A stretch of DNA of 64,000 nucleotides from Schizochytrium sp. TIO01. Its lineage: Eukaryota; Protista; Bigyra: Labyrinthulomycetes. This document shows, one piece after another, positions 1 to 64,000 of this stretch. Position 1 is the first letter of the stretch, and the number at the start of each line of letters is the position of its first letter. A model generated the notes under the pieces. It saw nothing but the letters and a program-made list of their open reading frames with translations. It had not been told where the DNA came from and did not search any database. The DNA lies in the NCBI GenBank assembly GCA_004764695.1, contig SMSO01000025.1, positions 1,426,001 through 1,490,000 of the forward strand. The letters run 5' to 3'. The translations under genes and the position numbers were made by a program.

Positions 1-3000
1 AATCGTCACATCGCCGCCAGTACCTCCGGTACTCGAGCCACCTTTCAGTACCAAGGTACCACCTGTATTAGCTCCAGTCGTAGCTCCGGCTTGAACTGTA
101 ACATCACTGCCATCCGTACTGCTATCACCAGCACTGATCGTAACAGTACCTGCAGTAGTGCTGGCAAGTCCAGATGAAAGCACAATCGACCCAGATGTAC
201 CGCTTGCACTTCCGGTTGACAATGTCAGTGGACCACTGAAAGATGTGGTTGCCGCCGATGCAGCACTGCCAATCGTCACGGCTCCAGAGCTAGTACTTGA
301 ACCAGAAGTGAAAACAAGCGCACCACCTGTTCCACCAGTGGCGATACCTGCAGTGAGCGTGATATCGCTTCCTGTAGTCTGGCTGGTCGAACCAACACTG
401 AGTGTGATTGCACCTGCAGACCCACCAACCGCAGTGCCAGTTGACAACGACACGGCACCGGAAGTACCAGCAGTGGAACTGCCCGTGGACAGACCAATGG
501 CTCCAGTTCCAGTAGATCCTGATGAAGTCAAAGTAATTGCTCCACTACTGAGTGATCCAGATCCTGACGTCACAGCGATTGCACCACCTGTGCCAGTTGT
601 TGCCGTACCAGAACTGATCACTACTTGGCCACCAGTACCGGAGGTACTATCACCAGCGTACATGTTCACAGCACCACCGACCATACCAGAAGCTTCAGTT
701 TTGCCTGCGTAAATCGACACGGCAGCTCCGTTACCGCCAGAAGAGACACCAACTGACAGCGTCATTGCGCCCGCGGTGCCTACGGAGCCAGCGTTGCTGG
801 TGGAAAGTGTTAAACTGCCACTACCAGCAGTACCGGCTGCCGCACCACTGGAAATGCTGACAGCACCGCTTAGTCCGGTTCCTCCAGTGCCTGAAGTTAT
901 TGTAACTGCGCCACCCGCTGCAGAGCCTTGGCCTGCTGTAAATGACAAGTCACCACCCGTAGCAGCTGTAGCCTGACCTGCAGTGATGGTTACATCACCA
1001 CCTGCAGTACTGCCACTGCCGACAGTTATCGAGATAGCACCTCCAGAACCACCTGTACCTGCGCCACCAGTCTGAATTGTAACACCACCAGTGGTACCAC
1101 TTGATGATGTGCCAGTACTGATTGTGATACCGCCGCTAACTCCACTTGTACCACTGTTGGGAGTGGTCATAGAGATGGAACCACTGGTAACACCGCTGCC
1201 TGACGTGAAAGTCAATGCACCGCCAGTAATAGCACTGGATAATCCTGCAGAAATCGCAACAGCACCACCAGTGCCAGATGAGCTAGCGCCAGCGGTCAAT
1301 GTGATTGCACCTCCAGCAACGACACTAGCAGAGTTGGCAGCACCGGCCAAGATCTGAACACCACCACCAGTGCCAGTAGCACTGCCACCTGCAGACAACT
1401 TTACAAGACCTCCGCTGCCAGCTGTGGATGCGGTGCTTGTTGAAAGAGTCAATGCACCAGTGGATCCAGAGGTAGCTGTACCAGTTGAAATAGTCACAGC
1501 ACCACTTGTGCCTAGAGCAGCAGTACCAGATGCGATCGTTACAGCACCACCAGCAGTTGAGCCAGCTCCAGAAGTAAGATCGATGTGTCCGCCGATTCCT
1601 GTAGATGAGGCTCCTGAAGTCAAGGTGATAGCCCCACCAGTGCCAGAGCCAGTGAGTCCACCGGCAGTCAGGACGATGTTACCTGCAGTACCAGACGTTG
1701 CACCGGTGCTGAGTGTCAATGTTCCACTAGTACCAGTGGTAGTTGCACCTGTTTTGATAGTGATCGAGCCACTAGACACTGAATCGGCACTTGAAAATGT
1801 CGCATCTCCACTGGTAGAACCTGTGCCAGTTGTAAAGGTAAGTTCACCGCCAATACCTGAAGAACTGGAACCAGCAGATAAAATGACAGTTCCACCAACA
1901 CCATTGGCGCCTTGACTAGCGCCTGCATATAATGACACAGAACCTCCAGTCTTGCTTGCATCTGTTGTTAGACCAGCAGTCAATGTAATAGTACCACCAT
2001 CGTTAGTATCACCATCACCAACAGTCATCGAGATGACGCCACCATTACCAGAGGTGGCATCTCCAGTACTAACAGTAATGGAACCTGTCGATCCTTGTGC
2101 TGATGAACCAGTAGACAGCGAGATTCCACCACTAATACCAGAAGCCCCCGAGTTTGGTGTATTCAATGAAATGATTCCAGTAGTCACCCCAGAACCAGAT
2201 TTCAAAATTAAAGATCCACCAGTACCAGTGCTATCAGCACCGCCATCAATCGTCACATCGCCGCCAGTACCTCCGGTACTCGAGCCACCTTTCAGTACCA
2301 AGGTACCACCTGTATTAGCTCCAGTCGTAGCTCCGGCTTGAACTGTAACATCACTGCCATCCGTACTGCTATCACCAGCACTGATCGTAACAGTACCTGC
2401 AGTAGTGCTGGCAAGTCCAGATGAAAGCACAATCGACCCAGATGTACCGCTCGCACTTCCGGTTGACAATGTCAGTGGACCACTGAAAGATGTCGTGGCC
2501 GCCGATGCAGCACTGCCAATCGTCACGGCTCCAGAGCTAGTACTTGAACCAGAAGTAAAAACAAGCGCACCACCTATTCCACCAGTGGCGATACCCGCAG
2601 TGAGCGTGATATCGCTTCCTGTAGTCTGGCTGGTCGAACCAACACTGAGTGTGATTGCACCTGCAGACCCACCAACCGCAGTGCCAGTTGACAACGACAC
2701 GGCACCGGAAGTACCAGCAGTGGAACTGCCCGTGGACAGACCAATGGCTCCAGTTCCAGTAGATCCTGATGAAGTCAAAGTAATTGCTCCACTACTGAGT
2801 GATCCAGATCCTGACGTCACAGCGATTGCACCACCTGTGCCAGTTGTTGCCGTACCAGAACTGATCACTACTTGGCCACCAGTACCGGAGGTACTATCAC
2901 CAGCGTACATGTTCACAGCACCACCGACCATACCAGAAGCTTCAGTTTTGCCTGCGTAAATCGACACGGCAGCTCCGTTACCGCCAGAAGAGACACCAAC

Positions 3001-6000
3001 TGACAGCGTCATTGCGCCCGCGGTGCCTACGGAGCCAGCGTTGCTGGTGGAAAGTGTTAAACTGCCACTACCAGCAGTACCGGCTGCCGCACCACTGGAA
3101 ATGCTGACAGCACCGCTTAGTCCGGTTCCTCCAGCGCCTGAAGTTATTGTAACTGCGCCACCCGCAGCAGAGCCTTGGCCTGCTGTAAATGACAAGTCAC
3201 CGCCGGTCGAAGCTGTAGCCTGACCTGCAGTGATGGTTACATCACCACCCGCAGTACTGCCACTGCCAACAGTTAAAGAGATAGCACCTCCAGAACCACC
3301 TGTACCTGCGCCACCAGTCTGAATCGTAACACCACCAGTGGTACCACTTGATGATGTGCCAGTACTGATTGTGATACCGCCGCTAACTCCACTTGTACCA
3401 CTGTTGGGAGTGGTCATGGAGATGGAACCACTGGTAACACCGCTGCCTGACGTGAAAGTCAATGCACCGCCAGTAACAGCACTGGACAATCCTGCAGAAA
3501 TAGCAACAGCACCACCAGTGCCAGATGAACTAGCGCCAGCGGTCAATGTGATTGCACCTCCAGCAACGACACTAGCAGAGTTTGCAGCACCGGCCAAGAT
3601 CTCAACACCACCACCAGTGCCAGTAGCACTGCCACCTGCAGACAACTTTACAAGACCTCCGCTGCCAGCTGTGGATGCGGTGCTTGTTGAAAGAGTCAAT
3701 GCACCAGTGGATCCAGAGGTAGCTGTACCAGTTGAAATAGTCACAGCACCACTTGTGCCTAGAGCAGCAGTACCAGATGCGATCGTTACAGCACCACCAG
3801 CAGTTGAGCCAGCTCCAGAAGTAAGATCGATGTGTCCGCCGATTCCTGTAGATGAGGCTCCTGAAGTCAAGGTGATAGCCCCACCAGTGCCAGAGCCAGT
3901 GAGTCCACCGGCAGTCAGGACGATGTTACCTGCAGTACCAGACGTTGCACCGGTGCTGAGTGTCAATGTTCCACTAGTACCAGTGGTAGTAGTACCTGTC
4001 TTCACAGTGATTGAGCCACTGTTCGTTGCATCAGGAGTTGCAATGGTTACTGCACCACTGGAAGTCCCGCCGCCAGACTGCAGGGTGACTGCACCACCAG
4101 TACCAGTACTTGAATCGGCGCCGCCATTAATGGTGACTTGACCGCCAGTACCAGATGCACTTGCACCACCCGCTAGTGCGAGCGTTCCACCAACTGCAGA
4201 TGCGAAAGTGGTCGCACCACCAGTCAAAGTTGCACCAGCACCATTGGCACCGGCGGTTGTGCCTGCACTAATGGTGATAGCTCCACCTGTGCCACTTGAA
4301 GCGCCAGACGCGATTGTAACATCTCCAGAGACCCCACTTGAGGAATCTCCAGTAACAATATCAATAAAGCCACTAACAGCGCCACTCTGAGCAGCACCGG
4401 CAGCAGTAAGAATAGAAACGGAGCCACTCGATGCGCCAGTTGAAGTGCCAGCGCCTGAAGTCATAGAAATGCTTCCGCCTGTGTTAGCACTTGAACTACC
4501 TGCGCTAAAAGTGAGGGCGCCACCAGTACCACTGCTGCTGCTACCAACAAAAAGTGAGATGTCACCACCCTTGCCAGCCACGGCAGTACCAGTGCTTATT
4601 GTAACATCACCTGAGGATCCACCCGTAGCAGATCCAGTAGAAATTGTCAAAGCTCCTGTTGCTTGGGATGAGCTACTGGATATATCGACAGCGCCACTCG
4701 AGGTGCCGGAACCTGAGCTCAAGGTCAAAGCACCGCCAAATGCTGAGGACGAGACGCCTCCGGCAATGGTGACGCTACCTCCAATTCCGGTGCCACCAGA
4801 ACCCGCAGTGATACCTACCGAACCACCAACAGTAGAGCCTTGGCCAGCAGTAAATGTCAATGCACCGCCTGTCGCAGCTGTAGCTTGACCTGCAGTGATG
4901 GTGACATCACCACCCGCAGTACTGCCACTGCCGACAGTTATCGAGATAGCACCTCCAGCACCACCAGTACCTGCGCCACCAGTCTGAATTGTAACACCAC
5001 CAGTGGTACCACTTGATGATGTGCCAGTACTTATTGTGATACCTCCGCTAACTCCACTTGTACCACTGTTGGGAGTGGTCATAGAGATAGAACCACTGGT
5101 AACACCGCTTCCTGAAATGAAGGTCAATGCACCACCAGTAGCGGTAACGGAAGCTCCCGCAGTAATTGCAACAGCACCACCAGTGCCAGATGAACTAGCG
5201 CCAGCAGTCAATGTAATTGCACCTCCAGCAACGACACTGGCAGCATTGGCAGCACCGGCCAAGATCTCAACACCACCACCAGTGCCAGTAGCACTGCCAC
5301 CTGCAGACAACTTAACAAGACCTCCGCTGCCAGCTGTGGATGCGGTGCTTGTTGATAGAGTCAATGCACCAGTTGATCCAGAGGTAGCTGTACCAGTTGA
5401 AATAGTCACAGCACCACTTGTGCCTAGAGCAGCAGTACCAGATGCGATCGTTACAGCACCACCAGCAGTTGAGCCAGCTCCAGAAGTAAGATCGATGTGT
5501 CCGCCGATTCCTGTAGATGAGGCTCCTGAAGTCAAGGTGATAGCCCCACCAGTGCCAGAGCCAGTGAGTCCACCGGCAGTCAGGACAATGTTTCCGGCAG
5601 TACTAGACGTCGCACCGGTGCTAAGTGTCAATGTTCCACTAGTACCAGTGGTAGTGGTACCTGTCTTCACAGTGATTGAGCCACTGTTGGTTGCATCAGG
5701 AGTTGCAATGGTTACTGCACCACTGGAAGTTCCGTCACCAGAATTAAAACTCAACGATCCACCAGTACCAGTACTATCAGCACCGCCATCAATCGTCACA
5801 TCGCCGCCAGTACCTCCAGTACTCGAGCCACCTTTAAGTACCAAGGTACCACCTGTATTAGCTCCAGTCGTAGCTCCGGCTTGAACTGTAACATCACTGC
5901 CATCCGTACTGCTATCACCAGCACTGATCGTAACAGTACCTGCAGTAGTGCTGGCAAGTCCAGATGAAAGCACAATCGACCCAGATGTACCGCTCGCACT

Positions 6001-9000
6001 TCCGGTTGACAATGTCAGTGGACCACTGAAAGATGTGGTTGCCGCCGATGCAGCACTGCCAATCGTCACGGCTCCAGAGCTAGTACTTGAACCAGAAGTG
6101 AAAACAAGCGCACCACCTGTTCCACCAGTGGCGATACCTGCAGTGAGCGTGATATCGCTTCCTGTAGTCTGGCTGGTCGAACCAACACTGAGTGTGATTG
6201 CACCTGCAGACCCACCAACCGCAGTGCCAGTTGACAACGACACGGCACCGGAAGTACCAGCAGTGGAACTGCCCGTGGACAGACCAATTGCGCCAGTTCC
6301 AGTAGATCCTGATGAAGTCAAAGTAATTGCTCCACTACTGAGTGATCCAGATCCTGACGTCACAGCGATTGCACCACCTGTGCCAGTTGTTGCCGTACCA
6401 GAACTGATCACTACTTGGCCACCAGTACCGGAGGTACTATCACCAGCGTACATGTTCACAGCACCACCGACCATACCAGAAGCTTCAGTTTTGCCTGCGT
6501 AAATCGACACGGCAGCTCCGTTACCGCCAGAAGAGACACCAACTGACAGCGTCATTGCGCCCGCGGTGCCTACGGAGCCAGCGTTGCTGGTGGAAAGTGT
6601 TAAACTGCCACTACCAGCAGTACCGGCTGCCGCACCACTGGAAATGCTGACAGCACCGCTTAGTCCGGTTCCTCCAGTGCCTGAAGTTATTGTAACTGCG
6701 CCACCCGCAGCAGAGCCTTGGCCTGCTGTAAATGACAAGTCACCACCCGTAGCAGCTATAGCTTGACCTGCAGTGATGGTTACATCACCACCCGCAGTAC
6801 TGCCACTGCCGACAGTTATCGAGATAGCACCTCCAGCACCACCTGTACCTGCGCCACCAGTTTGAATCGTAACACCACCAGTGGTACCACTTGATGATGT
6901 GCCAGTACTGATTGTGATACCTCCGCTAACTCCACTTGTACCACTGTTGGGAGTGGTCATAGAGATGGAACCACTGGTAACACCGCTGCCTGAGGTGAAA
7001 ATCAATGCGCCACCAATAGTGGTAACGGAAGCTCCCGCAGTAATTGCAACAGCACCACCAGTGCCAGATGAGCTAGCGCCAGCAGTCAATGTGATCGTTC
7101 CTCCAACAGCGTTTGCAGCATTGGCAGCACCGGCCAAGATCTCAACACCACCACCAGTGCCAGTAGCACTGCCACCTGCAGACAACTTTACAAGACCTCC
7201 GCTGCCAGCTGTGGATGCGGTGCTTGTGGATAGAGTTAATGCACCAGTTGATCCAGAGGTAGCTGTACCAGTTGAAATAGTCACAGCACCACTTGTGCCT
7301 AGAGCAGCAGTACCAGATGCGATCGTTACAGCACCACCAGCAGTTGAGCCAGCTCCAGAAGTAAGATCGATGTGTCCGCCGATTCCTGTAGATGAGGCTC
7401 CTGAAGTCAAGGTGATAGCCCCACCAGTGCCAGAGCCAGTGAGTCCACCGGCAGTCAGGACGATGTTACCTGCAGTACCAGACGTTGCACCGGTGCTGAG
7501 TGTCAATGTTCCACTAGTACCAGTGGTAGTAGTACCTGTCTTCACAGTGATTGAGCCACTGTTCGTTGCATCAGGAGTTGCAATGGTTACTGCACCACTG
7601 GAAGTCCCGCCGCCAGACTGCAGGGTGACTGCACCACCAGTACCAGTACTTGAATCGGCGCCGCCATTAATGGTGACTTGACCGCCAGTACCAGATGCAC
7701 TTGCACCACCCGCTAGTGCGAGCGTTCCACCAACTGCAGATGCGAAAGTGGTCGCACCACCAGTCAAAGTTGCACCAGCACCATTGGCACCGGCGGTTGT
7801 GCCTGCACTAATGGTGATAGCTCCACCTGTGCCACTTGAAGCGCCAGACGCGATTGTAACATCTCCAGAGACCCCACTTGAGGAATCTCCAGTGACAATA
7901 TCAATAAAGCCACTAACAGCGCCACTCTGAGCAGCACCGGCAGCAGTAAGAATAGAAACGGAGCCACTCGATGCGCCAGTTGAAGTGCCAGCGCCTGAAG
8001 TCATAGAAATGCTTCCGCCTGTGTTAGCACTTGAACTACCTGCGCTAAAAGTGAGGGCGCCAGCAGTACCACTGCTGCTGCTACCAACAAAAAGTGAGAT
8101 GTCACCACCCTTGCCAGCCACGGCAGTACCAGTGCTTATTGTAACATCACCTGAGGATCCACCCGTAGCAGATCCAGTAGAAATTGTCAAAGCTCCTGTT
8201 GCTTGGGATGAGCTACTGGATATATCGACAGCGCCACTCGAGGTGCCGGAACCTGAGCTCAAGGTCAAAGCACCGCCAAATGCTGAGGACGACACGCCTC
8301 CGGCAATCGTGACGCTACCTCCAATTCCGGTGCCACCAGAACCCGCAGTGATACCGACCGAACCACCAACAGTAGAGCCTTGGCCTGCAGTAAATGTCAA
8401 TGCACCGCCCGTCGCAGCTGTAGCTTGACCTGCAGTGATCGTTACACCACCACCTGCAGTACTGCCACTGCCGACAGTTATCAAGATAGCACCTCCAGCA
8501 CCACCTGTACCTGCGCCCCCAGTCTGAATCGTAACACCACCAGTGGTACCACTTGATGATGTGCCAGTACTGATTGTGATACCTCCGCTAACTCCACTTG
8601 TACCACTGTTGGGAGTGGTCATAGAGATAGAACCACTTGTAACACCACTGCCTGAAGTGAAAGTCAATGCACCACCAGTAGTGGTAACGGAAGCTCCCGC
8701 AGTAATTGCAACAGCACCACCAATGCCAGATGAGCTAGCACCAGCAGTCAATGTGATCGCTCCTCCAACAGCGCTTGCAGCATTGGCAGCACCTGCAGAA
8801 AGTTGAACCGACCCTCCGACACCGGTCGCACTACCGCCAGCAGACAACACGACATTCCCAGCTGTTCCTGACGTTGCATCACCAGTTGAAATAGTTACAG
8901 TTCCCGTTCCGGTAGTTCCAGATGTACCGGAAGATACAGTTACACCACCACTCTTCAGGCTGCCACCTGTGCCTGACGTAATTGTAACCGAACCACCAAC

Positions 9001-10760
9001 AGTAGAGCCCTGGCCAGCCGTAAATGTCAATGCACCGCCCGTCGCAGCTGTAGCCTGACCTGCAGTGACCGTCACACCACCACCAACAGTACTGCCAGTG
9101 CCGACACTCATCAAGATAGATCCTCCGGCACCACCTGTACCTGCGCCACCAGTCTGAATGGTAACACCACCAGTGGTACCACTTGATGATGTGCCAGTAC
9201 TGATTGTGATACTTCCACTAACTCCACTTGTACCACTGTTGGGAGTGGTCATGGAGATAGAACCACTGGTAACACCGCTGCCTGACGTGAAAGTCAATGC
9301 ACCGCCAGTAACAGCATTGGACAATCCTGCAGAAATCGCAACAGCACCACCCGTGCCAGATGAGCTAGCGCCAGCGGTCAATGTGATTGCACCTCCAGCA
9401 ACGACACTAGCAGCATTGGCAGCACCGGCCAAGATCTGAACACCACCACCAGTGCCAGTAGCACTGCCACCCGCAGACAACTTTACAAGACCTCCGCTGC
9501 CAGCTGTGGATGCGGTGCTTGTTGATAGAGTCAATGCACCAGTTGATCCAGAGGTAGCTGTACCAGTTGAAATAGTCACAGCACCACTTGTGCCTAGAGC
9601 AGCAGTACCAGATGCGATCGTTACAGCACCACCAGCAGTTGAGCCAGCTCCAGAAGTAAGATCGATATGTCCGCCGATTCCTGTAGATGAGGCTCCTGAA
9701 GTCAAGGTGATAGCACCACCAGTGCCAGAGCCAGTGAGTCCACCGGCAGTCAGGACGATGTTTCCTGCAGTACCAGACGTTGCACCGGTGCTGAGTGTCA
9801 ATGTTCCACTAGTACCAGTGGTAGTGGTACCTGTCTTCACAGTGATTGAGCCACTGTTCGTTGCATCAGGAGTTGCAATGGTTACTGCACCACTGGAAGT
9901 TCCGTCACCAGAATTAAAACTCAACGATCCACCAGTACCAGTACTATCAGCACCGCCATCAATCGTCACATCGCCGCCGGTACCTCCGGTACTCGAGCCA
10001 CCTTTCAGTACCAAGGTACCACCTGTATTAGCTCCAGTCGTAGCTCCGGCTTGAACTGTAACATCACTGCCATCCGTACTGCTATCACCAGCACTGATCG
10101 TAACAGTACCTGCAGTAGTGCTGGCAAGTCCAGATGAAAGCACAATCGACCCAGAGGTACCGCTCGCACTTCCGGTTGACAATGTCAGAGGACCACTGAA
10201 AGATGTGGTTGCCGCCGATGCAGCACTGCCAATCGTCACGGCTCCAGAGCTAGTACTTGAACCAGAAGTAAAAACAAGCGCACCACCTATTCCACCAGTG
10301 GCGATACCCGCAGTGAGCGTGATATCGCTTCCTGTAGTCTGGCTGGTCGAACCAACACTGAGTGTGATTGCACCTGCAGACCCACCAACCGCAGTGCCAG
10401 TTGACAACGACACGGCACCGGAAGTACCAGCAGTGGAACTGCCCGTGGACAGACCAATTGCGCCAGTTCCAGTAGATCCTGATGAAGTCAAAGTAATTGC
10501 TCCACTACTGACCGATCCAGATCCTGACGTCACAGCGATTGCACCACCTGTGCCAGTTGTTGCCGTACCAGAACTGATCACTACTTGGCCACCAGTACCG
10601 GAGGTACCATCACCAGCGTACATGTTCACAGCACCACCGACCATACCAGAAGCTTCAGTTTTGCCTGCGTAAATCGACACGGCAGCTCCGTTACCGCCAG
10701 AAGAGACACCAACTGACAGCGTCATTGCGCCCGCGGTGCCTACGGAGCCAGCGTTGCTGG
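1..10760 (-). CDS. Open segment 4 of the giant gene (~3,580 aa of mosaic repeats), running off the window end
   Basis: Absent from the ORF track, presumably because no stop is reached. Spot translations at 1-60 and 2131-2220 are in one frame. All plus-strand shadow ORFs from 158 to 10118 share one frame (start mod 3 = 2), which indicates no frameshift. Confidence 0.85.
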
Positions 10761-13700
10761 TGGGAAAGTGTTAACACTGCCACTACCGAGCAGTACCTGG
10801 CTTGGCCGCACCACTGGATAAATGCTGACAGCACCGCTTAGTCCGGTTCCTCCAGTCGCTGAGAGTTTTGTTAACTGGCGCCACCCGCAGCAGAGCCTTG
10901 GCCTGCTGTAAAATGACAAGTCACCACCCCGTAGCAGCTGTAGCCTGACCTGCAGTGATGGTTACATTCACCACCTCGCAGTCTGCCACTGCCGACAGTT
11001 ATCGAGATAGCACCTCCAGAACCACCTGTACCTGCGCCACCAGTCTGATCGTAACACCACCAGTGGTACCACTTGATGATGTGCCAGTACTGATTGTGAT
11101 ACCTCCGCTAACTCCACTTGTACCACTGTTGGGAGTGGTCATGGAGATGGAACCACTGGTAACACCGCTGCCTGACGTGAAAGTCAATGCACCGCCAGTA
11201 ATAGCACTGGATAATCCTGCAGAAATCGCAACAGCACCACCAGTGCCAGATGAGCTAGCGCCAGCGGTCAATGTGATTGCACCTCCAGCAACGACACTAG
11301 CAGAGTTGGCAGCACCGGCCAAGATCTCAACACCACCACCAGTGCCAGTAGCACTGCCACCTGCAGACAACTTAACAAGACCTCCGCTGCCAGCTGTGGA
11401 TGCGGTGCTTGTTGAAAGAGTCAATGCACCAGTGGATCCAGAGGTAGCTGTACCAGTTGAAATAGTCACAGCACCACTTGTGCCTAGAGCAGCAGTACCA
11501 GATGCGATCGTTACAGCACCACCAGCAGTTGAGCCAGCTCCAGAAGTAAGATCGATGTTGTCCCGCCATTCCTGTAGATGAGGCTCCTGAAGTCAAGGTT
11601 GATAGCCCCACCAGTGCCAGAGCTAGTGAGTCCACCGGGCAGTCAGGACGATGTTACTGCAGTTCCAGACGTTGCACCGGTGCTGAGTGTCAATGTTCCA
11701 CTAGTACAGTGGTAGTTGCACCTGTTTTGATAGTGATCGAGCCACTAGACACTGAATCGGCACTTGAAAATGTCGCATCTCCCACTGGTAGAACCTGTGC
11801 CAGTTGTAAAGGTAAGTTCACCGCCAATACCTGAAGAACTAGAACCAGCAGATAAAATGACAGTTCCACCAACACCATTGGCGCCTGACTAGCGCCTGCA
11901 TATAATGACACAGAACCTCCAGTCTTGCTTGCAGCTGTTGTTAGACCAGCAGTCAATGTAATAGTACCACCATCGTTAGTATCACCATCACCAACAGTCA
12001 TCGATATGACGCCACCACTACCAGAGGTGGCATCTCCAGTACTAACAGTAATGGAACCTGTCGATCCTTGTGCTGATTGAACCAGTAGACAGCGAGATTC
12101 CACCACTAATACCAGAAGCCCCCGAGTTTTGGTGTATTCAAGTGAAATGATTCCAGTAGTCACCCCAGAACAGATTTCAAAATTAAAGATCCACCAGTAC
12201 CAGTGCTACAGCACCGCCATCAATCGTCACATCGCCGCCAGTACCGTCTCGGTACTCGAGCCACCTTTCAGTACCAAGGTTCCACCTGTATTAGCTCCAG
12301 TCGTAGCTCCGGCTTGAACAGTAACATCACTGCCATCCGTACTGCTATCACCAGCACTGATCGTAACAGTACCTGCAGTAATGCTGGCAAGTCCAGATGA
12401 AAGCACAATCGACCCAGATGTACCGCTCGCACTTCCGGTTGACAATGTCAGAGGACCACTGAAAGATGTCGTGGCCGCCGATGCAGCACTGCCAATCGTC
12501 ACGGCTCCAGAGCTAGTACTTGAACCAGAAGTAAAAACAAGCGCACCACCTATTCCACTAGTGGCGATACCTGCAGTGAGCGTGATATCGCTTCCAGTAG
12601 TCTGGCTGGTCGAACCAACACTGAGTGTGATTGCACCTGCAGACCCACCAACCGCAGTGCCAGTTGACAACGACACGGCACCGGAAGTACCAGCAGTGGA
12701 ACTGCCCGTAGACAGACCAATGGCTCCAGTTCCAGTAGATCCTGATGAAGTCAAAGTAATTGCTCCACTACTGACTGATCCAGATCCTGACGTCACAGCG
12801 ATTGCACCACCTGTGCCAGTTGTTGCCGTACCAGAACTGATCACTACTTGGCCACCAGTACCGGTGGTACTATCACCAGCGTACATGTTCACAGCACCAC
12901 CGACCATACCAGAAGCTACAGTTTTGCCTGCGTAAATCGACACGGCAGCTCCCGTTACCTGCCAGAAGAGACACCAATTGACAGCGTCATTGCGCCCGCG
13001 GTGCCTCCGGAGCCAGCGTTGCTGGTGGAAAGTGTTAAACTGCCCATACCAGCAGTACCGGCTGCCGCACACTGGAAATGCTGACAGCACCGCTTAGTCC
13101 GGGTTCCTCCAGCGCCTGAAGTAAATTGTAACTGCGCCACCCGCAGCAGAGCCTTGGCCTGCTGTAAATGACAAGTCACCTCCCGTAGCAGCTGTAGCCT
13201 GACCTGCAGTGATGGTTACATCACCACCCGCAGTACTGCCACTGCCAACAGTTAAGAGATAGCACCTCCAGAACCACCTGTACCTGCGCCACCAGTCTGA
13301 ATCGTAACACCCACCAGTGGTACCCACTTGATGATGTGCCAGTACTGATTGTGATACCGCCGCTAACGCCACTTGTACCACTGTTGGGAGTGGTCATAGA
13401 GATGGAACCACTGGTAACACCGCTGCCTGACGTGAAAGTCAATGCACCGCCAGTAACAGCACTGGACAATCCTGCAGAAATCGCAACAGCACCACCAGTG
13501 CCAGATGAGCTAGCGCCAGCGGTCAATGTGATTGCACCTCCAGCAACGACACTAGCAGAGTTGGCAGCACCGGCCAAGATCTCAACACCACCACCAGTGC
13601 CAGTAGCACTGCCACCTGCAGACAACTTTACAAGACCTCCGCTGCCAGCTGTGGATGCGGTGCTTGTTGATAGAGTCAATGCACCAGTGGATCCAGAGGT

Positions 13701-16700
13701 AGCTGTACCAGTTGAAATAGTCACAGCACCACTTGTGCCTAGAGCAGCAGTACCAGATGCGATCGTTACAGCACCACCGGCAGTTGAGCCAGCTCCAGAA
13801 GTAAGATCGATGTGTCCGCCGATTCCTGTAGATGAGGCTCCTGAAGTCAAGGTGATAGCCCCACCAGTGCCAGATCCAGTGAGTCCACCGGCAGTCAGGA
13901 CGATGTTACCTGCAGTACCAGACGTTGCACCGGTACTAAATGTCAATGTTCCACTAGTACCAGTGGTAGTAGTACCTGTCTTTACAGTGATTGAGCCACT
14001 GTTCGTTGCATCAGGAGTTGCAATGGTTACTGCACCACTGGAAGTCCCGCCGCCAGACTGCAGGGTGACTGCACCACCAGTACCAGTACTTGAATCGGCG
14101 CCGCCATTAATGGTGACTTGACCTCCAGTACCAGATGCACTTGCACCACCCGCTAGTGCGAGCGTTCCACCAACTGCAGATGCGAAACTGGTCGCACCAC
14201 CAGTCAAAGTTGCACCAGCACCATTGGCGCCGGCGGTTGTGCCTGCACTAATGGTGATAGCTCCACCTGTGCCACTTGAAGCGCCAGACGCGATTGTAAC
14301 ATCTCCAGAGACCCCACTTGAGGAATCTCCAGTGACAATATCAATAAAGCCACTAACAGCGCCACTCTGAGCAGCACCGGCAGCAGTAAGAATAGAAACA
14401 GAGCCACTCGATGCGCCAGTTGAAGTGCCAGCGCCTGAAGTCATAGAAATGCTTCCGCCTGTGTTAGCACTTGAACTACCTGCGCTAAAAGTGAGGGCGC
14501 CACCAGTACCACTGCTGCTGCTACCAACAAAAAGTGAGATGTCACCACCCTTCCCAGCCACGGCAGTACCAGTGCTTATTGTAACATCACCTGAGGATCC
14601 ACTCGTAGCAGATCCAGTAGAAATTGTCAAAGCTCCTGTTGCTTGGGATGAGCTACTGGATATATCGACAGCGCCACTCGAGGTGCCGGAACCTGAGCTC
14701 AAGGTCAAAGCACCGCCAAATGCTGAGGACGAGACGCCTCCGGCAATGGTGACGCTACCTCCAATTCCGGTGCCACCAGAACCCGCAGTGATACCTACCG
14801 AACCACCAACAGTAGAGCCTTGGCCAGCAGTAAATGTCAATGCACCGCCTGTCGCAGCTGTAGCTTGACCTGCAGTGATGGTTACACCACCACCCGCAGT
14901 ACTGCCACTGCCGACACTCATCAAGATAGATCCTCCAGCACCACCTGTACCTGCGCCACCAGTCTGAATCGTAACACCACCAGTGCTACCACTTGATGAT
15001 GTGCCAGTACTGATTGTGATACCGCCGCTAACTCCACTTGTACCACTGTTGGGAGTGGTCATAGAGATAGAACCACTGGTAACACCACTGCCTGAAGTGA
15101 AGGTCAATGCACCACCAGTAGTGGTAACGGAAGCTCCCGCAGTAATTGCAACAGCACCACCAGTGCCAGATGAGCTAGCACCAGCAGTCAATGTGATCGC
15201 TCCTCCAACAGCGTTTGCAGCATTGGCAGCACCGGCCAAAATCTCAACACCACCACCAGTGCCAGTAGCACTGCCACCTGCAGACAACTTTACAAGACCT
15301 CCGCTGCCAGCTGTGGATGCGGTGCTTGTTGATAGAGTCAATGCACCAGTGGATCCAGAGGTAGCTGTACCAGTTGAAATAGTCACAGCACCACTTGTGC
15401 CTAGAGCAGCAGTACCAGATGCGATCGTTACAGCACCACCAGCAGTTGAGCCAGCTCCAGAAGTAAGATCAATGTGTCCGCCGATTCCTGTAGATGAGGC
15501 TCCTGAAGTCAAGGTGATAGCCCCACCAGTGCCAGATCCAGTGAGTCCACCGGCAGTCAGGACGATGTTACCTGCAGTACCAGACGTTGCACCGGTGCTG
15601 AGTGTCAATGTTCCACTAGTACCAGTGGTAGTAGTACCTGTCTTCACAGTGATTGAGCCACTGTTCGTTGCATCAGGAGTTGCAATGGTTACTGCACCAC
15701 TGGAAGTTCCGTCACCAGAATTAAAACTCAACGATCCACCAGTACCAGTACTTGAATCGGCACCGCCATCAATCGTCACATCGCCGCCAGTACCTCCGGT
15801 ACTCGAGCCACCTTTCAGTACCAAGGTACCACCTGTATTAGCTCCAGTCGTAGCTCCGGCTTGAACTGTAACATCACTGCCATCCGTACTGCTATCACTA
15901 GCACTGATCGTAACAGTACCTGCAGTAGTGCTGGCAAGTCCAGATGAAAGCACAATCGACCCAGATGTACCGCTTGCACTTCCGGTTGACAATGTCAGTG
16001 GACCACTGAAAGATGTGGTTGCAGCCGATGCAGCACTGCCAATCGTCACGGCTCCAGAGCTTGTACTTGAACCAGAAGTAAAAACAAGCGCACCACCTAT
16101 TCCACTAGTGGCGATACCTGCAGTGAGCGTGATATCGCTTCCAGTAGTCTGGCTGGTCGAACCAACACTGAGTGTGATTGCACCTGCAGACCCACCAACC
16201 GCAGTGCCAGTTGACAACGACACGGCACCGGAAGTACCAGCAGTGGAACTGCCCGTAGACAGACCAATGGCTCCAGTTCCAGTAGATCCTGATGAAGTCA
16301 AAGTAATTGCTCCACTACTGACTGATCCAGATCCTGACGTCACAGCGATTGCACCACCTGTGCCAGTTGTTGCCGTACCAGAACTGATCACTACTTGGCC
16401 ACCAGTACCGGAGGTACTATCACCAGCGTACATGTTCACAGCACCACCCACCATACCAGAAGCTACAGTTTTGCCTGCGTAAATCGATACGGCTGCTCCG
16501 TTACCGCCAGAAGAGACACCAACTGACAGCGTCATTGCACCGGCGGTGCCTACGGAGCCAGCGTTGCTGGTGGAAAGTGTTAAACTGCCACTACCAGCAG
16601 TACCGGCTGCCGCACCACTGGAAATGCTCACAGCACCGCTTAGTCCGGTTCCTCCAGTGCCTGAAGTAATTGTAACTGCGCCACCCGCAGCAGAGCCTTG

Positions 16701-19700
16701 GCCTGCTGTAAATGACAAGCCACCACCCGTAGCAGCTGTAGCCTGACCTGCAGTGATGGTTACATCACCACCCGCAGTACTGCCACTGCCGACAGTTATC
16801 GAGATAGCACCTCCAGCACCACCTGTACCTGCGCCACCAGTCTGAATCGTAACACCACCAGTGGTACCACTTGATGATGTGCCAGTACTGATTGTGATAC
16901 CGCCGCTAACTCCACTTGTACCACTGTTGGGAGTGGTCATAGAGATGGAACCACTGGTAACACCGCTGCCTGAAGTGAAAGTCAATGCGCCACCAATAGT
17001 TGTAACGGAAGCTCCCGCAGTAATTGCAACAGCACCACCAGTGCCAGATGAGCTAGCGCCAGCAGTCAACGTGATCGCTCCTCCAACAGCGTTTGCAGCA
17101 TTGGCAGCACCGGCCAAAATCTCAACACCACCACCAGTGCCAGTAGCACTGCCACCTGCAGACAACTTTACAAGACCTCCGCTGCCAGCTGTGGATGCGG
17201 TGCTTGTTGATAGAGTCAATGCACCAGTGGATCCAGAGGTAGCTGTACCAGTTGAAATAGTCACAGCACCACTTGTGCCTAGAGCAGCAGTACCAGATGC
17301 GATCGTTACAGCACCACCGGCAGTTGAGCCAGCTCCAGAAGTAAGATCGATGTGTCCGCCGATTCCTGTAGATGAGGCTCCTGAAGTCAAGGTGATAGCC
17401 CCACCAGTGCCAGATCCAGTGAGTCCACCGGCAGTCAGGACGATGTTTCCTGCAGTACCAGACGTTGCACCGGTGCTGAGTGTCAATGTTCCACTAGTAC
17501 CAGTGGTAGTAGTACCTGTCTTCACAGTGATTGAGCCACTGTTCGTTGCATCAGGAGTTGCAATGGTTACTGCACCACTGGAAGTCCCGCCGCCAGACTG
17601 CAGGGTGACTGCACCACCAGTACCAGTACTTGAATCGGCGCCGCCATTAATGGTGACTTGACCGCCAGTACCAGATGCACTTGCACCACCCGCTAGTGCG
17701 AGCGTTCCACCAACTGCAGATGCGAAAGTGGTCGCACCACCTGTCAAAGTTGCATCAGCACCATTGGCACCGGCGGTTGTGCCTGCACTAATCGTGATAG
17801 CTCCACCTGTGCCACTTGAAGCGCCAGACGCGATTGTAACATCTCCAGAGACCCCACTTGAGGAATCTCCAGTGACAATATCAATAAAGCCACTAACAGC
17901 GCCACTCTGAGCAGCACCGGCAGCAGTAAGAATAGAAACAGAGCCACTCGATGCGCCAGTTGAAGTGCCAGCGCCTGAAGTCATAGAAATGCTTCCGCCT
18001 GTGTTAGCACTTGAACTACCTGCGCTAAAAGTGAGGGCGCCACCAGTACCACTGCTGCTGCTACCAACAAAAAGTGAGATGTCACCACCCTTCCCAGCCA
18101 CGGCAGTACCAGTGCTTATTGTAACATCACCTGAGGATCCACTCGTAGCAGATCCAGTAGAAATTGTCAAAGCTCCTGTTGCTTGGGATGAGCTACTGGA
18201 TATATCGACAGCGCCACTCGAGGTGCCGGAACCTGAGCTCAAGGTCAAAGCACCGCCAAATGCTGAGGACGAGACGCCTCCGGCAACGGTGACGCTACCT
18301 CCAATTCCGGTGCCACCAGAACCCGCAGTGATACCTACCGAACCACCAACAGTAGAGCCTTGGCCAGCAGTAAATGTCAATGCACCGCCCGTCGCAGCTG
18401 TAGCTTGACCTGCAGTGATGGTTACGCCACCACCCGCAGTACTGCCACTGCCGACAGTTATCGAGATAGCACCTCCAGCACCACCAGTACCTGCGCCACC
18501 AGTCTGAATTGTAACACCACCAGTGGTACCACTTGATGATGTGCCAGTACTGATTGTGATACCGCCGCTAACTCCACTTGTACCACTGTTGGGAGTGGTC
18601 ATAGAGATAGAACCACTGGTAACACCACTGCCTGAAGTGAAGGTCAATGCACCACCAGTAGTGGTAACGGAAGCTCCCGCAGTAATTGCAACAGCACCAC
18701 CAGTGCCAGATGAGCTAGCACCAGCAGTCAATGTGATCGCTCCTCCAACAGCGCTTGCAGCATTGGCAGCACCTGCAGAAAGTTGAACCGACCCCCCGAC
18801 ACCGGTTGCACTACCGCCAGCAGACAACACGACATTTCCAGCTGTTCCTGACGTTGCTTCACCAGTTGAAATAGTTACAGTTCCCGTTCCGGTGGTTCCA
18901 GATGTACCGGAAGATACAGTTACACCACCACTCTTCAGGCTGCCACCTGTGCCTGACGTGATTGTAACTGCACCACCACTTGTTGAGCCCTGGCCAGCAG
19001 TAAATGTCAATGCACCGCCCGTCGCAGCTGTAGCTTGACCTGCAGTGATCGTTACACCACCACCAACAGTACTGCCACTGCCGACACTCATCAAGATAGA
19101 TCCTCCAGCACCACCTGTACCTGCGCCACCAGTCTGAATCGTAACACCACCAGTGGTACCACTTGATGATGTGCCAGTACTGATTGTGATACCTCCACTC
19201 ACTCCACTTGTACCACTGTTGGGAGTGGTCATGGAGATGGGGCCACTGGTAACACCGCTGCCTGACGTGAAAGTCAATGCACCGCCAGTAACAGCATTGG
19301 ACAATCCTGCAGAAATCGCAACAGCACCACCAGTGCCAGATGAACTAGCGCCAGCGGTCAATGTTATTGCACCTCCAGCAACGACACTAGCAGAGTTGGC
19401 AGCACCGGCCAAGATCTGAACACCACCACCAGTGCCAGTAGCACTGCCACCTGCAGACAACTTAACAAGACCTCCGCTGCCAGCTGTGGATGCGGTGCTT
19501 GTTGATAGAGTCAATGCACCAGTTGATCCAGAGGTTGCTGTACCAGTTGAAATAGTCACAGCACCACTTGTGCCTAGAGCAGCAGTACCAGATGCGATCG
19601 TTACAGCACCACCAGCAGTTGAGCCAGCTCCAGAAGTAAGATCGATGTGTCCGCCGATTCCTGTAGATGAGGCTCCTGAAGTCAAGGTGATAGCCCCACC

Positions 19701-22700
19701 AGTGCCAGAGCCAGTGAGTCCACCGGCAGTCAGGACAATGTTTCCGGCAGTACTAGACGTCGCACCGGTGCTGAGTGTCAATGTTCCACTAGTACCAGTG
19801 GTAGTAGTACCTGTCTTCACAGTGATTGAGCCACTGTTCGTTGCATCAGGAGTTGCAATGGTTACTGCACCACTGGAAGTTCCGTCACCAGAATTAAAAC
19901 TCAACGATCCACCAGTACCAGTACTATCAGGACCGCCATCAATCGTCACATCGCCGCCAGTACCTCCAGTACTCGAGCCACCTTTCAGTACCAAGGTACC
20001 ACCTGTATTAGCTCCAGTCGTAGCTCCGGCTTGAACTGTAACATCACTGCCATCCGTACTGCTATCACCAGCACTGATCGTAACAGTACCTGCAGTAGTG
20101 CTGGCAAGTCCAGATGAAAGCACAATCGAACCAGAGGTACCGCTCGCACTTCCGGTTGACAATGTCAGTGGACCACTGAAAGATGTGGTTGCCGCCGATG
20201 CAGCACTGCCAATCGTCACGGCTCCAGAGCTAGTACTTGAACCAGAAGTGAAAACAAGCGCACCACCTGTTCCACTAGTGGCAATACCTGCAGTGAGCGT
20301 GATATCGCTTCCTGTAGTCTGGCTGGTCGAACCAACACTGAGTGTGATTGCACCTGCAGACCCACCAACCGCAGTGCCAGTTGACAACGACACGGCACCG
20401 GAAGTACCAGCAGTGGAACTGCCCGTAGACAGACCAATGGCTCCAGTTCCAGTAGATCCTGATGAAGTCAAAGTAATTGCTCCACTACTGACTGATCCAG
20501 ATCCTGACGTCACAGCGATTGCACCACCTGTGCCAGTTGTTGCCGTACCAGAACTGATCACTACTTGGCCACCAGTACCGGAGGTACTATCACCAGCGTA
20601 CATGTTCACAGCACCACCGACCATACCAGAAGCTACAGTTTTGCCTGCGTAAATCGACACGGCTGCTCCGTTACCGCCAGAAGAGACACCAACTGACAGC
20701 GTCATTGCACCGGCGGTGCCTCCGGAGCCAGCGTTGCTGGTGGAAAGTGTTAAACTGCCACTGCCAGCAGTACCGGCTGCCGCACCACTGGAAATGCTCA
20801 CAGCACCGCTTAGTCCGGTTCCTCCAGTGCCTGAAGTAATTGTAACTGCGCCACCCGCAGCAGAGCCTTGGCCTGCTGTAAATGACAAGTCACCACCCGT
20901 AGCAGCTGTAGCCTGACCTGCAGTGATGGTTACATCACCACCCGCAGTACTGCCACTGCCGACAGTTATCGAGATAGCACCTCCAGAACCACCTGTACCT
21001 GCGCCACCAGTCTGAATCGTAACACCACCAGTGGTACCACTTGATGATGTGCCAGTACTGATTGTGATACCTCCGCTAACTCCACTTGTACCACTGTTGG
21101 GAGTGGTCATGGAGATGGAACCACTGGTAACACCGCTGCCTGACGTGAAAGTCAATGCACCGCCAGTAATAGCACTGGATAATCCTGCAGAAATCGCAAC
21201 AGCACCACCAGTGCCAGATGAGCTAGCGCCAGCGGTCAATGTGATTGCACCTCCAGCAACGACACTAGCAGAGTTGGCAGCACCGGCCAAGATCTCAACA
21301 CCACCACCAGTGCCAGTAGCACTGCCACCTGCAGACAACTTTACAAGACCTCCGCTGCCAGCTGTGGATGCGGTGCTTGTTGATAGAGTCAACGCACCAG
21401 TTGATCCAGAGGCAGCTGTACCAGTTGAAATAGTCACAGCACCACTTGTACCTGAAGCAGCATTACCCGAAGCTATAGTGATGGTTCCTCCGTGACTGCT
21501 AGTTGAACTGCTGGAGGAGCCAGCACTGATCTGAATTGAGCCACCAATGGCAGATAACGCAGAAGTGTCACCAGCAGTAAGGAAGAGACTGCCTCCTGTC
21601 GCAGTGTCTGAAGAACCAACAAGTAAGGAGATATCCCCGCTTGCGCCACCAAAAGCTGTTCCTGTGGAAATCTTTACTTCTCCAGATTCACCGATTGTGG
21701 TAATGCCTGTTTGTAAGTTAATTGAGCCAGATGTACCAGAGCTGCCACCATTTGCGGTTTGAATATAGATATGACCACTACTGGAACTACTTCCATAACC
21801 TGATTCAAGATATAATACTCCTCCTGTTGCACTGGTGGAACTTCCAGCATTTAAATGGACTGAGCCTCCAACAGAAGTGCCGCTGCCAACAGATAGAGTT
21901 ATATCTCCTGCCTTCCCTGCGGTTACTACTGCTCCAGTAGCCAGTAATAGCTCACCCGAGTCACCTGTGGTGGTACCACCAGTACTGAGGGAAATGTAAC
22001 CTGACGAGCCTGTCGACGCAGCAGCAGCAGTACTAACAAATATCGCTCCACTGCTTGATGAGCTACCAGTTCCGGATGATAGGGTTATTGAACCGCCCGT
22101 CAATGAACTACTTTCTCCTGCAACCAGAAGTATTTGTCCACCTGCATTAGTATCACCAGTGCCAACAGACAGTGTGATATCTCCACCTGTGCCACTTGTG
22201 GCATCACCAGTCACAACCTTGAACTCTCCAGTATTACCAATGGTCGTGCTGCCAGTTGTAATCGTCACTGCACCACTGACCCCACTCGTGCCACCATCAG
22301 CAGTCACAAGTTCAATACTGCCACTGGAAGTAGCACTTCCAGCACCAGTAGTTAGTCGAATGCGACCTCCAGTACTGGAAAGACCAACACCAGATGTGAT
22401 ATCGATCGAACCACCAACGCCTGCAGTGCCACCGCTGCCAGCTCCAGCTGTCAATACAATAGCACCACCAGTACCAGTGGCAGCTCTGTTCAAACCTGCA
22501 GTGATGGTAACTTGTCCACCTGTAACAACATCACCTGAGCCAACAAGCAATGAAATATCGCCACCCTTGCCAGTTGTGCCGCTGCCAGTAGAGATCAGAA
22601 CTTCACCAGCAAATCCAGTACCAGCCGTGCCAGTCGACAATGAAATACTGCCACTGGTTCCTGCACCGCCGCCATTCGGTGTGTCAATGACAATGTGACC

Positions 22701-25700
22701 ACTAGAAGACGCAGAACCATATCCTGATGTAAAAGTCATTGAACCTCCTGTTGCTACACTCGAAGATCCTGCAGTAAGTGCAACGAGGCCGCCAGCACCA
22801 GAAGTACCAGTGCCAACAGACAGAGTGATATCTCCACCTGTGCCACTTGTCGCATCACCAGTCACAACCTTGAACTCGCCAGTATTACCAATGGTCGTGC
22901 TGCCAGTTGTAATCGTCACTGCACCACTGACACCACTCGTGCCACCATCAGCAGTCACAAGTTCGATACTGCCACTTGAACTAGCACTTCCAGCACCAGT
23001 AGTTAGTCGAATGCGACCTCCAGTACTGGAAAGACCAACACCAGATGTGATATCGATCGAACCACCAACGCCTGCAGTGCCACCGCTGCCAGCTCCAGCT
23101 GTCAATACAATAGCACCACCAGTACCAGTGGCAGCTCTGTTCAAACCTGCAGTGATGGTAACTTGTCCACCTGTGCCAACATCACCTGAGCCAACGAGCA
23201 ATGAAATATCGCCACCCTTGCCAGTTGTGCCGCTGCCAGTCGAGATCAGAACTTCGCCAGCATATCCAGAAACTGTAGTTCCAGTGGACAATGAAATACT
23301 GCCACTTGTTCCGAGTGTGCCTCCATTTGGTGTGTCAATGACAATGTGACCACTAGAAGACGCAGAACCATATCCTGATGTAAACGTTATTGAACCTCCT
23401 GTTGCTACGCTCGAAGATCCTGCAGTAAGTGCAACCAGGCCGCCAGCACCAGAAGTACCAGTGCCAACAGACAGTGTAATATCTCCACCTGTGCCACTTG
23501 TGGCATCACCAGTTACAACCTTGAACTCGCCAGTATCACCAATGGTCGTGCTGCCAGTTGTAATCGTCACTGCACCACTGACACCACTCGTGCCACCATC
23601 AGCAGTCACAAGTTCAATACTGCCACTGGAAGTAGCACTTCCAGCACCAGTAGTTAGTCGAATGCGACCTCCCGTGTTGGAAAGACCAACACCAGATGTG
23701 ATATCGATAGAACCACCAACGCCTGCAGTACCACCACTGCCAGCTCCAGCTGTCAATACAATAGCACCACCAGTACCAGTGGCAGCTCTGTTCAAACCTG
23801 CAGTAATGGTAACTTGTCCACCTGTATCCACATTACCTGAGCCAACCAGCAATGAGATATCACCACCTTTGCCAGCTGTTGCACTACCGGTCGAGATCAT
23901 AACTTCACCAGCATATCCATTACCAGCCGTGCCAGTCGACAATGAAATACTGCCGCTTGTTCCTGTACCGCCGCCATTAGGTGTGTCAATGACAATGTGA
24001 CCACTAGAAGACGCAGAACCATATCCTGATGTAAAAGTCATTGAACCTCCTGTTGCTACGCTCGAAGATCCAGCAGTAAGTGCAACCAGGCCGCCAGCAC
24101 CAGAAGTACCAGTGCCAACAGACAGAGTGATATCTCCACCTGTGCCACTTGTCGCATCACCAGTCACAACCTTGAACTCGCCAGTATTTCCAATGGTCGT
24201 GCTGCCAGTTGTAATCGTCACTGCACCACTGACACCACTCGTGCCACCATCAGCAGTCACAAGTTCAATACTGCCACTTGAAGTAGCACTTCCTGCACCA
24301 GTAGTTAGTCGAATGCGACCTCCCGTGTTGGAAAGGCCAACACCAGATGTGATATCGATAGAACCACCAACGCCTGCAGTACCACCACTGCCAGCTCCAG
24401 CTGTCAATACAATAGCACCACCAGTACCAGTGGCAGCTCTGTTCAAACCTGCAGTGATGGTAACTTGTCCACCTGTATCCACATTACCTGAGCCAACCAG
24501 CAATGAGATATCACCACCTTTGCCAGCTGTTGCACTACCGGTCGAGATCATAACTTCACCAGCATATCCATTACCAGCCGTGCCAGTCGACAATGAAATA
24601 CTGCCGCTTGTTCCTGTACCGCCGCCATTCGGTGTGTCAATGACAATGTGACCACTAGAAGACGCAGAACCATATCCTGATGTAAACGTTATTGAACCTC
24701 CTGTTGATACGCTCGAAGATCCTGCAGTAAGTGCAACGAGGCCGCCAGCACCAGAAGTACCAGTGCCAACAGACAGAGTGATATCTCCACCTGTGCCACT
24801 TGTGGCATCACCAGTTACAACCTTGAACTCGCCAGTATCACCAATGGTCGTGCTGCCAGTTGTAATCGTCACTGCACCACTGACACCACTCGTGCCACCA
24901 TCAGCAGTCACAAGTTCAATACTGCCACTTGAAGTAGCACTTCCTGCACCAGTAGTTAGTCGAATGCGACCTCCCGTGTTGGAAAGACCAACACCAGATG
25001 TGATATCGATTGAACCACCAACGCCTGCAGTGCCACCGCTGCCAGCTCCAGCTGTCAATACAATAGCACCACCAGTACCAGTGGCAGCTCTGTTCAAACC
25101 TGCAGTGATGGTAACTTGTCCACCTGTAACAACATCACCTGAGCCAACGAGCAATGCAATATCGCCACCCTTGCCAGTTGTGCCGCTGCCAGTCGAGATC
25201 AGAACTTCGCCAGCATAACCATTACCAGCCGTGCCAGTCGACAATGAAATACTGCCGCTTGTTCCTGCACCGCCGCCATTCGGTGTGTCAATGACAATGT
25301 GACCACTAGAAGACGCAGAACCATATCCTGATGTGAAAGTCATTGAACCTCCTGTTGCTACGCTCGAAGATCCAGCAGTAAGTGCAACCAGGCCGCCAGC
25401 ACCAGAAGTACCAGTGCCAACAGACAGAGTGATATCTCCACCTGTGCCACTTGTCGCATCACCAGTCACAACCTTGAACTCGCCAGTATTTCCAATGGTC
25501 GTGCTGCCAGTTGTAATCGTCACTGCACCACTGACACCACTAGTGCCACCATCAGCAGTCACAAGTTCAATACTGCCACTTGAAGTAGCACTTCCTGCAC
25601 CAGTAGTTAGTCGAATGCGACCTCCCGTGTTGGAAAGGCCAACACCAGATGTGATATCGATTGAACCACCAACGCCTGCAGTACCACCACTGCCAGCTCC

Positions 25701-28700
25701 AGCTGTCAATACAATAGCACCACCAGTACCAGTGGCAGCTCTGTTCAAACCTGCAGTGATGGTAACTTGTCCACCTGTATCCACATTACCTGAGCCAACC
25801 AGCAATGAGATATCACCACCTTTGCCAGCTGTTGCACTACCGGTCGAGATCATAACTTCACCAGCATATCCATTACCAGCCGTGCCAGTCGACAATGAAA
25901 TACTGCCGCTTGTTCCTGTACCGCCGCCATTCGGTGTGTCAATGACAATGTGACCACTAGAAGACGCAGAACCATATCCTGATGTGAAAGTCATTGAACC
26001 TCCTGTTGCTACGCTCGAAGATCCAGCAGTAAGTGCAACCAGGCCGCCAGCACCAGAAGTACCAGTGCCAACAGACAGAGTGATATCTCCACCTGTGCCA
26101 CTTGTCGCATCACCAGTCACAACCTTGAACTCGCCAGTATTTCCAATGGTCGTGCTGCCAGTTGTAATCGTCACTGCACCACTGACACCACTCGTGCCAC
26201 CATCAGCAGTCACAAGTTCAATACTGCCACTTGAAGTAGCACTTCCTGCACCAGTAGTTAGTCGAATGCGACCTCCCGTGTTGGAAAGGCCAACACCTGA
26301 TGTGATATCGATAGAACCACCAACGCCTGCAGTACCACCACTGCCAGCTCCAGCTGTCAATACAATAGCACCACCAGTACCAGTGGCAGCTCTGTTCAAA
26401 CCTGCAGTGATGGTAACTTGTCCACCTGTATCCACATTACCTGAGCCAACCAGCAATGAGATATCACCACCTTTGCCAGCTGTTGCACTACCGGTCGAGA
26501 TCATAACTTCACCAGCATATCCATTACCAGCCGTGCCAGTCGACAATGAAATACTGCCGCTTGTTCCTGTACCGCCGCCATTCGGTGTGTCAATGACAAT
26601 GTGACCACTAGAAGACGCAGAACCATATCCTGATGTAAACGTTATTGAACCTCCTGTTGATACGCTCGAAGATCCTGCAGTAAGTGCAACGAGGCCGCCA
26701 GCACCAGAAGTACCAGTGCCAACAGACAGAGTGATATCTCCACCTGTGCCACTTGTGGCATCACCAGTTACAACCTTGAACTCGCCAGTATCACCAATGG
26801 TCGTGCTGCCAGTTGTAATCGTCACTGCACCACTGACACCACTCGTGCCACCATCAGCAGTCACAAGTTCAATACTGCCACTGGAAGTAGCACTTCCAGC
26901 ACCAGTAGTTAGTCGAATGCGACCTCCCGTGTTGGAAAGACCAACACCTGATGTGATATCGATCGAACCACCGCTACCTGCAGTGCCACCGCTGCCAGCT
27001 CCAGCTGTCAATACAATAGCACCACCAGTACCAGTGGCAGCTCTGTTCAAACCTGCAGTGATGGTAACTTGTCCACCTGTAACAACATCACCTGAGCCAA
27101 CGAGCAATGAAATATCGCCACCCTTGCCAGTTGTGCCGCTGCCAGTCGAGATCAGAACTTCGCCAGCATAACCATTACCAGCCGTGCCAGTCGACAATGA
27201 AATACTGCCACTTGTTCCTGCACCGCCGCCATTCGGTGTGTCAATGACAATGTGACCACTAGAAGACGCAGAACCATATCCTGATGTGAAAGTCATTGAA
27301 CCTCCTGTTGCTACGCTCGAAGATCCAGCAGTAAGTGCAACCAGGCCGCCAGCACCAGAAGTACCAGTGCCAACAGACAGAGTGATATCTCCACCTGTGC
27401 CACTTGTCGCATCACCAGTTACAACCTTGAACTCGCCAGTATCACCAATGGTCGTGCTACCAGTTGTAATCGTCACTGCACCACTGACACCACTCGTGCC
27501 ACCATCAGCAGTCACAAGTTCAATACTGCCACTGGAAGAAGCTGTGCCAGCACCTGTAGTCAAACGAATGCGGCCACCAGTTTCGCTTGCACCAACACCA
27601 GATGTGATATCAATAGAGCCACCCACGCCAGATGTAGTACCACTGGCAGCACCTGCTGTCAATACAATAGCACCACCAGTACCAGTGGCAGCTCTGTTCA
27701 AACCTGCAGTGATGATAACTTGTCCACCTGAAACAACATCACCTGAGCCAACGAGCAATGAAATATCGCCACCCTTGCCAGTTGTGCCGCTGCCAGTCGA
27801 GATCAGAACTTCACCAGCAAATCCAGTACCAGCCGTGCCAGTCGACAATGAAATACTGCCACTGGTTCCTGCACCGCCGCCATTCGGTGTGTCAATGACA
27901 ATGTGACCACTAGAAGACGCAGAACCATATCCTGATGTAAACGTTATTGAACCTCCAGTTGATACGCTGGAAGATCCTGCAGTAAGTGCAATGAGGCCGC
28001 CAGCACCAGAAGTACCAGTGCCGACAGACAGAGTGATATCTCCACCTGTGCCACTTGTGGCATCACCAGTCACGACCTTGAACTCGCCAGTATCTCCAAT
28101 GGTCGTGCTGCCAGTTGTAATCGTCACAGCACCACTGACACCACTTGTGCCACCATCCGCAGTGACAAGTTCAATACTTCCACTAGAAGTAGCAGAGCCC
28201 GCTCCAGTGGTTAGTCTAATGCGACCTCCAGTGTTGGAAGCACCAACACCTGAGGTAATATCAATTGAGCCACCAACACTAGCAGGAGAACCAGTACCGT
28301 CTCCAGCAGCCATGAGAATTGCACCACCTGTGCCGGTATCAGCACTGCTGTCACCTGCAGTAATGGTCACCATTCCACCAGTTGAGACATCTCCAGTACC
28401 AACAAGTAAAGAAATATCTCCTCCTTTGCCATTCACGGCTGTTCCAGTAGAAATATAAACTTCGCCAGAATATCCAGCAGTAGTACTGCCAGTAGAAAGC
28501 GAAATACTACCACTTGTACCAGTGGAACCACCATTCGGCGTCTCAATAACAATATGACCACTGGACTTTGACGATCCAGCACCGGAGGTGAAGGTCATTG
28601 AACCACCGGTCAAGTCATTGGTTGAGCCTGCAGTCAATGCAACAAGGCCGCCGGCACCGGAAGTACCGGTGCCTACTGAAAGAGTTATATCTCCGCCAGC

Positions 28701-31700
28701 ACCTGCAGTAGCATCACCAGTTATAACCTTGAACTCGCCAGTATCACCAATGGTCGTGCTGCCAGTTGTAATCGTCACTGCACCACTGACACCACTCGTG
28801 CCACCATCAGCAGTCACAAGTTCAATACTGCCACTGGAAGTAGCACTTCCTGCACCAGTAGTTAGTCGAATGCGACCTCCCGTGTTGGAAAGACCAACAC
28901 CTGATGTGATATCGATCGAACCACCGCTACCTGCAGTGCCACCGCTGCCAGCTCCTGCTGTCAATACAATAGCACCACCAGTACCAGTGGCAGCTCTGTT
29001 CAAACCTGCAGTGATGATAACTTGTCCACCTGTAACAACATCACCTGAGCCAACGAGCAATGAAATATCGCCACCCTTGCCAGTTGTGCCGCTGCCAGTC
29101 GAGATCAGAACTTCGCCAGCATATCCAGAAACTGTAGTTCCAGTGGACAATGAAATACCGCCACTTGTTCCTGTTGTGCCTCCATTTGGTGTGTCAATGA
29201 CAATGTGACCACTAGAAGACGCAGAACCATATCCTGATGTAAAAGTCATTGAACCTCCAGTTGATACGCTGGAAGATCCTGCAGTAAGTGCAATGAGGCC
29301 GCCAGCACCAGAAGTACCAGTGCCGACAGACAGAGTGATATCTCCACCTGTGCCACTTGTGGCATCACCAGTCACGACCTTGAACTCGCCAGTATCTCCA
29401 ATGGTCGTGCTGCCAGTTGTAATCGTCACAGCACCACTGACACCACTTGTGCCACCATCCGCAGTGACAAGTTCAATACTTCCACTAGAAGTAGCAGAGC
29501 CCGCTCCAGTGGTTAGTCTAATGCGACCTCCAGTGTTGGAAGCACCAACACCTGAGGTAATATCAATTGAGCCACCAACACTAGCAGGAGAACCAGTACC
29601 GTCTCCAGCAGCCATGAGAATTGCACCACCTGTGCCGGTATCAGCACTGCTGTCACCTGCAGTAATGGTCACCATTCCACCAGTTGAGACATCTCCAGTA
29701 CCAACAAGTAAAGAAATATCTCCTCCTTTGCCATTCACGGCTGTTCCAGTGGAAATATAAACTTCGCCAGAATATCCAGCATTAGTACTGCCAGTAGAAA
29801 GCGAAATACTGCCACTTGTACCAGTAGAGCCACCATTTGGCGTCTCAATGACAATATGACCACTTGACTTTGACGATCCAGCACCAGAGGTGAAGGTCAT
29901 TGATCCACCGGTCAAGTCATTGGTTGAGCCTGCAGTCAATGCAACAAGGCCACCGGCCCCAGAAGTACCAGTGCCAACGGAGAGAGTAATATCTCCACCA
30001 GTGCCACCTGATGCATCACCAGTTACAACTTTGAACTCGCCAGTATCACCATGGTCCGTGCATCTCCAGTTGTGATCGTCACAGCACCACTGACACCACT
30101 TGTGCCACCATCAGCAGTGACAAGTTCAATACTACCACTAGATGTAGCAGTTCCTGCTCCAGTTGTTAAACGAATACGACCTCCAGTGTTGGTATTTCCG
30201 ACACCTGAGGTAATATCAATCGATCCACCCACACCTGCAGCAGATCCAGTACCGTCTCCAGCAGTCATCACAATAGCACCACCTGTGCCGGTATCAGCAC
30301 TGCTGTCACCTGCCGTAATGGTCACCATACCACCAGTTGAGACATCTCCAGTACCGACAAGTAAAGAAATATCTCCTCCTTTGCCAGCGGAAGCAGTTCC
30401 AGTAGAAATGTAAACTTCACCAGAATAGCCAGCAATAGTACTGCCAGTAGAAAGAGAGATGCTGCCACTTGTACCAGCAGAGCCACCGTTTGGCGTCTCA
30501 ATAACAATATGACCGCTGGACTTCGTTGAGCCAGCACCGGACGTGAACGTCATCGAACCACCGGTTAAAGCATTGGTCGAGCCTGCAGTCAATGCAACAA
30601 GGCCACCGGCACCAGAAGTACCGGTGCCTACTGATAGAGTGATATCTCCACCAGCACCTGCAGTTGCATCACCAGTAACAACCTTGAACTCGCCAGTATC
30701 CCCAATGGTCGTGCTGCCAGTTGTGATTGTCACTGCACCACTAACACCACCTGTGCCACCATCAGCAGTGACAAGTTCAATACTACCACTAGAAGTATCG
30801 GAGCCCGCTCCAGTTGTTAAACGAATACGACCTCCAGTGTTGGCATTTCCGACGCCTGATGTAATATCAATCGATCCACCCACACTTGCAGCAGATCCAG
30901 TACCGTCTCCAGCAGTCATCACAATAGCACCACCTGTGCCAGTATCAGCACTGCTGTCACCTGCAGTAATCGTCACCATACCACCAGTTGAGACATCTCC
31001 AGTACCGACAAGTAAAGAAATATCTCCTCCTTTGCCAGCGGAAGCAGTTCCAGTAGAAATGTAAACTTCACCAGAATAGCCAGCAATAGTACTGCCAGTA
31101 GAAAGAGAGATGCTGCCACTTGTACCAGCAGAGCCACCGTTTGGCGTCTCAATAACAATATGACCGCTGGACTTCGTTGAGCCAGCACCGGACGTGAACG
31201 TCATCGAACCACCGGTTAAAGCATTGGTTGAGCCTGCAGTCAATGCAACAAGGCCACCGGCACCAGAAGTACCGGTGCCTACTGATAGAGTGATATCTCC
31301 ACCAGCACCTGCAGTTGCATCACCAGTAACAACCTTGAACTCGCCAGTATCCCCAATGGTCGTGCTGCCAGTTGTTATCGTTACTGCACCACTGACTCCA
31401 CTTGTGCCACCATCAGCAGTCACAAGTTCAATACTGCCACTTGAAGTAGCAGTTCCTGCACCAGTTGTTAAACGAATTCGACCTCCAGTGTTGGTATTGC
31501 CGACACCGGAAGTGATATCAATTGAACCACCAACGCCACCAGTGCCACCGCTGCCAGCTCCAGCTGTCAATACAATAGCACCACCTGTACCAGTCGCTGC
31601 TCTGTTCAAACCTGCAGTGATAGTAACTTGACCACCTGTAACCACATTACCTGAGCCAACAAGCAATGAAATATCACCACCCTTGCCAGCTGTGGCACTA

Positions 31701-34700
31701 CCAGTCGAGATCAGAACTTCGCCAGCATAACCGTTCACAGTGGTTCCAGTCGACAATGAAATACTGCCACTGGTTCCTGTTGTGCCGCTATTTGGTGTTT
31801 CAATGACAACATGTCCACTTGATGATGTAGAGCCAAGTCCTGACGTAAATGTCATAGAACCACCAGTTAAAGCACTGGTCGAACCAGCCGTCAACGCAAC
31901 AAGACCTCCAGCACCAGAAGTACCTGTGCCAACGGAGAGAGTAATATCTCCACCGGTGCCACCTGATGCATCACCAGTCACAACCTTGAACTCGCCAGTA
32001 TCACCAGCTGCTGTACCTCCCGTTGTGATTGTCACAGCACCGCTGACACCACTTGTGCCACCATCTGAAGTAACAAGTTCGATACTGCCACTGGAAGAAG
32101 CTGTGCCAGCGCTTGTAGTCAAACGAATGCGGCCACCAGTTTTGCTTGCACCGACACCAGATGTGATATCAATAGAGCCACCCACGCCAGATGTTGAACC
32201 ACTGGCAGCACCTGCAGTCATCACAATAGCGCCACCGGTACCGGTCGCAGCTCTGTTTAGACCTGCAGTGATTGTAACTTGACCACCTGTAACCACATTA
32301 CCTGAGCCGACCAGCAATGAGATATCACCACCCTTGCCAGCTGTTGCACTACCGGTCGAGATCATAACTTCGCCAGCATAACCGTTCACAGCGGTTCCAG
32401 TCGACAATGAAATACTGCCACTGGTTCCTGTTGTGCCACCATTTGGTGTGTCGATAACAATATGACCACTCGATGATGATGAGCCAAATCCTGATGTAAA
32501 TGTCATAGAACCACCAGTTAAAGCACTGGTTGAACCAGCCGTCAACGCAACAAGACCTCCAGCACCGGAGGTACCGGTTCCAACGGAGAGAGTAATATCT
32601 CCACCAGTGCCACCACTTGCTGTTGCATCACCAGTCACAACTTTGAACTCGCCAGTATCACCAGCTCCTGCATCTCCAGTTGTGATTGTCACTGCACCAC
32701 TAACACCACTTGTGCCACCATCAGCAGTGACAAATTCGATACTACCACTAGATGAAGCAGTTCCTGCTCCAGTGGTTAAACGAATACGACCACCAGTGTT
32801 GGTATTTCCGACGCCTGATGTAATATCAATCGATCCACCAACACTTGCAGGAGATCCAGTACCGTCTCCAGCAGTCATCACAATAGCACCACCTGTGCCG
32901 GTATCAGCACTGCTGTCACCTGCAGTAATGGTCACCATACCACCAGTTGAGACATCTCCAGTACCAACAAGTAAAGAAATATCTCCTCCTTTGCCAGTGA
33001 CCGCTGTTCCAGTGGAAATGTAAACTTCGCCAGAATATCCAGCAATAGTACTGCCAGTAGAGAGCGAAATACTGCCACTTGTACCAGTGGAGCCACCATT
33101 TGTGGTCTCAATCACAATATGACCACTGGACTTCGACGATCCAGCACCGGAGGTGAAGGTCATTGAACCACCGGTCAAGTCACTGGTTGAGCCTGCAGTC
33201 AATGCAACAAGGCCACCAGCACCGGAAGTACCAGTGCCAACGGAGAGAGTAATATCTCCACCAGTGCCACCTGATGCATCACCAGTCACAACTTTGAATT
33301 CGCCAGTATCACCAGCTCCAGCATCTCCAGTTGTGATCGTCACTGCACCACTGACACCACCTGTGCCACCATCAGCAGTGACAAGTTCAATACTACCACT
33401 AGAAGTAGCGGAGCCCGCTCCAGTTGTGAAACGAATACGACCTCCAGTGTTGGTATTTCCGACACCTGATGTAATATCAATCGATCCACCCACACTTGCA
33501 GGAGATCCAGTACCGTCTCCAGCAGTCATCACAATAGCACCACCTGTGCCGGTATCAGCACTGCTGTCACCTGCAGTTATGGTCACCATACCACCAGTTG
33601 AGACATCTCCAGTACCAACAAGTAAGGAAATATCTCCTCCTTTGCCTGTGACGGCTGTTCCAGTAGAAATGTAAACTTCGCCAGAATATCCAGCAATCGT
33701 ACTACCAGTAGAAAGCGAAATACTGCCACTTGTACCAGCGGAGCCACCATTTGGCGTCTCAATAACAATATGACCACTGGACTTCGACGATCCAGCACCG
33801 GAGGTGAAGGTCATTGAACCACCGGTTAAGTCATTGGTTGAGCCTGCGGTCAACGCAACAAGGCCACCAGCACCGGAAGTACCAGTTCCTACTGACAAAG
33901 TAATATCTCCACCTGTGCCACTTGTAGCATCACCAGTCACAACCTTGAACTCACCAGTATCTCCAATGGTCGTGCTGCCAGTTGTAATCGTCACAGCACC
34001 ACTGACACCACTTGTGCCACCATCAGCAGTGACAAGTTCAATACTACCACTAGACGTAGCAGTTCCTGCTCCAGTGGTTAAACGAATACGACCTCCAGTG
34101 TTGGTATTTCCGACGCCTGAGGTAATATCAATCGATCCACCCACACTTGCAGGAGATCCAGTACCGTCTCCAGCAGTCATCACAATAGCACCACCTGTCC
34201 CGGTATCAGCACTGCTGTCACCTGCAGTAATGGTCACCATACCACCAGTTGAGACATCTCCAGTACCAACAAGTAAGGAAATATCTCCTCCTTTGCCTGT
34301 GACGGCTGTTCCAGTGGAAATGTAAACTTCGCCAGAATATCCAGCAATCGTACTTCCAGTAGAAAGAGAGATGCTACCACTTGTACCAGCGGAGCCACCA
34401 TTTGGCGTCTCTATAACAATATGACCGCTGGACTTCGACGAGCCAGAACCGGACGTGAATGTCATCGAACCACCGGTCAAGTCATTGGTTGAGCCTGCAG
34501 TCAATGCAACAAGGCCACCAGCACCGGAAGTACCAGTGCCTACTGACAAAGTAATATCTCCACCAGTGCCTCCTGATGCATCACCAGTCACAACTTTGAA
34601 CTCGCCAGTATCACCAGCTCCAGCATCTCCAGTTGTGATCGTCACTGCACCACTGACACCACCTGTGCCACCATCAGCAGTGACAAGTTCAATACTTCCA

Positions 34701-37700
34701 CTAGAAGAAAGAGAGCCTGCTCCAGTAGTTAGTCTAATGCGACCTCCAGTGTTGGAAGCACCAACACCTGAGGTAATATCAATTGAGCCACCAACACTAG
34801 CAGGAGAACCAGTACCGTCTCCAGCAGTCATCACAATAGCACCACCTGTGCCGGTATCAGCACTGCTGTCACCTGCCGTAATGGTCACCATACCACCAGT
34901 TGAGACATCTCCAGTACCAACAAGTAAAGAAATATCTCCTCCTTTGCCAGCGACCGCTGTTCCAGTGGAAATGTAAACTTCGCCAGAATATCCAGCAACA
35001 GTACTGCCAGTAGAAAGCGAAATACTGCCACTTGTACCAGCGGAGCCACCATTTGGCGTCTCAATAACAATATGACCACTGGACTTCGACGATCCAGCAC
35101 CGGAGGTGAAGGTCATTGAACCACCGGTTAAGTCATTGGTTGAGCCTGCAGTCAACGCAACAAGCCCACCAGCACCGGAAGTACCAGTGCCTACTGACAA
35201 AGTAATATCTCCACCAGTGCCACCTGATGCATCACCAGTCACAACTTTGAATTCGCCAGTATCTCCAATGGTCGTGCTGCCAGTTGTAATCGTCACAGCA
35301 CCACTGACACCACCTGTCCCACCATCCGCAGTGACAAGTTCAATACTTCCACTAGAAGAAACAGAGCCTGCTCCAGTAGTTAGTCTAATGCGACCTCCAG
35401 TGTTGGAAGCACCAACACCTGAGGTAATATCAATTGAGCCACCAACGCTAGCAGGAGAACCAGTGCCGTCTCCAGCAACCATGAGAATTGCACCACCTGT
35501 GCCGGTATTAGCACTACTGTCACCTGCCGTAATGGTCACCATACCACCAGTTGAGACATCTCCAGTACCAACAAGTAAGGAAATATCTCCTCCTTTGCCT
35601 GTGACGGCTGTTCCAGTGGAAATGTAAACTTCACCAGAATATCCAGCAATAGTACTGCCAGTAGAAAGAGAGATGCTGCCACTTGTACCAGCAGAGCCCC
35701 CATTTGGCGTCTCAATAACAATGTGACCGCTGGATTTTGTTGAGCCAGCACCAGACGTGAACGTCATTGAACCACCAGTCAACGCAGTGGTCGAGCCTGC
35801 AGTCAACGCAACAAGGCCACCAGCACCGGAAGTACCAGTGCCTACTGACAAAGTAATATCTCCACCAGTGCCTCCTGATGCATCACCAGTCACAACTTTG
35901 AACTCGCCAGTATCACCAGCTCCAGCATCTCCAGTTGTGATCGTCACTGCACCACTGACACCACCTGTGCCACCATCAGCAGTGACAAGTTCAATACTAC
36001 CACTAGAAGTAGCGGAGCCTGCTCCAGTTGTTAAACGAATACGACCTCCAGTGTTGGTATTTCCGACACCTGAGGTAATATCAATCGATCCACCCACACT
36101 TGCAGGAGATCCAGTACCGTCTCCAGCAGTCATCACAATAGCACCACCTGTCCCGGTATCAGCACTGCTGTCACCTGCCGTTATGGTCACCATACCACCA
36201 GTTGAGACATCTCCAGTACCAACAAGTAAGGAAATATCTCCTCCTTTGCCTGTGACGGCTGTTCCAGTGGAAATGTAAACTTCGCCAGAATATCCAGCAA
36301 TCGTACTTCCAGTAGAAAGAGAGATGCTGCCACTTGTACCAACGGACCCACCATTTGGCGTCTCTATAACAATATGACCGCTAGATTTTGTTGAGCCAGT
36401 ACCAGACGTGAAGGTCATTGAACCACCAGTCAAGTCATTGGTTGAGCCTGCGGTCAACGCTACAAGGCCACCAGCACCGGAAGTACCAGTGCCTACTGAC
36501 AAAGTAATATCTCCACCAGTGCCTCCTGATGCATCACCAGTTATAACCTTGAACTCGCCAGTATCTCCAATGGTCGTGCTGCCAGTTGTAATCGTCACAG
36601 CACCACTGACACCACTGACACCACCTGTCCCACCATCCGCAGTGACAAGTTCAATACTTCCACTAGAAGAAGCAGAGCCTGCTCCAGTGGTTAGTCTAAT
36701 GCGACCTCCAGTGTTGGAAGCACCAACACCTGAGGTAATATCAATCGAGCCACCAACGCTAGCAGGAGAACCAGTACCGTCTCCAGCAGTCATCACAATA
36801 GCACCACCTGTCCCGGTATCAGCACTGCTGTCACCTGCCGTAATGGTCACCATACCACCAGTTGAGACATCTCCAGTACCAACAAGTAAGGAAATATCTC
36901 CTCCTTTGCCTGTGACGGCTGTTCCAGTGGAAATGTAAACTTCGCCAGAATATCCAGCAATCGTACTACCAGTAGAAAGCGAAATACTGCCACTTGTACC
37001 AGCGGAGCCACCATTTGGCGTCTCAATAACAATATGACCACTGGACTTCAACGATCCAGCACCAGAGGTGAAGGTCATTGAACCACCGGTTAAGTCATTG
37101 GTTGAGCCTGCAGTCAACGCAACAAGGCCACCAGCACCGGAAGTACCAGTGCCTACTGACAAAGTAATATCTCCACCAGTGCCTCCTAATGCATCACCAG
37201 TCACAACTTTGAACTCGCCAGTATCACCAGCTCCAGCATCTCCAGTTGTGATCGTCACTGCACCACTGACACCACCTGTGCCACCATCAGCAGTGACAAG
37301 TTCAATACTACCACTAGAAGTAGCGGAGCCCGCTCCAGTTGTGAAACGAATACGACCTCCAGTGTTGGTATTTCCGACGCCTGATGTAATATCAATCGAT
37401 CCACCAACACTTGCAGGAGATCCAGTACCGTCTCCAGCAGTCATCACAATAGCACCACCTGTTCCGGTATCAGCACTGCTGTCACCTGCCGTAATGGTCA
37501 CCATACCACCAGTTGAGACATCTCCAGTACCAACAAGTAAAGAAATATCTCCTCCTTTGCCAGTGACCGCTGTTCCAGTGGAAATGTAAACTTCGCCAGA
37601 ATATCCAGCATTAGTACTGCCAGTAGAAAGCGAAATACTGCCACTTGTACCAGCGGAGCCACCATTTGGCGTCTCAATAACAATATGACCACTGGACTTC

Positions 37701-40700
37701 AACGATCCAGCACCAGAGGTGAAGGTCATTGAACCACCGGTTAAGTCATTGGTTGAGCCTGCAGTCAACGCAACAAGGCCACCAGCACCGGAAGTACCAG
37801 TGCCTACTGACAAAGTAATATCTCCACCAGTGCCTCCTGATGCATCACCAGTTACAACCTTGAACTCGCCAGTATCTCCAATGGTCGTGCTGCCAGTTGT
37901 AATCGTCACAGCACCACTGACACCACTGACACCACCTGTCCCACCATCCGCAGTGACAAGTTCAATACTTCCACTAGAAGAAGCAGAGCCTGCTCCAGTG
38001 GTTAGTCTAATGCGACCTCCAGTGTTGGAAGCACCAACACCTGAGGTAATATCAATCGAGCCACCAACGCTAGCAGGAGAACCAGTACCGTCTCCAGCAG
38101 TCATCACAATAGCACCACCTGTCCCGGTATCAGCACTGCTGTCACCTGCCGTAATGGTCACCATACCACCAGTTGAGACATCTCCAGTACCAACAAGTAA
38201 AGAAATATCTCCTCCTTTGCCAGCAATTGCTGTTCCAGTGGAAATGGAAACTTCACCAGAATATCCAGCATTAGTACTGCCAGTAGAAAGCGAAATACTG
38301 CCACTTGTACCAGCGGAGCCACCATTTGGCGTCTCAATAACAATATGACCACTGGACTTCGACGATCCAGCACCAGCGGTGAAGGTCATTGAACCACCGG
38401 TCAAGCATTGGTTGAGCCTGCGGTCAACGCAACAAGGCCACCAGCACCGGAAGTACCAGTGCCAACGGAGAGAGTAATATCTCCACCAGTGCCACCTGAT
38501 GCATCACCAGTGACAACTTTGAACTCGCCAGTATCACCAGCTCCAGCATCTCCAGTTGTGATCGTCACTGCACCACTGACACCACCTGTGCCACCATCAG
38601 CAGTGACAAGTTCAATACTTCCACTAGAAGAAAGAGAGCCTGCTCCAGTAGTTAGTCTAATGCGACCTCCAGTGTTGGAAGCACCAACTCCTGAGGTAAT
38701 ATCAATTGAGCCACCAACACTAGCAGGAGAACCAGTACCGTCTCCAGCAGTCATCACAATAGCACCACCTGTCCCGGTATCAGCACTGCTGTCACCTGCA
38801 GTTATGGTCACCATACCACCAGTTGAGACATCTCCAGTACCAACAAGTAAGGAAATATCTCCTCCTTTGCCTGTGACGGCTGTTCCAGTGGAAACGTAAA
38901 CTTCGCCAGAATATCCAGCAATCGTACTTCCAGTAGAAAGAGAGATGCTGCCACTTGTACCAGCGGAGCCACCATTTGGCGTCTCTATAACAATATGACC
39001 GCTGGACTTCGACGAGCCAGAACCGGACGTGAATGTCATCGAACCACCGGTCAAGTCATTGGTTGAGCCTGCAGTCAATGCAACAAGGCCACCAGCACCG
39101 GAAGTACCAGTGCCAACGGAGAGAGTAATATCTCCACCAGTGCCTCCTGATGCATCACCAGTCACAACTTTGAACTCGCCAGTATCACCAGCTCCAGCAT
39201 CTCCAGTTGTGATCGTAACGGCACCACTGACACCATCTGTGCCACCATCAGCAGTGACAAGTTCAATACTACCACTAGAAGTAGCGGAGCCCGCTCCAGT
39301 TGTGAAACGAATACGACCTCCAGTGTTGGTATTTCCGACGCCTGATGTAATATCAATCGATCCACCCACACTTGCAGGAGATCCAGTACCGTCACCAGCA
39401 GTCATCACAATAGCACCACCTGTCCCGGTATCAGCACTACTGTCACCTGCAGTTATGGTCACCATACCACCAGTTGAGACATCTCCAGTACCAACAAGTA
39501 AAGAAATATCTCCTCCTTTGCCAGTGACCGCTGTTCCAGTGGAAATGTAAACTTCGCCAGAATATCCAGCATTAGTACTGCCAGTAGAAAGCGAAATACT
39601 GCCACTTGTACCAGCGGAGCCACCATTTGGCGTCTCAATAACAATATGACCACTGGACTTCAACGATCCAGCACCAGAGGTGAAGGTCATTGAACCACCG
39701 GTTAAGTCATTGGTTGAGCCTGCAGTCAACGCAACAAGGCCACCAGCACCGGAAGTACCAGTGCCTACTGACAAAGTAATATCTCCACCAGTGCCTCCTG
39801 ATGCATCACCAGTCACAACTTTGAACTCGCCAGTATCACCAGCTCCAGCATCTCCAGTTGTGATCGTCACTGCACCACTGACACCACCTGTGCCACCATC
39901 AGCAGTGACAAGTTCAATACTACCACTAGAAGTAGCGGAGCCCGCTCCAGTGGTTAGTCTAATGCGACCTCCAGTGTTGGAAGCACCAACACCTGAGGTA
40001 ATGTCGATTGATCCACCAACACTTGCAGGAGATCCAGTACCGTCTCCAGCAGTCATCACAATAGCACCACCTGTCCCGATATCAGCACTGCTGTCACCTG
40101 CCGTAATGGTCACCATACCACCAGTTGAGACATCTCCAGTACCCACAAGTAAAGAAATATCTCCTCCTTTGCCTGTGACGGCTGTTCCAGTGGAAATGTA
40201 AACTTCGCCAGAATATCCAGCATTAGTACTGCCAGTAGAAAGCGAAATACTGCCACTTGTACCAGCGGAGCCACCATCTGGCGTCTCAATAACAATATGA
40301 CCACTGGACTTCAAGGATCCAGCACCGGAGGTGAAGGTCATTGAACCACCGGTCAAGGCATTGGTTGAGCCTGCGGTCAACGCAACAAGGCCACCAGCAC
40401 CGGAAGTACCAGTGCCTACTGACAGAGTAATATCTCCACCAGTGCCACCTGATGCATCACCAGTCACAACTTTGAATTCGCCAGTATCACCAGCTCCAGC
40501 ATCTCCAGTTGTGATCGTCACTGCACCACTGACACCACCTGTGCCACCATCAGCAGTGACAAGTTCAATACTACCACTAGAAGTAGCGGAGCCCGCTCCA
40601 GTTGTGAAACGAATACGACCTCCAGTGTTGGTATTTCCGACGCCTGATGTAATATCAATCGATCCACCCACACTTGCAGGAGATCCAGTACCGTCACCAG

Positions 40701-43700
40701 CAGTCATCACAATAGCACCACCTGTCCCGGTATCAGCACTACTGTCACCTGCAGTTATGGTCACCATACCACCAGTTGAGACATCTCCAGTACCAACAAG
40801 TAAAGAAATATCTCCTCCTTTGCCAGTGACCGCTGTTCCAGTGGAAATGTAAACTTCGCCAGAATATCCAGCATTAGTACTGCCAGTAGAAAGCGAAATA
40901 CTGCCACTTGTACCAGCGGAGCCACCATTTGGCGTCTCAATAACAATATGACCACTGGACTTCAACGATCCAGCACCAGAGGTGAAGGTCATTGAACCAC
41001 CGGTTAAGTCATTGGTTGAGCCTGCAGTCAACGCAACAAGGCCACCAGCACCGGAAGTACCAGTGCCTACTGACAAAGTAATATCTCCACCAGTGCCTCC
41101 TGATGCATCACCAGTCACAACCTTGAACTCGCCAGTATCTCCAATGGTCGTGCTGCCAGTTGTAATCGTCACAGCACCACTGACACCACTGACACCACCT
41201 GTGCCACCATCCGCAGTGACAAGTTCAATACTTCCACTAGAAGAAGCAGAGCCTGCTCCAGTGGTTAGTCTAATGCGACCTCCAGTGTTGGAAGCACCAA
41301 CTCCTGAGGTAATATCAATCGAGCCACCAACGCTAGCAGGAGAACCAGTACCGTCTCCAGCAGTCATCACAATAGCACCACCTGTGCCGGTATCCGCACT
41401 GCTGTCACCTGCCGTAATGGTCACCATACCACCAGTTGAGACATCTCCAGTACCAACAAGTAAAGAAATATCTCCTCCTTTGCCAGCGACCGCTGTTCCA
41501 GTGGAAATGTAAACTTCACCAGAATATCCAGCATTAGTACCGCCAGTAGAAAGAGAGATGCTGCCACTTGTACCAGCGGAGCCACCATTTGGCGTCTCAA
41601 TAACAATATGACCGCTGGACTTCGACGATCCAGCACCGGACGTGAAGGTCATTGAACCACCTGTTAAGTCATTGGTTGAGCCTGCCGTCAACGCAACAAG
41701 GCCACCAGCACCGGAAGTACCAGTGCCTACTGATAAAGTAATATCTCCGCCAGTGCCACCACTTGCTGTTGCATCACCAGTCACTACCTTGAACTCGCCA
41801 GTATCACCAGCTGCAGCGTCGCCAGTTGTGATTGTCACAGCACCGCTGACACCAGCTAGACCTCCATCTGCAGTAACAAGTTCAATACTGCCACTGGAAG
41901 TAGCCGTGCCAGCGCCTGTAGTTAGTCGGATACGACCACCAGTTTTGCTTGCACCGACACCAGATGTGATATCAATAGAGCCACCCACGCCAGATGTAGC
42001 ACCACTGGCAGCACCTGCAGTCATCACAATAGCGCCACCGGTACCGGTCGCAGCTCTGTTCAGGCCTGCAGTGATTGTAACTTGACCACCTGTATCCACA
42101 TCACCTGAGCCGACCAGCAATGAGATATCACCACCCTTGCCAGCTGTTGCACTACCAGTCGAGATCATAACTTCGCCAGCATAACCGTTCACAGTGGTTC
42201 CAGTCGACAATGAAATACTGCCACTGGTTCCTGTTGTGCCGCTATTTGGTGTTTCAATGACAACATGTCCACTTGATGATGTAGAGCCAAGTCCTGACGT
42301 AAATGTCATAGAACCACCAGTTAAAGCACTGGTCGAACCAGCCGTCAACGCAACAAGACCTCCAGCACCAGAAGTACCAGTGCCAACGGAGAGAGTAATA
42401 TCTCCACCGGTGCCACCTGATGCATCACCAGTCACAACCTTGAACTCGCCAGTATCACCAGCTGCTGTATCTCCCGTTGTGATTGTCACAGCACCGCTAA
42501 CACCACTTGTGCCACCATCGGAAGTAACAAGTTCAATACTACCACTTGAAGAAGCTGTGCCAGCGCCTGTAGTCAAACGAATGCGGCCACCAGTTTTACT
42601 TGCACCGACACCAGATGTGATATCAATAGAGCCACCTACGCCAGATGTAGTACCACTGGCAGCACCTGCAGTCATCACAATAGCGCCACCGGTACCGGTC
42701 GCAGCTCTGTTCAGGCCTGCAGTGATTGTAATTTGACCACCTGTATCCACATTACCAGAGCCAACGAGCAAGGAGATATCACCACCCTTGCCAGCTGTTC
42801 CACTACCGGTCGAGATCATAACTTCGCCAGCATAACCGTTCACAGCGGTTCCAGTCGATAATGAAATACTGCCACTTGTTCCTGTTGTGCCACCATTTGG
42901 TGTGTCGATGACAATATGTCCACTTGATGATGCAGAGCCAAGTCCTGACGTAAATGTCATAGAACCACCAGTTAAAGCACTGGTCGAACCAGCCGTCAAC
43001 GCAACAAGACCTCCAGCACCAGAAGTACCAGTGCCAACGGAGAGAGTAATATCTCCACCGGTGCCACCTGATGCATCACCAGTCACAACCTTGAACTCGC
43101 CAGTATCACCAGCGGCTGTACCTCCCGTTGTGATTGTCACAGCACCGCTAACACCAGCTAGACCACCATCGGAAGTAACAAGTTCGATACTGCCACTTGA
43201 AGAAGCTGTGCCAGCGCCTGTAGTAAGTCGAATACGACCACCAGTTTTGCTTGCACCGACACCAGATGTGATATCAATAGAGCCACCCACGCCAGATGTA
43301 GTACCACTTGCAGCACCTGCAGTCATTACAATAGCGCCACCGGTACCGGTCGCAGCTCTGTTCAGGCCTGCAGTGATTGTAACTTGACCACCTGTATCCA
43401 CATCACCTGAGCCGACCAGCAATGAGATATCACCACCCTTGCCAGCTGTTGCACTACCAGTCGAGATCATAACTTCGCCAGCATAACCGTTCACAGCGGT
43501 TCCAGTCGACAATGAAATACTGCCACTGGTTCCTGTTGTGCCGCTATTTGGTGTTTCAATGACAACATGTCCACTTGATGATATAGAGCCAAGTCCTGAC
43601 GTAAATGTCATAGAACCACCAGTTAAAGCACTGGTCGAACCAGCCGTCAACGCAACAAGACCTCCAGCACCAGAAGTACCAGTGCCAACGGAGAGAGTAA

Positions 43701-46700
43701 TATCTCCACCGGTGCCACCTGATGCATCACCAGTCACAACCTTGAACTCGCCAGTATCACCAGCTGCTGTATCTCCCGTTGTGATTGTCACAGCACCGCT
43801 GACACCACTGGTGCCACCATCGGAAGTAACAAGTTCAATACTGCCACTTGAAGAAGCTGTGCCAGCGCCTGTAGTCAAACGAATGCGGCCACCAGTTTTG
43901 CTTGCACCGACACCAGATGTGATATCAATAGAGCCACCCACGCCAGATGTAGTACCACTGGCAGCACCTGCAGTCATCACAATAGCGCCACCGGTACCGG
44001 TCGCAGCTCTGTTCAGGCCTGCAGTGATTGTAACTTGACCACCTGTATCCACATCACCTGAGCCAACCAGCAATGAGATATCACCACCTTTGCCAGCTGT
44101 TGCACTACCGGTCGAGATCATAACTTCGCCAGCATAACCGTTCACAGCGGTTCCAGTCGACAATGAAATACTGCCACTGGTTCCTGTTGTGCCACCATTT
44201 GGTGTGTCGATGACAATATGTCCACTTGATGATGCAGAGCCAAGTCCTGACGTAAATGTCATAGAACCACCAGTTAAAGCACTGGTCGAACCAGCCGTCA
44301 ACGCAACAAGACCTCCAGCACCAGAAGTACCAGTGCCAACGGAGAGAGTAATATCTCCACCGGTGCCACCTGATGAATCGCCAGTCACAACCTTGAACTC
44401 GCCAGTATCACCAGCTGCTGTATCTCCCGTTGTGATTGTCACAGCACCGCTGACACCACTTGTGCCACCGTCGGAAGTAACAAGTTCGATACTGCCACTG
44501 GAAGAAGCTGTGCCAGCGCCTGTAGTCAAACGAATGCGGCCACCAGTTTTGCTTGCACCGACACCAGATGTGATATCAATAGAGCCACCCACGCCAGATG
44601 TAGTACCACTTGCAGCACCTGCAGTCATTACAATAGCACCACCAGTACCAGTGGAAGCTCTGTTCAAACCTGCAGTGATTGTAACTTGACCACCTGTATC
44701 CACATTACCTGAGCCAACCAGCAATGAGATATCACCACCCTTGCCAGCTGTTGCACTACCAGTCGAGATCATAACTTCGCCGGCATAACCGTTCACAGCG
44801 GTTCCAGTCGACAATGAAATACTGCCACTGGTTCCTGTTGTTCCGCCATTTGGTGTGTCAATGACAATATGTCCACTCGATGATGATGAGCCAGCACCGG
44901 ATGTGAAAGTCATTGAACCACCGGTTAAGTCATTGGTTGAGCCTGCATTCAACGCAACGAGCCCACCAGCACCGGAGGTACCGGTGCCAACTGACAAAGT
45001 AATATCTCCACCAGTGCCACCACTTGCTGTTGCATCACCAGTAACAACCTTGAACTCGCCAGTATCACCAGCTCCAGCATCTCCAGTTTTGATCGTCACT
45101 GCACCACTAACACCACTTGTGCAACCATCAGCAGTGACAAGTTCAATACTACCACTAGAACTAGAAGTTCCTTCACCAGTGGTTAGACGAATACGACCTC
45201 CAGTGTACTTAGCACCAACACCAGAGGAGATATCGATGGAACCACCAACACTAGCTGTAATTCCAGTACCGTCTCCAGCAGTCATCACAATAGCACCACC
45301 TGTGCCGGTATTAGCACTGCTGTCACCTGCAGTAATCGTCACCATACCACCAGTTGAGACATCTCCAGTACCAACAAGTAAAGAAATATCTCCTCCTTTG
45401 CCAGCGAACGCTGTTCCGGTGGAAATGTAAACTTCGCCAGAATCTCCAGCATTAGTACTGCCAGTAGAAAGCGAAATACTGCCACTTGTACCAGCGGAGC
45501 CACCATTTGGCGTCTCAATAACAATATGACCGCTGGACTTCAACGATCCAGCACCAGAGGTGAAGGTCATTGAACCACCGGTTAAAGCACTGGTCGAACC
45601 AGCCGTTACCGCAACAAGACCTCCAGAACCGGAAGTACCGGTGCCAACGGAGAGAGTAATATCTCCACCGGTGCCACCTGATGCATCACCAGTCACAACC
45701 TTGAACTCGCCAGTATCACCAGCGGCTGTATCTCCCGTTGTGATTGTCACAGCACCGCTAACACCAGCTAGACCACCATCGGAAGTAACAAGTTCGATAC
45801 TGCCACTGGAAGAAGCAGTGTGCCAGCGCCTGTAGTCAAGTCGAATGCGGCCACCAGTTTTGCTTGCACCGACACCAGATGTGATATCAATAGAGCCACC
45901 CACGCCAGATGTAGTACCACTGGCAGTACCTGCAGTCATCACAATAGCGCCACCGGTACCGGTCGCAGCTCTGTTCAGGCCTGCAGTGATTGTAACTTGA
46001 CCACCTGTATCCACATCACCTGAGCCAACCAGCAATGAGATATCACCACCTTTGCCAGCTGTTGCACTACCGGTCGAGATCATAACTTCGCCAGCATAAC
46101 CGTTCACAGCGGTTCCAGTCGACAATGAAATACTGCCACTGGTTCCTGTTGTGCCACCATTTGGTGTGTCGATGACAATATGTCCACTTGATGATGTAGA
46201 GCCAAGTCCTGACGTAAATGTCATAGAACCACCAGTTAAAGCACTGGTCGAACCAGCCGTCAACGCAACAAGACCTCCAGCACCAGAAGTACCAGTGCCA
46301 ACGGAGAGAGTAATATCTCCACCGGTGCCACCTGATGCATCACCAGTCACAACCTTGAACTCGCCAGTATCACCAGCGGCTGTATCTCCCGTTGTGATTG
46401 TCACAGCACCGCTAACACCAGCTAGACCACCATAGGAAGTAACAAGTTCGATACTGCCACTGGAAGAAGCTGTGCCAGCGCCTGTAGTCAAACGAATGCG
46501 GCCACCAGTTTTGCTTGCACCGATACCAGATGCAATATCAATAGAGCCACCTACGCTAGACGTAGTACCACTGGCAGTACCTGCAGTCATCACAATAGCG
46601 CCACCGGTACCGGTCGCAGCTCTGTTCAGGCCTGCAGTGATTGTAACTTGACCACCTGTATCCACATCACCTAAGCCAACCAGCAATGAGATATCACCAC

Positions 46701-49700
46701 CTTTGCCAGCTGTTGCACTACCGGTCGAGATCATAACTTCGCCAGCATAACCGTTCACAGCGGTTCCAGTCGACAATGAAATACTGCCACTGGTTCCTGT
46801 TGTGCCGCCATTTGGTGTGTCAATGACAATATGTCCACTCGATGATGATGAGCCAGCACCGGATGTGAATGTCATTGAACCACCGGTCAACGCATTGGTT
46901 GAGCCTGCAGTCAACGAAACAAGGCCACCAGCACCGGAAGTACCAGTGCCTACTGATAAAGTAATATCTCCACCAGTGCCACCTGATGCATCACCAGTCA
47001 TAACCTTGAACTCGCCAGTATCACCAGCTGCTGTATCTCCCGTTGTGATTGTCACAGCACCGCTGACACCACCTGTGCCACCATCGGAAGTAACAAGTTC
47101 GATACTGCCACTTGAAGAAGCTGTGCCAGCACCAGTAGTCAAACGAATGCGGCCACCAGTTTTGCTTGCACCGACACCAGATGTGATATCAATAGAGCCA
47201 CCCACGCCAGATGTAGTACCACTGGCAGCACCTGCAGTCATCACAATAGCGCCACCGGTACCAGTCGCAGCTCTGTTCAGGCCTGCAGTGATTGTAACTT
47301 GACCACCTGTATCCACATCACCTGAGCCGACCAGCAATGAGATATCACCACCCTTGCCAGCTGTTGCACTACCGGTCGAGATCATAACTTCGCCAGCATA
47401 ACCGTTCACAGCGGTTCCAGTCGACAATGAAATACTGCCACTGGTTCCTGTTGTGCCACCATTTGGTGTGTCGATGACAATATGACCACTCGATGATGCA
47501 GAGCCAAGTCCTGACGTAAATGTCATAGAACCACCAGTTAAAGCACTGGTCGAACCAGCCGTCAACGCAACAAGACCTCCAGCACCGGAGGTACCGGTTC
47601 CAACGGAGAGAGTAATATCTCCACCAGTGCCACCACTTGCTGTTGCATCACCAGTCACAACTTTGAACTCTCCAGTATCACCAGCTGCGGCGTCGCCAGT
47701 TGTGATCGTCACAGCACCGCTGACACCAGCTAGACCTCCATCTGCAGTAACAAGTTCAATACTGCCACTGGAAGTAGCGGTGCCTGCGCCTGTAGTTAGT
47801 CGGATACGACCACCAGTTTTACTTGCACCGACACCAGATGTGATATCAATAGAGCCACCCACGCCAGATGTAGCACCACTGGCAGCACCTGCAGTCATCA
47901 CAATAGCGCCACCGGTACCGGTCGCAGCTCTGTTCAGGCCTGCAGTGATTGTAACTTGACCACCTGTATCCACATTACCTGAGCCGACCAGCAATGAGAT
48001 ATCACCACCCTTGCCAGCTGTTGCACTACCGGTCGAGATCATAACTTCACCAGCATAACCGTTCACAGAGGTTCCAGTCGACAATGAAATACTGCCACTG
48101 GTTCCTGTTGTGCCGCCATTTGGTGTTTCAATGACAACATGTCCACTCGATGATGATGAACCAGCACCCGATGTGAAAGTCATTGAACCACCGGTTAAGT
48201 CATTGGTTGAGCCTGCAGTCAACGAAACAAGGCCACCAGCACCAGAAGTACCAGTGCCTACTGATAAAGTAATATCTCCACCAGTGCCACCACTTGCTGT
48301 TGCATCACCAGTCACAACCTTGAACTCGCCAGTATCACCAGCTGCTGTGCCTCCCGTTGTGATTGTCACAGCACCGCTGACACCAGCTAGACCTCCATCT
48401 GCAGTAACAAGTTCAATACTGCCACTGGAAGTAGCGGTGCCAGCGCCTGTAGTTAGTCGGATACGACCACCAGTTTCGCTTGCTCCGACACCAGATGTGA
48501 TATCAATAGAGCCACCCACTCCGGATGTAGTACCACTGGCAGTACCTGCAGTCATCACAATAGCGCCACCGGTACCGGTCGCAGCTCTGTTCAGGCCTGC
48601 AGTGATTGTAACTTGACCACCTGTATCCACATCACCTGAGCCAACCAGCAATGAGATATCACCACCTTTGCCAGCTGTTGCACTACCGGTCGAGATCATA
48701 ACTTCGCCAGCATAACCGTTCACAGCGGTTCCAGTCGACAATGAAATACTGCCACTGGTTCCTGTTGTGCCACCATTTGGTGTGTCAATGACAATATGTC
48801 CACTCGATGATGATGAGCCAGCTCCTGATGTAAATGTCATAGAACCACCAGTTAAAGCACTGGTCGAACCAGCCGTCAACGCAACAAGACCTCCAGCACC
48901 AGAAGTACCAGTGCCAACGGAGAGAGTAATATCTCCACCAGTGCCACCACTTGCTGTTGCATCACCAGTCACAACTTTGAACTCTCCAGTATCACCAGCT
49001 GCAGCGTCGCCAGTTGTGATTGTCACAGCACCGCTGACACCAGCTAGACCTCCATCTGCAGTAACAAGTTCAATACTGCCACTGGAAGTAGCAGTGCCAG
49101 CACCCGTAGTCAAACGAATGCGGCCACCAGTTTCGCTTGCACCGACACCAGATGTGATATCAATAGAGCCACCCACGCCAGATGTAGTACCACTGGCAGC
49201 ACCTGCAGTCATCACAATAGCACCACCGGTACCGGTCGCAGCTCTGTTCAGGCCTGCAGTGATTGTAACTTGACCACCTGTATCCACATTACCTGAGCCG
49301 ACCAGCAATGAGATATCACCACCCTTGCCAGCTGTTGCACTACCGGTCGAGATCATAACTTCGCCAGCATAACCGTTCACAGCGGTTCCAGTCGACAATG
49401 AAATACTGCCACTGGTTCCTGTTGTGCCACCATTTGGTGTGTCAATGACAATATGTCCACTCGATGATGATGAGCCAAATCCTGATGTAAATGTAATTGA
49501 ACCACCAGTTAAAGCACTGGTCGAACCAGCCGTCAACGCAACAAGACCTCCAGCACCAGAAGTACCAGTGCCTACTGATAAAGTAATATCTCCACCAGTG
49601 CCACCACTTGCTGTTGCATCACCAGTCACAACTTTGAACTCTCCAGTATCACCAGCTGCAGCGTCGCCAGTTGTGATTGTCACAGCACCGCTGACACCAG

Positions 49701-52700
49701 CTAGACCTCCATCTGCAGTAACAAGTTCAATACTGCCACTGGAAGTAGCGGTACCAGCGCCTGTAGTTAGTCGGATACGACCACCAGTTTTACTTGCACC
49801 GACACCAGATGTGATATCAACAGAGCCACCCACTCCGGATGTGGTACCACTGGCAGTACCTGCAGTCATCACAATAGCGCCACCGGTACCAGTCGCAGCT
49901 CTGTTCAGGCCTGCAGTGATTGTAACTTGACCACCTGTATCCACATTACCTGAGCCGACCAGCAATGAAATATCACCACCCTTGCCAGCTGTTGCACTAC
50001 CGGTCGAGATCATAACTTCGCCAGCATAACCGTTCACAGCGGTTCCAGTCGACAATGAAATACTGCCACTGGTTCCTGTTGTGCCACCATTTGGTGTGTC
50101 AATGACAATATGTCCACTCGATGATGTTGAGCCAAATCCTGATGTAAATGTAATTGAACCACCAGTTAAAGCACTGGTCGAACCAGCCGTCAACGCAACA
50201 AGACCTCCAGCACCGGAGGTACCGGTTCCAACGGAGAGAGTAATATCTCCACCAGTGCCACCACTTGCTGTTGCATCACCAGTCACAACTTTGAACTCTC
50301 CAGTATCACCAGCTGCAGCGTCGCCAGTTGTGATTGTCACAGCACCGCTGACACCAGCTAGACCTCCATCTGCAGTAACAAGTTCAATACTGCCACTGGA
50401 AGTAGCGGTACCAGCGCCTGTAGTTAGTCGGATACGACCACCAGTTTCGCTTGCACCGACACCAGATGTGATATCAATAGAGCCACCCACTCCAGATGTA
50501 GTACCACTGGCAGCACCGGCAGTCAGGACAATAGCTCCACCAGTGCCAGTTGTAGCTCTGTTCAGGCCGGCCGTGATTGCAATCATTCCACCTGTGGTCA
50601 CATCCCCTGAACCAACAAGCAATGAAATGTCTCCACCTTTGCCTGTAGTGGCACTGCCCGTTGAGATGTGGATCTCGCCTGAGTATCCGTTGGATGCATC
50701 TCCCGTGGTCAATTCGATAGATCCACTTGTTCCTGCTGTACCTGCGTTTGCAGTTATGAGATCTATATGCCCGCTGCTCGTAGTTGTTCCAGCACCAGTC
50801 AGGATTGTGACTGAGCCACCTGTGGAATCATCAGTTTGTCCAGCTGTGATCATGACAAGCCCACCTTGGCCACTAGTACCATCTCCTACAAGAAGAGAAA
50901 TTGCACCACCTTTGCCTGATATAGAGTTGCCTGTCACCACTTGAAATTCACCAGTATCCCCATTTGGCGCATCCCCTGTACTTATCAAAACTGCACCACT
51001 GGTACCAGTTGTGCCTCCTGGTGCTGTAGATATTTCGACGTTGCCACTCGACGTGGAAGATCCATATCCTGATGTCACCGAAATCTTTCCTCCGGTTTCT
51101 ACAGAGGAGAGACCTGCCTCAGCTATAAAATCCCCACCTACGCCGGTATCACCATCTCCTACAAGTACAGAAATATCCCCGCCTTTACCACCAGAAGCAT
51201 CACCTGTAGATAGGATGATTTCTCCGCTAGAACCTGCACTAGTGGTGCCGGTCTCAATTGAGATAGCACCGGAAACCCCCGCAGTACCAGCATTAGACGT
51301 AAGAAGGGAAAACGCTCCACTGCTCGTAGCGATGCCCTGACCTGTTGTCAGAGTTATCTTACCACCAGTGGCATCACGAGAATCGCCAGCATCAAGAGTT
51401 ATAGCCCCTCCGCGTGTATCACCAACACCAACAAGAAGACTAATGGCCCCGCCGTGGGAAGACAGTGCTGTCCCTGTCGAGAGTAGAATCTCTCCAGAAG
51501 CTCCAAAACTTGATGTTCCGGTTAAAAATGAAATGGCTCCGCTGACTCCAGAAACACCCGCATTCACAGTCTCCAAAGTGATACTACCACTGGAAGTAGC
51601 TGAACCATATCCAGAGCGAATTGAGATGAGACCGCCAGTCTCGTGAGTAGTCTCTCCTGCTTGAACGAAAACATCACCACCTGCATTTAGGGTACCCTTT
51701 CCAACTAGTATGCTTATGTCTCCACCTTTACCAGATAAGGATGATTTACCAGTCTCAATCCGAATCTCGCCGCTAGAGCCCAATGTTGCTGCGCCTGTAC
51801 TCAGCTGCATCGCTCCACTTGTGCCTGCATTGCCAGCGTTGCTTGTGGCAATCCATATACTACCGCTTGATGTTTCCGCAGAGCGACCTGAGATAATCCG
51901 TATTTTACCACCAGTTCGGCCAGATGTTGACGTCGTAGCTCCGGAATAAATCATGACACTACCTCCTTGGCCAGAGTTTCCTGAGCCAACGGTAATTGAA
52001 ACATTTCCAGCACTTCCAGAAATCGCATTGCCGGTTGAAAGAACAATTTGTCCGGAGCTACCTGCTTGCGTGTTACCAGTGTGAACATCAATTAGCCCGC
52101 TCATACCGGACAGCCCTCCTTGAGCAGTTTCAATAACGATTTTTCCACTTGTAGTAGCTGTACCGTTCCCTGAAAGCATGTATAACCCTCCACCAGTATT
52201 GGTAGTACTTGTACCTGCAGTGATATTGACTATACCACCTTTCGCGTCAGTTGATGAACCAACGAGGATTTTAACGTCACCAGCTGTACCTTTGGTTGAT
52301 GTACCCGTAATAAGTTCAATTGAGCCGGTCTTGCTGGTGGTAGAATTGCCCGTATAGAAATACATTGAACCGCTTTGGCCTTTGGTTCCAGCATTAGGTG
52401 TATGGATGGAAACTTGGCCACTTGTTGTAGCAGTACCTGCACCGGATTTGATATCGATATTTCCACCAAAAGATTTGGTACTATTACCAGCAGCCATAAA
52501 AACATCGCCACCCACTCCAGATCCAGAAGTCCCAACTTGGATGTGAACTTTGCCGGACTGACCTCCACTTGTTGAGCCTGTGGTGATGTTTATCATTCCT
52601 GTTTTTGATCTTGCTCCGTTTCCAGTATATAACAGCAGATCGCCACTTGAACCTGATGTACCTGCCTCACTCGAAGCAATAGTTACATTTCCACTCGAGG

Positions 52701-55700
52701 AACTTGTTCCAGCACCTGAGAGGATTTGAACACTGCCACCAGCATTTGCATTACTCCTACCCGCCAGCATTGTGATATTACCTCCCACGGCACCGGTAGA
52801 GTTGCCAACATAAAACTCAATGTTGCCGGCGCTTCCACTGAGAGCTTTGCCTGTAGAAAACAAAACAGATCCACTTGTACCTTCAGAAGAAGTTCCTGTC
52901 TGCAATATAATACCGCCGCTAACTCCCGAAGAACCAGCATCCCCGGTCGAAAATAAAAGGCTTCCACTTGAGCTAGAAAGTCCACGGCCTGTATCAAAGC
53001 TAACTTGACCTCCTCGGTGTGAGGTACTGTCTCCAGCGACAAAACTGATATTTCCACCTCTAGATGCAGACGCTTGGCCCGCAGCAAACCATATATTGCC
53101 AGATGAGCCGCTCGCACTGTCTCCAGTCTCAAAGGATATACTGCCACTTGCCCCAACAGAGGCAGATCCAGTATAAAATTGCAGGCTCCCACTTCGGCCA
53201 AGCGGACCCGAGTCTTCCGAGAAAATTTGAACTGATCCACTTGTCGTTTTCTCACCATATCCTGCGGCGATCATTACCGAGCCACCAGTCTTGGTTTCGC
53301 TACTTCCTGCTTGAAGAATGATATTCCCACCACTGCCAGAAGCACTGTCTCCAACAGAAATTGAAACTTCCCCAGCGCTACCCTCAGAAGAATCGCCAGT
53401 AGCAAATAACAGGTCGCCTGAGTCTCCACTTTCAGTTGAACCAGACGTGAAGTGAACATTGCCACTTTCTCCATCATTGAAAGCATCGGCGGTGTGTACT
53501 AAAACGCTGCCGCTATCACCACTTTCACTGGAACCAGAGAGGAGAAACATGTCTCCTCCACGACCCTTTGTTGCATTTCCTCCATAAAAGCCAACTGGGC
53601 CACCGGTATATCCATCTCCACCATAAAAGGTGATATTACCACCTATTCCATAGTTTGCAGAAGATGTACTAGCATGAAATACAATGTCCGCTCCATCGTC
53701 TCCCATAGACTCCCCTGCATTCACATAGATATTACCACCACGTCCCCCAAGACCGATTCCCGTTGACAGAATATAGTCACCTCCATTCGTGGCACCTTCT
53801 CCTGTCTCAATGGTGATATTTCCTCCAGTATATTGGTTAGAATGGCCAGCCTGGAGCATGATACCTGCTCCACGACTTGTACCAGACACACCAGCAGATA
53901 ATTCTATGTTACCCGCAGAGCCACTTAAAGCGCTACCTGTAACTAATGAAATACCACCAGACAGAGTATTCCCCGAGCCTGTAGAGATATAGACTTGGCC
54001 ACTCTGGCTTGAAGAAGCTGTTTTGACACTAAATTCACCACTTGACTTTTTGCTACTTGCTCCGGTAGATAGGATAATAGAACCTCCAGCTAAAGCAGTG
54101 CCTTTACCACCTTGCAAAGTCACATTACCGCCACGCGAGGCTCCATCGCCGGAGGAAATACTAATTGCTCCACCATCACTGCTAACAAGCGAGGTATCAG
54201 TGCTTTCCCCAGCCATAAAAATTAGGCTACCGCCGGTACCCTTGCTCGTTGTCCCAGCGGTTGCTACAATGTCACCACCTCGGCCACTATCACCAGCACC
54301 AGCAACTATCTGGACCATTCCGGCATCAGCCCCTACTGCAGATCCTGTAGCGAGAAGAATTCCGCCAGAGCGAGCTCCAGTCTTTAGACCATTAGGGGTT
54401 GTCATCTGAATGTCACCACTACTACTACTTGCACTACTGCCAGAAATTATCGAAACAAGACCGCCAGTTGCACTTTCAGAAGACCCGGCCACTAGAGTAA
54501 TAGCACCACCAGACTTGGTTCCACCGCTGCCTCCGGAAATACGAACCTCTCCACCAGCTGCTGGAGATGAGCCTGCAACAAAAGTTACATTTCCTCCATT
54601 GTTTAGAGAACTCAAAGTGGATCCGACTACAAATTCGATGCCTCCAGCAGAGCCAGCACTCGCAGTACCTGTTGCAACACTTACAGCTCCACTAGATACT
54701 CCTGATCCGGTTGTTAAACTCAAGTTCCCAGACTTTGCAGACGAAGAAGATCCAGTATTCAGTAAAATACTGCCTCCAACTTTATCAATAGAGGATCCCG
54801 CAGTTATATTTATATTGCCACCAGATCCCGAAGATGAAGAGGCACCTCCGGCTTCTACTGTCAGGTTACCTGCTTTTCCTGACACTACGGCACCCGAAGC
54901 AACACGTACATTGCCCGATCCGACCCCAGCCGCCCATGCACGACTAGATTCAAGGTAGATTGCGCCAGATCTAACTCCAGTGCTACGACCACTTGTCATG
55001 TTTATCGCACCTCCAGTTAAAGCACCAGAGCCTCCGGATAATTCAATGCTGCCACCGCTTCCAGACGGACTAGAACCTGCGGACATTTTAATATTGCCAC
55101 CCAATCCTTTACCTGAAGCTTGGCCAGAATTGAGAGACAGAACACCTCCAGCTGTATCACCACTTTCAGCATGGCCAACTTGAACGATGATACTTCCAGC
55201 TGAACTGGTAGTGCTGTTTCCAGTTTCAATTGTTACTCCGCCGCTGCTATCGTCCGCATTCCCAGTTTGAAGCTGAATGGAGCCAGACGCGGCTTTAGTC
55301 GAATCCGGAGAGAGTATCGAAATTTTGCCGGTACTACCTGATTCACTTTCACCTGAAGATATAATTATATAACCTCCATCACCATCACTGGAAGAATTAC
55401 CAGCGTGGAAGTCAAGGTTACCCCCAGGTCCACTTGTACTTGAGCCACCACGAAGTAAAATGGTTCCGCCTTGAGTTTTGGAAAGCGAGTTTCCACCAAT
55501 AAGCTTCAACGCATTAGGAGCAGAGGATGAACCTACAGAAAGCATAACACCGCCTGAAGAATCAGTTCCATTACCAGAAGAAATGTTCACATTGCCAGAG
55601 GAAGCTGCCTTTGGAGTACTTATGAATATTGTGCCAGATGTGCTGGCGCCCAATCCCGAGGTAATATTGATCAATCCACCTGTAAAAGAACCACTTGAAG

Positions 55701-58700
55701 TTGATGCTCCTCCTGTAATATGGACTTGGCCTCCACTAGTAGAGCTTGCAGAGCCTCCTTGGACAAAAATATGACCGCCGCTTGAAAGTCCAGCAGACGA
55801 ACCAGCGTGGAAGGTTAGGTTGCCACTTCGGCCGCCGGAGACATCACCTGTTGAAATAATAACATTCCCACTCTTGGAAGCAGCAGCACCAGATCCAAGG
55901 ACAACAACTCCAGATGATTTAGTAGCATATCCGGTACTCAATTGAAGATCTCCTGTATCAGAGGCTGACGCTGTGGAGATTCGTGCGCCACCACTTGTTG
56001 TAGCCCCGACACCAGATGATATGAAAACTCCACCGCCAGCCCCCGAAGAACTTTTACCAGCAGTCATGTTCACGTTTCCACCAGCATTCAGTGAATTGCC
56101 TACCTTGATAGAAATCGAGCCCGCTGAGGCAGACGTTGCATTTCCGGAGGTTAGAGAGAGAGCACCACTAGAGCCACTTGTAGACAATCCCGATGATATA
56201 GATACACCACCAGTTGCTAATGTACCGTTTCCACTACCAAAGCTAGCAGCTCCAGAGCTCTGGAATCCACTACCCGAAAAGGCAATTATGCTACCACCAT
56301 TTCCCTTTGTGGAGGTTCCTCCTACAAGCATTACTTTGCCACCATCAGCGTCAGAACTTGCGTAACCACCACTTAAAGATAAATCACCACCCGCGCCTGC
56401 TGCATCGCTAGCATTACCTGCTGTGACCGAGACTCGAGCTCCATCATTTGAAGTGGAGGTTCCAGCACGAATGGAAATCGCCCCTGCACGACCGCTAAGT
56501 GCGTAGCCAGTTGTGAGTTCGAGATTTCCTGATGATCCAGCGCCAACAACGCCACTACCAAGTGATACTGCTCCAGATCCAGTTAGTGAAGCACTTGCAG
56601 TAGTCAGGTTCAGATTACCGGAGCGACCTGTGGTAGCAGATCCACTGACAATAGTGATATCTCCACCGGTCCTCGACCCATGACCTGATTCGAGTTTTAG
56701 ATACCCACCAGTACCGGCAGTCGCAGTACCTGCTTTAAGATGAATATAGCCTCCGACCGAACCACTTGCCGAGGTTTGTCCTGCATATACAGTCACATTA
56801 CCGCTAGCAGATGATTTAGAAGTGCCAACACTTAATGAGATAGATCCACTTGTCAGTCCACTGCCGGAGCTAATTGAGACTTCTCCGCTAGAGCCTGCTG
56901 AAGCATTTCCAGACTGGATAACAACAGAGCCAGAGTTGCCAGCTGAGGCTAGGGCAGTTTCGAGGCTGAGTTTACCCGATCCCGATCCACCTTTACCGCT
57001 GGCAAGAGTTATTTGTCCACCTAGTCCACTAGTGCTCAACCCACCAGTGACTAGCACCGCGCCACCAGTACCTCCCTCTGAAGCACCAGCGGACATATTA
57101 AGGTATCCTCCAACTGCCTGAGATTTACTAACGTTACCTGCACTAACAAGGACACTCGCGCCTTCTAACGCGGCCGCAGAAAGACCAGCACTAATACGGA
57201 TATCACCTGCCTGCGTTTCTGCAGCGCCTGTCGAAAAAATCAAATCACCTGAATTCTCACCTGCAGTGCCGGTCAAAATGAAAACACCACCTGATGAATA
57301 ATCTGACGAAGCTGCAGAGGCTATATTTACAGACCCAGAAATGCCACTTTCAGCAGTACCAGATCGCAATGTAATAGAAGCTCCGTCCGCAGATCCACTA
57401 GAATAACCAGCTTGAATAGTGACTGCACCTGCTTGACCAGTCCCAGAGCTATTGCCACCGGAAATTTGAACTCCTCCTGCGAGCCCAGCTACACTGCGGC
57501 CACCTGAAAGATACAATGACCCACCGTTGTAGTATCCATAGCCTCCAGTCATATTTGTTTTGCCTCCAACACCACCGCTGCTTTGCCCAGCACTGATAGA
57601 TGCATCACCACCATAACTATATGCGTTACCCGCTTGAAGAACTAGTCGGCCTCCAACAGCTGTCGCAGCAGATGTGTTTCCTGCCAATAGCTGAAGCGAT
57701 CCACCAGTAAGGCCGCGGGATGTACGACCGACTACCAAAGAGATGTCACCAGCAGCTCCTGTTGCGTTGCCTGTTACAATCTCAAAACCTCCAGAAGAAG
57801 CACTTTCGGATGCAACGCTACTAGTCGAGACAACAATAGACCCAGAAGACTCGGTTCCTTTTCCAGTCCCGATAGTCACTGAACCACCTTTCGTGGTGCC
57901 AGAACCAGTGTTAAGTTGAATGTCCCCTCCGGCACCAGAGAGACTACTGCCACTTGTCACAAGAACTTCACCACCAAGTCCCACAGAAGTCATTCCTGCT
58001 TCAATAAGCACACGACCACCCTGAGTTTTCCCAGAGCCACTCTTCAAGTTAATTCCACCACCGATGCTTGTCAACGAAGAACCGGCAATTACAGTGAAGT
58101 TGCCCGAATCACCCTGTGATGCAACTCCTGTGACAAAGTCAATAGATCCAGACTCGATCGTCCCATTACCTGTCGTAAGTGAGATTGAGCCACTAGAACC
58201 ACCAACTGCTTTCGGCGTAGCCAGGCTGATGCCCCCAGAAGATAAACCAGAGCCAGATTGAAGCACGACATCACCACCAATGCCAACAGGAGAATCTCCT
58301 GCAGAGGCAATGAACGATCCACCGCTAGTGCCAGAATATGATGAACCCACAGCAAGGATTACATTTCCAGCACTGCCAGCTTCCAAAGCATCACCAGATG
58401 CAATGTTGACCGTGCCACTTGATGTTGCCCCAGACCCTGTAGAGATATTAATGGAACCAGAGCCAGCTGTACTGCCGTCTGCACTCTGAATGGATATTGT
58501 ACCGCTGGAGTTTGATCCTGAATGAACTCCACTCTGAATCGTTACACCGCCAGCCGGAGCGTTTTTGTTAGAACTATGCCCACCAATTAGCCGCAAAGTT
58601 CCAGGGAGTCCTTCAGAGGCGGTAGTTGATCCAACTTGAACGACAACATCTCCACTCTTACCATTTGTAACGTTTCCAGTTCGAAGGGTTAAGGGGCCTG

Positions 58701-61700
58701 ATAATGAAGTACCTTTGCCGGTTTGAACAGTAACATTTCCTGAACCAGCTCCGGGAGAGGACTCCAGAAGGATGTTGCCGGTCGAACCCTCATCACTTGA
58801 ACCAGACACTAAGTGAATAAGGCCACCCTTACCTGTTTTACTAGACCCGCCCTTCAGCAATACCGTTCCACCTGAATATGAGCCGGTGACACTGCCACCG
58901 ATAAGAGAGACATCGGCACCCACAGCCTTAGTAGTGGAACCAGCTTGAATTAGGATTTCTCCTGCGGACGTTGTTTTTGCACTTCCGGTTAAAAGATTTA
59001 GACTTCCAGACGCTCCACCGTTACTGTCACCTGTACTCAAAGTGATTTCACCTGTACCTGGCGAATAGCCATCGCTTGTCTGAATTGAAACCTTCCCAGT
59101 TTTGGCAAGGGAGCTAGCGCCACCCGAAATAAGGACCTGGGCTCCAGGCTGAGATTCTGCATTACCACCACGAATCTCAACACTGCCAGGAAGAGCCGAG
59201 TTGGACGCATTACCAGCTCTGATTGAAACAACTCCAGCAGCGCTTTGAGTTGCAGACCCAGCCTCAAGGTTAAGATGACCACCTTGCAACGTTGACGAGC
59301 CTCCAGAAATTGCAACAGAGCCACCAAGGTGGGGACCAGCTCCGCCTGTGATGTTAATAATTCCGGCTGAACCAAGTTCAGATGATGCAGTAAGAAGATT
59401 TAAATCACCAGAGGTTGTTAAGCTTCCTTGAGCTAAACCCGTTTTAATAGTTACACTTGCTCCAGTATCGGCACTTGGGGAAATGCCAGCTTCAATTAGG
59501 ATCTCTCCTGCTTGTGCTGTAGCATTGCCTGTGTAGAGATGAAGCGAACCCGTTTTGATTGCATCGCCAGATCCAACTTCAAGATTTCCAGATCTTGAAG
59601 AGCCCTCACCAGATCGCATAACGATGGATCCACTTGTGGCCCCTTCTCCGCTAAGAACAGTTATCGCTCCACCAACTTTCGATCCTGAACCTCCAGAGAG
59701 CTCCAAAGAACCACCGTTGCCAGAGAGTGCATTGCCTCCAGCAATACGCACAGTACCCGCATCACCAGACGTAACTTGACCCGTTCCCAATGTAAAGTCC
59801 CCAGAGGCTAACTTGCCATCTCCGGACAGAAAGGAAACTTGACCTGATTCGGAGCCAGCACCAGATATCAACGAAATACTTCCAGAGGTCAAGCCAGAAC
59901 TCGTGCCAGTTGCTATTGTAACAGATCCAGATACTGCTTCTCCTGTAGCAGGAGTTTTGACTGAAACAGAACCAGATGAAGTATCTGCATCGTCTGAACT
60001 ACCAGACTGCAAGATGATATCACCAGCAAGTTTAGTACCAGAACCCGCCTTCATATAAATTGATCCACCAGAGGATACACCGTCTCCAGCAGTAATGTTG
60101 ACGAAGCCTCCAGCGCCTCGCCCGGCCATTCCACCTGAGATGAGGACAGCTCCTGCGCTTGAACCAAGACTGCTTGCACCGCCCTGCATATTGAGAACAC
60201 CTCCATAGCCTCTAGCACTGTTACCTGAAGATAAAGTGATTTCGCCTCCATTACCTGATGCACCAGTGACGGCACCAGCTGTTAGGTATATTCCTGACCC
60301 ATCCCCTGCATTCGAAGATCCTGTCTGCAATACGAATGATCCGGCAGAACTACCTTCTTTTGATGCAGCGCCAGTGGACAAGTAAATCGATCCCGAAGAG
60401 GAACTAGAAGCGCTCGTTTCAAGCACAATTGAGCCAGATTGAGTCGAACCGGTTCCAGAGGAAAGAGTTATGTTGCCCGATTCACCAACTGAATTGCTGC
60501 CACTCGTCAGAGAGATGGACCCTCCTTGAACTGCTTTGTTCGATGCTGTACCCCCCACAATGGTAACGTCCCCGCCGCGGTATTTTTGAGCGCCGTTGCC
60601 AGCTTGAAGCAGTATATCGCCACCAGCACCATACTTTGCACTTCCACTGACTAGAGAAAGAAGTCCACCGCTGACACCATTTCCTGTAGCTGAGCCCGAG
60701 ACCAGAGACACAGACCCGCCACTAGTTTCTCCTTTCCCAGCTTCAAGAGTAATGGAGCCACCATTTTTAGACAGGCCCGTACCAGCCCGGATGCTTAATG
60801 AGCCTCCATCTGCGGAGGATGAGTTTCCAGCATGCAGCAGTATGGTACCACCTCGTCCAGCCTCACTCGAGCCTCCAACTAGACCAATATCGCCACCTTG
60901 CTCAGACCCGGCACCTCCTAAAAGATTGATTGATCCAGAAATACCGTCAGATGCAGAACCTGTAGAGAAAGTCAAATTGCCCGAATCTATACCCTTGGAC
61001 TCGGTTGCGGCAGTTATGATATCAATATTTCCACTGGAAGGCCCAGAACTTGTAGACCCACTTAGAAGGGAAATGGACCCTCCAATATTCTTCTCAGAAA
61101 ACCCTCCTTTCAGTTGGATTTGACCTGCTGTGCCGGAGCTGGATCCGACTTGCAAAGCAATACTCCCTGAAGTACCCGAAGAGGCACCCGAAGAAAGTGT
61201 TATAGAACCAGTTTGGGTTGGCGACTCACCAGAAGCCAAAATAACCTCACCTGATGCAGATGTGCCTACGGCAGACATGATTCCGACTGATCCAGAGCTA
61301 CCAGTACTGCTGTTACCACTGAGGAGCATTAGGGAACCTCCTTGCTCCTTATTTGCATTTCCAGCAGATACGGTGATATCTCCACCCATGCCGACGTCAT
61401 TGTAGGCGTGACCAGCCTGTATATCTATCGAGCCACCTGATAAAGATCCATAGTCTGTTCCTGCACTAATGTAAGTGCTACCCGCGCGTACAAAGTCCTC
61501 ATTTGAAGATGTGCTATCGCCAGACGCGATTCTGACATCACCCGCAACTGATTGACCTGATGACAATGACTTTACATATATATTTCCACCACGCGCTTCT
61601 TCAGCTCCGCTAGAAACGATATTTACATCTCCAGCTAAAGTAGTGGAACTTCCGCTTTGGATAAATACACCTCCACCCGAAACATCTGAAGATCCTGCTG

Positions 61701-64000
61701 CAATACTAATATTGCCAGATTGCCCGGTACTAGCTGAACCAGTACGAATTACGATATTTCCGCTAGATGCTCCACTGGCTTCGCCAGACATAATGTTAAG
61801 GTTTCCTGATGAGTAGGATTCAGCTGTTCCAAGAGTAAGATTACCACTGAAACCTGTAGAGCCACCACCGCTACCAGAAAGTAATCTTATACTTCCACCA
61901 TGTGCACCACTAACAGAGCCAGATCCACCATACATGTCAAGCCACCCACCTGTAACACCTGCAGCATAGGAATTTCCGCCTTGTATTTGAACATGGCCAG
62001 CGTTAAACGCGGATTCTTGACTGACAGCACTGGATTCAAGTGTCTCGATATCTTCTAGCGATTGTATATCTCCTCCCTTAATACGAAGCTCTCCAGCAAG
62101 ACCATTTGTAGAAGACCCAGACTCTAATAAGAGATCCCCACCTTCTACACCTTCGCCGGCATTAATTGTGACAGATCCGCCCGTACTAAGGGCACTAGAG
62201 CCTGCCTCTATAGACATAGAGCCACCTATGCTCGAGACACCAGTTGCACCTCCAGCGAGAAGACTAAAGGAGCCGCCATCTGATCGTCTACTAGAACTAG
62301 ATCCAGCAGAGAGCCCAATGGATCCTCCGACACCCCCAGCTCCAGCAGCAATTTTCAGGTGACCTGCACTTCCACCTGATGGCGAGTCTCCAGCGAGAAT
62401 CTGAATAGAACCGCTCTGAGACGTTGATTCACCTGCTTCCACGGTGATATTTCCAGAATCGCCACCGGTTGATTGACCTGTACGGAAAACCATACTCCCT
62501 GAAGAACCACGAGCCGTACCAGTGGTTAGAGTCACTTTACCAGATAAAGATCCTGATGCATCACCAGTAGCAATTTGCAAATCTCCTGTGCTTGCTGATG
62601 CAGATGTGCTAAGGAGAGCCGCACCAGATTGACCTTCATCAGCAGTGCTTTTACCTGAAGAAAGTACTAAATTACCGCCAACCCCGGTGTCAGCAGTAGA
62701 AATACCACCTAAAAGAGAAACAGATCCGCTATTCCGACCAGACTGACCAGCCTTAATCTCTACATCTCCAGCCTGACCCACGGAGTCTCCAGAGTACAAT
62801 GAAAGCTTTCCAGAAGCTCCAGAAGAAGACACCGAGCCAGAATGAACAATAACGTCACCACTGGCCAATCCAGCTGATGCTGCACTGGCCATTCTCAATT
62901 GACCGGACGTATCAGACGAACTGCCTCCCGTTTCAATAACCACAGATCCTCCTAATGAACTGGCACTAGTTGTGTTTCCAGCTTTAATTGTGAGGGATCC
63001 TCCATCACCAGTGTTCGTACCTCCAGCAATTATATTGATGGAGCCCGCCTTGCCCCCTGAAGCCACGCCTGTAGCAAGGCTCAAATCTCCGGCTTTGCCT
63101 TCAATTGCTTTTCCAGTCGCAATTTCAATCGCACCTGAGCCTCCAACATTTTCAGTCGCAGCATTATAATAGTCCCCTGCATCAGCAGTGGAAATTCGCA
63201 ATGAGCCACTTACATCTGAGGAATCGACACCAATGGTAAAGCGCTTATGGATCACTTGGAGTGCGCCGACTAAATCAAGTGTGACAGCTTGCTTGTTTAC
63301 CTCGTGAAAATCTGCAATTGAGAAGTTCTTTTCCGGAAACGTAAGATTTTCAATAATGTTGACATACTCTGGGAATACGGTCTCAAGTTCCTGGGCGATT
63401 ACACCACGAACAACAGCGGCTTCTCCAAGTCCTCGAATAGCTCGCCATTGAGCTGTGTACTCATATTGTCGAAGTTCAATATTTTGCAAGCGGTGATATA
63501 CAGTTGCCATATCAGCATCAACAATGTTTTGTTTGATTCGTTGATCTGACGGATACATGATTGCAGTCGTCTGAATCGGGACATGCGAGTAGATTTCATC
63601 TTGGCGAACCCGAAATGTGATGTTGCCGTGAACCATGTTTTCAGTATTACCAATAGTAAATTCAGACTCCAGATTGGTGAATTCCATCCGAACGTCATTA
63701 CCAGGTTCGAAGACAATATCTTCACCTTCACTTGAGTTCAGACGAATACTACCATTACTAGATACTTCAATGCGAGGCTCAAATGACGCGTCCTGGATAG
63801 TAACCATGCTATTTTCATTATCCCCTGGACTGAGCACAATAGAACCACCAGATTTTCCGGTTCCAGCACGGAGTTCGATATCACCTGTATGACCACCAGC
63901 TGATGAACCTGTGCTGAGTATAATTGAGCCACTTGCTTTCACCGCAGATCCAGTTCTGAGCTCTAAGTCACCCGAACTCGAGCCGGAACTCCTGCCGGAA
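1..64000 (-). CDS. Giant Gly/Ser/Thr/Ala-rich beta-repeat protein with an internal Peptidase S74/ICA domain; partial at both ends, about 21,300 codons in the window, interrupted only by probable sequencing frameshifts
   Basis: The minus-strand ORFs 38401-63942, 30023-38404 and 13221-29939 abut or nearly abut, and the same repeat text continues across each break. The frame stays open upstream of the GTG at 63942 to the window edge (SGRSSGSSSGDLELRTGSAVKASG). It is also open from ~10760 down to base 1 (ending ...GTLVLKGGSSTGGTGGDVTI). Confidence 0.85.
10760..13325. other. Indel-dense low-quality stretch (probable unpolished long-read sequence) within the giant CDS
   Basis: Many 1-nt indels relative to the intact paralogous copy at ~800-3345, clustered at about 10760-11050, 11555-12250 and 12950-13325. 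The net excess is about +20 nt. Confidence 0.8.
13325..30054 (-). CDS. Open segment 3 of the giant gene (~5,570 aa): end of the 217-aa array, spacer and start of the mosaic array
   Basis: 5572-aa ORF. Its tail (GYHWWVLRF...) is out-of-frame text caused by indels near 13310-13325. Confidence 0.85.
21460..22150 (-). other. Single-copy in-frame spacer (~230 aa) between the two arrays
   Basis: Unique DNA with the same strand grammar (GQILLVAG, GAIFVSTA, GVLYLESGYG, GHIYIQTANGG, GEVKISTG, GDISLLVG). Confidence 0.85.
22150..50640 (-). repeat. Coding tandem array: 44 units of 651 bp (217 aa), with 657- and 660-bp length variants and two subtypes
   Basis: The GDITLSVGTG marker recurs at 22159, 22810, 23461, 24112 and onward to 50225. 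By manual count, 25 units carry AGLNRA and 19 carry AGDSSA. Confidence 0.95.
30055..38402 (-). CDS. Open segment 2 of the giant gene (~2,780 aa of 217-aa repeats)
   Basis: 2793-aa ORF. It starts and ends mid-repeat at frameshifts (-1 near 38405, +2 near 30055). Confidence 0.85.
38403..64000 (-). CDS. Open segment 1 of the giant gene (>8,500 aa): S74 domain, diverged repeat region and first part of the 217-aa array
   Basis: 8513-aa ORF in the track, extendable in frame to 64000. The 'start' is an internal GTG (Val). The stop at 38401 arises from a 1-nt deletion inside a repeat unit. Confidence 0.9.
50550..53560 (-). repeat. Eleven diverged ~273-bp (91-aa, six-strand) tandem repeats
   Basis: The strand-5 'VG' codons recur at about 53351, 52806, 52533, 52259, 51986, 51701, 51428, 51158, 50885 and 50612, with spacing mostly 273 bp. 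Confidence 0.8.
53560..63230 (-). repeat. Irregular, highly diverged 13-18-aa Gly-flanked beta-strand repeats (not repetitive at DNA level)
   Basis: Continuous units such as GSINIIAG, GDVEIKAG, GSISLLSG and GNITLSSG separated by G/S/T/A loops. No long DNA identity between units is visible. Confidence 0.8.
63238..63552 (-). other. Peptidase S74 / intramolecular chaperone autoprocessing (ICA/CIMCD) domain, MYRF-like
   Basis: Sequence is YP-SDQRIKQNI...LRQYEY...RGVIAQELETVFPEYV...F...DFHEVNKQAVTLDLVGALQ. It carries the family motifs SDxRxKxNI and GxIAQE...PExV, plus FxxVNKxxxxxxxVGA, which I recognise from MYRF-type domains. The putative Ser nucleophile codon is 63547-63549 and the Lys codon is 63532-63534. 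Confidence 0.9.

What the first reader, a model, noticed from the sequence alone, without database searches (positions are those of the whole stretch)
1..64000. One >64-kb gene encoding a >21,000-aa putative self-processing fibre protein
Seen: every part of the window translates on the minus strand into the same strand-loop grammar, the frame is open at both edges, and the breaks fall mid-repeat. Known: proteins over 20,000 aa are very rare (titin, giant PKS/NRPS, some giant bacterial surface proteins). Inference: this is a different architecture, an S74 autoprotease/chaperone fused to about 1,400 Gly-flanked beta-strand units, apparently without introns. At ~0.48 nm per beta rung, this part alone would be about 0.2-0.35 micrometre as a single-chain solenoid or about 0.7 micrometre as a triple-stranded beta-helix. 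That is the scale of EM-visible cell-surface hairs, filaments or extrusome threads. I do not recognise it as a characterised gene.
Basis: partly seen in the sequence, partly recalled or inferred. Interest (0 to 1): 0.92.

Follow-up and report, generated by a model that had tools for sequence, protein, structure and literature searches.

The report
Giant self-cleaving fibre protein gene
The whole window is the middle of one roughly 105,000-base, apparently intron-free gene of a thraustochytrid protist that encodes a secreted protein of about 35,000 amino acids, close to titin in size, built like a phage tail fibre with two internal self-cutting modules.

Summary
The minus-strand reading frame leaves both window edges. 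It starts at a Met 20.5 kb beyond the right edge (signal peptide, two PSI modules) and stops 20.7 kb before the left edge: about 105.2 kb, 35,057 codons, 3.2 MDa. Apart from the two ends and two Peptidase_S74 modules, all of it is one 15-residue Gly-x-hydrophobic-x-hydrophobic unit (about 2,300 copies; about 1,400 in the window).

The frame breaks look like assembly errors. The only break in unique DNA lacks the extra base in contigs of four independent public runs. Three are single small indels against in-frame paralogues. A 2.6-kb patch carries 40 one-base indels.

Strain differences are 23 synonymous to 10 non-synonymous. Fragmentary relatives with the same repeat–S74–repeat layout occur in Saprolegnian oomycetes, all unnamed.

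Models favour an intertwined homotrimeric, triple-stranded beta-helix fibre that cuts itself at two MYRF-like Ser-Lys sites. Transcription is probable, not proven. Cellular role and exact repeat number are unknown.

The scan noted parts of this same locus before (the S74 module, the C-terminal domain), not on other DNA. I found no paper describing it.

The parts
38404..64000 (-). In-window part of a 10,882-aa open frame that continues to window coordinate 71049. It is joined in reality to the 4,502-aa frame upstream that begins at the Met at 84460 (contig C24:1510460).
   Evidence: The 71027 break is absent from four independent runs.
63123..63891 (-). Non-repeat island holding S74 module 2. 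The Pfam core is 63361-63549. The predicted cleavage motif YP|SDQRIK has its Ser-to-Lys codons at 63532-63549. Module 1 (SS|SDRRIK) lies outside the window at 65320-65337.
   Evidence: It aligns to MYRF 7dc3 with Ser on the mutated catalytic position and Lys on K592 (PMC8326128).
50668..63122 (-). Diverged 15-residue units with no high-identity DNA repeat (old part of the array).
22155..50667 (-). About 44 tandem copies of a 651/657-nt (217/219-aa, 14-strand) higher-order repeat. They are 74-98% identical in DNA and 80-99% in protein.
38405..38405 (-). Frame break: one base missing relative to two in-frame paralogues (AATG-CTTG versus AATGACTTG).
30052..30059 (-). Frame break: two extra single bases in a garbled 13-nt stretch relative to in-frame paralogues.
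10760..13330 (-). Low-accuracy patch with 40 one- or two-base indel events and 40 mismatches against the paralogous copy at 3520-540. Two other copies of the same unit differ by 87 mismatches and one in-frame 3-nt indel. All the small ORF fragments and stops of this zone lie here.
1..21479 (-). In-window part of a 9.97-kb super-repeat (about 3.2 copies, 97-98% identical) that runs on to window coordinate -10630. The frame then continues to the stop at -20725 (C24:1405275) after a roughly 100-aa Cys-bracketed C-terminal domain.

Best explanation
The window is the central 61% of a single, intact, probably intron-free gene (G000:C24, about 1405275-1510460, minus strand). It belongs to an Aurantiochytrium-like thraustochytrid and encodes a secreted precursor of about 35,057 aa and 3.2 MDa. 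The layout is: signal peptide, two PSI modules, about 6,100 aa of 15-residue beta units, S74 module 1, about 350 aa of units, S74 module 2, about 28,000 aa of units, and a small disulfide-bracketed C-terminal domain. Shown: the frame, the repeat grammar, the two S74 modules with an intact Ser/Lys dyad, purifying selection, relatives in oomycetes, and the artefactual nature of one break. Inferred: three chains assemble in the secretory pathway into an intertwined triple-stranded beta-helix fibre, nucleated by the S74 (intramolecular chaperone) modules as in phage tail fibres and MYRF. Once trimeric, each module cuts the chain in front of its Ser. This would give an N-terminal fibre of about 6,374 aa (about 0.2 micrometre), a 596-aa piece and a fibre of about 28,087 aa (about 0.9 micrometre at 0.48 nm per 15-residue unit). 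The product would be an acidic (pI 4.3), Ser/Thr-rich and probably glycosylated extracellular filament. Its place in the cell is unknown.
For: Continuity: open segments of 4,502, 10,882, 2,826, 5,629, 7,192 and 3,390 aa on one strand. About 34 kb of this has no DNA-level repeat.

Breaks: at 71027 the contigs of four runs from four studies all lack one base of the assembly's GGG. The breaks at 38405, 30052-30059 and -10751 are single 1-2-nt indels against in-frame paralogues. The 13330-10760 patch has 40 tiny indels where sister copies have one in-frame indel.

Selection: 33 strain differences over 6 kb are 23 synonymous and 10 non-synonymous, against 32% synonymous expected (binomial p = 1e-5).

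No joints or introns appear over the 6 kb laid.

Ends: Met, hydrophobic leader and PSI (E 2e-5). There are 16 Cys in the first 160 aa and 2 in the last 100 aa, and almost none between. No transmembrane helix was found.

S74: PF13884 at 59 and 43 bits. phrog tail-fibre families match at E 5e-27. MYRF 7dc3 matches at E 6e-19 with the dyad aligned.

Trimer: ipSAE 0.84 against 0.00 for the best of three controls, run agreement at least 91%, pLDDT at least 79; the mark was reached by 21 of 30 solved homomers and 0 of 23 single chains. The interface includes the flanking repeats, residues 5-55 and 258-321.

Repeat fold: AF2 pLDDT 79 but no intrachain strands by DSSP. The only PDB matches are single chains of triple-stranded beta-helix phage hyaluronidases 2c3f and 6wv2 (Z 4.3 and 4.2, rmsd 5.6 and 4.9 over 179 and 182 residues). 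The best BFVD matches are Caudovirales proteins (E 5e-6).

Family: 650 relatives, 148 below 1e-10. They include Aphanomyces euteiches, A. invadans and Achlya hypogyna. P0001 has three S74 modules between the same repeats.
Against: Only one of the breaks could be tested with reads. The others lie in 93-99% identical repeats where reads cannot be placed.

Expression is not shown. The runs that hold the locus as 20-35-kb contigs are only guessed to be RNA.

The trimer pass may be memory of solved S74 trimers. The fold matches are weak (Z about 4), and the AF2 alignment was made of the protein's own repeats.

In phages the S74 chaperone sits C-terminal to what it folds. Here 80% of the protein lies downstream of the last module, so what nucleates that part is unexplained.

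The copy number in the 97-98% identical 10-kb units and the 651-nt array depends on one long-read assembly.
Confidence: 0.6

Rival explanations
1. The gene is real but is truly interrupted in this strain. It would be a recently broken pseudogene, or several shorter proteins ending at the stops near 38.4 kb, 30.0 kb, 13.2-10.8 kb and -10.8 kb.
For: Four break zones remain untested by reads. The 38405 deletion and the 30052-30059 change are not simple homopolymer slips.
Against: The one testable break is an assembly error. Downstream of every break the frame stays open for thousands of codons with the same grammar. The patch has an indel-to-substitution ratio of 1:1, against 1:87 in sister copies, which is typical of raw long-read consensus and not of mutation. 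No Met or signal-like restart follows any break.
Confidence: 0.12
2. The repeats form a single-chain beta-solenoid or another non-intertwined fold. The S74 modules would serve only the short stalks next to them, so the fibre would be monomeric, or trimeric only locally.
For: A 15-residue coil is known in single-chain beta-helices (own knowledge: spruce budworm antifreeze protein). Fold matches to triple beta-helices are weak, at Z 4.3. 80% of the chain has no downstream chaperone.
Against: A fairly confident monomer model (pLDDT 79) makes no intrachain strand ladders at all. The trimer model puts the repeats on both sides of S74 in inter-chain contact. No Foldseek match to any solenoid was found.
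Confidence: 0.15
3. The gene is real but much shorter. The 651-nt array and the 9.97-kb units would have been over-expanded or mis-joined by the long-read assembler.
For: About 60 kb of the locus is 75-98% identical repeats. The assembly shows consensus errors here.
Against: Copies differ by 2-25%, enough for long reads to place them. Variants are ordered in blocks (657-nt, then 651-nt sub-families) rather than being identical duplications. By my reckoning from the record coordinates, independent short-read contigs cover about 50.5-85.5 kb collinearly.
Confidence: 0.08
4. It is a fibre gene of an integrated virus or virus-like element, not a cellular gene.
For: The S74 modules and the repeats resemble phage tail fibres. 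Related thraustochytrids carry mirusvirus elements (10.1101/2023.06.15.545109).
Against: The gene is flanked by 6-8 kb of ORF-poor DNA of 39-41% GC with no viral genes seen. The N-terminus has eukaryotic PSI modules and is conserved in oomycete genomes. No relative was found in IMG/VR with the S74 module. A 105-kb gene exceeds the size of most such elements.
Confidence: 0.04

Closest known systems
Phage tail fibres and tailspikes with an S74 intramolecular chaperone (endosialidase endoNF; phage T5 long tail fibre, 6f45)
   Same: Both have a Peptidase_S74 domain with a Ser-Lys dyad next to a Gly-rich fibrous stalk, and predicted trimerisation. The repeats resemble Caudovirales proteins and triple-stranded beta-helix chains.
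   Different: In phages the module is at the C-terminus, is discarded, and serves a fibre of a few hundred residues. Here there are two internal modules with 6,374 aa before them and 28,087 aa after. The protein also has a eukaryotic signal peptide and PSI modules, and it is a cellular gene.
MYRF (myelin regulatory factor), ICA domain, PDB 7dc3
   Same: It is the closest solved sequence relative (E 6e-19). The module is internal, the P|S-D-x-R-x-K cleavage motif is the same, and cleavage depends on the trimer (PMC8326128; PMC3742443).
   Different: No NDT80-type DNA-binding domain and no transmembrane helix were found. This protein is an extracellular structural protein, not a membrane-tethered transcription factor.
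Streptococcal phage hyaluronidases HylP1 and HylP2 (2c3f, 6wv2), triple-stranded beta-helix
   Same: They are the only structural matches of the repeat model (Z 4.3 and 4.2). The chain is extended with no intrachain sheets.
   Different: The match is weak, there is no sequence similarity, there is no evidence of lyase activity, and this protein is about 100 times longer.
Other giant proteins: titin, PKZILLA-1/-2, giant bacterial surface proteins
   Same: The size class is the same. PKZILLA-1 has 45,212 aa and 4.7 MDa, PKZILLA-2 has 3.2 MDa, and titin is about 25% smaller than PKZILLA-1 (10.1101/2024.01.29.577497). This precursor has about 35,057 aa and 3.2 MDa.
   Different: It has no enzyme or Ig/FN3 domains. 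It appears to be one uninterrupted exon and is built from a single 15-residue unit. It is predicted to cut itself into three pieces.
Unnamed oomycete proteins (Achlya hypogyna OQR97563.1, Aphanomyces euteiches CAK4417441.1, A. invadans H310_14209)
   Same: They share the repeat unit, the repeat-S74-repeat layout and the PSI-neck N-terminus, at 36-47% identity.
   Different: All are fragments or chimeric models of 1,767 aa or less. No model of 4,700-14,900 aa was found in 5.8 billion proteins.

Membership tests
Peptidase S74 / intramolecular chaperone auto-processing (ICA) domain proteins | Match to PF13884 above the curated cut-off | tested here: met
   Two modules score 59.2 and 43.3 bits against a cut-off of 22. 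The pair scores 90 bits.
Peptidase S74 / intramolecular chaperone auto-processing (ICA) domain proteins | Catalytic Ser with Lys five residues downstream, aligned with MYRF S587/K592 (equivalent to endoNF S911/K916) | tested here: met
   The motifs are SDRRIK and SDQRIK. The alignment to 7dc3 puts Ser on the S587A position and Lys on K592 (PMC8326128). The family consensus is SDxRIK.
Peptidase S74 / intramolecular chaperone auto-processing (ICA) domain proteins | Homotrimer formation | tested here: inconclusive
   Model only: ipSAE 0.84 against 0.00 for the best control (21 of 30 solved homomers and 0 of 23 single chains reached the mark). The pass may be memory of solved S74 trimers.
Peptidase S74 / intramolecular chaperone auto-processing (ICA) domain proteins | Autoproteolysis in front of the Ser | not testable with these tools
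   It needs expression of the module with and without a Ser-to-Ala change, or semi-tryptic peptides that begin at SDQRIK or SDRRIK.
Phage-type tail fibre with a C-terminal, released chaperone | S74 domain at the extreme C-terminus | tested here: not met
   The modules start at residues 6,375 and 6,971 of about 35,057.
MYRF family | NDT80-type DNA-binding domain upstream and a transmembrane helix downstream of the ICA domain | tested here: not met
   Pfam finds only PSI and S74. No hydrophobic window lies in any in-frame segment.
Triple-stranded beta-helix fibres | Three intertwined chains whose strands pair between chains, not within a chain | tested here: inconclusive
   The monomer model has pLDDT 79 with no DSSP strands. 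The best PDB matches are 2c3f and 6wv2 at Z 4.3 and 4.2. The repeats flanking S74 lie in the trimer interface. No trimer of repeats alone was modelled.
Adenovirus-type triple beta-spiral shaft (15-residue repeat) | 15-residue repeat with the shaft's hydrophobic pattern and a structural match | tested here: inconclusive
   The period is the same, 15. There is only a weak profile hit to adenoviral fibre 8on5 (E 0.079) and no structural match. The unit has only two hydrophobic positions.

The most novel reading that the evidence does not exclude
The whole 105-kb frame is transcribed and translated as one precursor of about 3.2 MDa. That would make it about titin-sized, second in residue number only to PKZILLA-1 among eukaryotic proteins, and the longest uninterrupted eukaryotic coding exon I know of. 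It would assemble as a phage-style triple-stranded beta-helix into filaments of about 0.2 and 0.9 micrometre. These filaments would be a so far unassigned, EM-visible extracellular structure shared by thraustochytrids and Saprolegnian oomycetes, for example fibrils of the zoospore or cyst surface, of flagellar hairs or of the wall.
Probability: 0.3. Interest if true: 0.9.

Novelty: new variant of a known kind. Interest (0 to 1): 0.8.

Why it matters
If it holds, a free-living protist makes one of the largest polypeptides known from a single exon. It would do so using the assembly logic of phage tail fibres: a trimerising, self-cutting S74 chaperone next to a Gly-rich intertwined beta-helix, stretched by two orders of magnitude.

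It would extend the eukaryotic use of the S74 module beyond MYRF to a structural, extracellular role. It would define an unannotated stramenopile family that current gene models break into fragments or chimeras. It would also give a concrete candidate for micrometre-scale surface filaments.

The locus also illustrates how residual indels in long-read assemblies hide giant repeat genes.

Tried and rejected
- Tandem Repeats Finder found nothing because its period limit is 500. Lag analysis and BLAST were used instead.
- A single-sequence AF2 run of the S74-1 region was poor (pLDDT 43) and is not used.
- Foldseek against the PDB gave no match for the repeat model.
- Pfam and PHROGs found no family for the repeats or for the C-terminal 400 aa.
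- A profile of the repeats found no solved relative by sequence.
- A search for giant (4,700-14,900 aa) relatives of the S74 region found none.
- The IMG/VR scan with the S74 module found none.
- The proteomics paper PMC12221091 and its supplements do not mention S74, endosialidase or plexin. Paper searches for S74 in stramenopiles gave nothing relevant.
- Introns as the cause of the breaks were rejected. The overlaps between frames are 22-100 nt, the repeat register runs straight through, and each break is a 1-2-nt difference from a paralogue.
Paralogues at 93-99% identity would map there and mimic 'corrections'.
Full report
**Where the window lies**

The window is G000:C24:1426001-1490000 of a 64.07-Mb, 37-contig genome. 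Earlier notes of this scan call it an Aurantiochytrium-like thraustochytrid. I did not test that name. The published A. limacinum Nanopore assembly has a similar total size but smaller contigs.

**The observation**

On the minus strand the window is a chain of very long open segments. The outermost two run off both edges. I fetched 30 kb on each side.

- The frame begins at a Met at window coordinate 84460.
- It ends at a stop at -20725.
- It is carried by open segments of 4,502, 10,882, 2,826, 5,629, 7,192 and 3,390 aa, plus a few short pieces between 13.1 and 11.0 kb.
- With X at the breaks the product has about 35,057 residues, about 3.16 MDa and pI 4.3. Its composition is 24% Gly, 18% Ser, 15% Thr and 11% Ala.
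- The flanks are ORF-poor DNA of 39-41% GC, against 48-54% GC in the gene.

**One repeat grammar throughout**

- The base period is 45 nt (15 aa) in every 3-kb block and in every protein zone.
- The unit logo is the same in three distant zones: G-x-[GS]-G-x-[IVL]-x-[LIV]-x-[TSA]-G-x4.
- From 84.5 to about 50.7 kb the units are diverged, with no higher-order DNA repeat.
- From 50667 to 22155 there are about 44 copies of a 651/657-nt (217/219-aa) repeat.
- From 21479 to -10630 there are about 3.2 copies of a 9.97-kb unit at 97-98% identity.
- A single 217-aa unit finds 220 matches from 83.7 kb to -20.4 kb.
- In the whole genome, all 144 matches (150 of 215 candidates were scored) lie in this locus.

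**The frame breaks**

There are five break zones.

- *71027 (unique DNA, just outside the window).* Contigs of four public runs from four studies all lack one base of the assembly's GGG. That restores the frame. The runs differ from the assembly by only 2-25 substitutions over 6 kb, and no joints were seen.
- *38405.* One base is missing relative to two in-frame paralogues.
- *30052-30059.* Two extra bases sit in a garbled 13-mer.
- *-10751.* GGGG stands where a 99% identical paralogue has GGGGG.
- *13330-10760.* There are 40 tiny indel events and 40 mismatches against the sister copy at 3520-540. Two other sister copies differ by 87 mismatches and a single in-frame 3-nt indel.

An indel-to-substitution ratio near 1, confined to 2.6 kb, is the signature of an unpolished long-read patch and not of decay. 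I did not lay reads on the in-window breaks. Paralogues at 93-99% identity would map there and make the result uninterpretable.

**Selection**

The 33 differences between the assembly and the four runs are 23 synonymous and 10 non-synonymous, and 23 lie at third codon positions. Given their transition/transversion mix, 32% synonymous would be expected (p = 1e-5). The frame on both sides of the 71-kb 'break' is therefore under purifying selection.

**Non-repeat parts**

- *N-terminus.* There is a Met, a hydrophobic leader (FLGMFALLALMNIAAV) and two Cys-rich PSI modules (PF01437, E 2e-5). Together they carry 16 of the protein's 19 Cys.
- *Two S74 islands.* They lie at 65562-64929 and 63891-63123, each with PF13884. 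They match phage tail-fibre PHROGs at E about 5e-27. Their motifs are SS|SDRRIK and YP|SDQRIK.
- *Closest solved relative of the S74 modules.* It is MYRF (7dc3; profile E 6e-19, single sequence 4e-11). The Ser aligns with the mutated catalytic Ser and the Lys with K592. In MYRF, cleavage falls between P586 and S587, needs S587 and K592 (equivalent to endoNF S911/K916), and occurs only in the trimer (PMC8326128).
- *C-terminus.* It is a domain of about 100 aa bracketed by the last two Cys. Pfam and PHROGs do not recognise it.
- *Membrane anchor.* No in-frame hydrophobic helix exists anywhere.

**Relatives**

A search of 1.84 billion representative proteins with the twin-S74 region gave 650 hits, 148 below 1e-10. 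Most are fragments at 35-45% identity.

- All named hits are Saprolegnian oomycetes: Aphanomyces euteiches, Achlya hypogyna ('Peptidase S74 domain-containing protein') and A. invadans.
- The nearest ESM-Atlas cluster is 83% eukaryotic, most commonly Oomycota.
- P0001 (1,767 aa) has three S74 modules separated by the same repeats. P0003 and P0012 have an internal module with repeats on both sides. The repeat-S74-repeat layout is therefore a family trait.
- The PSI-neck N-terminus is conserved at 43-49% identity.
- The A. invadans model H310_14209 joins that N-terminus to PTHB1 domains and looks chimeric.
- No relative of 4,700-14,900 aa exists among 5.8 billion predicted proteins, and none was found in IMG/VR.
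- I found no paper on the family.

**Fold and assembly (models only)**

- Three copies of the 331-aa S74-2 module with its flanks score ipSAE 0.84, against 0.00 for the best of three controls. Run agreement is at least 91% and pLDDT at least 79. In calibration the mark was reached by 21 of 30 solved homomers and 0 of 23 single chains. The tool warns that a pass may come from memory of solved S74 trimers.
- The interface includes the Gly-rich repeats on both sides, residues 5-55 and 258-321.
- A 434-aa double repeat was folded with an alignment of 51 internal copies at 30-89% identity. It gives pLDDT 79.4 and pTM 0.65, yet DSSP finds essentially no strands. The chain is confident but does not pair with itself.
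- Foldseek finds nothing in the PDB.
- The wide search finds four weak matches. The top two are single chains of the triple-stranded beta-helix phage hyaluronidases 2c3f (Z 4.3, rmsd 5.6, 179 residues) and 6wv2 (Z 4.2, rmsd 4.9, 182 residues).
- In BFVD the best matches are uncultured Caudovirales proteins (E 5e-6, low TM).
- Together this favours an intertwined trimer over a single-chain solenoid, at about 2:1 in my judgement.

**Mechanism proposed**

Shown: the layout, the dyad, selection and the family. Inferred: the precursor enters the ER and three chains are registered by the S74 modules. The Gly-rich units zip into a triple-stranded beta-helix. Each trimeric module then cuts before its Ser. 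This gives pieces of 6,374, 596 and 28,087 aa.

At 0.48 nm per unit per chain (established geometry of beta-helices, my own knowledge), the fibres would be about 0.2 and 0.9 micrometre long.

Unexplained: what nucleates the 28,000 aa that have no downstream chaperone. The C-terminal domain is a candidate.

**Expression**

Seven runs guessed to be RNA (contig totals 19-41 Mb, against 64 Mb for the DNA runs) hold 85-99% of the words of a 6-kb stretch. Two of them carry it in contigs of 35 and 20.7 kb without joints.

From the record coordinates, and assuming collinearity, the contig of X19 ends about 105 nt upstream of the ATG. The contig of X1 ends at about 50.46 kb, where the high-identity array begins. 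This fits a very long unspliced transcript. The RNA label is a guess, however, and I could not lay a silent control, so expression is probable and not shown.

**Size in context**

PKZILLA-1 has 45,212 aa and 4.7 MDa, PKZILLA-2 has 3.2 MDa, and titin is about 25% smaller than PKZILLA-1 (10.1101/2024.01.29.577497). This precursor is in that class. Unlike those proteins it appears to be one exon made of one small unit. Bacterial genes of about 110 kb are known (my own knowledge, not checked here).

**Limits**

- Only one call each of the look-up of sequencing runs and read laying was allowed.
- Repeat copy numbers rest on one assembly.

**Verdict**

The finding is real and understated. It is most likely an intact, giant, secreted, self-processing fibre gene of an undescribed stramenopile family, built on phage tail-fibre principles. 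Its cellular role is unknown.

Noticed in passing
L013:2382-5318 (-) = G000:C36, about 3324256-3327192: A 979-aa ORF fuses an N-terminal Peptidase_S74 domain (residues 46-106) to ATAD3_N and an AAA ATPase domain. This is an unusual partner for an S74 module.
   Followed up: no
L012:4860-8618 (-) on C6; L011:4056-5330 (+) on C34: Two much smaller secreted-looking proteins (1,253 and 425 aa) have a classical C-terminal S74 domain. They share a Cys motif near the N-terminus. They are not Gly-rich like the giant gene.
   Followed up: partly
P0157 (Aphanomyces invadans H310_14209): This public gene model joins the PSI-neck-repeat N-terminus of this fibre family to PTHB1/BBS9 hairpin and C-terminal helix-bundle domains. 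It is probably a chimeric mis-annotation of a giant gene.
   Followed up: partly
P0131 (Logan contig, 1,410 aa): The same 15-residue repeats alternate with kringle-like Cys-rich modules, a second architecture of the repeat family.
   Followed up: no
window 21479 to 10.6 kb beyond the left edge: A 9.97-kb super-repeat is present in about 3.2 copies at 97-98% identity, nested above the 15-aa and roughly 217-aa levels. It points to very recent segmental growth of the gene.
   Followed up: partly
L007 (window 84001-94000) and L006 (30 to 20 kb before the window start): The giant gene is flanked by 6-8 kb of DNA at 36-42% GC with almost no ORFs of 120 aa or more. These are unusually large empty flanks.
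   Followed up: no
L010 (C24:1405275-1406474), last 100 aa or so of the protein: The C-terminal non-repeat domain is bracketed by two Cys and is unrecognised by Pfam and PHROGs.
   Followed up: partly

What the first reader, a model, noticed from the sequence alone, without database searches (positions are those of the whole stretch)
63238..63552. Intact MYRF-like S74 autocleavage domain inside the protein, followed by >21,000 aa
Seen: MYP-SDQRIKQNI...GVIAQELETVFPEYV...FHEVNKQAVTLDLVGALQVI, with Gly-rich beta-repeats both upstream (63830-64000) and downstream. Known: S74/CIMCD domains of phage tailspikes such as endosialidase are C-terminal, drive trimerisation and triple beta-helix folding, and then cleave themselves off using a Ser-Lys dyad. 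In MYRF the domain is internal and releases the N-terminal trimer. Inference: cleavage at Pro/Ser (codon 63547-63549) would split off the upstream part and leave the chaperone as the new N-terminus of a huge repeat chain. This inverts the tailspike layout and suggests a trimerisation nucleus for a giant fibre.
Basis: partly seen in the sequence, partly recalled or inferred. Interest (0 to 1): 0.88.

Follow-up and report, generated by a model that had tools for sequence, protein, structure and literature searches.

The report
Self-cleaving domains inside giant protist fibre
A roughly 35,000-residue secreted repeat protein of a thraustochytrid protist carries, about a fifth of the way along, two intact copies of the self-cleaving trimerisation domain known from phage tail spikes and the animal factor MYRF, so this titin-sized chain is probably folded as a trimer and cut into three fibre pieces by itself.

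Summary
Window 63223-63594 (minus strand) encodes a Peptidase_S74 / intramolecular chaperone autocleavage (ICA) domain. The Ser-Lys dyad (MYP|SDQRIK) and every MYRF cleavage-centre residue I compared are intact. Its best solved match is the MYRF ICA domain, and three copies are predicted to form a trimer.

The gene is about 105 kb and about 35,060 codons. It starts with a signal peptide and a PSI domain. A second intact S74 domain lies 596 residues upstream, just outside the window. The same 15-residue Gly/Ser repeat lies on both sides of the two domains.

The assembly breaks the gene into seven frames. The one break I could test is a one-base assembly error, absent from four independent read sets. 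Strain differences are 25 synonymous to 7 non-synonymous.

The S74 domains form a clade of their own. Named members are from oomycetes (Phytophthora, Aphanomyces). The clade is separate from the MYRF and phage domains in the tree. In this clade the domain is usually internal, and about 18% of copies have lost the Ser.

Best reading: a self-processing, concatenated trimeric fibre precursor. Cleavage and trimerisation are inferred, not shown. I found no paper describing this. Other notes of this scan mention other S74 proteins in this genome, but not this gene.

The parts
63223..63594 (-). S74 / ICA domain #2 of the giant gene (the finding). [quoted passage not shown]
   Evidence: Pfam PF13884 at 38.8 bits. 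phmmer to MYRF ICA 7dc3 at E 2.7e-11. AF2 model with pLDDT 87.5. Foldseek to 7dc3 with TM 0.70-0.75 and rmsd 2.0-2.1 A.
63532..63549 (-). Catalytic motif S-D-Q-R-I-K. The Ser codon is at 63547-63549 and the Lys codon at 63532-63534. The predicted scissile bond is Pro|Ser, residue about 6,971 of the conceptual protein.
   Evidence: Read directly from the sequence. It aligns to MYRF P586|S587...K592. Residue number.
63595..63813 (-). Non-repeat beta-rich 'neck' that leads into the cleavage site.
   Evidence: It is a low Gly/Ser/Thr/Ala island. AF2 gives strands with pLDDT about 90. It lies in the predicted trimer interface, residues 1-48 and 78-111.
38404..64000 (-). The in-window part of the 10,882-codon open frame 'B' (C24:1464404-1497049), which holds both S74 domains without a stop.
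   Evidence: Purifying selection in this frame: 25 synonymous to 7 non-synonymous strain differences.
22155..50667 (-). Tandem array of about 44 units of 651 nt (217 residues). Neighbouring units are about 89% identical. It lies downstream of the S74 domains.
   Evidence: Self-BLAST of the gene.
1..21467 (-). The in-window part of 3.2 copies of a 9,960-nt (3,320-residue) super-repeat at 97% identity. The array runs from window -10633 to 21467.
   Evidence: Self-BLAST of the gene.
38404..38503 (-). Frame break B/C. One A is missing compared with three neighbouring 651-nt units.
   Evidence: Not tested with reads.
30026..30110 (-). Frame break C/D. There is a 2-nt insertion plus substitutions compared with neighbouring units.
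   Evidence: Not tested with reads.
10762..13310 (-). Messy zone with about 25 private 1-3-nt indels and 31 substitutions compared with both paralogous 9,960-nt copies. It looks like unpolished long-read consensus.
   Evidence: Not tested with reads.

Best explanation
The finding is one of two intact MYRF-type intramolecular chaperone autocleavage (S74) domains. Their Ser nucleophiles sit at residues about 6,375 and 6,971 of a single secreted protein of about 35,060 residues in an Aurantiochytrium-like thraustochytrid.

The protein layout is: signal peptide, PSI domain, about 6,300 residues of 15-residue Gly/Ser beta-repeats, neck plus S74 #1, about 370 residues of repeats, neck plus S74 #2, about 28,000 residues of repeats (much of it recently amplified), and a small Cys-bounded C-terminal domain.

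Proposed mechanism:
1. In the secretory pathway three chains associate.
2. Each S74 module forms a trimer through its C-terminal helix bundle. The trimer builds a composite Ser-Lys-Tyr cleavage centre across chains.
3. The chain is cut just before the Ser (QSS|SDRRIK and MYP|SDQRIK).
4. This gives three trimeric pieces of about 6,370, 596 and 28,090 residues. As in MYRF, each S74 stays on the N-terminus of the piece that follows it.
5. There its coiled coil, which abuts the first downstream repeat, can also set the register of that downstream segment.

Shown here: domain identity, conserved catalytic and cleavage-centre residues, ORF continuity through both domains, purifying selection, and that the one tested frameshift is an assembly error.

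Predicted in silico only: the ICA fold and the trimer.

Inferred: actual cleavage, trimeric fibre structure, extracellular location and the single-ORF status of the remaining breaks.
For: Domain identity:
- PF13884 is above its cut-off for both modules.
- phmmer gives MYRF ICA 7dc3 at E 2.7e-11. The alignment conserves the residues that PMC8326128 reports as needed at the MYRF cleavage centre: P|S, R590, K592, Y615, Y617, I637, Q639, I663, F666, V669 and K671. Most are also conserved in module #1.
- The AF2 model has pLDDT 87.5, and its best fold matches are 7dc3, then 3gw6, 4uw8 and 3gud.

Trimer:
- The homotrimer model scores ipSAE 0.84 against 0.00 for the best of three controls. The runs agree in at least 80% of contacts, and the partner's pLDDT is at least 74.
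- The lowest-error contacts join the C-terminal helices (residue 190 to 190, 191 and 194). They also join the dyad Lys103 of one chain to Tyr126 and Tyr128 of another.

Gene:
- Both domains lie in one 10,882-codon open frame.
- The A/B frame break is a single extra base that is absent from all four independent contig sets. This joins the signal-peptide/PSI N-terminus to the S74-bearing frame.
- Strain differences are 25 synonymous to 7 non-synonymous, against an expected synonymous share of 0.34.
- Probable RNA assemblies hold 0.76-0.99 of the sampled words of the 4-kb stretch that covers both S74 domains. In one of them a 35,045-nt contig, its longest record, runs across the 6-kb stretch that I laid.
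- The flanking genes are ordinary cellular genes.

Family:
- The profile search gave 2,547 hits, 48 of them at E 1e-30 or better.
- Of the 161 domain copies among the 150 listed hits and their cluster members, 54 have at least 100 residues after the domain, and many have Gly/Ser-rich flanks on both sides.
- One metagenome contig shows the same layout.
Against: - No experiment shows cleavage or trimerisation. The trimer score may reflect the model's memory of solved ICA trimers.
- About 18% of family copies have lost the Ser nucleophile (25 of 137), including the second and third modules of P0001. So the module can be kept for a non-cleaving role.
- The downstream repeats gave no intrachain secondary structure and no fold match as a monomer. 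Their fibre or triple-helix nature is unproven.
- Five or more frame breaks downstream of the domains were not tested with reads.
- The RNA status of the runs is the tool's guess.
- No known S74 has been shown to work in a secretory lumen or to chaperone a chain C-terminal to itself.
Confidence: 0.6

Rival explanations
1. The S74 modules are permanent, non-cleaving trimerisation and registration clamps inside an uncut chain of about 35,000 residues. The dyad is retained but cleavage is slow, regulated or absent in the secretory pathway.
For: 25 of 137 family copies lack the Ser and many of these also lack the Lys, yet the rest of the domain is kept. In P0001 only the first of three modules keeps the Ser. 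So trimerisation or chaperoning alone is enough to maintain the module.
Against: Both modules of this gene keep Ser, Lys and the residues that MYRF needs for cutting. 112 of 137 family copies keep the dyad, which suggests selection for catalysis.
Confidence: 0.22
2. The locus is a decaying or mis-assembled repeat tract. The frame breaks are real, so the S74-containing frame is a pseudogene remnant, or at most a protein of about 15,000 residues that ends at window 38404.
For: The assembly shows seven frames and a 2.5-kb zone with about 25 small indels.
Against: The only break tested is an assembly error in four of four read sets. The indel-to-substitution ratio of about 1:1, clustered in one zone, looks like consensus error. 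The other two breaks are private 1-2-nt indels compared with neighbouring units. There is strong purifying selection in frame B. Probable transcript contigs cover the region. Even if the downstream breaks were real, the S74 domains would still be internal, with more than 8,300 residues after them.
Confidence: 0.1
3. The module is a recent viral or phage insertion (a fibre gene of an integrated virus) and not a cellular gene.
For: S74 domains are typical of phage and algal-virus fibres. The language-model features of the C-terminal 130 residues are nearest to phage hypothetical proteins, score 0.92, which is only a lead. This genus is known to carry mirusvirus elements (bioRxiv 10.1101/2023.06.15.545109, listed).
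Against: The gene has a eukaryotic signal peptide and a PSI domain. Its neighbours are an OSCA-type channel, a protein kinase and a DnaJ-PH gene. Phage hits are only about 27% identical. Viral contigs give only weak, partial matches. The domains sit in a clade whose named members are oomycete nuclear genes.
Confidence: 0.03

Closest known systems
MYRF / MrfA intramolecular chaperone autocleavage (ICA) domain (PDB 7dc3; PMC8326128, PMC3742443, PMC3828593)
   Same: The S74 domain is internal and has the same motif ([MH/MY]P|SD.R.K). The cleavage-centre residues are conserved (Tyr-x-Tyr, GVIAQE, F...V.K). It is the best sequence and fold match. A trimer with a C-terminal helix bundle is predicted. 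The domain would stay on the C-terminal product.
   Different: There is no NDT80 DNA-binding domain, no MYRF_ICA (PF13887) or MRF_C2 hit and no membrane anchor. It lies in a secreted protein, so it would act in the secretory lumen and not the cytosol. There are two modules in tandem. Fibre repeats lie on both sides. It forms a separate clade with SH-aLRT 94.
C-terminal intramolecular chaperone domains of phage tailspikes and tail fibres (endosialidase endoNF 3gw6, GA-1 3gud, T5 pb1 4uw8)
   Same: It is the same fold family and has the same Ser-Lys dyad. It sits at the C-terminal end of a repetitive fibre segment after a neck.
   Different: In phages the domain is the last roughly 130 residues of the protein and is discarded. 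Here about 28,000 residues follow it. Identity to phage domains is about 27%.
Uncharacterised 'Peptidase S74 domain-containing proteins' of oomycetes (Phytophthora infestans PITG_01491; Aphanomyces astaci and A. euteiches models)
   Same: They fall in the same S74 clade and have the same Gly/Ser repeats around an internal S74.
   Different: These are short, probably fragmentary gene models of 300-860 residues with no described function. None is reported as a giant gene or as having tandem modules.
Other S74 proteins of the same genome (C34, C6, C36)
   Same: They have the S-D-x-R-x-K dyad, and two of them are secreted fibre-like proteins.
   Different: The C34 and C6 proteins have the classical C-terminal S74 and cluster with phage-type domains. 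The C36 protein has an N-terminal S74 on an ATAD3-like AAA ATPase.
Giant proteins (titin, about 35,000 residues; PKZILLA polyketide synthases) - from my own knowledge
   Same: The size class is similar, at about 35,060 codons and 105 kb of coding sequence apparently without introns.
   Different: This one is a secreted, low-complexity 15-residue repeat chain with self-cleaving trimerisation modules. It is neither a sarcomeric Ig/Fn3 protein nor an enzyme.

Membership tests
Peptidase_S74 / ICA (CIMCD) domain | Profile match above the curated threshold | tested here: met
   PF13884 gives 38.8 bits (cut-off 22) on the finding. In the six-frame genome search the two modules give 43.3 and 59.2 bits.
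Peptidase_S74 / ICA (CIMCD) domain | Ser-Lys catalytic dyad with Ser-x4-Lys spacing at the start of the domain | tested here: met
   SDQRIK and SDRRIK. They align to MYRF S587 and K592.
Peptidase_S74 / ICA (CIMCD) domain | ICA fold | tested here: met
   The AF2 model (pLDDT 87.5) matches 7dc3 at E 2.7e-8, TM 0.70-0.75 and rmsd about 2 A. Weaker matches follow to 3gw6, 4uw8 and 3gud.
Peptidase_S74 / ICA (CIMCD) domain | Homotrimerisation | tested here: inconclusive
   Prediction only. ipSAE is 0.84 against 0.00 for the best control, and the runs agree in at least 80% of contacts. The pass may come from memory of solved ICA trimers.
Peptidase_S74 / ICA (CIMCD) domain | Dyad-dependent autocleavage | not testable with these tools
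   This needs wild-type against Ser-to-Ala and Lys-to-Ala expression, or N-terminal proteomics.
MYRF / MrfA membrane-bound transcription factors | NDT80/PhoG DNA-binding domain upstream of the ICA | tested here: not met
   There is no Pfam hit other than PF13884 around the domain, and the N-terminus has only a PSI domain. True MYRFs in the hit list do show NDT80, MYRF_ICA and MRF_C2.
MYRF / MrfA membrane-bound transcription factors | Transmembrane anchor downstream of the ICA | tested here: not met
   A hydropathy scan finds no TM-like segment in any real frame except the N-terminal signal peptide.
MYRF / MrfA membrane-bound transcription factors | S74 domain groups with MYRF domains in a tree | tested here: not met
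   The giant's domains lie in a separate 91-row clade (SH-aLRT 94). MYRFs form their own 10-row clade with support 92. The tree was a quick search on 124 columns.
Phage-type tailspike or tail fibre with C-terminal chaperone | S74 is the extreme C-terminus and is released | tested here: not met
   More than 8,300 residues follow in the same open frame, and about 28,090 follow to the stop. In phages the domain ends 7-9 codons before the stop.
Stramenopile internal-S74 repeat proteins (unnamed clade defined here) | S74 of this clade flanked on both sides by Gly/Ser 15-residue repeats | tested here: met

The most novel reading that the evidence does not exclude
The S74 modules work in both directions. 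Besides finishing and cutting off the fibre segment before them, their trimeric coiled coil nucleates and registers the folding of the roughly 28,000-residue chain that follows. A single 3-MDa precursor would then self-assemble and self-cut into micrometre-scale extracellular trimeric fibres. This would be a eukaryotic, cellular 'polyfibre' system shared by thraustochytrids and oomycetes. It would be the first case of an S74 domain acting as an N-terminal chaperone, and the first in a secretory lumen.
Probability: 0.25. Interest if true: 0.85.

Novelty: new variant of a known kind. Interest (0 to 1): 0.7.

Why it matters
S74/ICA domains are known in two settings. In phage fibres they are disposable C-terminal chaperones. 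In MYRF they are the switch that releases a transcription factor.

This locus points to a third setting: tandem, internal, apparently catalytic modules inside a titin-sized secreted repeat protein. They belong to an undescribed clade whose named members come from oomycetes, including the plant pathogen Phytophthora and the animal pathogen Aphanomyces.

If the prediction holds, it explains how a cell could fold and size a chain of about 35,000 residues: trimerise at internal nuclei, then cut. It also gives a testable handle, the neo-N-termini SDRRIK and SDQRIK, on an unknown extracellular structure of these protists.

There is also a practical lesson. The assembly's frame breaks in this gene are at least partly errors, so gene models of this family are likely to be badly fragmented in public annotations.

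Tried and rejected
- Pfam on two 1,000-residue repeat stretches gave nothing. Pfam on the C-terminal 200 residues also gave nothing.
- The search for homologous proteins on the module returned only two short JGI proteins, so the word index was of little use here.
I could not see the genomic context of P0001 or of the Phytophthora model.
- The AF2 monomer of S74 plus 340 downstream residues gave no secondary structure in the repeats. Foldseek then matched only the ICA part, so the fold of the repeats stays open.
- The viral-origin idea was checked and set aside.
- I looked for further or degenerate S74 modules in all frames of the gene and found none beyond the two.
- Paper searches found nothing on this gene, or on S74 in stramenopile cellular proteins, in the library held.
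- PDB sequence search of the C-terminal domain gave no significant hit.
- The breaks at window 38404-38503, 30026-30110 and 10762-13310 were compared only with paralogous repeat units, not with reads.
Full report
**1. The observation**

It reads ...IYSHVPIQTTAIMYPSDQRIKQNIVDADMATVYHRLQNIELRQYEYTAQWRAIRGLGEAAVVRGVIAQELETVFPEYV...FHEVNKQAVTLDLVGALQVIHKRFTIG. The Ser codon is at window 63547-63549 and the Lys codon at 63532-63534. Gly/Ser-rich repeats lie on both sides.

Pfam Peptidase_S74 (PF13884) matches at E 1.1e-9, 38.8 bits against a cut-off of 22. A six-frame search of the whole genome finds the same place at 43.3 bits.

**2. Host genome and the gene around the domain**

The window is C24:1426001-1490000 of a 64-Mb, 37-contig genome. 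Earlier notes of this scan call the organism an Aurantiochytrium-like thraustochytrid. I did not test that myself.

I fetched the flanks. The minus strand holds seven long open frames laid end to end:

| Frame | Contig coordinates | Codons |
|---|---|---|
| A | 1510532-1497027 | 4,502 |
| B | 1497049-1464404 | 10,882 |
| C | 1464503-1456026 | 2,826 |
| D | 1456110-1439224 | 5,629 |
| E | 1439093-1438230 | 288 |
| messy zone | 1438230-1436770 | - |
| F | 1436770-1415195 | 7,192 |
| G | 1415444-1405275 | 3,390 |

- From the first Met (C24:1510460) to the stop (1405272-1405274) there are 105,186 nt, or about 35,062 codons.
- The N-terminus has a signal-peptide-like hydrophobic stretch (FLGMFALLALMNIAAV). 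This is the only TM-like segment in any real frame.
- A Cys-rich PSI domain follows it (PF01437, 27.8 bits against a cut-off of 23.1).
- The C-terminus is a non-repeat domain of about 100 residues bounded by two Cys, with no hydrophobic tail.
- The flanking genes are cellular: an OSCA/RSN1-type channel, a protein kinase and a DnaJ-PH protein.

**3. Are the frame breaks real?**

I could lay reads only once. I chose L002:1101-7100, which holds the A/B break and S74 #1.

- All four contig sets lack one base at L002:7026/7027, exactly inside the 23-nt A/B overlap. These are three probable RNA assemblies and one DNA assembly, from different studies.
- One of the sets is otherwise identical to the reference over the stretch. 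The A/B break is therefore an assembly error.
- The signal-peptide/PSI N-terminus is thus in frame with the S74-bearing frame B, giving at least about 15,350 continuous codons.

The other breaks were compared only with paralogous repeat units:

- B/C lacks one A compared with three neighbouring 651-nt units.
- C/D has a 2-nt insertion plus substitutions.
- The messy zone (window 10762-13310) has about 25 private 1-3-nt indels and 31 substitutions compared with both 97%-identical paralogous copies.
- An indel-to-substitution ratio near 1:1, clustered in 2.5 kb, looks like unpolished long-read consensus. This is inference.

The strain differences seen in the laid contigs are 25 synonymous to 7 non-synonymous in frame B. 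Random transitions would give a synonymous share of 0.34. So the frame is under purifying selection.

Probable RNA assemblies hold 0.76-0.99 of the sampled words of the 4-kb stretch that covers both S74 domains. In one of them a single 35,045-nt contig, the longest record of that run, spans the whole laid stretch. By its offsets it reaches from about 1 kb upstream of the ATG to the edge of the 651-nt array. The label 'RNA' is the tool's guess, so transcription is probable but not shown.

**4. Architecture**

Only four non-repeat islands exist in the whole gene: the N-terminus, two neck-plus-S74 modules and the C-terminal domain.

- A profile of the two modules finds no further copy in any frame.
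- The Ser nucleophiles are at residues about 6,375 (QSS|SDRRIK, C24:1491335-1491337, outside the window) and about 6,971 (MYP|SDQRIK, the finding).
- The same 15-residue period, with a 91-residue higher period, runs upstream of, between and downstream of the modules. This agrees with another first-stage note on this window.
- Downstream, much of the length is recent amplification: about 44 tandem 651-nt units at about 89% identity (window 22155-50667), and 3.2 copies of a 9,960-nt super-repeat at 97% identity (window -10633 to 21467).

**5. The domain itself**

*Sequence.* phmmer against all PDB sequences gives one significant hit, the MYRF ICA domain 7dc3, at E 2.7e-11 over 117 residues. The 7dc3 paper (PMC8326128) maps the MYRF cut to P586|S587. 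It reports that S587A and K592A abolish cutting, and that Y615, Y617, R590, I637, Q639, F666, V669 and K671 line the reaction centre. In the alignment all of these, and I663, are conserved in the finding:

- P|S-D-x-R-x-K
- Y-E-Y
- G-V-I-A-Q-E
- I-A-D-F-H-E-V-N-K

Module #1 shares the dyad, Y-x-Y, GVIAQ, F and K.

*Fold.* An AF2 model built on a 64-sequence alignment has mean pLDDT 87.5. Its best PDB matches are 7dc3 (E 2.7e-8, TM 0.70-0.75, rmsd about 2 A), then endoNF 3gw6, T5 pb1 4uw8 and GA-1 3gud.

*Trimer.* Three copies of the 247-residue module score ipSAE 0.84, against 0.00 for the best of three controls. The runs agree in at least 80% of contacts, and the partner's pLDDT is at least 74. 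The calibration counts given by the tool are:

- Microbes: 21 of 30 proteins solved as pairs of one chain reached the mark, and 0 of 23 solved as single chains did.
- Eukaryotes: 17 of 29 solved as pairs of one chain reached it, and 0 of 30 solved as single chains did.
- The calibration used two copies, not three, so the tool says the counts hold only roughly here.
- The tool warns that a pass may come from memory when a similar complex has been solved, which is the case here.

The lowest-error contacts join the C-terminal helices around the axis. They also put the dyad Lys103 of one chain against Tyr126 and Tyr128 of another. This matches the published view that MYRF's cleavage centre forms only in the trimer.

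**6. Relatives**

A profile of the two modules was searched against 1.84 billion representative proteins. It gave 2,547 hits at E 1e-3 or better and 48 at E 1e-30 or better.

- The best hits are fragments. The domain is often internal and its flanks are Gly/Ser-rich.
- Of the 161 domain copies among the 150 listed hits and their cluster members, 54 have at least 100 residues after the domain.
- Named members are Phytophthora infestans PITG_01491, Aphanomyces euteiches and A. astaci. There are also two 3-kb MAG contigs labelled archaeal, which I take to be mis-binned.
- P0001 (1,767 residues, from a 48.7-kb NCBI contig) has three modules. The first reads SSDKRIK. The second reads TADERIK and the third PDDTRIK, so both have lost the Ser.
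- Across the family, 112 of 137 copies keep Ser and Lys, and 25 have lost the Ser.
- True MYRFs (NDT80 plus S74 plus MYRF_ICA plus MRF_C2) appear only at about E 1e-12.

A quick maximum-likelihood tree of 118 domains was built on 124 columns.

- Both giant modules fall in a 91-row clade with SH-aLRT 94 and a stem length of 1.0.
- This clade is apart from a MYRF clade (10 rows, support 92), from the phage domains and from this genome's two C-terminal S74 proteins.
- The two giant modules are not sisters, so the tandem arrangement looks old.

Phage tail fibres match at about 27% identity, with the domain at their extreme C-terminus. IMG/VR contigs give only weak, partial matches. One marine metagenome contig (L043) shows the same internal layout with an intact dyad at 46% identity.

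**7. The repeats**

An AF2 monomer of S74 #2 plus 340 downstream residues gives pLDDT 66-85 in the repeats. It has no intrachain secondary structure and no PDB match beyond the ICA part. This would fit a chain that needs partner chains, such as an intertwined trimer, but it does not show that.

The family alignment shows that the first repeat starts within about 10-15 residues of the end of the ICA helix, with a conserved SG....S.A motif. So the coiled coil abuts the downstream segment.

**8. Interpretation**

The phrase 'inverted tailspike layout' does not stand. Each S74 is both the C-terminal end of one fibre segment and the N-terminal start of the next, so the gene reads as a concatenate of fibre segments.

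The most likely mechanism is trimerisation at the ICA modules followed by Ser-Lys autocleavage at two sites. This would yield three trimeric pieces of about 6,370, 596 and 28,090 residues, with each ICA retained on the following piece as in MYRF.

The main rival is a non-cleaving clamp role, which the Ser-less copies in relatives make credible. A pseudogene or artefact reading and a viral-insertion reading are unlikely.

**9. Novelty**

I found no paper on this gene or on S74 domains in stramenopile cellular proteins. The MYRF literature treats MYRF as the eukaryotic use of this domain.

I rate this a new variant of a known kind. The domain and chemistry are known, and the new context is a family of secreted, giant, tandem-module proteins.

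Noticed in passing
L016 (G000:C36:3322001-3332000), minus strand, ORF at locus 2256-5324: This ATAD3-like AAA ATPase (ATAD3_N plus AAA, long coiled coil, TM segment) has a signal-peptide-like N-terminus. An S74 domain with an intact SDERLK dyad sits at residues about 46-106 (numbering of the 979-residue query, locus 2256-5192). I know of no description of this domain combination.
   Followed up: partly
L014 (C34:4626001-4636000, plus strand, 3169-4557) and L015 (C6:1305001-1315000, minus strand, 4868-8671): These are two secreted fibre-like proteins, in open frames of 463 and 1,268 codons, with classical C-terminal S74 domains (SDRRWK, SDARLK). In the tree their domains cluster with a phage domain and not with the giant's clade.
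   Followed up: partly
window 10762-13310; also window 38404-38503 and 30026-30110; L002:7026-7027: The assembly carries small indel errors inside this repeat gene. One is proven by four read sets, and a 2.5-kb zone has about 25 private indels. Gene models here, and probably in other long repeats of this assembly, will be fragmented.
   Followed up: partly
window 22155-50667 and window 1-21467 (extending to -10633): There are two layers of recent tandem amplification inside one coding sequence: about 44 units of 651 nt at about 89% identity, and 3.2 units of 9,960 nt at 97% identity. The protein's length is therefore probably polymorphic between strains.
   Followed up: no
L006:9275-9664 (C24:1405275-1405664), minus strand: The C-terminal non-repeat domain of about 100 residues is bounded by two Cys. 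Its language-model features are nearest to phage (Uroviricota) hypothetical proteins (0.92), and tail-fibre tip families appear among the lower-scoring neighbours. It has no Pfam or PDB sequence hit. It may be a distal binding tip.
   Followed up: partly
P0001 (1,767 aa, NCBI contig of 48.7 kb) and P0002: These relatives have two or three S74 modules in tandem. Only the first keeps the catalytic Ser; the others have Ala or Asp. The P0001 gene model ends in out-of-frame Trp/Cys/Arg-rich text, so it too is probably a truncated piece of a much longer gene.
   Followed up: partly
P0028 and P0138 (NCBI MAG records labelled archaeon / Methanosarcinales): These 3-kb contigs, annotated as archaeal 'tail fiber domain-containing protein', carry S74 domains of the stramenopile-type clade. 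They are probably eukaryotic contigs mis-binned into archaeal MAGs.
   Followed up: no
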